DNA of 64,000 nucleotides from Squalus acanthias. Lineage: Eukaryota. Within the stretch, counting starts at the first letter, position 1; each line of letters opens with the position of its first letter. The notes under the pieces are model-generated. The model did no database searches. It was not told the origin of the DNA and saw nothing but the letters and a program-made list of their open reading frames with translations. The stretch is from contig CM059445.1 of the NCBI GenBank assembly GCA_030390025.1, forward strand, positions 30,008,001-30,072,000, written 5' to 3'. This document shows, one piece after another, positions 1-64,000 of the stretch. A program made the translations under genes and the position numbers.

Positions 1-634
1 AGGACTCTCTCACTTCCCCCACAGACGCTTCCCCACTCCCTGTAAAAGCTTTCCCTCCCCCACCCATGGCTCCCTTTTCCCAGAGATGCCTCTACTCTCT
101 CCACCACCGCCCCCCACGACCACCTCCCCTCATCGAAAGCTGCCACCCACAGCCCCATCCACTCCTGTGATTGCACTGCACATCAGAATTTAATTTATGT
201 TCTTTTGTTAATTTCTGTTTGTTAAATTAAACAGTGAAGTGGTACAGAGGGATTTCTCTTTTTTGTTAAGAACAAGGTTCTCTTCAGGTTTCGATGTTCT
301 TTTCCCGGGGTTGTTTTATTTATAGATTAATCAAATCCTGATGGCAGACACCTCTGCTCCTCCACAGCTGGCACAGAATCACGGAGTGGTTCGAGGGCAG
401 CGCCAGGTCACATGACATCAGAGGAAGCATTGAATTGCCCTCGGAACTAAATACTCCCACTGGCAAAGATCTCTCAGACAAGTTCAGCTTCAGTATTTAA
501 TACTTATCATATGTTACACAGAAAGGATCCCCAGTAGGAAGCAGTGCTATACTCAGCACATTCCAGTTAAAATGGTCTTTGGCATGAGATTCCTACACTG
601 TACTACAATAAATACTGCAACTAACATTGTAACC

Positions 635-912
635 CTTACCCTGCTAAATAAACAGCAACTCCATATAGTTATACAGTGAGTAATCCTTACCCTGCTGAAT
701 AAACAGCAACTCCATATAGTTACACAGTTAGTACTCCTTATCCTGCTGAATAAACAGTGACTCGTATCGTTACACAGTGAGTAATCCTTACCCTGCTGAA
801 TAAACAGTGACTCGTATCGTTACACAGTGAGTAATCCTTACCCTGCTGAATAAACAGTGACTTGTATCATTACACAGTGAGTAATCCTTACCCTGCTGAA
901 TAAACCGTAACT
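635..912. repeat. Minisatellite, 50-51 bp unit, about 5.5 copies
   Basis: Unit CTTACCCTGCTGAATAAACAGTGACTCGTATCGTTACACAGTGAGTAATC repeated in tandem. Confidence 0.9.
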
Positions 913-1563
913 CTGGAACAATATGTTCTTCAACCAAGAAGAGAACAGACCATCTTAGATGTGGTAATGAGTAATGCGCCTGAATCAGTCAATTATCTAA
1001 TGGTGAGGGAACACTAAGCTAACAGTGACCATAACATGATGGAATTCAATATTAGGTTTGAGAGGGGGAAGGTTTTAAATTCAAGTAAGGCCGACTGTGG
1101 AGGAATGAGGCAGGAATTGACCACAATAGACTGGGCAGAACTATTAATAGATAAAAATACAGACAAACAGTAAGAGGTGTTCAAAGAAGTATTTGGTAGA
1201 ATACCAGACCTGTACATACCCCTAAAGGGCAAGAGCTCTACGTTTGTAATTAAACAACCTTGGTCAACAAGAGAGGTGAGAGATAGAATAAAACTAAAAG
1301 AAAGGGCTTATACAAAGGCCAAGAACAGTAAAGATCCCGCGGACTGAGAGAGACATAAAGAACAGCGAAGGGATACAGAGAAAGTGGTAAGAGCTGTAAA
1401 AGGAAATACGAGAAAAAACTTGTGAGTGATACAAATATATTAAGAGAAAGAGGATGGCTAAGAGTAATATGGGGTCCTTAATGACAGACGAATGTGATAC
1501 TGTAATTGAAAATCAGGAAATGTCAGACTTGCTAAATACTTACTTTGTATCGATCTTCACAGT
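912..1563 (+). mobile_element. CR1 LINE ORF2 fragment (end of endonuclease domain), degenerate
   Basis: Translates as LEQYVLQP..ILDVVMSN...EHLANSDHNMMEFNI, the CR1 APE C-terminal SDH motif. Stops follow downstream. Confidence 0.75.
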
Positions 1564-1569
1564 AAGAAT

Positions 1570-1910
1570 TAGGAGCTGTGGAGCACTTTGAGACATCCTG
1601 AGGTTGTGAAAGGCGCTATAGAAATGCAAGAACTTTCTTTCCAGTTGGAGTGACCAAGCCATGGAACTAATCGAGGAGGAGCAGGGGAGTTTTCCTCAGT
1701 GCCCTGGCCGATGTTTAACCCTCAACCAACACCTGAAACAAATTATCTAGTCATTAATTTCATTGCTGTTTGTGGGAGCTTGCTGTGCGCAAATTGGCGG
1801 CTACGTTTCCGACATTACAACAGTGACGACACTTCAAAAGTACTTCATTGGCTGTAAAGCGTTTTGGGATGTCTTGCGAATTATCCGAGAGAAATGCAAG
1901 TCTTTCTTTT
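1570..1910 (+). mobile_element. SacSINE1/DeuSINE-like SINE fragments
   Basis: Shares CCCTCAACCAACA...TGCTGTTTGTGGGAGCTTGCTGTGCGCAAATTGGC...ACTTCAAAAGTACTTCATTGGCTG with the full copy at 19090-19546. Confidence 0.75.
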
Positions 1911-2204
1911 GGGGTGACTGGCTGATTTTTCTTTCCCTAGCCTGATGCCAATTGGAGCTCTCTTGCCGCTGTCTCTGGTGAGGTAAGCCAAGGCAGGATT
2001 GGCCAAGGGACTGACCCCGGGACCTGTGCAGCTCTGTCGGACACTAGCCAAGGTGTCAGTGGAGCTAGGGGATGGATCCCTAATGGAGGACATTCCAGAA
2101 ACACAGCTCGTCAACAGTCTGTACTTTGTGAGTGGAATCACTTAACAAGCTAGGCATCCAACTTACTGGGGAAATTCTGTGATTTATGCAATTACAAATT
2201 ATTT

Positions 2205-3085
2205 ACAGCAGAGAAACAGGCCATTCGGCCCAACAGGTCCATGCTGGTGTTTCTGCTCCACACGAGCCTCCTCCCAGCCCTCTTCATCTAACCCCAGCAA
2301 CATATCCTTCTATTCCTTTCTCCCTCATGTACATATCTAGCTCCTCCTGAAATGCATCTCTGCTATTCGCCTCAACCACTCCCTGTGGTAGTGAGTTCCA
2401 CATTGTAACCACTCTCTGGGTAAAGAAGTTTCTCCTGAATTCCCGTTTGGATTTGTTAGTGACTGTCTAATATTTATGGCCCCTAGTTCTGGTCTCCCCC
2501 ACAAGTGGAAACATCTTCTCTACGTCTTCCCGATCGAACCCCTTCATAATCTTAAAGACCTCTATCAGGTCACCTCTCAGCCTTCTCTTTTCTAGAGTAA
2601 AGAGCCCCAGCCTGTTCAATCTTTCCTGATAGTTAAAACCTCTCAGTTCTGGTATCGTTCTAGTAAATCTTGTTTGCACCTTCTCCAGTGCCTCTATATC
2701 CTTTTTATAATATGGAGACCAGAACTGTTCACAGTACTCCAAGTGTGGTCTAACCAAATTTATACGCAAGTTTAATATCACTTCTCTGCTTTTCAATTCT
2801 ATTTCTGTTTGCTACTTTTAGTGACCTGTGAATCTGTACCCCCAGATCCCTCTGTTCCTCTACCTCATTTAGACACTGATTTTCCAAGCAGTATGTGGCC
2901 TCCTTATTCTTCCTACCAAAATGTATTACCTCGCACTTATCTACTGTATATTGAAGTTCATTTGCTAATTGCTTGCCCATTCTGCAAGTTTGTTAATGTT
3001 TTCCTGTATATTGTGGCAGTCCTCCTCTGTATTAACTACACCCGCCAATTTGGTGTCATCTGTAAATTTTGAAATTGTACTTCTG
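2205..3085 (-). mobile_element. CR1 LINE 3' fragment
   Basis: ORFs 2467-2980 carry [26 protein letters not shown] and [13 protein letters not shown], the CR1 RT C-terminus. Confidence 0.9.
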
Positions 3086-3227
3086 TAATGATATATTATT
3101 GATTATAAAAGGAATATAAATTTTTGTTGTGTTTTAGGTTTTCAGTCATATTTCTAATCCTAATGAAATAAATGTTTGGTATTTGATGGAGCGAGATAGC
3201 AGAGTGAAAAGTGTACAGTCACCAGAT

Positions 3228-3440
3228 CATAGAATGATACAGCACAGAAGGAGGCCATTCAGCCCATCATGCCTGTGCCGGCTCTTTGAAAGAACAATCC
3301 AATTCGTCCCACTCCTCTGCTCTTTCCCCACAGCCCTGCAAATATTTCCTTTTCAAGTATATATCCAATTCCCTTTCAGAGTGCATTCCAGATCACAAAA
3401 ACTCACTGCGTAAAAAACATTCTCCTCATCTGCCCTCTGA
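3228..3440 (-). mobile_element. CR1 3' UTR fragment
   Basis: ATCATAGAATGATACAGCACAGAAGGAGGCCATTCAGCCC matches the tails at 22815 and 61375. Confidence 0.75.
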
Positions 3441-4772
3441 TGTCACGTGTATAATGAGATCTGGAGACATTGTCCAAGGTCGGTGGGACACCACAAGGCG
3501 GACCCCTGACTGCGTTCCAGAATATTCTAGGGAAACCAACAGGAATATTCCCCCCCCCAAAAAAATATCAGAATATTTGAACAAAACATTTTAATATTAC
3601 AAAGCACATTTAATTTTGCTTGCAAGATCCTGTGACAAAGGTGAGTCATTTTTGTCTAAGATTTGAAAGAATAATTTTGCATTGATAGAGCCCTTTCTTG
3701 TGCTCAGGATGTCCCAAAGCGCTTCACAGCCAACGGAGTGCTGTTTGAAGTGTAGTCACTGTTGTAATGTCGGGAAACACGGCAACCAAAATAGAACACA
3801 GCTATTTCTGTGTGTGTTCGCCAGGCAGGCTAGAAATTTATCTGGATATCTCCGCAAATGGAAACATTGTCTGGAACAAAGGGTGCCAGGACTCACCGAT
3901 GTGAGTAATCTGTTACAGGGAAGCTAAAAATATCTCGATTGAAAAAAAAAGCAAAGTGCAACCTCAAAATGTAATCAATCCCGTCGAACAGATTGCTATC
4001 ATTCAGAGAGTTGGTTACCAATCTCTCCAAACACATAACAAGCTGCCTCTGTTTGGAGTGCGTATTGATCCTTGCGTTCATTAGATTGATAGGCTGTGCA
4101 TTAACAAGCTTTCTCTAAAGTCTGTTTCATTACTTCATAAAATTATCTTCATAATAACAGCTTGAAATGAGTTAATTCTGTTCTCGGAATGTGGGCAATA
4201 CTGACATGGTAGCATTTGTGGTCAACCCTAGTTGGCCCGAGGGCATTAAGAGACAAGCACAAACAAGACAGACCGTCCATGAAGGACGCCAGTGAACTAG
4301 TCAGGATTTTACAACAATCTAGCAGCTTCCAAGGTCATTTTCTGGTACTCGGTCTCTTCAGTTCAAGTTCTATGAATTACCCTGGTGGGATTATCAACTT
4401 ATGACCTGCAGCTTGCTAGTCCAACGTCATAACCACGAGGCCACCATTCCCAATTTATACAGCCCCTCTCTCATAAAGAAATGCCTCAAAGTGCTTCCTA
4501 ACTGAGCATAAGGAACATTAATATTCTCATTGACGAGCAGAGCAATTTGAAGTTTTTTTTTTTACTGTGTAAGACATCACAACTGTTTGATGTGTTATAA
4601 CATTTTTCTTTCTCGCTCTCTCTTTCTCCCTCTTCCCGCCCACCCCCCTCCCTCCCTTCCCCACCCTTGCTGGGCTTAACACTTTTGTCCTACAGCTTCA
4701 TGAGTGTTGCCAGGGCCCGTGTGTCAGCGTTGCTGCATCCAAGTAACTTCCGCTGGACTCGGGGGAGGGGAG

Positions 4773-5308
4773 CAATGTTCCCTCTCATTTTGTTTCCGGG
4801 CTGCGCTGTATCTTTGGAGCCTATACTCTTGGGAGTTTAGAAGAATAAGAAGTGATCTCATTGAAACGTACAAGATTCTGAAGGGGATTGACAGGGTAGA
4901 TGCTGTCTAGACCTAGGGGACATTGTCTCAGGATAAGGGGGTGGGTCATTTAAGACTGAGATGAGGAGGAATTTCTTCACTCAGAGGGTTGTGAATCTTT
5001 GGAATTCTCTGCCCCAGAGGACTGTGAATGCTGAGTCTTTGAGTAGGTTCAAGGCTGAGATACACAGATTTTTGGACTCTAGGGGAATCAAGGGATATGG
5101 AGACCGGGCGGGATAGTGGAGTTGAGGTTGATGATCAGCCATGATCTTATTGAATGGCAGAGCAGGCTCGAGGGGCCGTATGACCGACTCCTGCTCTTAC
5201 TTCTTATGTTCCTATGTTCTTTTCCAGAGGAACAGCTGGTGAGCAACCTGCGCGGGACCTCCCGATTAATGTGCGGCCGCCCGCCCGCGCACGTTAGGGG
5301 GGACGTTG
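4773..5308. mobile_element. hAT-type MITE with a nested CR1 3' fragment (about 4812-5220, + strand)
   Basis: TIRs CAATGTTCCCTCT and GGGGGGACGTTG. Perfect 8-bp TSD GAGGGGAG at 4765-4772 and 5309-5316. The insert encodes [19 protein letters not shown] and ends in a CTTATGTT-type CR1 tail. Confidence 0.8.
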
Positions 5309-5794
5309 GAGGGGAGTGACGTGGTGTTGGGTCTTTGCTGCACTGGGGGAGGGGAATTCTGAGAGTATATAAACTGCTGGATGTGTCTACCTATTATTGT
5401 AAAATTCTTGTAAACAAACTCAGTAGCACATCATCAAAATGTGTTATATTTGATAAATAAAGATAGCTTCAGCTATAATACTAATTATTTCTTAAACTGT
5501 TTCAAGTTCTTGATGCTGCACTCAGACATTCCATCCTCAACTATTAACCATCCCAGCTGCTATTTTATGTCAAAGTCTCACTCCTGTCAGGGGAATTAAG
5601 ATATAAACAGATGAATGATCTAAATCCAATTGCTTCTTAATCGCAGATAAGCACAAATTCTTGAACCTTTGCTCCACTTCAGAACGATAAGCATTTTGTA
5701 AAGTACAAATGAAATATTAATTTCATTTAGTCAAAATAAAGGCCTTGGCAGTGCACAGCTCCAAGTAATGCTAACAGACGTTAAAAAATATAGA

Positions 5795-6165
5795 ACAACA
5801 ACATGCATTTATACAGCGCCTTTAACGTAGAAAAAGGTCCCCAGGTGCTCCACAGAGATTTAATCAGACAAAAATGGACACTGAGTCAAAGAAGGAGAGG
5901 TGACCAAGAGCTTGGTCTAAGAAGTAGGTTTTAAAGAGGGTCTTAAAGGAGGAGAGAGAAGTGGAGAGATGGAGAGGTTCAGGGAGGGAATTCCAGAGGT
6001 CAGGGCCTAGACAGCTGAAGGCACGGCCACTAATGGTGAGGTGAAGGAAATCGGGGATGCGCAAGAGGCCAGAGTTGGAGGAACGCAGAGATCCCACGGG
6101 GTTGTAGAGATGGAGGAGGCTATGGAGATAGGGAGGGGCGAGGTCATGGAGGGATTTCAAATGTA
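5795..6165 (-). mobile_element. L2-clade LINE 3' fragment
   Basis: ORF 5864-6178 reads LAPPYL...LRSS...GRAFS..GP.LWNSLP...SFKTLFKT, the L2 C-terminus. The tail is (TTG)n-like. Confidence 0.8.
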
Positions 6166-6296
6166 TTTTTGTTTCCATTTGTCTTATTTCTCCACAGCCT
6201 ACTGGCTACTATGCGGAGATGCCGGCGTTGGACTGGGGTGGACAAAAATGAGAAGTCACACAACACCAGGTTATAGTCCAACAGATTTATTTAAAA

Positions 6297-6336
6297 TTAC
6301 AAGCTTTCAGAGCTATCCTGCCCCTTCTTCAGATAA
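6297..6336 (-). ncRNA. Minimal hammerhead ribozyme motif (mirror copy)
   Basis: Reverse complement reads ttat-CTGAAGA-aggggc aggata gctct-GAAA-gctt-gtaa. Confidence 0.75.
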
Positions 6337-7646
6337 AGTTACACTGAGTGAATCTACAAAAGTTCACAATATAAACACAGATACTACAGAGATACAATCT
6401 TTCCTTACATCAAAGACACACCAAGAGCACAGCCAAGACAATGAGATGTGTCCCAGGGGGTCCAACGTGTCAAATCCTGCTGTCTGTAGCCGATCTCTCT
6501 CCATATCCCTTCCTCTCTCTCCGTCTTTTTTGGGGTTTGTATTTTGGGTTTGTTTTTTTGTGTTTGTTTTTTAAAAACTGGAAAGACAGACAACGATGTC
6601 AAGTCACGTTCTGTAGCGTGACATGAACCCGATATCCCTATTGAGGCCGTCCTCATGAGTGCGGAACTTGTCTATCAGTTTCTGCTCGATGATTTTGCGT
6701 TGTCGTGTGTCTCGAAGGCCGCCTTGGAGAACGCTAACCCGCAGATCCGAGGCTGAATGCCCTTGACTGCTGAAGTGTTCCCCGACTGGGAGGCAACTAT
6801 CCTGCCTGGCGATTGTTGCGTGGTGTCCGTTCATACGTTGTCTCAGTGTCTGCATGGTCTCGCCGATGTACCATGCTCTGGGGCATCCTTTCCTGCAACG
6901 TCCGCAGCAAATTACCCAGCTGTCAGGAGAACAGCGACCACCACACCACACAACCCTGCCACGGCAACCTCTGCAAGACATGCCAGATCATGAACACAGA
7001 TACCGTCATCACACGTGAGGACACTACCCACCAGGTACATGGTACATACTCATGTGACTCGGCCAACGTTGTCTACCTCATACGTTGCAGGAAAGGATGC
7101 CCCAGAGCATGGTACATCGGCGAGACCATGCAGACACTGAGACAACGTATGAACGGACACCGCGCAACAATCGCCAGGCAGGATAGTTGCCTCCCAGTCG
7201 GGGAACACTTCAGCAGTCAAGGGCATTCAGCCTCGGATCTGCGGGTTAGTGTTCTCCAAGGCGGCCTTCGAGACACACGACAACGCAAAATCATCGAGCA
7301 GAAACTGATAGCCAAGTTCCGCACTCATGAGGACGGCCTCAATAGGGATATCGGGTTCATGTCACGCTACAGAACGTGACTTGACATCGTTGTCTGTCTT
7401 TCCAGTTTTTAAAAAACAAACACAAAAAAACAAACCCAAAATACAAACCCCAAAAAAGACGGAGAGAGAGGAAGGGATATGGAGAGAGATCGGCTACAGA
7501 CAGCAGGATTTGACACATTGGACCCCCTGGGACACATCTCATTGTCTTGGCTGTGCTCTTGGTGTGTCTTTGATGTAAGGAAAGATTGTATCTCTGTAGT
7601 ATCTGTGTTTATATTGTGAACTTTTGTAAATTCACTCAGTGTAACT

Positions 7647-7686
7647 TTACCTGAAGAAGGGGCAGGATAGCTCCGAAAGCTTGTAA
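7647..7686 (+). ncRNA. Minimal type I hammerhead ribozyme motif in a PLE pLTR
   Basis: ttac-CTGAAGA-aggggc aggata gctcc-GAAA-gctt-gtaa. Conserved core, stem II, palindromic AGCU stem III and stem I ttac/gtaa are all present. Confidence 0.8.
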
Positions 7687-8191
7687 TTTTAAATAAATCT
7701 GTTGGACTATAACCTGGTGTTGTGCGACTTCTCATTACTGGCTACTAGGTTTACGAGTGTTCTACAATGATGGAGGCAGAGGGAGGGGAAGAGGCAAAGG
7801 GGTTTAGGGAGGGAATTCTAGAGTGAGGGGCCAAGGCAGCTGAATAGTGGGGCAAAGGGAAGAGATGCACAAAAGGCTTGAATCAGAGGAACAGAGAGTT
7901 TGGCAAGGGGGCGGGGGAGGGAGGGGGCGGCGTTGGGGGTAGGGTGGAGGATACAGAGATATGGAGAGTCAAGACAAGACAGAACTTGCAATGACATAGC
8001 ATCTTATCACATCTGTCAGCACTTCACAAAGCACTTGACGTACAATGAATTATTTCCGTGGGCAGTCATCATTCCTATGCAGGCGACTGCAGCAGCCATT
8101 TTGTGAACAGCAAGAGCCCACAAATGACAATGCTCCCTTGATCTGACTCAGAGGCAAAAATGCTACCAACTGAGCCAGACTGACACCAACT

Positions 8192-9004
8192 GGGGAATTT
8201 TAACCTAAAAATACGGGTGAGTTTGGAGCTTGGGGGCAGTTAGATCATTAAAAATGGGATTCCCGACCTGATCCCACCTCCAACCAGCACACTTCCGATT
8301 TTATCGGGGGCGGGATGGGGGTGGGCAGCCAACCCGCTCCCAGGAGGGGCGGGACATCAATTTAAATATTATAATGAGGCTGGAAGTCGCTTCTTTGGCC
8401 TCCATTTTGTTTTTAGCTGCATGTGGATGGTTTTCACACAATTCGTAAATCACGGAAGTTACAGCAAGGCGGGGACTGCTGGATCCAGGAGATAAGTGGG
8501 CTTTATGCCTACCTCCTGGATCCAGGGTCCCTGCCTAACCACGTCCCCTCCCACCACGATCGGCGACCCCCTCATGAGGCCTCCGATCGCCTTCCCGGGC
8601 CCCGCCCCCCTCCCCCACCGATGATGCAGAGGCCGACCAAGATCCTCCGGTCGCTGGCCACGATCTTCTGTTCACCACCCTGATCATCCGGCCCCAATCC
8701 TCTCTTTGCCGCTACCCACCCCCCCAACCCCCGATCCCTGGCCGACCACCGCCCCCCCCCCCACCCAATCTTATTAATGGCCCGGCCCAATCCCTCCCTC
8801 CCTCCCTCCTCTGTGCGGCCTAGTGCCGCAGTCCTACCCGCCCGCAGCCAGACAGCCTCTCAATCTGATTGGCTGCGGGCGGGAAACCGAGGCCGCGCAT
8901 TCAAATCAGGCCCTGCCGTTAAAGTCAGCAGAGCCGGCGGGAAACCTGGCCTCGGAGCCCCCCCACCCCCGCCCCCAACTTGCCTCCTCATTAAAATCCA
9001 GCCC
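8192..9004. mobile_element. Non-autonomous Harbinger-like element (MITE)
   Basis: Ends GGGGAATTTTAA and TTAAAATCCAGCCC. The interior is GC/CpG-rich and has GGCGGG subterminal repeats like those in the other Harbinger elements here. Confidence 0.55.
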
Positions 9005-9210
9005 CCAAAGCAACATAGAAAAGCTTCCACTATTTGTTACGTACAGTTATTTAAATAAGATCAAGGTGACATTTACAGGTAAAACCTTTTGAATTAACCT
9101 TTAACAATTTGAAATAAGGTTCCGCAGACTATTATTACAACAAACTAAACCTTCCCGTTTAATTGACAAATGGGCCTGTGGACAATCTTCCCCTTTGGCT
9201 CTCAGTCTAA

Positions 9211-11810
9211 GGGCTGGATTTGCCGAGTGGAGGCGGGTTGGTGGCGGGACTGGTAGTCGGCAGGTTCCGGTCCCGCTCCCGGCACTAGCCGGTCTGCTGA
9301 CACAATTTTCTGTTAATTGGGCGAGTTAAGCCCGCTGGCCATGCGCGTTACCCACCCTGATCACAAGGTGCGGGTCTGCTGAGCTGCTCTGCTGAAGTGT
9401 TTGCAGCCGGTGTACTTAAGGGGGCCATTTCACAATTAGATCTCACGTCGTTACTGATGCTCCTGAGTGCTGGTGCACGCCACGATGTCTGCATAGAGAC
9501 AAAAGGCAGCTCCCCACTTCAACAATGATCATGTTCTTGTGGAGGGAGTCAGAGGACGTTGGGAGGTCCTATACCCAGGTGATGGAAGGAGGAAACCTCC
9601 TCAGCAGACAAAGGCAGCCTGGCTGCGAATCGCTGAGGAGGCCAATGCCAGGTCCATGGTCAGACGTACCTGGGTCCAATGCAGGAAAAGGTTCAATGAT
9701 CTCCTGCGCTCTGGAAAAGTGAGTATAAAAGCGCACTGACCTTAATTCTGCTGTGCCTGTCATCACATCCCCATCACTCTGCATTGCCAACCCTACTCCT
9801 GCACATCCTAACTCACCCCAACACCCCTTGCACCATCACCCATCCCTCTCTCCCTATGTACAGAATCACCTTCCCATCTTACTATGCACCCCTCACACTC
9901 ACCCTCAAGGTTATGCAATCACAACAACTAACAACTCAAAAGGAGGGAACTTGGTAATGGGAACTCACTCCATCATAGTCTCCCTCTAAACATCTATCCT
10001 ATCCATTCTTTACACTCATTCCATCACTCTCACTGAAACTCCACTTCTTTCCCTCATTGCAGGAAAAGAGAGGCTACAATAAGAGGGAGAGGGAGAAAAC
10101 AGGAGGAGGACGACCATCCTTATCACAGCTGACCCACGCTGAGGAGGCCGCTCTCGACATTGCGGGATCAGTGGAACAGCTCGAATTGGGGGATGGAGAG
10201 AGGGGCTCAGTAGAACAACCTGTTGACAGAATGCTTCTCCATTCATCTTATTTGGCTTTCATGAGTGACACATATGGGATCTGATGTCAGTAGAAATTGA
10301 ATGCTCATCATGTGTACAATGGGATGTGTCTGCAATCTACATATCACATGTCTAACTAATGTCTTTACTCTCCCACAGGGCCATCAAGAGCCCCCCTCCC
10401 TACTGTCCAGGAGGAAGAGCAGGAGGACTCCTCAGAGGATGCTGCATCCTCTGAGGGAGCAGTGTCAGTAGAAATGAGCGCACCCAGCACCAGTGCAGAG
10501 ACGCACACCTCGGTGGGCTGATTGTGAGATAGAGTAGTGTTGTCACCTGGTGTAGCAGAAGTCACAAGTGAGCAGGAGCAGATGGTGGAGACAGGGACAG
10601 CAGTGGGGAGTCCTTGTCGGAGGTCGCAGGACACTCCTAGCTCTGCTCAGCTGCATGTAGACGCTGAGCCTCTGGGGCCATCCAGAAAGAGAGCGGTGCT
10701 GGAGCTTCAGGAACAAGTGCAGGAGGCTCTGCCTGGGTTTGCAACCACGGTGACTGCGAGTGTGCAGAGAATGGAGGAGTCCATCTCAAACATGAGCAAT
10801 ACCGTGGCGCACGCACTGGCGAATATAGGTACTCTCCAGCTACTTGCTAGCAGAGAAGTGCGGGTGTCCCATGAGAGGGATGATGGTGGGAGGTGGACAT
10901 GCAAGTGGGGGCTCCTCTCCAAGCGCTCAAACTTCCATCCCCTTGCCAACCCCTCGGTCAGAGCCCGAGATGACTCCCCGAGCAGCGTTGGCCGAGTCTG
11001 TCCCTGTGCAGCCGCAGGAGGAGCAGACTTTGGTGGGGCCTTCACAGGCTCCAAAACCCAGAGGACAACCGTCAAAGGCGTCTAAGCAGGCGCAGCAGGG
11101 AAGTGAGCAGGCTGCCTCTACATCTTCTGAAGCCACAGGGGTAGCACCACGTAGAAGCATGCGTAAGAGAAAGCTGCCACATAAATAATCACAAGGGTAC
11201 TCACTTGGGTGCTAGAAATCAATGTTAAGTTTCTGTTCTTTTATTCTGTTGGAATAAATTAATGTTCTGTGAATGTCTGACATCGTTGCCATATGTGTGC
11301 TCACAATTTGAGGTGGCACAGTGAAGGGTGAGGGCACCTTTTATGTCCAGCAATGGAGGTGACAGTGGATATAGAGTTAACACCACACACTTACAGCCTC
11401 AAGATAGAATGTGTCTCCCAAATCCTGAAATCAGCAACCTCTAACATTTGAAAGTGAACAGATGTGAGAGTGCAGCTTTTAGACTGCAGCTGTGAACTAT
11501 CCAGCTCGTTGGTTCTCCCGACATACTGACCTGGCGTGATCTCCGAATGTCGTGAAACCCGTTAAAAATGTGGGAAAATAGGAAAAGGCTGTCAAAATAG
11601 CAGTTAACAAGCATTTAACAAGGAGTTAAGTGTCTTAAATCCCTCACCCGCCGCTTGGTGTCAGTCTGTTGTGAAATGGCAGACCTGACACTTTGGAAAC
11701 TCACATGGAGGCGGGATCGCGGCAAGTTTCCAACCCGCCGTCAATCATCTTAAATTTAACAGTTGACCTGCCTCCACATCCGCCCTCTGAGCCCCACGAA
11801 AATCGCAACC
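9211..11810 (+). mobile_element. Harbinger-derived element retaining only a degenerate three-exon Myb/SANT-like gene (about 9485-11188)
   Basis: TIRs GGGCTGGATTT and AAATCGCAACC with TAA TSD at 9208-9210 and 11811-11813. Translation reads W..IAEEANA..MVRRTWVQCRKRFNDL, donor at 9719, then acceptor 10062 EKRGYNKREREKTGGG. It contains stops and frameshifts, and no transposase is visible. Confidence 0.8.
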
Positions 11811-12615
11811 TAAGAGTTATGGCAGTTTATACTTCAATACTTAGGAATACACAGAGTATTTTGCAGATTGGCCAGGGCTGTATTGACCTATGAGGATACT
11901 GCAAAAATTCTCACTGGGTTTACTAACTGACAAACTTTCTTTCTTGCTTGGGGCTGAAGGGCTGCCATTGAATAGGCTCTTGGGCCTTTGGTCAGGACAC
12001 ACTGCATTCCTTTGCACTGATGCTGCCCAACAATCCACAACATGGACTGGGTTTGGGAAACTAATCAGGTCTGTGCTGCCATGTGTCCACTTGTTGGAAC
12101 CATAGAAACGAACACTCAGGTTATACCTGGGCAACCGAGCCACTGCTCGTCAGTCAACATCCACTCACTGCGTACTTCCTGATGGTACAGAAATCTATTG
12201 CCACTTGGAAGTTGTAATCGCAGCTTGGTTTTAGGATGTTAAAATATCTGCAGCCCTTCCAAAACACCTTATTCGTGGCTCGAGAGGCAGGATTATAGTA
12301 AACTTTGCCAAATAAAGTAACAACAATTCCGGAGGGAGGGTTGTCCAGTGTGCAGGGCCCGGTTGAAAATGACTTCCGTACATTGGTCACTCACATCTCA
12401 CTTTAGAATTCTGAGAGTCTTTTACATGACATATAAGTGATGGACGTTTGGGTATACCTGAAATGCTGGAATGTAGAGGATACCAGCAGTAATGAAAGGA
12501 ATGATATATTGGGTATAGATGCAGTGATTGAATGTAGGGCACTGCTACAGTTATGCAATGTAAGGTAGACCTGCTGTGATGGTTTATTAGGTATACCTGT
12601 GTTGATTGAATGTAA

Positions 12616-12772
12616 TGATGTGGAGATGCCGGTGTTGGACTGGGGTGGACAAATGTGAGAAGTCGCACAACACCAGGTTATAGTCCAACAGCTTTATTTG
12701 AAATCACAAGCTTTCGGAGCGCTGCTCCTTCGTCAGGTGAAGTGAAGAGATGCATATAGGCACAGCATATAT
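12616..12772 (-). mobile_element. About 160-bp PLE-derived mini-element (family A) containing a hammerhead at 12704-12740
   Basis: Reverse complement reads tcac-CTGACGA-aggagc agc gctcc-GAAA-gctt-gtga, followed by AATAAA and the pLTR tail. It is flanked by a 59-bp direct duplication. Confidence 0.85.
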
Positions 12773-13877
12773 AATGTAAGGTAGACCTGCTGTGATGGTT
12801 TATTAGGTATACCTGTGTTGATTGAATGTAAGGTATAGCTGCATCTTAAATTATGACAACCCATGTCCCAGTGCACTTTCAGTGTAACTACCTGTTATAT
12901 ACAGGAACGTTCTTGTGTTGTCAGCTGTTTTAAGAGCTGGATCAGCTTTTGCTAGTTTGGTGAAGTTGCTATTATGAGTAACCGTGGCTGTTTCTGGTGA
13001 GGGAGGACACCTCAGGTGCATAGCTCTCAACCAAAAATTCTCTGCCTGGGATTTGTTTCAGTTCTGGAAAGGAAATGACCTGGAGCCTCGTGCAGCAGAC
13101 TCTCTGAAACAGAGTAACTCTCGTGTGACACCACAGCAGAATTCAACCACTCTCATCATTCTCACAATCTGGTCATCATGCTATTTATTCAAATCGGAGG
13201 AGCTACAATGTTTCATCGTACAGATAAATGATGTATAACAGTGATGAGAAATATCAGAAATATCAGAAACATCCTGTGTCCTGCCCAAAGTCCATTCTGA
13301 GCACCAGAAAGGCCACGGGCAGCATTGTGATCCCTTCACTCCCACTCCTCTGTCTGCTGCTCCTGCCCCTGGGCTCAAGGGCTCCTGTGACGAGCAAACC
13401 TTCACGACTGGCCACATGAAGATGCGCCCAGTGCTGACGGGAAGCCCAGCCGCCACTGCCAACTGGGCACTAAACTTCCGTGGGATGGATGTTTGTCAGA
13501 TCGAGAGATGTACAGCCTCTTCCTAAAGGTGGAAATGGTCAAACTGGTTTGGACCCGTCCCTTAGACAAGATGCCCCTCATTAATTCCACAGCATTACCC
13601 CTCCCGCAGAAAAGGGATGATTCATGAGGATCGCTCCAGGCACCATGAGAACAGCAAGCCCAGACCAAGTGGGCAGCCCTGTGCTTCCCTGCCTGCTGCC
13701 TCACTTGCGGTCACTACGTGACACCACTATCTCAGTAGGTAGGACCACACTGACCAATTCATTGTCTCCCTGTCTGCTCTCTCAATAACGTGCAACCAAA
13801 ATTCCCCACCATGTAAATAAGTGTAATGAAAAAGAAATGTGAACACGGGTTCATCAGTCGTAAACACGCTCGGCTTT

Positions 13878-16065
13878 TGTTTATTCATTCTCGGAATGTG
13901 GGCATTGCTGGCAAGGCCAGCATTTATTGCCCATCCCTAATTGCCCTCGAGAAGGTGGTGGTGAGCCCCATTTTTGGACCGCTGCAGTCCGTGTGGTGAA
14001 GGTACTCCCACAGTGCTGTGAGGGAGGGAGTTCCAGGATTTTGACCCAGCAACGATGAAAGAACGGTGATATACTTCTAAGTCAGGATGGTGTGTGACTT
14101 GGAGGGGAACTTGGAGGTGGTGCTGTTCCCATGCGCCTGCTGCCCTTGTCCTTCTAGGTGGAAGAGGTTGCGGGTTTGGGAGGTGCTGCCGAAGAAGCCT
14201 TGGTGAGTTGCTGCAGTGCATCTTGTAGATGGTACACACTGCAGCCACGGTACGCCAGTGGTGGAGGGAGTGAATGTTTAAGGTGGTGGATGGGGTGCCA
14301 ATCAAGTGGGCTGCTTTGTCCTGGATGGTGTCGAGCTTCTTGAGTATAGTTGGAGCTGCACTCATCCAGGCAAGTGGAGAGTATTCCATCACACTCCTTA
14401 CTTGTGCCTTGTAGATGGTGGAAAGGCTTTGGGGAGTCAGGAGGTGAGACACTCGCCGCAGAATACCCAGTGTCTGACCTGCTCTTGTTGCCACAGTATT
14501 TATGTGGCTGGTCCAGTTAAGTTTCTGGTCAATGGTGACCCCAGGATGTTGATGGTGGGGGATTTGATGATGGCGATGCCGTTGAATGTCAAGGGGCGGT
14601 GGTTAGCCTCTTGCTTGTTGGAGATAGTCATTGCCTGACACTTGTGTGGCGCGAATGTTATCTGCCAATTATCAGCCCAAGCCTGAATGTCGTCCAGGTC
14701 TTGTTGCATGCGGGCATGGACTGCTTCATTATCTGATGTGTTGTGAATGGCACTGAACTCTGTGCAATCATCAGCGAACATTCCCATTTTTGACCTTATG
14801 ATGGAGGGATGGTCATTGATGAAGCAGCTGAAGATGGTTAGCCCTAGGACACTGCCCTGAGGAACTCCTGCAGCGATGTCCTGGGGCTTTGATGATTGAC
14901 CACCAACCACCACAATCATCTTCCTTTGTGCTAGGTATGGTGAGCAGGTTATTGGTGAGTAAGTGCTGCTTGATAGCACTGTCGACGACACCTTCCATCA
15001 CTTTACTGATGATTGAGAGTAGACTGATGGGGCGGTAATTGGCTGGGTTGGATTTATCCTTTTTCTGGACAGGACATACCTGGGCAATTTTTCACTTTGT
15101 CGGGTAGATGCCAGTGTTGTAGCTGTACTGGAGCAGCTTGGCTAGAGGCGCGGCTAGTTCCGAGCACAGGTCTTCAACGCTACAGCCGGGATGCTGTTGG
15201 GGCCCATAGCCTTTGCTGTGTCCAATGCTCTCAATCATTTCTTGATATCACATGGAGTGAATCGAATTGGCTGAAGACTGGCAGCTGTGATCGTGGGGAT
15301 CCCAGGAGAAGACCGAGAAGGATTATCCACTCAGCACTTCTCGCTGAAGATAGTTACGAACGCTTCAACCTTGTCTTTTGCATTCACTGAGGATGGGGAT
15401 GTTCATGGAGCTTCCTCCTCTCATTAGTTGCTCAATTGCCCACCACCCTTTGCAACTGGATTTGACAGGGTTGCAGAGCTTTGATCTAATCCGTTAGTTG
15501 TGGGATCGCTTAGCTTTGTCCATAGCATGCTGCTTCCGCTATTTATCATGCGTGTGTTGTAGAGTCACTAGGTTGGCACCTCATTTTCAGGTACGCCTGG
15601 TGCTGCACCTGGCATGTTCTTCTACACTCCTTACTGAACCAGGGTTGGTCATCTGGCTTGATGACAATGGAGGATTGAGGGATCTGCTGGGCCATGAGGT
15701 TGTCGATTGCGATGGAATAAAATTCTGCTGTTGCTGATGGCCTATAGCACCTCATGGATGCCCAGTTTTGAGCTGCTAGATCTGTTCTGAATCTATCCCC
15801 CTTAGCTTGGTAGCAGCGCCTCACGACACAAAGGAGGCTGTCCTCAGTGTGAATACGGTCTCCACAAGGACTGTCTGGTCACTCCTCCCAATACTGTCAT
15901 GCACAGGTGCACCTGCGACAGGTAGATTAGTGAGGATGAGGTCAAGTAGGTTTTTCCCTTGTGTCGGTGCTCTTACCCACCTGCAGCAAGCCCAGTCTGG
16001 CAGTTCTATCCCTCAGGACTCAGCCAAGCTTAGTCAGTGGTGGTGCTACCGAGCCACTCCTGGTG
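13878..16065 (-). mobile_element. Non-LTR retrotransposon (CR1/L2-group RT), degenerate, about 2.2 kb
   Basis: GVPQGSVLG..IFSCFIND, MFADD and IYKAQVRSVMEY motifs in ORFs 13937-14991. The 3' tail reads ...GGGCAATAAATGCTGGCCTTGCCAGC...GAATGAATAAA. Confidence 0.88.
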
Positions 16066-17136
16066 GAGTTACGCTAACATTTATCTGGGTAACAGGCTCT
16101 GTGTCTTTAGTGACACCAGATACTGAAGGAACTTATAGCTCTAGGGGTGCATTGAGTACAAACTACTTGCCCACCTGTCTTCCACATGAATGTTCTGAAA
16201 ACACCTCTCGATGCCGGAGGAAGTCTCACTCCATTCAGTGCCTGGTTGGAAGCGCTGAGTTGAGGCTGTGGTGTCTGAGTGAGGAGAATGGGGGAGGGCA
16301 GGAGGGGAACTGAAGGCGAGTGCTATTCCCGTACTGTCCCAAGTGCTCCTTGGCAGACTAATATAGGGGCCACTGGCACCATCTTCGGCTACACAAGTGT
16401 CAGGTCAGATGGAGGAAGAAAAGGGGGAAATGCACTCAAAATATGCCCCTCACCCATAAAACAGAGATTTAAATACCTCCAATCTGGTAGGATAAATCAT
16501 TGGTTTAGGAGGAACAGTTCCTGTGGCTAAAATGTATAGTGTTAGTCTAGATTTCCTTGGTTTGGTTCTTTTAGAATGCGTTTATAATTTTCCTAAAAGT
16601 ACTGAACAGTGGAAATCTTCACAAACACTTTTCTACTACGCATAATGACCTGAGAGATTGTTAACCCTTAGTTGATGTTGCTGAACATTAGCACCAACTC
16701 AGAGAGGCCTCCATGAGGGCCCTTTCCTAAAGGTTGGCCCACAGTGGTCAATCGTTTTCTCAATTATTCCCCAGAAGGTACTGACCACCTTCCAGTAAGA
16801 CATGAGCCTAGACAATGAGTATTGTAAGGCTATAGACCATGCCAAGGCACATGCACCTTCCAGCAGGAGTCACTGCAAAGCAATCAGGAACTGTGGCTGA
16901 TTTTCCCCCTCACTAACCCTTGCTAACAGCAGTGACGAGGGTTTGATCGTCACACCTTCTAGTGTCAGGTACACCCTGTCTAAATTTTCCTGAAATCTGA
17001 ACTCGACTTTTGATGGAAGGTGAGATGGAAGAAGCACAAAGCCAGCTGAATTCAAGGCACCAGGACTCATAAAAAAAGAATCAAAACCTTCAGCCTATCG
17101 GAGACCCCTCAGACCTGTTAGGGCATCGTGGCCCAG

Positions 17137-17331
17137 TTATATAGAACAGCTGACTTTGCCCATCTTCCTGCACTTCAGTATCTTCAGGAATGTCTCCATC
17201 TTGTGCGCATCTTTTCTGAAGCAGTTTAAGGTCGCGTAGTCTCTCAGAATAGAGTCCAGAACCTGGGGATTCACTTCGAACCCGATCAATGGCTTTTCCA
17301 GCTCTGCTCTGGGACAACTTTCATCCAGCAT
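17137..17331 (-). CDS. smtl: Somatolactin exon 5 (helix 4, stop codon)
   Basis: Acceptor cctttcttattaag|ATG CTG GAT. Encodes [19 protein letters not shown], the GH/PRL family C-terminal signature in its SL form. TAA at 17139-17137. Confidence 0.96.
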   Translation of the reverse strand: MLDESCPRAELEKPLIGFEVNPQVLDSILRDYATLNCFRKDAHKMETFLKILKCRKMGKVSCSI

Positions 17332-20300
17332 CTTAATAAGAAAGGAATATGGTTAAACACATGGTAAAAAATATCATTTCACCATTCAGACGCAACCAGT
17401 ATCTCACTGACCTGGCCCTGACACCAACCACAATTCGATAGATACAGAGAAGCTATTTCCCCTGCTGGGGAATCCAGAAGGAGGGGACACGATCTTAAAA
17501 TTAGAGCCAAGCGATTCAGTGGTGAAATCAGGAAACACTTTTTCAAACAAAAGGTAGTGGAAATGTGAAACTCTCTCCCCCTAAAGGCTGTGTGACAATT
17601 GGAGCTTTCCAGACTGAGATATGGATTTTTGTTGGGTAAAGGTATCAAGGGGTATGGAGCAAAGGCTGGTCAATGGAGTTGAGGTACAGATCAGCCTTGA
17701 CCTATTTAAATGGCAGAGTAAGTTCGAGGGGCTGAATGGGCTCCTCCTGTTCCTGTGTTTCTATAGAACCAATAACGAGGTGACGCAGCAAAAGATAACC
17801 ATTGCCCAGGATCTCTCCAACAACATTGTGGGCGAAGCATTGTGCGATGTGATACTGAGCACACAAACCAGGAAGGTCTTTGGTTCCACTCGTAGTTTGC
17901 ACTGTGTTAGCTGTTCTCAGGCGAGGCAGTGGGAGGGAAAACCATCAATAGCCTCTGAACCCCTGGGAGAGGAAGAGACATAGCTGGCCACAGTTCCTGC
18001 TCCCGGTCACTGCCCCGGTGACTATGAGCCCGGCTCAGTAATTTGGAGGTGGGGATGGGGGGTGGTGCTCAGTAATCTAGGGGAAGGCTCAGTAATGGTG
18101 GCTCAATAATCGAGAGGGGGAGATAGAGACTGGGGAATAGAGGCTCGGGGAGCAAGGCTGACTGGGGATGGAGGAATCAGGGGTTGGGAGGGCGGGGGAG
18201 AGGAGTGGACTGGAGAATGGGGAAGAGAAGGGGCCTGGGGCTGGGGGATTGAGCCTCAAGCGGAGGGGGAAATGGGCTGGGTGGGTGTGGCGACCAGCAT
18301 TTCCCGCAGAGCTGGGAGCAGCAGCAAGGTGGTGAGTGGGAGCGACGCAGAGGGAGGAGCAGCCAGTAAAGGGGCGAGTGAAACCTGGGGACCTCACTCT
18401 GGGTAAACAGTGAAAGATTGTTTCCACTGGTGAGCGACTGGGGAACAAGGGGACGCAGACTGAGGATTCTCATCAGAAGAATCAAGGGGAAGGGTGAAAG
18501 AAGGTTCTTGACCAGAGGGCTATTAGACCATGGAATCCTTCACCACATGTGGCTATTGAGGTAAAGACTAGAACATCATTTAAAAGGAAATGGGATCGTA
18601 TTTGAAAAGAAGGAATATAAAAGGATCTGGAGGGAATGGGGTTACGGGAGAGAGTGCCAGCACCGGGGGTTGAATGGCCTCCTCCTGTGCTGTAATTCCT
18701 ATAATTCTATGAAAATTCTCCTTTAATGAGTCTGAGCTTTGGGAGTGGTTTAGAATTGTTGGTGCTGAGCTAAGTTTAGGACAACATGTCCTGTGAGAAG
18801 TGCCCCAAACACCGAGCCCGCTGCCCTTTGTGCGATCTCTCGGTTTGGTTCAGGTCGGTCTGTACCGCCCGGGTTTGACGTGTGAAGTCCAAGTACAGAT
18901 CGACTCTGACTGAGGCTCCCAGTTCAGAAGTGTCACCTTCACACGGAACCGGAGTCCAAACCAGAGTCCAAGGGGATCGGGAGAGAGATCGGGCCTGTTA
19001 AAGTCACATCGACCGGGGAGCCTGACCTCACCTTGTGCAGTTCAGGGGGATTCTGGCTATAGTTTGAAGGGGAATATCAGCGGGTTATAGAAAGAAAGAC
19101 TTGCATTTATGCAGCACCTTTCACAACCTCAGGACGTCCCAAAGCACTTTATAGCCAATTAAATACTTTTGAAGTGTAGTCACTGCTGTAATGTAGAAAC
19201 ATGGCAGCCAATTTGCGCACAGCAAGCTCCCACAAACAGCAATGTGATAATGACCAGATAATGTGTTTTAGTGATGTTGGTTGAGGGATAAATATTGGCC
19301 CCAGGACACCGGGGATATCTCCCCTGCTCTTCTTCAAGATAGCGCATGGGATATTTTACATGCACCTGAGAGGGCAGACGAGGCCTTGGCTTAACATCTC
19401 ATCCAAAAGACGGCCCCTCTGACAGTGCAGCACTCCCTCAGCACTGCACTAGTGTCAACCTAGATTTTGTTCTCAACGCTCTGGAGTGGGACTTGAACCC
19501 ACAACCTTCTGACTCAGAGGCGAGGATGCAGCGACTGAGCCACAACTCAGTTTTACTACTAGTAGTACCAGTAACTAGTAGGATTATTACTAGTTACAGG
19601 TAGGATATCGGGGCATTAAATCAATTACTCCCAGTTACATATCAGTGAGTTATTGCATTACTGTTGGTTATGAGGGGAGTCTGCTATTAGTATTACTATT
19701 AGTTATCAGCGCAATTTCAGTGAGTTACCATTAGTTACTGGTGGAATCAAAGTCCCTCCCACCTCTGGTTTGCCCTCTTCCCCTGCTCACAGGAGGCCTC
19801 CTGGTTCTCGGAACTTCTCACACAACAGCTGCTGACACGAACCACGAACAAATATTCTCAACAACGGGGGACCCAACCGTTATAAAGTAAATGCAATAAC
19901 ATTTGTAGAAGTCATGTGATCAGATGTAACGTGATCAGATGTCACGTGATCATGCATCACATGGTCAGATGTCATTTGGTCAGAACATCACATGATCAAA
20001 CCTCCAGGAATGCCTCCAACCAATGTTGCCAACCCTAGTCTCAGCGGTCCAATCTTCAGTGATGCTTCACCGGACGAGATGCCTCTTACTCTGCGCAGTG
20101 CGGCCACTTTATGGAAATGAGGCCTGAGGCCTAATACTGGGAGCACCTCGGGCTTCACCATTCAGGTACAGGGATCGTACCCGAAAATGGGCGTGCCCAA
20201 ATTTCTAGGCCATTGAGCCCTAGAGAGATTGGTAGAACGTACAATGGTTTAAACTCTGGCCTTTCACCTCCAGGATCAAATCAAGCTCAGATTGATTGGA

Positions 20301-23300
20301 ATGAAAGCCTTCTGTGTTACCTATAATGACCTGGGAGTGCTGGACACTCGTACTGGCTGTCTGAAATGGAAAGTGTTCCATTATCCAGCACTAACATCCC
20401 TCACCTGGATGAGCAAAGAATTGACAAGAGAAAGACCAGAACTATACAGGCCAAACTTGAAAACTAGCAAAAGCTGGCCAGCAACTTCAAAGAAGCTGAT
20501 GCTGGCCCTCATTCAAAAACACCAACAGCTCAAAAAGAGCCCGAATACAAGGGCCATAACATAGAAAAGGTGGGACACACAGATCTCGTAATCTAATCTG
20601 CAGGTATAGCCAACATTCCATTACTTGTATTACAGCAAATAAAGAAGATATAATGGCCGAGAAATTCGGGTGGTTTGCGCCACCCGTTAGCACGGCCGGC
20701 TCTTCCGCCAGCTGGTGGAGGGACCCGCGGAATCCTCCATTTTCGAAGGCCCGGTAGCACTGCCGTTATGAAGTATCACCCTGCAAACACGCTGACTTAA
20801 TGTCACCACTGCTGCTGGATGCTTACAAGGCCTCGGATGGTGAAGGAAGGCCTCTGAGAAGACAGAAAATGCTGCAAATACTCAGCAGGTCAGGCAACAT
20901 CTGTGGCGAGAAAAACAGCATTCACATCTCAGGTCAAGATGCTGCCTGACCTGATGAATATTTTCAGCATTTTCTGCTGTCATTTCAGATTTACAGCATC
21001 CACTCGCAGAGGGAAAAAGAAGAAGTCGAAGAGGAGGAAACAGATGAGGAGAAAGCAGAAGGAAGGATGCAACCCAGACAGCCCCTTTCTGGCCAGGATA
21101 TCCGGGATGGAATTATCTGCCTGCGGTCCCAGTGACTACAACCCCAATTCCCCTTTTTACATTAGTCCCACACCTTACCTTCCCTCTGTTATTGACCATC
21201 ACAATGTCCTCTTGGCCACAATGCTGAAATAAAAGCCACCACAAAGCAAACTTCCCAATCCAACTTTACACATCTATCCATCCAATATGACATCAAGAAA
21301 TCAACTCATCACCCTTATGCATTCCCTTAGTGACTGTGTTGCGTGTGCCTTTGCCTAGCCTACTGATGTCACACAGTGCTACCCCAGTGGCTGCAGCATG
21401 GCTGATGGAAGGCTGCCGACTTTCAGTGGGGGACACTGCAAATGGCCTTGCAGGTCGACCTTGAGGAGCTGGTAGCTGGAAGTGTCAAATCAAGTGATGG
21501 TGTTTCAAGTTCTGATGTAAGGTCATTGACCTGAAACATTAACTCTGTTTCTCTCTCCACAAATGCTGCCTGGCTTGCTGAGTATTTCCAGCATTTTCTG
21601 TTTTTATTTGTGCTTTATGGCATCCACAGTATTTTGCTTTTTGATTTGTGATGGTCTTCTTGTTTTTTCCTCCTCCTCCTCCTCCTCCTGCTCCTCCTCC
21701 TCCTTCTCCTGCGCGGAAGACGACATAGAAAGTCATATATGCAAATTTGCCAATGACACAAAGATAGGTGGCATTGTGGGCAGTGTAGGTGAAAGCATAA
21801 AATGACAAAGGGATATCAATAGATTAAGTGAATGGGCAAAACTGTGGCAAATGGATTTCAATGTAAGCAAATGTGAGGTCATCCACTTTGAATCTAAAAA
21901 GGATAGAACAGAGTGCTTTCTAAATGGTGAAAAGCTAAAAACATCTTTAGCCCCCAGCGCAAATTTTTCTTGGGTATCACTGCGGCTGTTTTCAGCGGCC
22001 GTTAGCCCGAGTTGCCGGCATCACTGCTGGCGGCCACGAATTTCTAGGCCAAACATTTGCATTTCTATAGCGCCTTTCACAACCTCAAGACGTCTCAAAG
22101 CGCTTTACAGTCAATGAAGTACTTTTTGCAGTGCAGTTACTGATATAATGTAGCTACATGACTAAAATACGCAGAAGTATGTTCACCAGTAGGGGCGCTT
22201 TTAGATATTGCTGAAGAGGATTCACAGCTATCTGCTTCTGGAGGCTCGAGCCCCGTGTTTGAGCTGGCGCTGGAATCGGGGACTGAAGTTGGTGACAGTC
22301 GAGCCGGGTGGTATTATCTCCCAGGCCTCCTCCCTCACTGATGCCCGCCCGAAGCCAGCGGGGTTGACTTAGAGGCTGCCAGGCGGGAGCAGGAAATCGT
22401 GCAGCTGCAATCAGCTGTCCGGGACTATTGGGAATGGCCCCTGGCGAGGTAATTCAGGGCGGGAGGTGGGGGGCGGTCTGGGCCGATCACGGCCGTATAA
22501 GGAGAGGGGAGAGCCGGGATCAGGGGAGGCCCAATGTTTCCTTGTTGACTGATAGCTCTCTCACCTCTGAGTCAGAAGTTTGTGTGTTCAAGCCCCACTC
22601 TGGAGACTTGAGCACATAATCTAGGCTGACACTTCACGGCCGACATGAGGGAGCGCTGCATTGTCGGAGGTGCCGTCTTTCAGATGAGACATTAAACTGA
22701 GGCCTCGTCTGCTCTATCAGGTAGATGTAAAAGATCCCATGACACTATTCAAAGAAGAGCAGGGAAATTCCCCCCAGTGTCCTTGCCAATATTTATCCCT
22801 CAACCAACACCTAGAATCATAGAATCATAGAATGGTTACAGCACAGAAGGAGGCCATTTGGCCCGTCGAGCCCATGCTGGCTCTCTGCAAGAGCACTTCA
22901 GCTAGTCCCACTCCCCCGCCCTTTCCCCGTAGCCCTGCAATTTTTTTTCCTTCAGATACTTATCCAATTCCCTTTTGAAAGCCACGATTGAATCTGCCTC
23001 CACCACCCTTTCAGGCAGTACATTCCAGATCTTAACCACTTGCTGCGTAAAAAAGTTATTTCTTACGTCGCCTTTGGTTCTTTTGCCAATCACCTTAAAT
23101 CTGTGTCCTCTGGTTCTCGACCCTTCCGCCAATGGGAACAGTTTCCCTCTATCAACTCTGTCCAGACCCCTCATGATTTTGAACACCTCTATCAAATCTC
23201 CTCTCAATCTTCTCTGCTCCAAGGAGAACAACCCCAGCTTCTCCATTCTATCCACGTAACTGAAGTCCCTCATTCCCGGAATCATTCTCGTAAATCTTTT

Positions 23301-26300
23301 CTGCACCCTCTCTAAGGCCTTCACATCCTTCCTAAAATGCGGTGCCCAGAATTGGACACAGTACTCCAGTTGGGGCCAAACCAGTGTTTTATACAGGTTC
23401 ATCATAATTTCCACACTTTTGTACTCTATGCCTCTATTTATGAAGGAAGGAGCAAATCGATAGCTCCGAAAGCTTGTGATTTCAAATAAAACTGTTGGAC
23501 TATAACCTGGTGTTGTGCGACCTCTCTATTTATGAAGCCCAGGATCCCGTAAGACTTTTTAACTGCTTTCTCAACCTGCCCTGCCACCTTCAACAATTTG
23601 TGCACACATACCCTCAGGTCTCTCTGTTCGTGCAGGATTGTACCATTTAGTTTATATTTCCTCTCCTCATTCTTTCTACCAAAATGTATCACTTCACACT
23701 TTTCTGCGTTAAATTTCATCTGCTACGTGTCCGCCCATTTCACCAGCCTGTCTATGTCTTCCTGAAGTCTATCACTCTCCTCCTCACTGTTCACTATATT
23801 TCCAAGTTTGGTGTCATCGGCAAATTTTGCCTAGGCCCGTGGTGCCTAAAAAACTGGCGCCGCACAGCCCAAATTTAGCCCCCATTATCTGGTCATTATC
23901 ACATTGCTGAGCATGTTTGTTTGCATGTGGGGGCATGTGCATGTGTGAATTTGTTTGTGTGTGGGTGCGTTTGTGCGTGTGTGCATGTGTGTGTGTGTGT
24001 AACTATGCGACTCGCACATAACTTGATTTTATGTAAATGTGTGCTGGTGACTTATCTATAGGCAGTTAGTTTGTCTGTGCAATCAGACCGAGCACATTGT
24101 CCAATCATTCAGACAAGAGATATTTCTTACTTTGGTCACTGCTGAAACAGGTCCCAGATGCCCCGTCGCCCTCGCCACGCCGTTATTAGCTCGCACCTCC
24201 AGCAAAAATTGCAGGGCAAAAGTCTTTCGAGCTGAAAGGTGAGGGAAAATGTCTAACTAATGGGGCTCATCACGAGATGACCTGCTCCTGCAAATTCTGG
24301 GCCAAATATAACCTCTTTGGCACTGTGGACCACATAGAGTAGAATTATACCTGAAATAAATACAGAAAATGTTGGAAATACTCAGCAGGTCAGGCAGCAT
24401 CTGTGGAGAGAGAAACAGAGTTAACGCTTCAGGTCGATGACCTTTCATCAGAACTGGAAAAAGTTAGAGATGGAACAGGTTTTAACCAGGTGCAGAGACA
24501 GGGACAGGGGGGAGGGGAGGAAAGCACAAAAGGGACGATCTGTGATAGGGTAGAAGGCAGGAGTTGTTAAATGCTGCAAATGGGGATGGCAGAATCATCA
24601 ACAGCTGCTGCCTGAAAAAATAGGGGCAGAGGTTATGGTCCGAAATTGTTGAACTCGATGTTGAGTCCAGAAGGCTGTAAAGCGCCTAATCGAAAGATCT
24701 TACGTTGAGCTTCGTTGGAACAGTGTAAGATGCCGAGTACATCTATGACTTTTTCCAGTTTTGACGAGGGGTCATCGACCTGAAACGTTAACTCTGTTTC
24801 TCTCTTCACGGATGCTGCCTGACCTGCTGAGTATCGCCAGCATTTTCTGTTTTTATTTCAGATTCCAGCACCCGCAGTATTTTGCTGTTGTCGTAGAATT
24901 ATACCTGAGTTGTGCGGCCACTTCTTCATGGTTTTCTGTCTCTCTACCTTGACTCCTGCCCCATCAAGCATGGGATCCAAGTGAACACAATATGAAATAT
25001 TGAACTGCAGTGGCAACGTGATCAGTGCCACCAACACAAGGACTCAAGAACTTGCGAGTTAGCATGGGATGGGTTTGGTCCCTTCAGCTGATTTTCAAGA
25101 GGAAACATGGGAACAGTGGACAAAGCACTGATTGTCCATGTAAAAAACGTACGTTTGCAGAACTCCAGGCTGGTTAAACACTACACATTACTCTCTCTAC
25201 ACAGATGCGGCCGGACCTGCTGTGATTTCCAGCAAAAAAAGTTTTTTGTTTTCCATACAGACACCAGCATCTGCCACATTGTCTTTGATGTAATGTTTTC
25301 CTGACTGACCTGTTTGGACACCATCCACACCTTTGATTGCCGTGATTATCTCTCCGCCGAGGTGTGATAAAGGGCAGTTGGAAAGATTAACTGTAATCAT
25401 CTGGCTGTGTTTTCTGACTATATATGCTGTGCCTATATGTATCTCTTCACTTCACCTGACGAAGGAGCAGCGCTCCGAAAGCTTGTGATTTCAAATAAAG
25501 CTGTTGGACTATAACCTGGTGTTGTGCGACTTCTCACATTTGTCCACCCCAGTCCAACACCGGCATCTCCACATCATGACTACACATTACAACAGTGAAC
25601 TCACTTCAAAAGTACTTCATTGGCTGTGGAGTATTTTGGGACGTCCTGAGGTTGCGAAAGGCACAATATAAATGTCTTTATAATGTCTTTTTTCTTTTAC
25701 ACTGTACAGAATCGACTGTAGGGGGTACTGCTGACTATTCCAGGAATGTAGGATAGCACATGACACGAATGAAACCAATCAATATCTTGCTGTCCAGGAC
25801 TCAGGTTTGATTGAGTATGATGATCGGGATTGTTTGCTACGTGTGTGTTGCCGTGGTGATGGGTGCTGAGGGCGGGTACATAAATACTTGTTGTTTTCTG
25901 CCTCCAAACTATCAATGCCTGAATGTGTCCAAGGTACATTGAACAAACCACACCCCCCATTAAAAGGGTCTCAGTTACAACACTCTATTACACACCACTT
26001 TCATTCTAAAGTTCTCCTTCCCTCTCTCTCTTTCTGCTTCCCTCTCTTTCTCCCCCTCCCTCTCCCTCTCTCTCTGATCAGAGTACTGGACTTTGGTTCT
26101 TGAGATTTCATGTTTAATAAAGTGCTTTATAATGTAGTACATAGCTTGTGATAATACGCAAGGAGTTGTAATAAAGGTGGATCATCTATTTCTTTGATTT
26201 GGAAAGTGTTGGTTTAATATGGATTAAGAACAGAATGTGGCTGCTGATTTTTAATTCTAAAATTAGCCCCACTGTATGTAGAATGTAATGTTAACCCAGA

Positions 26301-29300
26301 TCAAGTATGGCCTCAAGCCACTCCATCCTGTAGTACCATTGCAGTTAGAACAAATTAAATCTAACAAACTGATTGGAATACTTTGAGGATGTAACCAATT
26401 TAGTGGATGAATTGCAATGCGGTTGATATTACATAGCTTGATTTTCAGACAGCATTTCACAAGGTCCCTCACAAAATACTTACAGCTATCCCCAAAGCTC
26501 ATGGGATCAAGGAGGAAGTTGTAAATTGGATGGAGAAATGATTGGATAATAGGAAACAGATGGTGATTGTTAATGGGAATAAACCTGCGAGGCAGTAATG
26601 ACCAACAGAGTCTCAGAGATCAGTCCTGGGACCGCCGCATGGCTTACTGTCTTTAGTGCTGTCAGAAAAAAATGTGAGTTTGCAGACGATGATCCAATTG
26701 CATGGGAAAGCAAGCTGAGGAGAAGGACACCTCTGAGTTAAGACAAACTGTGCACCTGGACCGGTGAACAACACTCAGTACGATTAAATGCAATGGAGAT
26801 ATCGTAGATTTGCAGATTTCAGTCGGGACACTTACAGTGGACCTCCGTTGCTACATATTACCGGGTTATCAAGGTAAACATCAGCCAAGGTCTGATGGTT
26901 ATCCAGTGACTTCCTGTCGGGAAATGCGTAAGTGCGGGTGTTCAATCAGTATCCTGTTCCCACTTCCGATGGTGAAAAGCTAAAAACACTGGAGGTCCAA
27001 AGAGACTTGAGGGTCCAGGTACACAGATCATTAAAATGTCATGAACAGGTACAGAAAATAATCAAAAAGGCTAATGGAATGCTGGCCTTTATATCTAGAG
27101 GACTAGAATACAAGGGGGTAGAAGTTATGCTGCAGCTGTACAAAACCCTGGTGAGACCACACCTGGAGTACTGTGAGCAGTTCTGGGCACCACACCTCAG
27201 GAAGGATATATTGGCCTTGGAGGGAGTGCAGCGTAGGTTTACCAGAATGATACCTGGACTCCAAGCGTTAAATTACGAGGAGAGATTACACAAATTAGGG
27301 TTGTATTCCCTGGAATTTAGAAGGTTAAGGGGTGATTATTCAAAGTTTTCAAGATATTAAAGGGAACAGATAGGGTGGATAGGGAGAAACTATTTCTGCT
27401 GGTTGGGTAGTCTAGGACCAGGGGGCATAGTCTAAAAATTAGAGCCAGACCTTTCAGGAGGGAAATTAGGAGACACTTCTACACACAAAGGGTGGTAGAA
27501 GTTTGGAACTCTCTTCCGCAAATGGCAATTGATGCTAGATCAATTGTTAATTTTAAATCAGAGATTGATAGCTTTTTGTGAACCAAAGGTACTACGTGCC
27601 AAAGGTGGGTATATGGAGTTAGGTCACAGAGCAGCCATGATTTCATTGAATGGTGGAACAGGCTCGAGCGGCTGGATGGCCTCCTCCTGTTCCTATGTTC
27701 CTTTGATGGGATAGAGAGGGCGTGAAGCAATGAGGCTGCTTTCTGAGAGGACATTCCCCCCTACTCCTCTCCCGATGATGTCACATGTGGAAGGATCAGT
27801 GCATAAGGATAAGCCAAAAGCAAAAAAGGAGCCGATTGCAGGTCCTGAGAGAAAGGCCACCTCCATCCCAAGAGGTTCATTGCAGCTTGGAGCATCCATC
27901 CAGATCTGGTCCTTAGACGAAGTATTGAAGTGTATATGGTGGTGAAATGGTTATGTAACTGGATCATCTTCTCTTCTTAGGCAGTCCCTCGGAACCAAGG
28001 ATGACGTAAATTAGTAATCCAGAGGCCTGGACGAGTAACTCCGAGAAAAGTGAGTTCAAATCCTACCATGGCAGTTAGAGAATTCGAATTCAGTTTCAAA
28101 CAAAGCTGGTATCGGAAAAAGTGATCATGAATCGAATTGTTTTAAAAACCAACTGGTTCATTAATGTCCTTTAGGAAAGAAACCCATCTGTCCTCAAGCC
28201 TATACGTGACTGCAGTCCCACACCAACCTGGCTGACTCTGCAGTGGCCACTCAGTTCTATCAAACCACAATTAAACAATCTGGATTGTTCAAGAAGAAGG
28301 CCCACCACCACCTTCTCAGGACAACGAGGAATGGGAAATAAATGCCGGCCTCGCCAGAAATGCCCACATCCCAAGAATGAATTAAAAAAATAGGCCTGAG
28401 GAAAAGTAAAACAGTTAAGCAGGTAAATATTCAGTTAGGTTTTTTGAGCAATTGCAATGGTTAATATTGTGAATTTTGATTTTCTGGAGACAGTGATAGA
28501 GGACGTCATCCTTCATAGTGACTGTAATGTGTCAGCTTGGATTTTTCCACCCCTTGTTGAGAGAGCACAACCATTAAATCGGAACTAATATGCTGTGCGA
28601 ACATGCACTATCAAACACACAATGACATATAATTCATAAAGTAATCTTACCTTTTGAATTAAAATGTTGATTCCTTTCTCTAACCTGGGCAGTTTGGCTG
28701 CCACCCACTTGATTCTGTCGACCAGGGAGCAGGGCACAGTGTTGTCCTGCTCCAAGCTATTGTGGAGATAAAGGATTGGTTCAACCCACGACTGGACCAT
28801 CACCAACACGGCATGCAGCAGCCACTGATCCTGTAAGATGAGTTATTCAATAGGTCGTCATGTTCGGTTAGCACTGAGAATGACTACAGCTTGATATTCA
28901 ACTCCCAGATTAGATAGTGAAATCAGTAGAATGCCTGGTTTAGGGAGACAGTCTCCAGAAATGGCAATGTAATGACAGTCTTACACCAGTGGTCATCGTA
29001 GGGATCTGAGGTTATTCCCCGCCCTTCCCCAGTGGCCTTCAGTGGTTTGTTGCTTCATGTGCATCTGGGCCTCCATTCTTTGCCCAAACTATGAGGTGTT
29101 GAATGATCAAGGATTTAGGTTTATACAGCACATGAAAGGGCCCTATTAAAATAGAACAATTTAATAGAACTATTGGTCCTATGGTTTATTCCATCTATCT
29201 GTTCCTAAGTGGACATGCCTATCTGACAAGTGAAACTTTGCACGAGAAATTTTGCATCGTTGGTCTACTTTATAAGGTGCTCCAGCTGGTTGAGGGCAGT

Positions 29301-32300
29301 TTGAATCACTTTTATTGATGTGTCTCTTGTGTGTATGAGACACAGCACAAAATAAGAACAGCAGAGGAAAGGGGGATGGGGTGATCCTGGACAAAACCAT
29401 AAGTAAATGGGAAGGTCTGGATGGAATATGCTGAATATAGACATGGTATATAAACAGGAGATCTTTGGTAATAGTGAGTTCTATTGCAGAGATGTTCAGT
29501 GAAGAAGGAAGAATCTAAGTTACTTTAGTATTTTCTAATCGTAGGTTCCATTTCTCTCTGAAAGATGCTGTAATATTTAAATAAGTTAGGCCTGACTCCC
29601 GCCTGAACTCGGTGTCAATGATGAAACCCTGGCGTGAGGGCGGAACGGTCTCCAGCAAAGGTAAGCCTCGAGGGGCGGTTTGCAGAGGCGATCGCAGTAG
29701 GAGGGAAGCCTGGGGCAGGGGAGGCCCTAGGTTTCTCTGTGGGACCCGGAGGAACACTCCTAGTCACACACGAGTACAAAGCACACTCAATTGTAAATCT
29801 TGTATCCAAATTTGCACCAAAATATCCCAACAGCTTACTCCTGTTTGAAATAACAACAGAAAATGCTGGAAAAACTCAGCAGGCCAGGCAGCATCCGTGG
29901 AGAGAGAAACAGAGTTAACGTTTCAGGTCGAAACCCTTCGTCAGAACTGGAAAAAAGCAGGAAATGAAATAGATTTAAAGCAAGTATAATGCTGGGAAAA
30001 GGGGGAGGGGATGAAAGAACAAAAGGGAAGGTCAGTGGTTGTATAGAAGGCTGGAGAGATTAAGAGACATTGAGAGACATTAAGAGATATTCAAGGCGAG
30101 AGTAGGTGGTAATGTGACAGGTTGAGGTTAGATGAAGTGTGAAATGCGCTGGTGGAATGAAGGACAGCTGCCAGCTTCAGGGAGGGAAGAAAAAAAGGCC
30201 AAACAAAAGGGTGGATGAAAAAATAAAATATATATATATATGTGATAGGTTTGAAAGATCATTCCACTACATGTTAAATCTGTATTGGATATGTATTTTG
30301 TAAAAGCATCTTTGCATTAACCAAAAATGTACCCGATGACGACTAACAGATTGTAAGCACTTGTTATAACCTCACACATCCTTCTTGATTCATCGTATTT
30401 TTGATATGTAAATTTTACAGTTCTTTATATGGTCACCTTTTTCATATTAATCAAACAAGTAGTCATTAAAACCTAAAATTTGTCAAGCTTTGCAAAACTG
30501 TGAGAAAAAGAAGCATGCTGCCTTCTCGCAATTAACACAGTGTGAGAATCAACTAACTGGTCTTGGGACCAGATAAGACACTGGGGGAAAAATTCATTAG
30601 AGCCCAGGAATGGGCGGTGTCATTAGAAAAGTTGGAGAATTAGCGCCAGACGCTAATGCTTTAGACTGCATGCAAAATTCGTGCTCACTGCTCAAAAAAA
30701 TGATTGGAGTCCTAAATTCAAGTCTTAAAGCCCAAGCTCATTGGCGTTACCCTCAAAGGGTGGACCAATATCAGGTGCAATTTAATCGCAAGTCATGATT
30801 GCCACGTGGTTTTTTCAGTATATAAAGGGGAGGTTCATTGATGCTGCAGAACCTCATTCTCAGCATTGTTGGCTGTGTAGCTGCTTCAGCAAGCAACAGC
30901 AGGACAAGGAGAAGGAGCCGAAGGACTGAAGCAGCTGTACTCATGGCAGATCCACGCCCCAGGGGGAGAGCCTGCAGATTCAGCGATCAAGCATTGGAGG
31001 TGTTGGTGTTCGCTGTGGAGAGACGGAGGGCGGTGCTCTACCCGGCAAGTGGCAGGAGGCCATCACCGCAAGTCTTCCGCACCATGTGGAGGGAGGTAGT
31101 GCAGCACGTCTCAGGCAGCACTGTGGTCCCCAGGACCCACACACAATGCAGGAAGAAATTTTACGACCTCACTCGGGTGGTCAGGGTGAGTCAATGCTTC
31201 TACAAATGCTACGTACCACCATCTGAACCACAGTCTTCACACACTGCCCAAAGCACCACACCCCCAGCACTCACCCACCAACAATCTCTATTTACCAACA
31301 CTCACACCCACATCTCACATCTTGCACACAATGACAGCTATTCAACTATGGCAGGCACATCACCCAAGCACATTGCTCCACACTCACTCACACACTTTCC
31401 TTTCTCTTGCAGGCCAAGGTGGCTCACAAAAGGAGGGAGCAGGAGTGCACAGGCAGGGGACAAGCCAACACCCAACCACTGTCTGAGCTGGAGAATCGAG
31501 TGCTGGAGATTATTGGGTGCCAGGTGGTGGGCGCCGTGGCCACCGGCGAGGTTGACCCCCTTGGGGACAACAACGGTATGTTCATCCCTACTCCTTCGTC
31601 TCACATCCCACTTCCCCCTCACCCCACAAGCCTTTCGCACTTTCCAGCTAATCATGCTGTATGCTTGCATTTCTCCCTTCCTGCCCCCCCTCCCCTCACC
31701 TTAACCCAACTCTTGTGCCTTTATGCTTTCTGATAATGAGCAAGCACCAGAGCAGCCTATCCGTGGGCACCGTTGAGAGCGAGGCGGGAGAAGAGGAGCA
31801 GGAAGAACACACCACGTCACTGCATGTCTCACCCGCAGGCACCAGCTCAGATACTGGCACTACGTGTTCTTTAGAGGCTAGTATAGTAGTGGGATCGGCA
31901 CAGGGTGAGGCACCGGGGACGAGTGGGCTGCAGCAAGGCCGGGGGGGAAAGGGTAGCTAGGAGGCCAGCTACCCGGAGCGCGATTTCACCCGCGAGTTCT
32001 GTTTACCAGGACTTCGATGGGGAGGCGTTTAGAAGAAGGGTGATGGCCATGCACATGGAGATGATAGGTGCAATGGCAAGGGTGCCTGTGAGCCTCTTGG
32101 CAATGGTAAGGAGCGTGGAGGAGTCCGCCTCCAACATTGCACAAGGCTCTGCGCACACCATGGAGCCCATCATTTCCAGTCTGCAAAGGATGGTAGATTC
32201 CCAGAGAGACCGTGGCAACCCAGACCTGATGCCGCGTTTGATGGGCGATCTGGCAGCTTCCATTGCAGCACAGGCGGAAGTGACACAATGGCCCAAAAAT

Positions 32301-35300
32301 TAGTGCCGCTACGCGAGAGTACGCACTGTGTACTCTCGCGTATTCTGTCTCCAATTGCCGGTTTTCTGCATGCACTGCGCATGTGCTGAAAACCGGCACT
32401 TGGTGAATGGAAAAGGGGGCGGGTCCTAGGTGAACCGCATGCGCACTACAGGCTGCGCGCATGCAGTGCACTTTGTGGTTTCAACGCGCAGGTAAGTACG
32501 GAAGATTCTACACATAAAAAAAGGAGTAAGACCCACTTTTAACAAGGTAAGTAGTGAATTAAGTATTATTTTGAATTTTTTTAAACAGGTATATCTTTTT
32601 TAGAGACTTTAAAGACAGGTAAGTTTATTTTTATAACTTTTTAAAAGATTTTAAATTTTTTCAAAAATTTAATTTTTTATTTAAAATGGTTAATTTATTT
32701 AACTATACTTATTTTATTAATGTGATGGTTTTTAAAAAAAATTTAATTGAGGTTTAGCGGTTCTTTTGGGGGGCTATAGTATTCATAGCTTTCACAGCAC
32801 TTATGTGAAAGTTATGAATGGAAGATGGTGTGCTACCATTGGCTCTAACTGAGTCACGTGATCCCACAGCTCACACGAATTAACTACGCCTGTGGGATAC
32901 GCAAGCCCATCACAGCAGCTGTCCAGAACATCAAGTTCGTGCGAGCTGGAACTGAAAAAGCCAACGCGCAGCGAGAGATCGCGGGGAGGCCTTACCCTCG
33001 CACGAAGGCTTCCTCACGAATTTTTGGGCCAATGTCTTAGTGCTGTAATGCAGTCTATGCTTGGTGGCATCCAATCTCCGACTGCTCTCAAGCAACACAA
33101 GCTCTGACTGCTGCCATCGTGGCTTGGTCCACTGCCGTCGACCGGGGCTTTCACAGTGTCGCAGCAGGCCAGCAATCCAACAGATTGCTAGGGATGCTGA
33201 GGTGCTGCCCCGGGGGAGTGGCAGTGGGTCAGTGGAGCAGGAACCTGCTGTCCTCTCTCAGGATGACAGCATTCCTGCTCCCACCACTGTCCCTCCACCA
33301 TTGCCCTTGTCGCTGCCTGTCATCCAGCCAGCCCAGACTGCTGCCGCCCGTGCTGAGGTGGTGCAGTCTACAGCCAGGTCTTCCAGGTCCAGAGCTGGTC
33401 GAGGGCATCCTGCAAGACCTTCTGAAGTCTCCCGCACGGACACTCAGCAGCCTTCCAGCAGCCCTGCTGCAGCCACTGGGCCAACACTTCGCAGGAGCAC
33501 TAGAGTAGGCAAAGGCACAGTAAAGAGAGGCACTAAGGGATTGCACAAGGGTGAATAGTTAATATTTTTGTTGTGAACGTGTTCACTGATTTTTGATAAA
33601 TTTATTAATTCAGTTTGGATTCTTTTGTGGTGTGTCTCATTTCAGCTTTGCGCTGTGATATGGCCTGCGACAGGGATGAAATGATGGGGATGTGGTGAGC
33701 AACAGGGATCTGGGGTTTAATTCATTTGAACCGCAGTCTGATGAGGCGATCATGGACCGCCCTTCCGGAAGGTCAACTGAGTGGCTGCCTCCTTCCTCGC
33801 TCCTGTTCCTCCTCCTCGTCCTCCTCTCCCTCTTCCTCCTCCTGACATGGTCCCGCAATCCCTGGTGGCAAAGGCTGGGCCCTCATGATGGCCATGTTGT
33901 GGAGCATGCAGCAGACCACCACGAAATAGGACACCCACTCGGCCGAGTACTGGAGGACTCCTCCCGAGCGGTCAAGGCAGCGGAACCGTTGCTTCAGCAG
34001 GCCGATGGTCTGCTCGATTATGTTTCTGGTGGCAGCATGGCTCTCATTATATGAGTGCTGGGCAGGAGTGTTGGGGTTGCGGAGAGGAGTCATGAGCCAG
34101 GTGGAGAGCGGATAGCCCTTGTGTCCGACCAGCCAGCCGTGAGATTGATGTGGTGGCTGGAAGAGTGCTGGAACACCAGTCTGGCGAAGGATGAAGGCAT
34201 CATGGCTGCTGCCAGGATAGCGGGCATTGACATTGAGGATTCGCTGTCTGTGGTCACACACCAACTGCACATTAAGGGAGTGGTAGCCTTTGCAGTTACG
34301 GAAGATCTCAGGATTGTTATGCGGTGCCTGCAAAGCCACGTGGGTGCAGTATATGGCGCCCTGCCCCATGGGGAAGCCCGCTATCCTGGCAAAGCCTCAT
34401 GCACGCTTGTCCTGCTTCTCTCTGGTGATGGAAAAGGAAATGTAGTCCCTTCTCCTACTGTAGAGAGCCTCTGTGACCTCCCGGATGCAGCGATGGATGG
34501 CGAACTGCGAGATATTAGCTATGTCTCTTGTTGCAGACTGGAAGGATCCATTGGTGAAGAAATTGAGGGCGACAGTGACCTTGACTGCCACTGAGAGAGC
34601 CGTGGTCGCCCTGATCTGAGGCTGGAGGTCTGGTTGCAGGCGGTGGAAGAGTTCTTTGACAACTTCCTTGCTGAAGCGGAGCCTTCTAATACACTGCTCC
34701 TCGCTTAATTGGAGGTAGGAGAAGTGTTCTTGGAATACCCTTGGAGGGTAAGGCCTCCTGTTGAGAGCCCTGCTGGCCCTCATCCTCCCTCTGGGCACAG
34801 GTTCCAGTCTTTCTCGCTGCCTCCGCTCCCTCTGTTGTAGATCCTGGAGGGCGAGGTCGACTGCCAGTACAGTCCTCATTAATGTAACCAAGTATAGCAG
34901 TTTGATTTTTTTAAGAATAAATGTAGCTACTTTTAGTTGCCACAACACTCCTGATACTAAATAACCTTTCAATTATTGAATAAAACTGTTGGACTAAGTG
35001 AAACTGACAAGAAACCACTGAAACTCTACTAACCTGACAGCTGTGACTCATTACTGATGATCCCTTTAAATAACATCCCTGGAGCCGGCTTCCTGGTGTT
35101 TCACGCCAGCTCTCCCTGTCGCTGTTTACACCAGGTGCTAAGGTAGGTGGTGACAATCAATTTTGCAGATCGGGTGGTCAGTGAGCATTGCACACTCACT
35201 GATGTCACAATCCACCTGGCGTTGAGGCTCCCGGCGATAACTGTTACTGGTGGAGCTGCGGGGGGGGGGCGGGATTTGGCGTGCGCCGTTGGATTCGCCT

Positions 35301-38300
35301 CGCCCCGGTGATACAGCTCTAGCGCCCCGCTAGTGCCATCTGCTGGCGCTAAGGTACTGAATTTTTCCCCCACTGTCTTTACAATAGGGTCTTAGAATTA
35401 CCAGGCCTGGGACCAGACAATGTCTGTAGAACAGGAGATAACAGGTCCTGAAGTTGCTGGCTAAGGCCTTGAGAAAAAGCAAGAGCCATATAAGATTGAG
35501 GAACAGCCCTCTTCCTCTGTTGTAGGCCGATGATTGGCCAGCCATGAAGATATGACATCTTGAGGACCTGCCAATCACCCCTTGTCCATCAAAGGTAGGG
35601 ATGGGGAGTGGGCTGACTCTTTTTTCCTTTGTCTGAAAGAAACTTGATGCCCTATTGGCCACCCCACCCTTTGGAAAGACCCCAATAGGGTAGATACCTG
35701 TGTCAATATCGACCCCTGTAACCGCCCTCAAAAGTGGCATAAAAGGGGGACCATTTATGAGAGTTAGGCTGTAGAACACCAGGAGCAAGGGCTGACCCTG
35801 GAGAGGAACCAGGCAGCAGTGGCCCACGAGAGGAGGATCCGAACCCAAACAGAGGTTACCCCAGGTTGGGTGTGGACAAGATAAGGGCCAATGAGCAGAG
35901 GTTACCCCAGGCAGGGTGAGGTGGAAGAGACCCCAGGCGGGGTGGGAACTTCCTTCAACATTCCTATCAAGAAGACACGAACTCTACCCAGTACAGCACA
36001 GGTGATATAATTCTCGTTCCGTACTGTAAACTACTGTTAAGACACATATAAATGCTGACCTTTGTGTAATGCCTAATAAAATACCACTGTACCATATTGG
36101 AGTCACGTCGAACAATTGGAAAAGGGTGCAAAAAACCCCGGCAAATGGGTTTCTAATTTTATGTGTACTTAGGACAATCTACAAGGAAACTGAGGGGGAA
36201 AATACAGGTAGTGAGTAACACAATTTGCACAATAACTCTCTCACTGGCTATATTTATTGAGTCCTCTCGATGAGTATGGCAGTCTGGTGGTTATGGCACT
36301 AGACTACCAACCCTTGACAAGTTGTGAGATTTAATTCAATAAATCTGGTAATTTGTGGGTTGGCACCAGGAAAAATAACCATAAAAGCTTCTGTTTTGTT
36401 GTTAAAAACTCAACTGTTTCACTAATTTCCTTTGGGGACAGGAGCCTGCTGCCCCCTACCCGGTCTGGTCTACATGTGATTCCACTCCCACCCTATGGGA
36501 TAATTAGAACCTGCCTTAAGTTATGAAGGAATGGATTAATAACCCCTTTTGGACATTGCGGGGTTATTTTGGAGAACGGGTGAAAACAGGCGCTAAATGG
36601 GTGCTGTGCTAATAAGACATGTCTGTTTGAAAGTCTGGATTCAGCATACAATTTTGGTCCAATTTGCTGAACTTGCCTGGAGGAGCTAAAATAGATACCT
36701 GCAGGTTTAGCACTCAAGCGCTGATTAGACACAATTTTCGTGGAGCAGTATATGTGGGCTTCACACACCCACTTCCACTGAAGGTGTTGAGTGCACTGAC
36801 TGACACATAGTGGCAGGTTTCAGGATGGCTCAGGGACCGCGGGGGAGGGCGCACAGGTTCTCGGACCCAGCACTGGAGGTCCTGGTGGAGGAGGTCCAGA
36901 GGAGGAGGGAGGTCCTGTACCCATAGGGGTGAAGGAGTCCAGCTCGCCCTCCTGTCCCTCTCTCCTGCAGCAGCTGGTGCTGCTCTGCCTGGCCTCATCT
37001 CCTCCTCCCATTCCTCCGGCAGACCAAGGGGGATCCCTGGCAAGATGCCCATGACCAAGCACTCCCTTTCTCCTATATGGTGTCCAATATGGTGGAGTAG
37101 CACAGCACTTACTGTTTTTAGGTGAAGTACTCATAGAATTTCTAGAATAAATGTTGATAAGAGTTTTGGTGAAGTCTTGACAAAGTGTTCCAGAAAGTCT
37201 CCCGATGTGTTTCAAAAGTCCTCTTCAAACCTCCAGCAGCAAGTGAACAGTAAAAGGTGATATGCCTTTAGTTAGCACTCGAAATCCTCTGCAAGGGCTA
37301 GTTTACTCCCAATCTGCTGGTCGCTTATAGGAGAGGGCATTTGGTCAAACGCTAGCCAACAAGATGCCGTGAAACCTCCTTAATGAGCGCTAGCAGGCAT
37401 TTTAAGTGGCAATCAGCTGGTTAACAAGCGGCCGCTCCTAACGCGCCCTTCAACTCCTTTACCAAGATGGCGTCTTGCGCTAAACGCAGACTAAAACAGC
37501 GTTTCAGCTTAAGACCCCGCCTTGGCCACCTCGGAGATGCTTTAGCGGCTAAAGTATCTGGGGAAAATTGCCCCCCTGTGAGTTTAAACTGCAAAGACAG
37601 CAATATGCAGAAATCACTGATGAGGCTCTGAGAAGCTTTGATACTAGCAGGGCTCCTGTTTGCAAAAACAACTGATAAGGAAGAAAGGAGTAAAATTCCA
37701 TAGGACCAAATGGTCAAAGATTGCTGAAACAGTTAGAAAAGGCAGGACACACAAGGCCTTGAGAGGGTCTGCACCCAGAGAAGATGGGGCCGACGCATTC
37801 CAATCATCCATAAAACCAATTGAGATAATTGCATCTGGTATTAACATTATGGAGACGCTGAATGCAAATGGCCACTGTCCCTTGTTCCTCAGCTTCTCGG
37901 CTGATAGGTGGTGGAAAGGGCTGTTCCCACATGATGGCAAGGTTGTGCAGCATGCACCATACCACCACAAATCTTGAGACCCGCTCAGACGAGTGCTGCA
38001 GGGCTCCTCCAGTGCGGTCCAGGCAGCGGAATCGTTGTTTCAGCACGCCAATGGTCTGCTCTATCACATTTCTTGTGGCAGCATGGCTCTCATTGTATGC
38101 ACGCTGCACACGTATGTGGGGGTTGTGAACTGGAGTCATGAGCCATGTCGTCAGCAGACAGCCCTTGTCGCCCAGTCGCCACCCTTTGGTTTGCCGTGGT
38201 GGCTGAAATACAGCTGGCACAGCGGACTGCCACAGAATGAAGGCAACATGACTGCTGCCAGGATACCGGGCATTGACCTGCTAGACATTAAGGGAGTGGA

Positions 38301-41300
38301 ATCCCTTCCGGTTCTGGTACATGGCAGTGATGACATGCAGCGCATGCAAAACAATGTGCGTGCAGTCAGTGGCACCCTGCACCATGGGGAAGCCTGCAAA
38401 CCATACAAACACTTGTGCTTGCTCATCCCGCGTCTCTCTGGCAAGAGGGAAGGAAATGAAGTTATCTCTCTTAGAATAGAGAGCCCCAGTGACCTCCCTT
38501 ATGTAACAGTGCACTGCAAACTGCGAGATGTTGCTAATATCTCCAGCTCCAGCCTGGAAAGAGCCAGAGGCATAAAAGTTCATCACCGCGGTCACCTTCA
38601 CAGCCACTGGCAATGCGGTCCTTGCCCTGCTCTCAGGTTGCAGTTGTGGCTGCAGCAGGTGGCAGATTTCACCGGCGACCTCCTTAGTGAAGCGCAAACA
38701 TCTCAAACATTGGTCGTCGCTGAGGTTCAGGTAGGAGAATTGCTCCCTGAACACCCTGGGTGGATATGGCCTCCTGCTGAGAGCCCTTCTCCACCTCCTC
38801 CTCCTCCCTCTTCTAGCAGCTTGTCCTGCTCTGCGTGGCCTCTGCTCATTCTCCCAGTTATGCTCGATTTGAAGAGGAAGGCCAATGAGTGCACTCATGT
38901 CTGGGAGCAACTGGTCTGTGCAGAAACCTTGAAGTCAGCAAAAAGTACTTCAACACCTCCTACACCACTCCCTGTAGAATTTTGAAACTTGAAACAACTA
39001 TGGAAAGCACCAAAAACATGTAGAATGTAGCAACAGCCAGAAGAAATCAACCAGCAACTAACCTGTAAGTAATTGATAATCCCTTTAAATAGCACTGGTG
39101 GGGGGTCCTTCCTGCTGCTTAACGTCGTGTTCAGCTGTGCGAGCTTAAGACAGGGCATTGGCTGGAGCGTGGCACTCCAAAATGGCAGTGCTGGCGTCCA
39201 ATCAGCATTGCACGCTGATTGGCGTCATGATCTGCCTGGTCTGCATACTTCCAGCGGACGTTAAGTGCACTTGCGCGCTAACCGCTTTACCAATATGGCG
39301 TTCTGCACGCTTTGCATCAGAAGTGTGTGCGCACGCCGCAGACGCCATTTAGGAACCCTAAGGGGACTTGTAACGCCCCCAAAAAAAACAATTTCTTCCC
39401 CCCACCCATTGTTGGGTTTTGATAGAGCATGTAGGGAGGAACTGTTTCCTCTGGTTGGTTGGTCGGTGACCAGAAGTCACAGATTTAAAATAATTGACTA
39501 AAGAACTAGAGGGGAAATAAGGAGAATTTTTTTCACACAGAACGTTGTTATGATCTGAAATGCACTACCTGACAGGGTGGTGGGATTAGATTCCATAGGA
39601 ACTTTCAACAGGTAATTGGACATGTATTTGAAGAGAATTAATTTGCAGGGTTATGCGGCAAAAGCTGGGACTAAACTGGAGAGCTCTTTCAAAGAGCCGG
39701 CACAGGCATGATGGGCCAAATGGCCTCCTTCTATGCTGTAAGATTCTGATCTCGATTCTATGATTCTAGGTCAGAGAGTGGATGGTGGAGTGGGTTTGGT
39801 GCTGGCCTTTTTCCTCTGGCACTTGGGTTCAATTCCAGCCAGGAATGATGAGACCCAGGGCTGGATTTTACCTGCCGAGACGAGTTGGGGGCGGGACTGC
39901 TGCCTTCCGGGTTCTAGTCCCGCCCCCAGCGACGTCCGATGCACAGACGCTATTTTCCTCTGATTGGCCTTGTTAAGCCCGCCCTGTGGGCTTGCTGGCC
40001 AATTAAGGGAAAGCCAGTGTCAGATGACGTCAGTTGATGACGCTTCATCTGCCGGCTTTCTGAAAGTGACATGAACCCTTTATTTTTGACAGATGATTTG
40101 TCAGGGTTTGACAGCATTGAGGTGCTGTCAAACACTGACAATCACTGTACAAAGGTGAGCCCTTTCACCCAGGCTTTCCAGTGATTCCCTCCTTAGGATA
40201 AAACAGATGGCAGCTGCAGGTGAGAGTACAGAAGCGATCTGTCACTTCTCCCAATGAGGTGAGGCCACACAAACACTTCAAAGCTTGTCACCTACAGAAA
40301 AATCTAAACACATTAAAAATGACTTTCCCAACATTTCCTTACCTCTGATACTCACCAGTGTCCCATTGCATCCTTCACACCATTCTGCAGCTGTCATCTA
40401 TACACCAACATAACAACAGACCCACAGCACGCCTCTCTTACCCTGGCGGGGTTCCCCAATGTCAGGAAGCCCGCAGCAGAAGTCTCAAAATGGGAAAAAG
40501 CCTCTTAACTGCCTGTTAACTACCTGTTAACAAGCAGTTAAGTGGCTATAATCCTCTTCCCACCGCTAGGAGTCGGGTCCCTGTGCAAATTGGGTACCCA
40601 ACTCCCGGGAAGATTGGTTGGAGGCGGGTTGGGAGCGGGTTCAGGACCCGCTCCCATTTTTTTTGGTTTTCCTAGCAGTCCCGCCTCCAGACCTACCTCC
40701 TCAGTGCTTGTAAAATCCAGCCCAAAGGTTTTGTTTATCTCTTGGCTGCAAGGGTCCTATGTGAAATGAGTTTGACCAGTGATAATCAGCTCTTAGCCGG
40801 GTTAGGCCCACATCACAAAACGAGTAACAATTAGGAACCTTAGGGAGGCTGCAGAATGACTGATGTGGGAAATGCAAAAATGTCACTTTGGTACAGTAGG
40901 GGGTGCCTACTACGGTTAAGGCATTGTTTGATGGAGTTTAACTCTGCATCTGACTCAGACTGAACTTGACCTGGCGGGTGCGTGATGGCATAGTGTAGAA
41001 TGAGTTTTATTCTGTAACTGCCCCATGCTGAACCTGACCTGGGCATTCTTAATCCTGGCACTGGGCGACCAATGATGCCACCCTTGCACAATGCCATCGG
41101 TGTTGGTGCTGTTCAGGTGTTCTGTGTGCCTGAGCAAGAATGAGCTGACCTCAGCCAAGAACACAAGTTTGGCTCAATAGAATATTTTTGTGATGCTCTG
41201 GGTCACAGCTGATACTGTCGGTAGTCCTTAGGTAGCCAGCAGACCTTCCCCCAGCATGCCTAGCATTTCATGAGCGATATACCCAGAGCATCATGGGGAG

Positions 41301-44300
41301 GCCCTATATTTTAAATATTTTTCAACAGCACAAAAAGCCTTGGACACAGCTTGTACGCAGCTTTAGTGTCCTCTGCACCAGTCATCAGCAATGGGACACA
41401 CTGGGTACCGTGGGGGTGTTACAGGGCTCAGATCTCCACAGCTAATTGTCGAGGGAAAAGATTATCACCTCGTGCACTCCATAATGCACTACCGAGCCCT
41501 GGGTGTCTGCAATGGAAAGGGTTCCATTCCCAAACACTAACGTCACTCATTTTGAGTAGCACACAATATTCACCCGGAAAACGTTAAAAAATGGATGTGA
41601 AGTGTAAAGGAGCAGTGGGTGAGATCTGATACAGCGTCAAGTGCCTTACCGAAATGTGCCGTATTTCTGACTTGGAGCGAGGCATCGGGACTGCTCTGAC
41701 ATAACAAGACACAGCCCTTCTCCTTTTTTGGAAACGTACGGGGATAAAACTCTCCTCCTGAAACAAAAGTCCCACAATTAGTGATCAGCAGTTTATCAGA
41801 ACCTTACTGTCCTCTGGCCTCAAGCTCAGTCTGTGCGAGACAGAAAGCGATACACAGGGAGGCTGAGTAAATACTTTGCTGATACAATTTCAGATGCTTT
41901 ATTGGACCATTTTCTCTCTTAACAGCTGAAGAGCAGGTCTCGTTAGTGGACCTTTTCCTCAATGATTCACAAGCTGTGCCTTTTGCAGTTATCTGCTCTT
42001 GCACAGCTGTCAAGAATGAACAATTTATATTTATATCTCGTACTCCTCAGACCGCAGTGGGGAGAGGCGGATGCAGAACATGAAGTGAAGGAATTTAAGA
42101 GGGAGCAGAGATCAAAAGTGTGGCTGAAGATGCAACTTTTTAGAAATCTATTGAAAGGAGCCAGAGAGGAAGCAATGCAAATTTTGGAATAGAATTTTAG
42201 ATGGCAGGGGTGTAACGGCTTAGAAATTGGCCTCCGATTGTTCAGTGGAGTGAGGGATGGACAAGTAGTACTCTGGATTCCGGAGTCTGGGATCAGAGGC
42301 AAGGTGAGTTACGGCTGCAATGTATGTCTGCAGAAGATTCCCAGAATAGGATGAGACAAGGCCATGTAGAGGTCTGAAAATGAGGACACAGATCCTGAAG
42401 TTGAGTTGTTAGGGCACAGGTAGCCAGTGGAGCTGTATGAGAACAGGAGCACAAAAGCAAAATACTGCGGATGCTGGAAATCTGAAATAAAAACAGAAAA
42501 TGCTGGAAATACTCAGCAGGTCAGGCAGCATCTGCGGAGAGAGAGACAGAGTTAATGTTTCAGGTCGATGACCCTTCGTCAGAACAGGAGCATCTGAAAT
42601 CAATCCTCCAGGTGGTGAAGGCATGATAAGGGGTTCAGAAACTGAGCAGTTGTGACGCACAACATTCCTGATGTGGAAGGAGGCAGTCTTAGCAATAGGT
42701 CGGATTGGGGTAGAAAACTCAGCTCAAGGTTGGACAGAATGCTGAGATTGTGCATCAACTGGCTCAGTCTGAGAAACCAACCAAAGACATTGATGGAATC
42801 AGCAGCAGAGACACGAGGAGAACCAAAAAGGATGGTTTCAGTTTTGTTGATATTGAGCTGCAGGAAGACATGTTTCATCCAGGACGTGATGTCAGACAGG
42901 TAGTCAGATAGTACAGCAACAGCTCTAGAATCAGGGAAGTGTAAGTGTTGGACGTCATTGGTTTACATGCTTGTAAATTATGTCGTCAAGGGGTACTAAA
43001 GGTGGTGACCAAGGTTCGCTCTGGCTCTGACCAGAGATAATATTGTGGGCACAGGAACTGAAGCAATTTGAACAGATATAATGACTGTTGGGATAGGTAG
43101 GATTGGAACCGTGAGGGAGAGATGTCATAAAGATGGGTCATGCTGGAGATGCAGTGGAGAAGAATGCATTGCTCAACAGTACTGAAGATTGTGGAGAGGT
43201 TAAGGAGGAGGAGAAGAGGGACAACAAGACACAATAACAGTCACAGAGAACGTGCTTGGTAAATGTATTGCTAAGTGGTAGCAGCAACTTCAAGGATCTT
43301 GAACAGAAAGGATAGGTTGGAGATAGGGAAGTAGTTTTAAAGGACAGAGGGTTTGGGAATGGGGTGTATAAGGAAGGGGAGGTGATTGCGATTTTAAAAA
43401 GTGATTGGAGAAAGGGAAAGAGAGAACAAAAGAAATCGTTTCCAAGACTGTCACTGACCTCATCTCCTCTGAAGATCTTCCCTCCACGGCCGCCAACCTC
43501 ATAGTTCCCCAACCCTGCACAGCCCGCTTCTACCTCCTTCCCAAGATCCACAAACAGGACTGCCCTGGTAAACCCATCGTTTCAGCCTGTTCTTACCCCA
43601 GGGAACTGATTTCTTCCTATCTCGACTCTATTTTTTCTCCCCTTGTCCAGTCCCTTCCCACCTACATCCGCGACTCTTCTGACGCCTTCCGCCACTTTAT
43701 CAGTTTCCAGTTTCCTGGCCCCAACCGTCTCCTTTTCACTTCGGACGTCCAATACCTCTACACCTCCATCCCCCACCAGGATGGCCTGAGGGCGCTCCGC
43801 TTCTTCCTTGAACAGAGGTTCAACCAGTCCCCATCAACCACCACCCTCCTCCGCCTGGCTGAACTTATTTTCAAATTGAACAATTTCTCCTTTGACTCCA
43901 CTCACTTCCTCCAAATTAAAAGTGTTGCTATGGGAACCCGCATGGGTCCTAGCTATGCCTGCCTTTTCATGGGGTATGTGGAGCATTCTTTGTTCCAGTC
44001 CTACTCAGGCCCCTTCCCTCACCTCTTTTTCCTGTATCAGTGCCGTTTCCTGCTCTCGCCCTGAACTAGAAAATTTCATTCACATTGCTTCCAATTTCCA
44101 CCCTTCCCTCACCTTCACATGGTCCCTCTCCGACTCTTCCCTTCCCTTCCTCGACTTCTCTGTCCCCATTTCTGGGGACAGGCTATCAACAAACATCCAC
44201 TATAAGCCCACTGACTCCCACAGCTACCTGGACTACACTTCCTCCCACCCGGCTTCCTGTAAGGACTCTATTCCATTCTCCCAGTTTCTCCATCTCCACT

Positions 44301-47300
44301 GCATCTGTTCTGACGATGCCACCTTCCATACTAGTTCTTCCGATATGTTTTCCTTTTTCCTCAACCGAGGATTCCCCTCGACCATGTCCGTTCCATTTCC
44401 CACACTTCTGCTCTCACCCCTTCCCCTCCCTCCTGGAAATGATAGGGTTCCCCTTGTCCTCACCTTTCACCCCACCAGCCTCCACATTCAACGGATCATC
44501 CTTCGCCATTTCCGCCACCTCCAACGTGATCCCACCACCAAACACATCTTCCCCTCCCCTCTCCTTTCAGCATTCTGAAGGGACCGCTCCCTCCGCGACA
44601 CCCTGGCCCACTCCTCAATCACCCCCAACACCCACTCCCCTTCCCATGGCACCTTCCTGAGCAAGCACAGGAGATGCAACACCCGCCCTTTTACCTCCTC
44701 CCTTCCCACTGTCCAGGGCCCCAAACACTCCTTCCAGGTGAAACAGCGATTTACTTGTACTTCTTGCAATTTAGTATACTGTATTCGCTGCTCACGATGC
44801 GGTCTCCTCTCCACTGGGGAGACCAAACGCAGATTGGGTGACCGCTTTGTGGAACACCTCCATTCAGTCCATAAGCGTGACCCCGAACTTCTGGTCGCCT
44901 GTCACTTTAATTCTCCGCTCCACTCCCACTCTGACCTCTCCGTCCTCGGCCTCTTACACTGTTCCAATGAAGCTCAACGTAAGCTCGAGGGACAGCACCT
45001 CATCTTTCAATTAGGCACTTTACAGCCTTCTGGACTCAATATTGAGTTCAACAATTTAAGTCCATAACCTCTGCTGCTATTTTTTTAGATAGCAGCTGTT
45101 GATGATTATGCCATTCCCATTTACACCTTTTCTGGACCCATCTTTTGTTTCTTTACTTGTCCCATTATCATCTCCTTTTGCTTTGTACTATCATACCTTT
45201 TGTCAATTAATCACTCCTGCCTTCCACACTTTCACAGACCTTCCCTTTTGTTCTTTCCTCCCCTCCCCCCTCTCCCTGCCTCTGCACTTGCTTAAAACCT
45301 GTTACATCTCTAACTTTTTCCAGTTCTGACGAAAGGTCATCGACCTGAAACGTTAACTCTGTTTCTCTCTCCACAGATGCTGCCTGACCTGCTGAGTATT
45401 TCCAGCATTGTCTGTTTTCACTATAAAAGAAAGGGAAGCTGGGTGGTCATGAGATGGGTTGAAAGGCGGTCAAGGGAGCAGGTGGTGGGCTACATGGAAG
45501 AAAGTAGTTTAATGAGGGCTGCAAGTGGAGATGAGAAGCTGCAGAATATAGGGGGGGGGGGGGGGTGGATGGATTAGGAGGGGGGTAAGAAAGATTGGAC
45601 TGGTGGAAAAGAAAGGTGCAAAGAGGGCAGAGATGACCAAGGAAATTGACTTGATTTTGCAGACAATAACCTTCATATGCTCCTCACATCTCGAATTAGA
45701 GCTGAGAATAGATTTAGCTATAGATAGGCAGAGGCAATAATCGTTGAGGTCTTCAACAGAGATCCACCCAGATGACCATGATCTGCACTATACTCTGGCC
45801 TATGATGTGGCTGGTGTGACCAGGGTGAGCACTGCGGGTGAGAGACCATCAAAGGAAATAAGAGTGAGTATATGAGAATAGATTAGCGGGTAACATAAAA
45901 GCGAACAAAAAGTCTTTTATAAGCATATAGGTAGTAAAAGGGTAGTCAAAGGAAGGATGGGGCTGATTAGGGACCAAAAAGGAGATCTGCTTGTGGAGGC
46001 AGAGAGCATGGCTGAGCTACTAACTAAGTAACTTGCATCTGTTTTCACTAAAGAAGAGGATGCTGCCAATGTCATAGTAAAGGAGGAAGTAGTAGAGATA
46101 CTGGATGGGGTAAAAATAGATAGATAGGAGGTACTTAAAAGGTTGGCAGTGCTCAAATGATAAAAGTCACCTGGCCCGGATGGGATGCATCCTAGGTTTC
46201 TGAGGAAAGTAAGCGTGGAAATTGCAGAGGCCACAATCTTCCAATCCTCCTTGGATATGGGAGCAATGCCAGAGGACTGGAGGTTTGCAACTGCTACACC
46301 CCTGTTCAAAAAAGGGGAGAGGGATAAACCCGGCAACTATAGGCCAGTCAGCCTAACTATTAGAGACAATAATCCGAGTCAAAATTAATTGTCACTTGGA
46401 AAAAATATGGATTAATAAATGACAGCCAGCATGGATTTGTTAAAGGTAAATCGTGTTTGACTAACTTGATTGAGTTCTTTGATGAAGGAACGGAGAGGGT
46501 TGATGAGGGTAGTGCGGTTGCTGTTGTGTATATGGACTTTCAAAAGGTGTTTGATAAAGTATCACATAATAAACTTGTTAGCAAAATTGAAGCCCATGGG
46601 ATTAAAGGAGCAGTGGCTGTCTGGATACGAAATTAGCTAAGGACAGAAAGCAGAGAGTAGTGGTGAACAGTTGTTTTTCAGACTGGAGGAAACTATACAG
46701 TGGTGTCCCTCAGAGGTCGGTATTAGGACCACTGTTCTTTTTGATATATGTTAATGACCTGGACTTGGGTATAAAGGACATCATTTCAAAGTTTGATGGT
46801 GATACTAAACTCAGAAATATAGTAAACAGTGGGGAGGAAAGTAATAAACTTCAGGAGTACATAGCAGACTGGTGAAATGGGCAGACACATGGCAGATGAA
46901 ATTTAACGGAGGGAAGTGTGAATTGATTCATTTTGGTAGGAAGAATGGGGAGAGGCAATATAAACTAAATGGTACAATGTTAAAGGGGGTGCAGGAACAG
47001 AGAGACCTGGGGGTGTATATACACCAATCTTTGAAGGTGGCAGGACAAGTTGAGAAGGCTGTTAAAAAGATGTACGAGATCCTTGGCTTTACAAATAGAG
47101 GCACAGAGTACAAAAACAAGGAAGTTATGCTAAACCTTTATAAATCACTGGTTAGACCTCAGCTGAGGCTTTGTGGTCAATTTTAAGCACCACACTTTAG
47201 GAAGACTGTCAAGGCCTTAGCGAGTTTGAAGAGTATATTTACTAGAATGCTACCAGGGATGCGGGACTTCAGTTGTGTGGAGAGACTGGAGAAGCTGGGA

Positions 47301-50300
47301 TTGTGCTCCTTAGAGGAGAGAAGGTTAAGAGGAGATTTGATAGAGTTGTTCAAAATTATGAAGGGTTTTGATAGAGTAGATAAGGAGAAACTGTTTGCAG
47401 GAGCAGAAGAGTCAATAACCAGAGGACACAGATTTAAGGTAATTGGCAAAAGAATCAGGGGGGAGATGAGGAGACATTTTTTTGAGCAGCAAGTTGTTGT
47501 GATCTGGAATGCACTGCCTGAAAGGGCGGTGGAAGCAGATCCAATAGTAACTTTCAAATGGGAATTGCATAAAAACTGGAAGGTGAAAATTTGCAGGGCT
47601 GTGGGGAAAGAGCAGGGAAATGGAACTAATTGGAAAAGCTCTTTCAAAGAGCCGGCACAGGCATGGTGGGCTGAATGGCCTCCTTCTGTGCTGTATCGTT
47701 CTATGATTCTTTTATGATCTTGTGGGGACATTAGCAACAAATATGCTGGTACGGTAGTTGTCAGCAGATTGATGGCAGCACCAATGTCAGTATAGGTGGA
47801 AGTCCAGAGGATTTGGAAAGGGCGCTGATGAAGGATTTAGGGAATTTATTTTCAGGTGTAATAGGAAAGGATGAAGGGGTTAGAGGTGAACAGGAAGATG
47901 TGTCTGGTGATAGGGATGAAGAAGTGAAGTTTTGAGCGTGCATGGATATGAGTGGGAGAGTGTATGTTCAGGGAAGAAAAGAGGGTGTAGAAATGGGAGG
48001 AGACAGGAAAGGCTAAATTCAGGGGCAGAATAAAGATGCTCAGAATGATGAGAGAGAACAGAGGACAAAGGAGGAGATTTCAGAAAGGAAGGCACCAGAG
48101 TGGCTTTGGGAGATGAGATCCTGAAGGAAATGTGAGAAAGAACGGAGAGAATGAGATGTTTAAATGAAGAAAAAATGCTACAGGACCATAGGAATAATCC
48201 ATTATGAGACCTTGAGATGAATGTCACATGAGGCGCGAGTTGGCTAGGATGGATTGGGGAGCGTTACTTAAAGGGTTGACGGTAGATAGGCAATGGCAAA
48301 CATTTAAAGATCACATGGATGAACTACAGAATTTGTTCATCCCTGTTTGGCATAAAAATAAAACAAAAAAGGTGACTCAACCGTGGCTAACAAGGGAAAT
48401 TAGGGATAGCATAAGATCCAAGGAGAGGACATATAAATTGGCCAGAAAAAGCAGCAAACCTGAGGATTGGGAGCAGTTTAGGATTCAGCAAAGGAGGACA
48501 AAGGGATTAATTAAGAGGGGGAAAACAGAATATGAGAGTAAGCTTGCAGGGAACATAAAAACTGACTGTAAAAGCTTCTATAGATATGTGAAGATAGGTC
48601 CCTTGCAGTCAGAATCAGGGGAATTTATAATGGTGAACAAAGAAATGGCAGACCAATTAAATACATAACATAGCAAAATACTGCGGATGCTGGAAATCCG
48701 AAATAACAACAGAAAACACTGGAAAAACTCAGCAGGCCAGACAACATCCGTGGAGAGAGAAAGAGAGTTAACGTTTCAGGTCGAAACCCTTCGTCGGAAC
48801 TGAAAGAGCAGGAAATAAACAGATAAAAATGCAAGGGGGAGGCTGGGGGGAGGAATAAAAGAACAAAAGGGGCGGTCTATAGTAAGTAGAGACATTGAGA
48901 GATGCTCAAGGCAAGACGAGATGGTAATGGGACAGGTTGAGAAACAAAAGGTAAGGTGTGAAATTCTGGCAGAATGAGAGACAGCTGCCGTGGGGGGAGA
49001 GAGAGAAAAAAAAAGGAAAAAGGCACGGACCAAAAGAGTGGATAAAATGTATACATATGTGGTAGGGGCCGGGGTTATGATCTGAAATTGTTGAACTCGA
49101 TATTGAGTCCGGAAGGCTGTAAAGTGCCTAAACGAAAGATGAGGTGCTGTTCCTCGAGCTTACGCTGCGCTTCCGTGGAACAATGCAAGAGGCCGAGGAC
49201 GGTGAGGTCTGAGTGAGCGTGGAGGGGTGAATTAAAATGACAAGCGACCGGAAGCTCGGGGTCACCCTTACGGACTGAACGGAGGTGTTCCGCAAAGCGG
49301 TCACCCAATCTGCGTTTGGTCTCCCCAATGTAGAGGAGACCACATCGTGAGCAGCGAATACAGTATACTAGATTGCAAGAAGTACAAGTAAATCGCTGTT
49401 TCACCTGGAAGGGGTGTTTGGGGCCCTGGAGAGTGGGAAGGGGGGATGTATAAGGGCAGGTGTTGCATCTCCTGCACTTGCACGGGAAGGTGCCGGGTGA
49501 AGGGGAAGGGGTGCTGGGGGTGATAGAGGAGTGACTAGGGTGTCTCGGGGGGAGCAGTCCCTACGGAATCCTGAAAGGGGAGGTGAGGGGAAGATACGTT
49601 TGGTGGTGGGATCACGTTGGAGGTGGCGGAAATGACGGAGGATGATCCGTTGAATGTGGAGGCTGGTGGGGTGAAAGGTGAGGACAAGGGGAACTCTATC
49701 GTGGTTCCGGGAGGGAGGGGCCGGGGTGAGGGCAGAAGTGCGGGAGATGGAACGACACGGTCGAGGGCCGTGTCGACCACGGTAGAGGGGAATCCTCGGT
49801 TGAGGAAAAAGGAAGACATGTCGGAAGCACTGGTATGGAAGGTGGCATCGTCGGAGCAGATGCAGCGGAGACGGAGAAACTGGGAGAAGGGAATAGAGTC
49901 CTTACAGGAGGCGGGGTGGGAGGAAGTGTAGTCCAGGTAGCTGTGGGAGTCAGTGGGCTTGTAGTGAATGTTGGTCAATAACCTATCCCCAGAGATGGAG
50001 ACGGAGAAGTCGAGGAAGGGGAGGGAAGAGTCGGAGATGGACCATGTGAAGGTGAGGGATGGGTGGAAATTGGAGGCAAAGTGAATGAAATTGTCTAGTT
50101 CGGGGCGAGAGCAGGAAACGGCACCGATACAGTCGTCAATGTACCGGAAAAAGAGGTGAGGGAGGGGACCCGAGTAGGACTGGAACAAAGAGTGTTCCAC
50201 ATATCCCACGAAAAGGCAGGCATAGCTAGGACCCATGCGGGTACCCATAGCAACACCTTTGATTTGGAGGAAATGAGTGGAGTCAAAGGAGAAGTCGTTC

Positions 50301-53300
50301 AATGTGAGAACAAGTTCAGCCAGGTGGAGGAGGGTGGCGGTGGATGGGGACTGGTTGGGCCTCTGTTCAAGGAAGAAGCGGAGCGCCCTCAGGCCATACT
50401 GGTGGGGGATGGAGGTGTAGAGGGATTGTACGTCCATGGTGAAAAGGAGGCGGTTGGGGCCAGGAAACTGGAAACTGTTAAAGTGGCGGAGGGCGTCAGA
50501 GGAATCGCGGATGTAGGTGGGAAGGGACTGGACAAGGGGAGAAAAAATAGAATCGAGATAGGAAGAGAGAAGTTCCGTGGGACAAGAGCAGGCTGAAACG
50601 ATGGATCTACCAGGGCAGTCCTGTTTGTGGATCTTGGGAAGGAGGTAGAAGCGGGCTGTGCGGGGTTGGGGAACTATGAGGTTGGCGGCCGTGAGGGGAA
50701 GATCTCCAGAGGAGATGAGGTCAGTGACAGTCTTGGACACGGTGGCTTGATGTTCGGTAGTGGGGTCATGGTCCAGGTGGAGGTAGGAGGAGGTGTCGGA
50801 GAGTTGGCGTTAAATACATACTTTGGTTCTGTCTTCACAAAGGAGGACACAAATAAACTCCCAGAGATGTTGGGGAACATAGGGTCTAATGAGAGGGAGG
50901 AATTGAATGAAATCAGTATTTGTAGGGAAATGGTGTTAGGGAAATGGATGGGATTGAAGGCCGATAAATCCCCAGGGCCTGATAATCTACATCCTAGGGT
51001 ACTTAAGGACGTGGCCCTAGAAATAGTAGATGCATTGCTGGTCATCTTTCAAAATTCTATAGACTCTGGAACAGTTCCCACGGATTGGAGGGTAGCTAAT
51101 GTAACCACACTATTTAAAAAAGGTGGCAGAGAAAAAAGAAAAAAGCCTGACATCGGTAGTGGGCAAAATGCTAGAGTCCATTATAAAAGATGTAATAGCA
51201 GAGCACTTGGAAAACAGTGACAGGATCGGACAAAGTCAACATGGATTTACAAAAAGTAAATCATGCCTGACTAGTCTACTGGAATTTTTTGAGGATGTAA
51301 CAGGTAGAATAGATAAGGGAGAACCAGTGGATGTGGTGTATTTGGACTTTCAGAAGGCTTTCGATAAGGTCCCGCATAAGAGATTAGCGTGCAAAGTTAA
51401 AGCACATGGGATTGGGGGTAAGGTACTGATTTGGATAGAGAACTGGTTGGCAGACAGAAAGCAAAGAGTTGGAATAAACGGGTCTTTTTCCGAGTGGCAG
51501 GCAGTGACTAGTGGTGTACCGCAGGGATTGGTGCTAGGACCCCAGTTATTCACAATATATATTAATGATCTAGACGAGGGAACTAGATGTAATATCTCTA
51601 AGTTTGCAGACGACACAAAGCTGGGTGGGCGTGTTTGCTGTGAGGAGGATGCAGAGAAACTCCAGTATGATTTAGACAGGTTGGGTGATTGGGCAGATGC
51701 ATGGCAGATGCAGTATAATGTGGATATATGTGAGGTTATCCACTTTGGTGGCAAAAACAGGAAGACAGATTATTATCTGAACGGCAATAGATTGGGAAAA
51801 GGGGAAGTGCAACGAGATCTGGGAGTCCTTGTGCACCAGTCGCTGAAGGTAAGCATGCAGGTGCAGCAGGCGGTTAAGAAGGCAAATGGTATGTTGGCCT
51901 TCATAGTGAGAGGATTCGAGTACAGGAGCAAGGCTGTCTTGCTGCAGTTGTACAAGGCCTGCGTGAGACCACACCTTGAGTATTGTGTGCAGTTTTGGTC
52001 GCCTTATCTGAGGAAGGATGTTCTTGCCATGAAGGGAGTGCAGCGAAGATTTACCAGACTGATACCTGGGATGGCAGGAATGACGTATGAAGAGAGATTG
52101 GGTCGATTAGGCTTATATTCGCTAGAGTTTAGAAGAATGAGAGGGGATCTCATTGAAACTTATAAAATTCTAACAGGACTAGACAGACTAGATGCAGGAA
52201 GGATGTTCCCGATGGCGGGGGAGTCCAGAACCAGAGGTCACAGTCTAAGGATAAGGGGTAAGCCATTTAGGACTGAGATGAGGAGGAATTTCTTCACCCA
52301 TAGAGTGGTGAACCTGTGGAATTCTCTACCACAGAAGGCAGTTGAGGCCAAGTCATAAAATATATTCAAGAAGGAGATAGATATATTTCTTAAGGTTAAA
52401 GGGATCAAGGGATATGGGGAGAAAGCAGGGACAGGGTACTGAATTTGGATGATCAGCCATGATCTCATTAAATGGCGGAGCAGGCTCGAGGTGCTGAATG
52501 GCCTACTCCTGCTCCTATCTTCTTCTATGATGGGGTTGGATGGGGGATGTGATGAGATGTGTAGTCAGATAGGGTGTTCTTAGTGATCAGAGAAGATTTG
52601 TTGTGGATCAGCCTAGTTTCGATCAGACCCAGTATGCCAATGCACTCATCTTGAATAAGGCTGAGAATGGGGGGAACTTAGTTTGTGAAAAGTCGACATT
52701 TAGCAGGGTTATACGGAGGAGATGATAGCTGGAGACTCAGTGGGATGCCTAGAGAAGGTGGACTCAGTGTGGTTTCAACACACGGTGTGCTGCCAGGCCA
52801 GGCTCTTGCTAGTTTCATGATAAATTAGATCATATGTCTGAATAATGCAATTCTGTTGTAGTTTCTCAAAATCAGTGCAGTCAGCTATTTCAGAGTCAGA
52901 GCAGAACGGCATGTTCACTGTGAAGCCAACAAACGTGCCAATTCTTTTCCTCTGTTGCCAGCTTTGTCTTCTTTTCTACTCCCTCTTTTTTTCATCTGCT
53001 TCACCATCTTCTCATCTGCTATATCTTGTCTTCATTTTCTTATAACCCCCTGCTCAGACCTCAAGTTAATATTGCAGTCGGGACCGGATGACGTCATCGA
53101 AGCCCGAACTGCATAATTAAAGAAGGATCCCATCAGCTTTGGGTGGGTGTCCTGGCCGCTTGCAATTTAAAAATTTCAGCAGGCCAGATCAGGGGTTAAG
53201 TCAGTGGATAAGTCTCCTGCTCCATTTTAACTGCATTCCCACCCAGTTTCCACCAAGCAGTGTGTTAAAATTAGGCCCTGGGAATCACACCTTGTGATGC

Positions 53301-55840
53301 TGAGAACAGCATCCGAAGATATTGTAGAAAAATTCTTCTCTGCTGCACTGTGCGTCTCGATCCCAAAGCAATGGGAGAAATTGGCCGCCAACAACTCACT
53401 AATTTTCTTGCTGCATTCGACCATCGTGCTACATCATCATATTCAACTGCAACAACTTCCATTTATATAGCACCTTTAATATAGTAAAATATCCCAAGGC
53501 GCTTCACAGGAGCGTTATCAGATAAAATTTGACACTGAGCCACATAAGGAGATATTAAGACAGGTGACCGAAAGCTTGGTCAAAAAGGTAGGCTTTAAGA
53601 ATCGGCTTAAAGGAGGACAGAGAGGTGGAGAGCAATATTCCCTTTAAGCTGCGAAGTCTGGAGCTGCACAGCCTCTTAAAGGAGCAGCGCAGCCCAGAAA
53701 TAAATTAGAGGGAAAATTGGTAGAGAGGTGGAGAAGTTTTAGGAAGGAATTCCAGAGCTTAGGGCTGAGGCAGCTAAAGGTACGTCCACCAATTGTGGAG
53801 CGATGAAAATCAGGGATGCGCAAGAGGCCAGAATTGGAGGAGGTTACAGAGATAGGGAGGGGTGAGGCCATGGAGGGATTTGAAAACAAGGATGAGAATT
53901 TTAAAATTGGGGCGTTACTGGAGTGGGAGCCAGTGTAGGTCAGCGAGCACAGGGGTGATGGGTGAACGGGACTTGGCGTGAGTTAGGATACTGGCAGCAG
54001 GGTTTTGGATGAGCTCAAGTTTATGGAGATTGCAAGAGGGGAGGTTGACCAGGAGAACATTGGAATAGCTGAGCCTAGAGGTAACAAAGGCATGGATGAG
54101 GGTTTCAACAGCAGATGAGCTGAGGCAGCGGCAACACATAGCAACATGCAATAAAGGGCTTAATAGCACAGGAATGTACATTTTTGTTTGTGAAGTTTCA
54201 GTCGATTCATAAGTTTCCAGGCAAATAGGCCTTTTAGCTAATGTGTAATTATATATTTACAATGGATACACAATTAACATGTTCAAATTACAGGAAACCT
54301 CAACTCATTAACTAGTTACATCAAGGAACCAATTTGATCTGCAATTTAAAACCCCGCTGTACACTTAAATTAAAACCCCGTTGAAGGTGGCAGGGCAGGT
54401 TGAGAAAGCAATTAAAAAGGCTTACAGGATCCTGGGCTTCATAAATAGAGATGAAGAGTACAAAAGTGTGGAAATTATGATGAACCTCTATAAAACACTG
54501 GTTCGGCCCCAACTGGAGTACTGTGTCCAATTCTGGGCACCACACTTTAGGAAGGATGTGAAGGCCTTAGAGAGGGTGCAGAAAAGATTTACGAGAATGA
54601 TTCCAGGAATGAGGGACTTCAGTTACGTGGATAGACTGGAGAAGCTGGGGTTGTTCTCCTTGGAGCAGAGAAGATTGAGAGGAGATTTGATAGAGGTGTT
54701 CAAAATCATGAGGGGTCTGGACAGAGTAGATAGTTCCCATTGGCAGAAGGGTCGAGAACCAGAGGACACAGATTTAAGGTGATTGGCAAAAGAACCAAAG
54801 GAGATGTAAGAAAAAACTTTTTTACGCAGCGAGTGGTTAAGATCTGGAATGCACTGCCTGAAAGGGTGGTGGAGGAAGATTCAATCATGGCTTTCAAAAG
54901 GAATTATGTATCTGAAGGAAAGAAATTTGCAGGGCTACGGGGAAAGGGCGGGGGAGTGGGACTAGCTGAAGTGCTCTTGCAGAGAGCCGGCATGGGTTCG
55001 ACGGGCCGAATGGCCTCCTTCCACGCTGTAACCATTCTATGATTCTATAATTTAACCCTTTAAAGCCTGATACAGTTCAACAGGTGCTCAGGGACAGGGG
55101 TGGACTGGCTCCCCCCGAAAGGGCACGGGATTCTCACGGAAGAAGGGTTTGCCGATAATACTGCACTTTAGAACCATTTATGGGAGCATTCAGGAAATCT
55201 CCTCATTTCCCATATGGCCAGTCTGCCCCTGCCCAGGGACCATGTTCAACCGGCCCTTCTTCATGTGTAAGCTGGGCAGTGAGCAGCAGCAGGCTTGTCC
55301 ACTGTGAGGAACATCACAGCTAAGGTCAGGCTGTCCTCACCTGATGTGCACACCACAACCGCACACTTTCCAACAGGAATCACTAATTAGAGATCAGGAG
55401 CAGGAACCCTGGCCAATTTTTCCTTTCCCTATCACAAAGCTAACTGTGGCAGTCCAACTGCTATTATGGATGAGATCAGCTAACAGCACAGACCAAGAAT
55501 CAAACCCAAGATCTTCCGGTTTATATGGATTCGTACGACACTGGGTGGCACCTTTCTCCACTAAATCATTGTCAGAGCTTACCCAATCTTAGAATTACAT
55601 GTAATTGTAATTGTATTTGGATGGAACGCCAAACACGCTGGTTACTCACAAAGATAGTGTATGACTCTTCAGACATCTTGTAGATATGTTCAGAGTACTG
55701 GATGGCTCGGTTCAGGATCTTCTCCAATGAGATGACTGTACGAGATCTGTAAGGGCTCTGTGTATCTTTACAATCCACTAAGGGAGATGGTGCACACATA
55801 AAATGGTAGAGAATGACAGCAGAGAATCCGATCTGCAGGA
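17137..55840 (-). CDS. smtl: Somatolactin (GH/PRL/SL family) gene, coding exons 2-5; join complement(55650..55840, 41650..41757, 28651..28830, 17137..17331); exon 1 not found
   Basis: The exons splice to one open frame of 224 codons plus stop: (V)[63 protein letters not shown]|[36 protein letters not shown]|[60 protein letters not shown]|[64 protein letters not shown]. It matches remembered SL-specific motifs (SKSEIxxISDxWLLH, VQSWxEP, K|MLDE, [26 protein letters not shown]). All splice sites are GT-AG. Confidence 0.95.
17430..17765 (+). mobile_element. CR1 3' fragment in SL intron 4
   Basis: [13 protein letters not shown]-like sequence followed by a CR1 3' UTR. Confidence 0.75.
19090..19546 (-). 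mobile_element. Full-length tRNA-derived SINE, SacSINE1/DeuSINE-like
   Basis: Reverse complement has an A-box-like GGCTCAGT and B-box GGTTCAAGTCC, a central Deu-like domain (CTCTCAGGTG..GTAAAA.ATCCCATG...GAAGAAGAGCAGGGG) and a tail ATAAATGCAAGTCTTTCTTTC. Family name is from memory. Confidence 0.8.
19905..20035. repeat. 15-bp tandem repeat (GTGATCAGATGTCAC-like, about 6 copies) next to a hAT-like terminus GTTGCCAACCCTA
   Basis: Read directly from the sequence. The CACATG/CACGTG-type repeats resemble DNA-transposon subterminal repeats. Confidence 0.6.
20655..22050. mobile_element. Internally deleted Harbinger-like element with nested PLE and CR1 fragments
   Basis: Ends GGCCGAGAAATT and AATTTCTAGGCC. 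21300-21400 resembles the reverse complement of the Myb 3' end at 33465-33558. PLE family B pieces lie at 20860-21003 and 21505-21640, and a CR1 piece at 21720-21940. Confidence 0.55.
22545..22812 (+). mobile_element. SacSINE1-like SINE 5' part, interrupted by CR1; resumes at about 23884-23910
   Basis: CCTCTGAGTCAGAAG...TTCAAGCCCCACTCTGGAG...GAAGAGCAGGG...CCCTCAACCAACA matches the copy at 19090-19546. Confidence 0.75.
22814..23830 (-). mobile_element. CR1 LINE 3' about 1 kb, carrying a 78-bp PLE insertion at 23446-23523
   Basis: ORF 22902-23414 is the CR1 RT C-terminus. The insert is flanked by a 14-bp TSD CTCTATTTATGAAG at 23432-23445 and 23524-23537. Confidence 0.9.
23915..24000. repeat. 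Imperfect (GT)n microsatellite
   Basis: GTGTGCATGTGTGTGT... run. Confidence 0.8.
24355..24892. mobile_element. PLE family B short insertion with inverted pLTRs and two degenerate hammerheads (24419-24455 minus, 24757-24793 plus)
   Basis: 16-bp TSD GTAGAATTATACCTGA at 24339-24354 and 24893-24908. It contains the GIY-YIG C-terminal end ([17 protein letters not shown]) on the minus strand. Confidence 0.85.
25421..25576 (+). mobile_element. About 160-bp PLE-derived mini-element (family A) with an intact hammerhead at 25452-25488
   Basis: Nearly identical to the reverse complement of 12616-12772, with the same ends. Flanked by TGACTA at 25415-25420 and 25577-25582, inside a SINE tail. Confidence 0.85.
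26969..27705 (+). mobile_element. CR1 LINE 3' fragment (an older CR1 relic lies at about 26340-26800)
   Basis: ORF 26932-27360 reads [13 protein letters not shown]...[15 protein letters not shown]. The tail is CCTATGTTCC. Confidence 0.88.
27938..28390 (+). mobile_element. tRNA-like SINE sharing its 3' tail with the LINE at 13878-16065 (other copies about 36278-36493 and 58157-58435)
   Basis: B-box-like GAGTTCAAATCC. Tail CACCACCACCTTCTC...AATAAATGCCGGCCTCGCCAG..ATGCCCACATCCCAAGAATGAATT(A)n. Confidence 0.7.
28651..28830 (-). CDS. smtl: Somatolactin exon 4 (helices 2-3)
   Basis: Acceptor catcttacag|GAT CAG TGG. Donor CAA AAG|gtaaga. Length 180 bp. Encodes [18 protein letters not shown]...[11 protein letters not shown]. 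Confidence 0.94.
29846..30250 (-). mobile_element. PLE family B pLTR fragment with an intact hammerhead at 29913-29948
   Basis: Reverse complement reads agtt-CTGACGA-agggt ttc gacct-GAAA-cgtt-aact. Similar to 48690-49070. Confidence 0.82.
30695..30830 (+). promoter_or_regulatory. Putative promoter of the Harbinger Myb gene
   Basis: CCAAT/ATTGG boxes at about 30703, 30740 and 30765, CACGTG at 30803-30808 and TATATAAA at 30819-30826, about 120 bp before ATG 30943. Confidence 0.5.
30943..33558 (+). pseudogene. Harbinger Myb/SANT-like DNA-binding gene (exon 1 30943-31185, exon 2 31413-31575, exon 3 from about 31733, disrupted by a MITE)
   Basis: Reads [18 protein letters not shown]...MWREV...[15 protein letters not shown]. 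Exons 1-2 have GT-AG sites. The exon 3 acceptor appears mutated (ttctg) and the exon carries an insertion. Confidence 0.8.
32290..33030. mobile_element. Harbinger-type MITE inserted in the Myb gene
   Basis: TIR GGCCCAAAAATT and AATTTTTGGGCC. TSD AAT at 32287-32289 and 33031-33033. AT-rich core with TGCGCATGCGC motifs. Confidence 0.88.
33773..34879 (-). pseudogene. HARBI1-like DDE transposase pseudogene
   Basis: Motifs [34 protein letters not shown] and [15 protein letters not shown]. In-frame TGA at 34397-34399. Catalytic Asp residues are mutated ([13 protein letters not shown]). Confidence 0.9.
35375..36114 (+). mobile_element. Probable solo LTR; its 5' start may lie left of the Harbinger, at about 30541
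   Basis: TATA-like CATAAAAGGGG at about 35738, duplicated CAGAGGTTACCCCAGG, AATAAA at 36075 and a terminal CA. TGGGACCAGA occurs on both sides of the Harbinger. No convincing TSD. Confidence 0.4.
36560..37575 (-). mobile_element. Deleted Harbinger-like element with a decayed transposase N-terminus
   Basis: Ends GGGGTTATTTT and AAAATTGCCCC. The relic [13 protein letters not shown] resembles the [12 protein letters not shown] motif. Confidence 0.5.
37850..39402 (-). pseudogene. Second Harbinger transposase pseudogene and its upstream terminus
   Basis: ORFs 38281-38910 and 37804-38220 read [32 protein letters not shown] and [16 protein letters not shown]. There is an internal deletion and a stop. 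Terminus AATTTCTTCCCC. Confidence 0.88.
39410..39765 (+). mobile_element. CR1 3' fragment
   Basis: [24 protein letters not shown] followed by a GATTCTATGATTCTA tail. Confidence 0.78.
39775..41170 (+). mobile_element. LF-SINE-like SINE interrupted by a Harbinger-type MITE (39858-40723)
   Basis: Head GGCCTTTTTCCTCT..GGGTTCAATTCCAGCC. Body has CCTATGTGAAATGAGTT (40756-40772) and CCACATCACAAAAC (40808-40821), as remembered from the LF-SINE consensus. MITE TIRs are GGGCTGGATTTTA and TAAAATCCAGCCC. Confidence 0.65.
41650..41757 (-). CDS. smtl: Somatolactin exon 3
   Basis: Acceptor tttgtttcag|GAG GAG. Donor ATT TCG|gtaagg. Length 108 bp. Encodes [20 protein letters not shown]. Confidence 0.92.
42015..43430 (-). 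mobile_element. Old L2-clade LINE, degenerate; probable continuation at 45425-45860 and 52530-52740
   Basis: [15 protein letters not shown] and QLHWLPV motifs of L2 RT, with an L2-like tail at about 42020. Confidence 0.7.
42452..42580 (-). mobile_element. PLE family B 3' stub, truncated at the hammerhead
   Basis: 12-bp TSD AGAACAGGAGCA at 42440-42451 and 42581-42592. Hammerhead at 42550-42585 with stem III mutated (ACAT). Confidence 0.85.
43436..45424 (+). mobile_element. Penelope-like element (family B): RT plus GIY-YIG, frameshifted, intact hammerhead at 45322-45358
   Basis: [34 protein letters not shown] and [11 protein letters not shown] motifs. The YIDD motif is deleted. TSD AAAAGAAA at 43428-43435 and 45425-45432. 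Confidence 0.93.
45890..47710 (+). mobile_element. CR1 LINE, about 1.8 kb of ORF2, degenerate
   Basis: [40 protein letters not shown] and RGDLIE motifs, followed by a CR1 tail. Confidence 0.9.
48228..52530 (+). mobile_element. Relatively young CR1 LINE (ORF2 3' part), split by a PLE
   Basis: The 411-aa ORF 51123-52358 carries [24 protein letters not shown] and KFADDTK. The CR1 reading frame continues across the PLE (EMADQLNT|YFGSVF). Confidence 0.94.
48668..50809 (-). mobile_element. Penelope-like element (family B) inserted into CR1
   Basis: The 401-aa RT ORF has FFRYIDD. GIY-YIG ORF 49075-49404 reads [16 protein letters not shown]. 11-bp TSD TTAAATACATA at 48657-48667 and 50810-50820. Hammerhead at 48766-48801 with a CCGACGA core variant. 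Confidence 0.95.
53445..54140 (-). mobile_element. L2 3' fragment with an 87-bp hAT-type MITE at 53633-53719
   Basis: [14 protein letters not shown] and HWLP are L2 motifs. MITE TIRs are CAATATTCCCT and AGGGAAAATTG, with TSD GTGGAGAG/GTAGAGAG. Confidence 0.82.
54380..55047 (+). mobile_element. CR1 3' fragment, same subfamily as 22814-23830 and 61373-61927
   Basis: Near-identical [28 protein letters not shown] segment and tail. Confidence 0.9.
55230..55560 (-). mobile_element. Unclassified old tRNA-like SINE (related copies about 62510-62840 and 17900-18030)
   Basis: Shares GATCAGGAGCAGGAA.CC and GAGATCAG.TAAC..AGCACA.. with 62660-62780. Reverse complement has a B-box-like GGGTTTGATTC. Confidence 0.5.
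55650..55840 (-). CDS. smtl: Somatolactin exon 2 (signal peptide and helix 1)
   Basis: Acceptor attgttccag|TC CTG CAG (phase 1, as for GH-family intron 1). Donor ATC TTT|gtgagt. Length 191 bp. Encodes a hydrophobic segment followed by PLVDCK...[24 protein letters not shown]. Confidence 0.92.
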
Positions 55841-56044
55841 CTGGAACAATAAACAACAGCTCAATCAACTTTTCCAACAGTAAATATTGGTTACCTCTCA
55901 AACTGAGGCATGTTACAACATGAGAAAGAACAGGAAAAGGTCAATTAAGGCCTACTAACCTTTGCTTTTGTTCAGGGATTCTCCCCACCTACTCACCTGC
56001 TCATCACATCCCTCAATCCCTTCCCTCTTCAGAAACACATCCAA

Positions 56045-56605
56045 ATCATAAGAACATAAGAAGTAAGAGCAGGAGTCGGCCATACGGCCCATCGAGCCTG
56101 CTCCGCCACTCAATAAGATCATGACTGAACTTCTACATCAACTCCACTTTCCACCCTATCCCCATATCCCTTGATTTCCTTAGTGCCCAAAAATGTATCG
56201 ATCTCAGTCTTGAATATACTCAGCGACTGAGCATTCACAGCCCTCTGGGGTAGAGAATTCCAAAGATTCACACTCCTCAGTGAAGAAAGTTCTCCTCATT
56301 CCAGTCCTAAATGGCCAACCCCTTATCCTGAGACTATGACCCCTAGTTCTAAACTCTCCAGCCAGGGGAAACAGCCTCTCAGCATCTGCCCTGTCAAGCC
56401 CTCTAGGAATTGTATATGTTTCAATGAGATCATCTCTCATTTTTCTAAACTCCGGAGAAAATAGGCCCATTCTACTCAATCTGTCTTCATAGGACAGCCC
56501 TCCCATCCCAGGAATCAATCTAGTGAACCTTCTTTGCACCTCCTCCAAGGCAAGTATATCCATCCTTAGGTAAGGAGACCAAAACTGTGCACAGTACTCC
56601 AGGTT
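56045..56605 (-). mobile_element. CR1 3' fragment
   Basis: [13 protein letters not shown]...MRDDLIETY, with a CTTATGTTCTTATG tail. Confidence 0.88.
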
Positions 56606-56894
56606 GAATTTGTTGAATCCATTCATACTGGTCCAGTGGAAGTGCCCAGGCAATTTATTCCATGACTCGATTACCTTCTGGGTGAAAACATTCTACCCGA
56701 CTTCTTTTCTTAACTTCTGACTCCTGCTCTTTGGCCCTTTCCCCATAAGAAAAACAGAATCGAATCCGAGAAAATACAGATGGCAGAACAAGACTCTCTG
56801 TATGTCATTCATTTTTGGTAATTTTATTTTTGTTGTTGTCCTTAAGCATGTGATGACATCCCTGGACAATGAGATATTTTTCCATACTCCTTCT

Positions 56895-58160
56895 TTGGTA
56901 GAGAATTCCACAGGTTTACCACCCTCTGAGTGAAGAAATTTCACCTCATCTCAGTCCTAAATGTCCTACCCCGTATCCTGAGACTGTGACCCCTCGTTCT
57001 AGACCCCCCAGCTAGGGGAAACATCCTCCCTACCGAAGTGGATAACTTCACATCTATCCACATTATACTGCATCTGCCATGTATTTGCCCACTCACTCAA
57101 CTTGTCTAAATCACCTTGAAGCCTCTTTGCATCCTCCTCACAACTCACAATCCCACCTAGTTTCATGTCGTCAGCAAACTTGGAAATATTACATTTGGTT
57201 CCCTCATCCAAATCATTGATATATATTGTGAATAGCTGGGACCCAAGCACTGATCCCTGCGGTACCCCACTAGTCACCACTTGCCACCCCAAAAAAGACC
57301 CATTTATTCCTACTCTCTGTTTCCTGTCTGTTAACCAATTTTCAATCCATGCCAGTATACTACCCCCAATCCCATGTGCTTTAATTTTGCACACTAACCT
57401 CTTATGTGGGACTTTATCAAAGGCCTTCTAAAAATCTAAATGCACCTCATCCACTGGTTCTCCCTTATCTATTCTACCAGTTACATCCTCCAAAAACTCC
57501 AGTAGGTTTGTCAAACACGATTTCCCTTTCATAAATCCATGTTGACTTTGTCTAATCCCGTTGATATTTTCTAAGTGTCCTGTTATCACATCCTTTATAA
57601 TAGACTCTAGCATTTTCCATACTACTGATGTTAGGCTAACCGGTCTGTAATTCCCTGTTTTCTCCCTCCCTCCTTTTTTAAATAGTGGGGTTACATTTGT
57701 CACCCTCCAATCTGCAGGAACTGTTCCATAATCTAGAGAATTTTGGAAGATGTCAACCAATGCATCCACTATTTCCATGGCTACCTCTTTTAGTACTCTG
57801 GGATGCAGATTATCAGGCCCTGGGGATTTATCGGCTTTCAGTCCCATTAATTTCTCCAGCGCTATTTTTTTACTAATAGTAATTTCCTTTAATTCCTCCT
57901 TCTCGCTAGACCCTTAGTTCCCTAGCATTTCTGGAAAGTTATTTGTGTCCTCTTCCGTGAAGACAGAACCAAAGTATTTGTTTAATTGCTCTGCCATTTC
58001 CTTGTTCCCCATTATAAATTCTCCCGTTTCTGACTGTAAGTGACCTGCATTTGTCTTCACTAATCTTTTTCTTTTTACATACTTGTAGAAGCTTTTACAA
58101 TCCGTTTTTATGTTCCTTGCAAGTTTACTCTCATACTCTATTTTTCCCTTCTTAATCAAT
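56895..58160 (-). mobile_element. CR1 ORF2 fragment with an internal deletion
   Basis: [35 protein letters not shown] and KFADD motifs. Confidence 0.9.
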
Positions 58161-58439
58161 AAATCTGGTAAAAGTGACCATGAAGTTGTTGAATTGTCAT
58201 AAAAACCCAACTAGTTCACTAATGTTCTTTAGGGATGGAAACCTGCCGTCCTTACCCAGCCTGTCCTATATGTGACTTCAGTTTCACACCAACATGGTTG
58301 ACTCTTAACAGCCCTCTAAAGTGACCTAGCAAGTTGAAGAAGGCTCACCACAACCTTCTCAGGTCAACTAGGGATGGGCAATAAACATCGGTCTTGCCAG
58401 CGATGCCCACATCCTGAGATTGATTGATACAAAAAACTG

Positions 58440-60175
58440 TCTCTGTTGTTGAATGACCTCATTCATTTCTTTGAGGTCTGATTGGGGTGGAGTGCACTGT
58501 TTGTTTGTGAGACCCAGAGACAGATGTGTTCACATGAAGAACTTGGAGCAGCCATGAATGAGACGTTGTGATGGGTGTGTAACCAGGGGAGTGATGCTAG
58601 TCCGGGACATCTGACTAATAATTTGCCAACGCATTTCCCTAGCAGTTGGGACAATAGCCTCTTCTGTTTCAATATCCTCTTGATGTTGACTTCCAGATGC
58701 CTCCATCACCAGTTCACGTCTCTTTTTTAATTGTGAAGTTGTGTTGTAGGGCACAGCAAGCAACCATTCTGTGAAAGACCTGCTCGTGAGTGCAATCCAA
58801 GACTCCTCCAGATCTCTCAAGGAAGCAAAGTAGTTCCTTCAACATCCAAATCATTCTCTCAATGACCATTCCAGTTGATGAATGAGCCTCATTATGCTGA
58901 TGTTCAGCTGCTGAAGATAGCACTCAAAGCGGAGTCATGGGCCATGAAAGGATACACTTTGACCCTTTGAACACACACCAGACACTTAACTGTCTAACCC
59001 AAATACATTGGGAGGCTGAACTGCCTCATTACAAAAGTGTTACGACCACTCCTAGTAAATCTGGTATTCAAAGAGAATTTTTTACTGCTGGTTTCGAATT
59101 ATTTGAACACTCAGGGAGTGGCATCTCTTTCAATGAAGGAAATTCAAAGAGTTGGGTTCCATCCATTGCTGCTGAAATTTGGGGGATGGAACAACGTTAT
59201 AGAACTGAATGACCCTTTCATGTTGCTGCCCTGGTGCCAGTCCAAAATGGATGAATTCCGCAGCCTTCCTAAAGGCAGTATCCGTGACCTGGTGCATGCA
59301 GCCCTGGATGGCACACTGGGTGACGTTACACAGGTCCCCTGTTGCAAACTGGACGGAGCCGGTGGCATAAAAGTTGAGAATGGTACTCATTTTGACTGCC
59401 ACTGGAAGAGCTGCTTGGGCATTGGATTTTGCCTGCAGGTCTATTTGCAGAGGCTGGTAGAGGGGATACAAGGCTTTCTTGGTGAATCTTAGTCTACTAT
59501 TGGCACATCTCATTCAGGCCCTCATAAGAGCTCTAGGGCTCATTGACTCATACCGGGGGTCGTGGCGGTGATGGGGGTGGGGGGCGTTGGGGGCAGGGGG
59601 AGATTACTGGTGGTTTGGTCTCACCGTTATCCTATATGGCCAGACTGTCATTTGTTCCTCCTCCTCTTCCATTAATATGATGTATAGGGGAATTCTCATG
59701 GTGTTAAGAAGTATCCCTTGTTGTGGGCGGGGGTCGAGAAGTTTCAGGTGTCTAGAGAGTCCTTCACTTTGGCCCAGTTCAGCAGCTTCCCAAAGGGGAA
59801 AAAAAAGGAACAAGCTGCAGATAAACTGGGATATGAGCAGAATTTCTCAAAGCTCTGAGCTTCTCTTCAATAAGATCATCCTGGCAAGCACAGTATCTCT
59901 TTCATCAGTCGTAAGTTACACACAGTGCAGTGGGGGTGGTAATGACAAGAATTTTGATGTAAGATGTCATCTGTCATTACCGTTTGTTTTGCATGGCCAT
60001 GCTGCAAAAGGGGTCGGTGGAGGAAGGAACCATCCCAACATTCATTGGTAACTTCATCAGGGAAAAATGGGGCAAAGACCAGGCGAGAATGTGTCCCGCA
60101 CAAAATCTGATCCTCTGAATGATCCCATGCCGCCATTGTGCCCTGTTTTCAAAAATATCCAGGAAATTTGCAACC
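58440..60175 (-). pseudogene. Third, highly decayed Harbinger transposase element
   Basis: LRFTK..L..L...LQ, ALPVAVK.STILNFYATGSVQ, HNEAHSST.MVIER.I..LK and CCALQHN remnants. Terminus AAATTTGCAACC. Confidence 0.8.
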
Positions 60176-60307
60176 ATTGTAAGAAAGGTTCTTCATTGCT
60201 TTCTTTGTGAATTTTGAGTTCACCAAGTTGAAGTATTTTAGTGCTGGGGGACGGAACAGTTTCCATTTCTGCACCCAATGTTCACATGCAGCAGTTAGAT
60301 ACTCGAC

Positions 60308-60680
60308 ACTGTCCCATCAAATATTCTCAGATCAGATACAGCACAAGTTATAAACTGAGTAGAGCTAAACTGTCCCATCAAACACTCCCAGGGCAGGTAC
60401 AGCACGGGTTAGATACAGAGTAAAACTCCCCCTACATTGTCTCATCAAACACTCCCAGGGCAGGTACAGCACGGGTTAGATACAGCGTAAAACTCCCCCT
60501 ACATTGTCTCATAAAACACTCCCAGGGCAGGTACAGCACGGGTTAGATACAGAGTAAAGCTCCCTCTACACTGTCCCATCAAACACTCCCAGGGCAGATA
60601 CAGCACGGGTTAGATACAGAGTAAAGCTCCCTCTACACTGTTCCATCAAACACTCCCAGGGCAGGTACAGCACGGGTTAG
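60308..60680. repeat. 67-bp minisatellite, about 5.5 copies
   Basis: GGGCAG starts at 60391, 60458, 60525, 60592 and 60659, a period of 67. Confidence 0.92.
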
Positions 60681-60725
60681 TAAAGGTCCTTCTACTCTCC
60701 CAAAACAATGTAACTTAGTGCCAAT

Positions 60726-60872
60726 CAATGTTCCCTATAAGCTGTGTGGCCGCCCACGCAACCGATGAGCCGGCTTCTAAATATAAAAACTGCGTATGTA
60801 TGAAATTTTGAATGAACTGTGCAGCCCCTTAAAGGGGCCGCGCGGGCTAAAAAAAAATTAGAGGGAACATTG
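60726..60872. mobile_element. 147-bp hAT-type MITE
   Basis: TIR CAATGTTCCCT and AGGGAACATTG. Perfect 8-bp TSD GTGCCAAT at 60718-60725 and 60873-60880. Confidence 0.9.
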
Positions 60873-61372
60873 GTGCCAATCTCAGAAGAGTATCCCCTCT
60901 GCACTAATGGGGCAGTTTTTCCATTTCCCACACCTGCCATCCTGTGGCCTTTCTGAGTGAAATTGCCAATTTTTATTTTACTTAGTGCCAAATTGGCACA
61001 GTTTTGTCTTGTGAGCTAATGGTGCCATCAAATGGATGGAGAATACCCCAAATAATTTCAGGTTGGCCCCTTACATCTAGCTAGATTTTGCCCCATTAAT
61101 TTGGGCTGAACTTGAACCTAGATCTTGAGTGTAAGGTCACTGTCCAGTCCACAGGGCAGCCTGGACCCCAGGAATGCTTTTTACTATAAGTGACTTATGT
61201 CACATTTCATTCTGAGGCTGTACAAATATAAGAGGAGGGAAACGGGTCAGCATTAGTCCATCAGAACACTATGCTTTCACCTGTGTTTCCATTGAGCCCA
61301 CTCCAATAGGATGATATTCTCCTCTGTCTGTCAGCCGTAAGTGATATGAGTTTGGGTGTTTTGAACCAAGGT

Positions 61373-61927
61373 TCATAGAATCAGAGAATGGTTACAGCAC
61401 AGAAGGAGGCCATTCGGCCTGTTGAGCCCGTGCCGGCTCTCTGCAAGAGCACTTCAGCTGTTCCCACTCCCCCACCCTTTCCCCGTAGCCCTGCAAAATA
61501 TTTTCCTTTAGGTACTTATCCAATAACCTTTTGAAAGCCACGATTGAGTCTGTCTCCACCACCCTTTCAGGCAGTACATTCCAGATCATAACCACTCGCC
61601 AAATAAAAAAGTTTTTACTTACGTGGCCTTTGGTTCTTCTGCCAATCACCTTAAATCTGAGTCCTCTGTTTCTCGACCCTTCCGCCAATGGGAACAGTTT
61701 CTCTCTATCTACTCTGTCCAGACCCCTCATGATTTTGAACACCTCTATCAAATCTCCTCTCAACCTATTCTGCTCGAAGGAGAACAACCCCAGCTTCTCC
61801 AGTCTATCCACGTAACTGAAGTCCCTCATCCCTGGAACCATTCTTGTAAATCTTTTCTGCACCCTCTCTAAGGCCTTCACATCCTTCCTAAAGTGCGGTG
61901 CCCAGAATTGGACACAATACTCCAGTT
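61373..61927 (-). mobile_element. CR1 3' fragment
   Basis: ORF 61392-61880 is the CR1 RT C-terminus. Confidence 0.9.
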
Positions 61928-63499
61928 CACATAAAGAAACCTTCTAACAGGGAATGGGATTAATTGATTTTGGCAACTAACCGTTAACCTTCACCACCTT
62001 CTGTCCTTCTCTTCAATTGTCCCTTTCCCACTCTCTTTCTCTCCTTGAGTTTCTGTATTTCACTGACCATTTGTTTCTTTGTTTAACCAGGATACATTTC
62101 TTTTTAACCCTCCCTCTCCCTGAACCTCTCACGCCACCTCTCTCTCCTCCTTTAAAAACCTGCCTTTCGACTGGACATCCTGTCACCTCTCCTGACCCTT
62201 TCACTGGTGCTCAGTGCCATTTCTCCTCAGAGAACTGCCTTGGGATATTTACAACATTAAAGCTGTTGTATAAAGGCTGCTGCAATTGCCTCTTCTCTTA
62301 CTATTGGTTTTACTTATTGATTATTTTCAGATTCTTCTCATTCTCAGACGTTATAATTTATCTTTTAATCTCAACTCTGTTGGAATATTTTTCTGGTAAG
62401 TTTTTGAAAAATAAATCCTACTTTTCTCCCTTTTCCTCCCCTCTTCTCCTGAAAGCATTGCCTCTTGCTGGGTTCCAGGTCCGTGAGTATTAGCTGTTCT
62501 CCAGTGCCTCATAAGTGGCCTCAATGTGGTCATTCTTCATCCGTGGCCCTTAACAATAAGTGCCAGTTGGCTATTCCAGCACAGAGGCATCACAGTCTGG
62601 CCAAATCCCATTCTCAACCAAGCTTACACACATGAGCTTCCCATCAGGGGTCACTGGATGGTGATCAGGAGCAGGAAGCCCAGCTCACTTTTCCTCTCCT
62701 TTGCTCAATGACACTGAGGCCAACCAGTACTGGTGGCCCCGCTGAGATCAGTTAACTCAGCACAAGCAGAGAATTGAAACTGAGGTCTGCTGGACTTATA
62801 ACCGCATGGGATGGGGTCATTTATAAGCCCATTGAGGGGATTTTCATCTTTCATAATGGCTCTTTCATCCAGGGCCACGTTAAAAATTCTTGGGGCCCTG
62901 GGAACCTTCCCCCTCACATCCCCCTCCATTGAAACACAAACGTGTAACAAAATGTCTAAAGAATGAATATCCAACCCTGTGAAGAACTGCAGAAGTGTCA
63001 AGAGGTTCTTCCACCTTATCTTCCCACCCCGCTGTGAGGCTCTGATGGCACCTTCCACCCTGCTCACGGGCATCTTTGACCACGCCTTCCTGCCGCAAGG
63101 ACCACCTAATGCATGTAAGACCACCATCAATAACTAAAGCACCCCCCCCCCCCCCCTCCCCAGTGTTCAAATCTCACTGCTTGCCATGCATTGCAATTGA
63201 CCACTGGCGGGGGATCCATCATTGGCTGGAGCTCCAGGCCCACACGTTAATACTTTGCAGGCATCAACTCCTCAACGCAATATCCACCTTTGCTGAATGA
63301 ATTTCCCTCTTTCATTCTCCAGCAGCATCAAGGCGTGTGTTACCGTTCATGACATGTTAGGAAAAAGCAGCCTGGGGCCCACAAGATTGGCATGCAGGAA
63401 CCTTAATGTCCTTCCTCTGGTGACCAACAATTGTGCTGCTTTGTGCAATCAGGCCTAGAGCTCACTGATTATAATTCAAAGTGAATCATTCAACCAGTT

Positions 63500-63672
63500 T
63501 TACAACCCTCCGAGATCTCTGTGCTCCTCCAATTCTGGCCTCTTGCACTTCCTCGATTTCATTTGCTCCACCATTGGCGGCCTTCAGCTGCCTAGGCCTC
63601 TGGAATTCCCTCCCTAAACTGCTCCTGTGAAGATTTTACGACACAGGCGCTATATAAATGCATGTTGTTGTT
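63500..63672 (+). mobile_element. L2 tail fragment (another at about 62110-62285)
   Basis: CTCCTCCAATTCTGGCCTCTTG...GGCGCTATATAAATGCATGTTGTTGTTG. Confidence 0.7.
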
Positions 63673-63807
63673 GAATTTGTACAGCCAATTGCTGCAATCA
63701 CTGAAAAAATAACATTTGTTAAAAGGTCTTAGATTTAAAGAGATAGAATCAACCAATAAATTCTTTCAATGTTGCATTTCTTTGAGGGCCTAGGAACTAA
63801 AGACTTT

Positions 63808-64000
63808 GGGGTTGAATTCCGCAGAGGTTCTCCCAAGCATCCTCCGTAACTTTGGCCGCACACCCGTGGAAACCCTGGAAAAATATGGCGTTTACACCGG
63901 TTCTCCAGGGTCTCCGTGGATCTTCTGCCAAAGAACCCCCATAGAAATGAATGGCGATTGCCTCAGGATCTACTTCTGCTCTCGGTGGAATTGGCTGATC
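63808..64000. mobile_element. Start of a Harbinger-type MITE, truncated by the window edge
   Basis: GGGGTTGAATT terminus preceded by AAAGAC-TTT, with CpG-rich subterminal repeats. Confidence 0.4.

Follow-up and report, generated by a model that had tools for sequence, protein, structure and literature searches.

Analysis of the window, i.e. the whole stretch of 64,000 nucleotides under study, reveals on its minus strand a gene that is, judging by its sequence, the somatolactin (SL) gene of a shark. Its coding exons 2 to 5 and the adjoining introns are arranged as follows (positions are those of the window; positions on the contig that holds it are prefixed C22).

55841-64000 (right end of the window), minus strand: likely intron 1, phase 1
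55840-55650, minus strand: exon 2, 191 nt, entered in phase 1, with AG/GT ends (tblastn E 9e-34); it encodes the remainder of the signal peptide, the first mature cysteine (codon 55772) and helix 1, with Arg in place of the second SL cysteine (55742) and Tyr in place of the third (55661)
41758-55649, minus strand: intron 2, 13,892 nt, phase 0
41757-41650, minus strand: exon 3, 108 nt, one among 49 open AG..GT candidates (tblastn E 9e-13); it encodes the long loop, including the cysteine of the large disulfide (41706)
28831-41649, minus strand: intron 3, 12,819 nt, phase 0
28830-28651, minus strand: exon 4, 180 nt, found by a motif scan (tblastn E 5e-32); it encodes helices 2 and 3 with the invariant helix-3 glycine (28674) and a new cysteine (28731), and lacks the N-glycosylation sequon (28719)
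17332-28650, minus strand: intron 4, 11,319 nt, phase 0
17331-17137, minus strand: coding part of exon 5, 195 nt including the TAA stop (tblastn E 3e-32); it encodes helix 4, the conserved cysteines at 17223, 17172 and 17148, and a new cysteine at 17316

AG occurs at each of the four acceptors and GT(A/G)AG at each of the three donors, and the intron phases are 1-0-0-0 when the absent first intron is counted. Splicing of exons 2 to 5 yields 223 whole codons followed by one terminal stop. The earlier note had described four exons over 38.7 kb that form an uninterrupted frame of 224 amino acids with canonical sites and the intron phases of the GH family, and this description holds, the 224 amino acids being the 223 whole codons plus the split first codon. 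In the residue numbering used here, residue 1 is the first whole codon in exon 2. In a tblastn comparison, the sawshark SL protein matches exactly these four stretches in the same order, and random minus-strand stretches with the lengths of exons 2, 3, 4 and 5 are open in 11%, 25%, 13% and 11% of cases, respectively; the ordered matches and this low chance openness indicate that the exons did not arise by chance. None of the four has a repeat copy in the surrounding 464 kb, 58% of which is repeated. The Pfam family Hormone_1 (PF00103) matches exon 5 above the cut-off (E 1e-6) and exon 4 below the curated cut-off (E 6e-4), and gives no match with exons 2 and 3 taken singly. A hydrophobic stretch is present at the start of exon 2, the frame that extends upstream of this exon contains no ATG, and the closest AATAAA is 3.2 kb beyond the stop. 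Additionally, the introns contain minus-strand frames at 59133-59513, approximately 38700 and 34592-34699 that are similar to one another and that, we presume, resemble fragments of a Harbinger-type transposase. At approximately 60340-60700, a unit of roughly 57 bases is repeated in tandem.

Several fish and salamander SL precursors carry five residues ahead of the point at which shark exon 2 starts, and a coding exon 1 of 16 nt is therefore predicted. The best candidate for this exon is C22:30072589-30072574 (16 coding nt), which lies 8.7 kb upstream, 574-589 bases past the right end of the window. It is the nearest one that also yields the conserved valine junction, is located in non-repeated sequence with a good start context and donor, and, when joined to exons 2 to 5, gives a 229-residue precursor with a hydrophobic leader; no canonical TATA box is found at this position. 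Two more 16-nt candidates with the valine junction occur among 41 loose ones in 120 kb. The candidates inside the window at 63187, 61096 and 57166 were rejected, as they variously lie in a repeat, have a weak donor or lack the conserved valine junction. The gene had been described as intact-looking, which is accurate for exons 2 to 5 but goes too far for the whole, since exon 1 is represented by no more than a candidate and the protein has lost two SL cysteines.

The database models of a sawshark and a sevengill shark contain the same four exons and carry no signal-peptide N-terminus. The N-terminus of the sawshark model was rejected as exon 1 because it matches repeats on both strands; residues 1-75 of this model correspond to such repeat copies and to read-through of the exon 2 acceptor region, and on this comparison the 5' end of the public model is wrong. 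The N-terminus of the sevengill model, which matches 62887-62807, was also rejected, being flanked by repeats and lacking a signal peptide. This intronic stretch (window 62807-62887) shows a 61% match to the first 28 residues of the sevengill model, is single-copy in 464 kb and has genome-wide repeats on its flanks. It is probably conserved intron sequence that was mis-called as an exon in that model.

The relatives retrieved with exon 4 alone are two proteins, both named "somatolactin beta", from the sawshark Pristiophorus japonicus and the sevengill Heptranchias perlo. Their identities are 93% and 83% over exon 4 and, gap-free, 88% and 77% over the 223 residues of the protein. Over 202 trimmed columns, the identity is 88% to sawshark SL, 79% to sevengill SL, 54% to gar SL, 53% to sturgeon SL, 47-50% to teleost SL-alpha, 43-46% to salamander SL and 40-43% to SL-beta, whereas it falls to 24-31% for GH, 23-26% for PRL and 21-24% for PRL2. 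A maximum-likelihood tree (IQ-TREE, JTT+G4; 34 sequences, 202 columns) was built with 33 database proteins, of which 30 are named by their sources and 3 are unnamed, and which include neither lamprey proteins nor the SLs of lungfish and coelacanth. The three shark proteins group together (SH-aLRT/bootstrap 99.1/99) within a clade of all SLs (99.7/100), the sharks are sister to all bony-vertebrate SLs (81.9/88), and GH, PRL and PRL2 are placed in separate clades. A tree in which the shark proteins are forced to group with GH is rejected (p-AU 0.003). The SL clade and this rejection bear out the earlier assignment of the gene to SL rather than to GH, PRL or PRL2.

When the shark proteins are forced to group with SL-beta, the tree is worse and is not formally rejected (p-AU 0.079); membership in the teleost 3R beta clade was nevertheless discarded, as the best tree sets the sharks outside all bony SLs. 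SL-alpha and SL-beta arose by duplication in teleosts, according to the available text of PMC6277588. Because of this date, and because the identity to SL-beta is the lowest among the SLs, the "beta" label of the shark models is best read, from these comparisons, as an annotation artefact. Teleost SL-alpha and SL-beta belong to one clade with the shark protein, at 40-50% identity and with the core cysteines kept, but the shark SL predates their duplication, and one GHR was found in the shark genome.

The core cysteines of the large and C-terminal loops (residues 81, 196, 213 and 221), present in 119-121 of 121 bony SLs, are kept in the shark protein, as is the first mature cysteine. At the position of the second SL cysteine, this protein and that of the sawshark have Arg, whereas the sevengill protein and 121 of 121 bony-vertebrate SLs have Cys; the presence of this cysteine in the sevengill indicates that the loss here is secondary. 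The N-terminal disulfide loop, formed by the first and second mature cysteines, is absent. As PRL and PRL2 also have this loop in the accessible part of PMC6277588, it is typical, not diagnostic, of SL. The third cysteine and the Asn-X-Thr glycosylation sequon are both absent in all three sharks, each being present in 117 of 121 bony SLs. SLs that lack one or the other are known: salmonid SL-alpha lacks the sequon and SL-beta the third cysteine, as given in the available text of PMC2553077. New cysteines are present at residues 133 and 165, one of them gained by a CpG-type Arg-to-Cys change; none of the 121 bony SLs has them, nor does the SL of the sawshark or the sevengill. The helix-3 glycine, which is invariant in a 44-sequence family alignment, is kept. 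In human GH, this glycine serves receptor binding at the second site.

The fold predicted for the sawshark orthologue, which is 88% identical and was modelled in place of the window's own splice, consists of four long helices and matches the structures of GH and PRL, with a mean pLDDT of 78 that includes the spurious N-terminus. Among solved structures, GH is the closest in sequence (E 2e-20), ahead of PRL (E 7e-15). GH, PRL and PRL2 resemble the shark SL in the Pfam Hormone_1 domain, the predicted four-helix fold, the intron phases and the two core disulfides, and differ from it in sequence and in clade as described above.

A search of the 3.7-Gb genome reveals one SL locus; the GH and PRL loci are separate from it, on other contigs. 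The last exon of the host GH shares 84-93% identity with the GH of sharks and rays, and the PRL exons share 67-76% with the PRL of bamboo and epaulette sharks, which confirms that the host is a shark, as had been supposed from its repeats. By SL alone, the host is nearer to the sawshark than to the sevengill, and from this affinity we take it to be a squalomorph shark. A genome-wide search with Pfam PF00103 found the GH and PRL exons and missed the SL locus, for which reason negative exon-level searches carry little weight. A search with a lizard PRL2-like query found no PRL2 locus in the genome and weakly matched a PRL exon; this search is insensitive, and its result is no sign of loss. The genome contains at least one GHR (one tail exon found) and at least one PRLR-type receptor (one exon found), and the other match of the search that gave the PRLR-type exon is thrombopoietin-receptor-like. 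The related orphan receptor CRFA4 is reported to be absent from cartilaginous fish in the available text of PMC6997183.

FLI1 (C22:29879900-29978500, plus strand) lies tail to tail with SL, its ETS exon approximately 47 kb past the SL stop; its pointed-domain and ETS exons are open, and FLI1 scores best for them among solved structures. An ETS1-type gene with split ETS exons, a name that rests on these exons and on position, is located 0.46 Mb past the SL stop, at 29.56 Mb, and two inward-rectifier channel genes are found 1.2 and 1.5 Mb past SL (28.83 and 28.54 Mb). The supplement of PMC9546618 places SL at 160.49 Mb, ETS1A at 160.93 Mb and FLI1a at 161.20 Mb of reedfish Chr9. The synteny check proposed in the earlier note was performed against this species and shows SL in the same ETS1/FLI1 block in a different order (ETS1-FLI1-SL in the shark versus SL-ETS1-FLI1 in the reedfish), a local rearrangement that one inversion would explain. 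In the same supplement, reedfish SL spans 18 kb, compared with at least 38.7 kb in the shark. Lamprey GH, in Table S6 of that supplement, lies 0.8 Mb from ETS1A and FLI1a, the block of the shark and reedfish SL. On the other side of the gene, no host gene was found in C22:30072001-30472000 among the 135 of 1,366 ranked non-repeat frames that were searched, which gave retrotransposon domains only. These 400 kb upstream of SL are 66% repeated and may be a gene desert. No KIRREL3-type exon was found near SL in an exon-level search, which is weak. An LTR-type retrotransposon with reverse transcriptase, RNase H and integrase in several frames is located at C22:30234954-30238546 and is unrepeated in 664 kb.

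The closest counterparts among known systems are the unduplicated SLs of gar, sturgeon and reedfish. Likeness is seen in the identity of 53-54% for gar and sturgeon, in the ETS1/FLI1 neighbourhood for reedfish, and in a precursor length of 229 aa, if the candidate exon 1 is right; the shark SL differs in lacking the second and third mature cysteines and the sequon. The salamander SL of Pleurodeles and Ambystoma (available text of PMC12506533) is similar in being a survivor in one branch of a group that was thought to lack SL. It differs in that newt transcripts are reported there, whereas the shark SL is known from the gene alone.

Across the three sharks, the SL frame has no stop or indel in 223 codons. 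The constraint on the protein was estimated over 203 mature columns, 80 of which are conserved at >=90% in 18 diverse bony-vertebrate SLs, assuming even mutability. None of the nine window-specific changes falls on a conserved column (3.5 expected, P 0.01), and only 11 of the 53 columns that vary among the sharks are conserved in bony SLs (20.9 expected, P 0.0008). The sawshark-specific changes show no such avoidance, with four of ten on conserved columns (3.9 expected). The GC content of third positions is 0.59, versus 0.47 for the whole SL coding sequence. The avoidance of conserved sites favours a working gene, and the SL gene is probably functional on these comparisons.

We consider it quite probable that the locus is the shark's single SL, the counterpart of the unduplicated SLs, likely working, secreted from the intermediate lobe of the pituitary and likely signalling through GHR. 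The gene would then have five exons, the first of them 8.7 kb upstream with 16 coding nt, and would encode a 229-residue precursor with a signal peptide, and the product would be a non-glycosylated four-helix hormone held by its two core disulfides. By analogy with teleosts, expression in cells of the pars intermedia is somewhat favoured. The chances are even that the hormone binds GHR at two sites and then signals by JAK/STAT; the kept helix-3 glycine fits an agonist. That it acts on pigment cells and on lipid metabolism, as is supposed of the teleost hormone, is rather less likely than not. The simplest reading would be that this pituitary hormone is secreted and that GHR serves both it and GH. 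In teleosts, SL is produced in the pars intermedia and is linked to both body colour and lipid metabolism, according to the available text of PMC2553077 and PMC12506533, and the former proposes a teleost-specific GHR duplicate as the SL receptor. In the accessible part of PMC10137387, medaka mutants do not provide evidence that either of the GHR paralogues serves as the receptor of SL-alpha. Newt SL transcripts are reported to be high in oogenesis and early embryos (PMC12506533, in part), so the site of expression in the shark may also differ.

A less likely explanation, to which we give a minor share of the probability, is that the gene is a silent or decaying SL orthologue, that sharks and rays are losing SL, and that the frame is open only through the slow change of shark genomes. 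Several observations agree with such decay: a cysteine that is otherwise invariant is lost and two are gained, one by a CpG-type change; no SL protein was found among the annotated proteins of rays or galeomorph sharks; the changes in the sawshark do not avoid conserved sites; and the N-termini of both database models are not signal peptides, which suggests that their 5' ends have no RNA support. However, the 223 codons are free of stops and indels in three sharks, seven of seven splice sites are canonical, and the window-specific changes spare the conserved columns. Additionally, the divergence of the shark SLs (77-88% identity) is within the range of GH (84-93%) and PRL (67-76%), a comparison in which the species pairs and exons differ.

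Rather more improbable is a working SL with a changed job, one that acts locally or in the gonad, or that binds PRLR or an unknown receptor, with rewired disulfides. The loss of the sequon and third cysteine that most bony SLs have, and the lineage-specific turnover of cysteines, would be in keeping with a new function, as would the newt SL in oocytes and embryos (PMC12506533, in part), the medaka genetics that do not support GHR-type receptors for SL-alpha (available text of PMC10137387) and the report in the accessible text of PMC6997183 that shark PRLR is found mainly in the pituitary. Against this, the salmonid SL-alpha without the sequon and SL-beta without the third cysteine are both hormones of the pars intermedia (PMC2553077, in part), and the nearest solved relative is GH, not PRL. 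A second GH, a PRL2, a true SL-beta or DNA from outside the cartilaginous fishes is exceedingly improbable: the "somatolactin beta" names, the shark and SL-beta grouping that is not formally rejected and the insensitive search that found no PRL2 locus are outweighed by the agreement of tree, identities and synteny on SL, by the closer relation of the gene to gar, sturgeon and SL-alpha than to SL-beta, by the teleost date of the alpha/beta split (PMC6277588, in part), and by the position of the locus mid-way along a 65.5-Mb contig in a genome with shark-type GH and PRL.

Among cartilaginous fishes, the protein database contains the GH of five ray genera and of Mustelus, together with the PRL of Hemiscyllium and Chiloscyllium, whereas the cartilaginous-fish SLs among the matches listed come from the sawshark and the sevengill only (two of two, two of six, and two of the best 120 of 172 matches in the separate searches). 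Both species are squalomorphs in the cartilaginous-fish tree that we assume here and use to count losses. No other protein among the 302 compared exceeds 56% identity to the shark SL, except for two fragments of fewer than 40 residues at the conserved C-terminus. This patchy distribution rests on annotated proteins, so that unannotated copies are possible. On the assumed tree, the restriction of SL to squalomorphs and its reported absence from the elephant shark would amount to up to three separate losses. Sharks likely kept SL, possibly in just one branch; that it was kept only in squalomorphs and lost separately in chimaeras, rays and galeomorphs, as a hormone without glycosylation whose disulfides are being rewired and which faces one GHR and one PRLR, falls somewhat short of an even chance.

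SL is listed for ray-finned fishes, lungfish and salamanders and is stated to be absent in the elephant shark in the available text of PMC9546618 and PMC12506533. The latter names teleosts, lungfish, sturgeons and salamanders as carriers in the part available, so that the list in the earlier note was sound as far as it went but missed the salamanders. The accessible part of PMC7873642 treats the SL cell type as teleost-specific. The expansion of GH, PRL and SL is older than the split between sharks and bony fish according to PMC6997183, and an origin of SL before this split was already concluded from phylogeny and synteny in PMC6997183 and PMC9546618, as far as their text is available. The suggestion that a shark SL would bear on this origin is therefore right in so far as the gene confirms it directly, but the origin had been inferred before and receives no new date. 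As for prior annotation, which the earlier note left aside, the orthologue is already machine-annotated in the sawshark and sevengill. No report of a shark SL was found in the accessible literature by title or start of abstract, and supplements may hold an earlier record; the gene has apparently not been discussed in that literature. The value of the finding is limited by these two automatic annotations and by the expectation of an ancient origin.

Nevertheless, the shark SL provides direct evidence, in place of inference, that the last common ancestor of jawed vertebrates had GH, PRL and SL together. The question of the SL receptor could also be approached more simply in this shark: duplicated GHRs confound the work on teleosts, whereas one GHR and one PRLR were found in the shark genome. 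Should the patchy distribution be confirmed, a pituitary hormone would have been lost several times independently, and sharks with and without SL could be compared. If SL was indeed kept only in squalomorphs, these sharks would be a natural test of the role and receptor of SL before the hormone and receptor duplications of teleosts.
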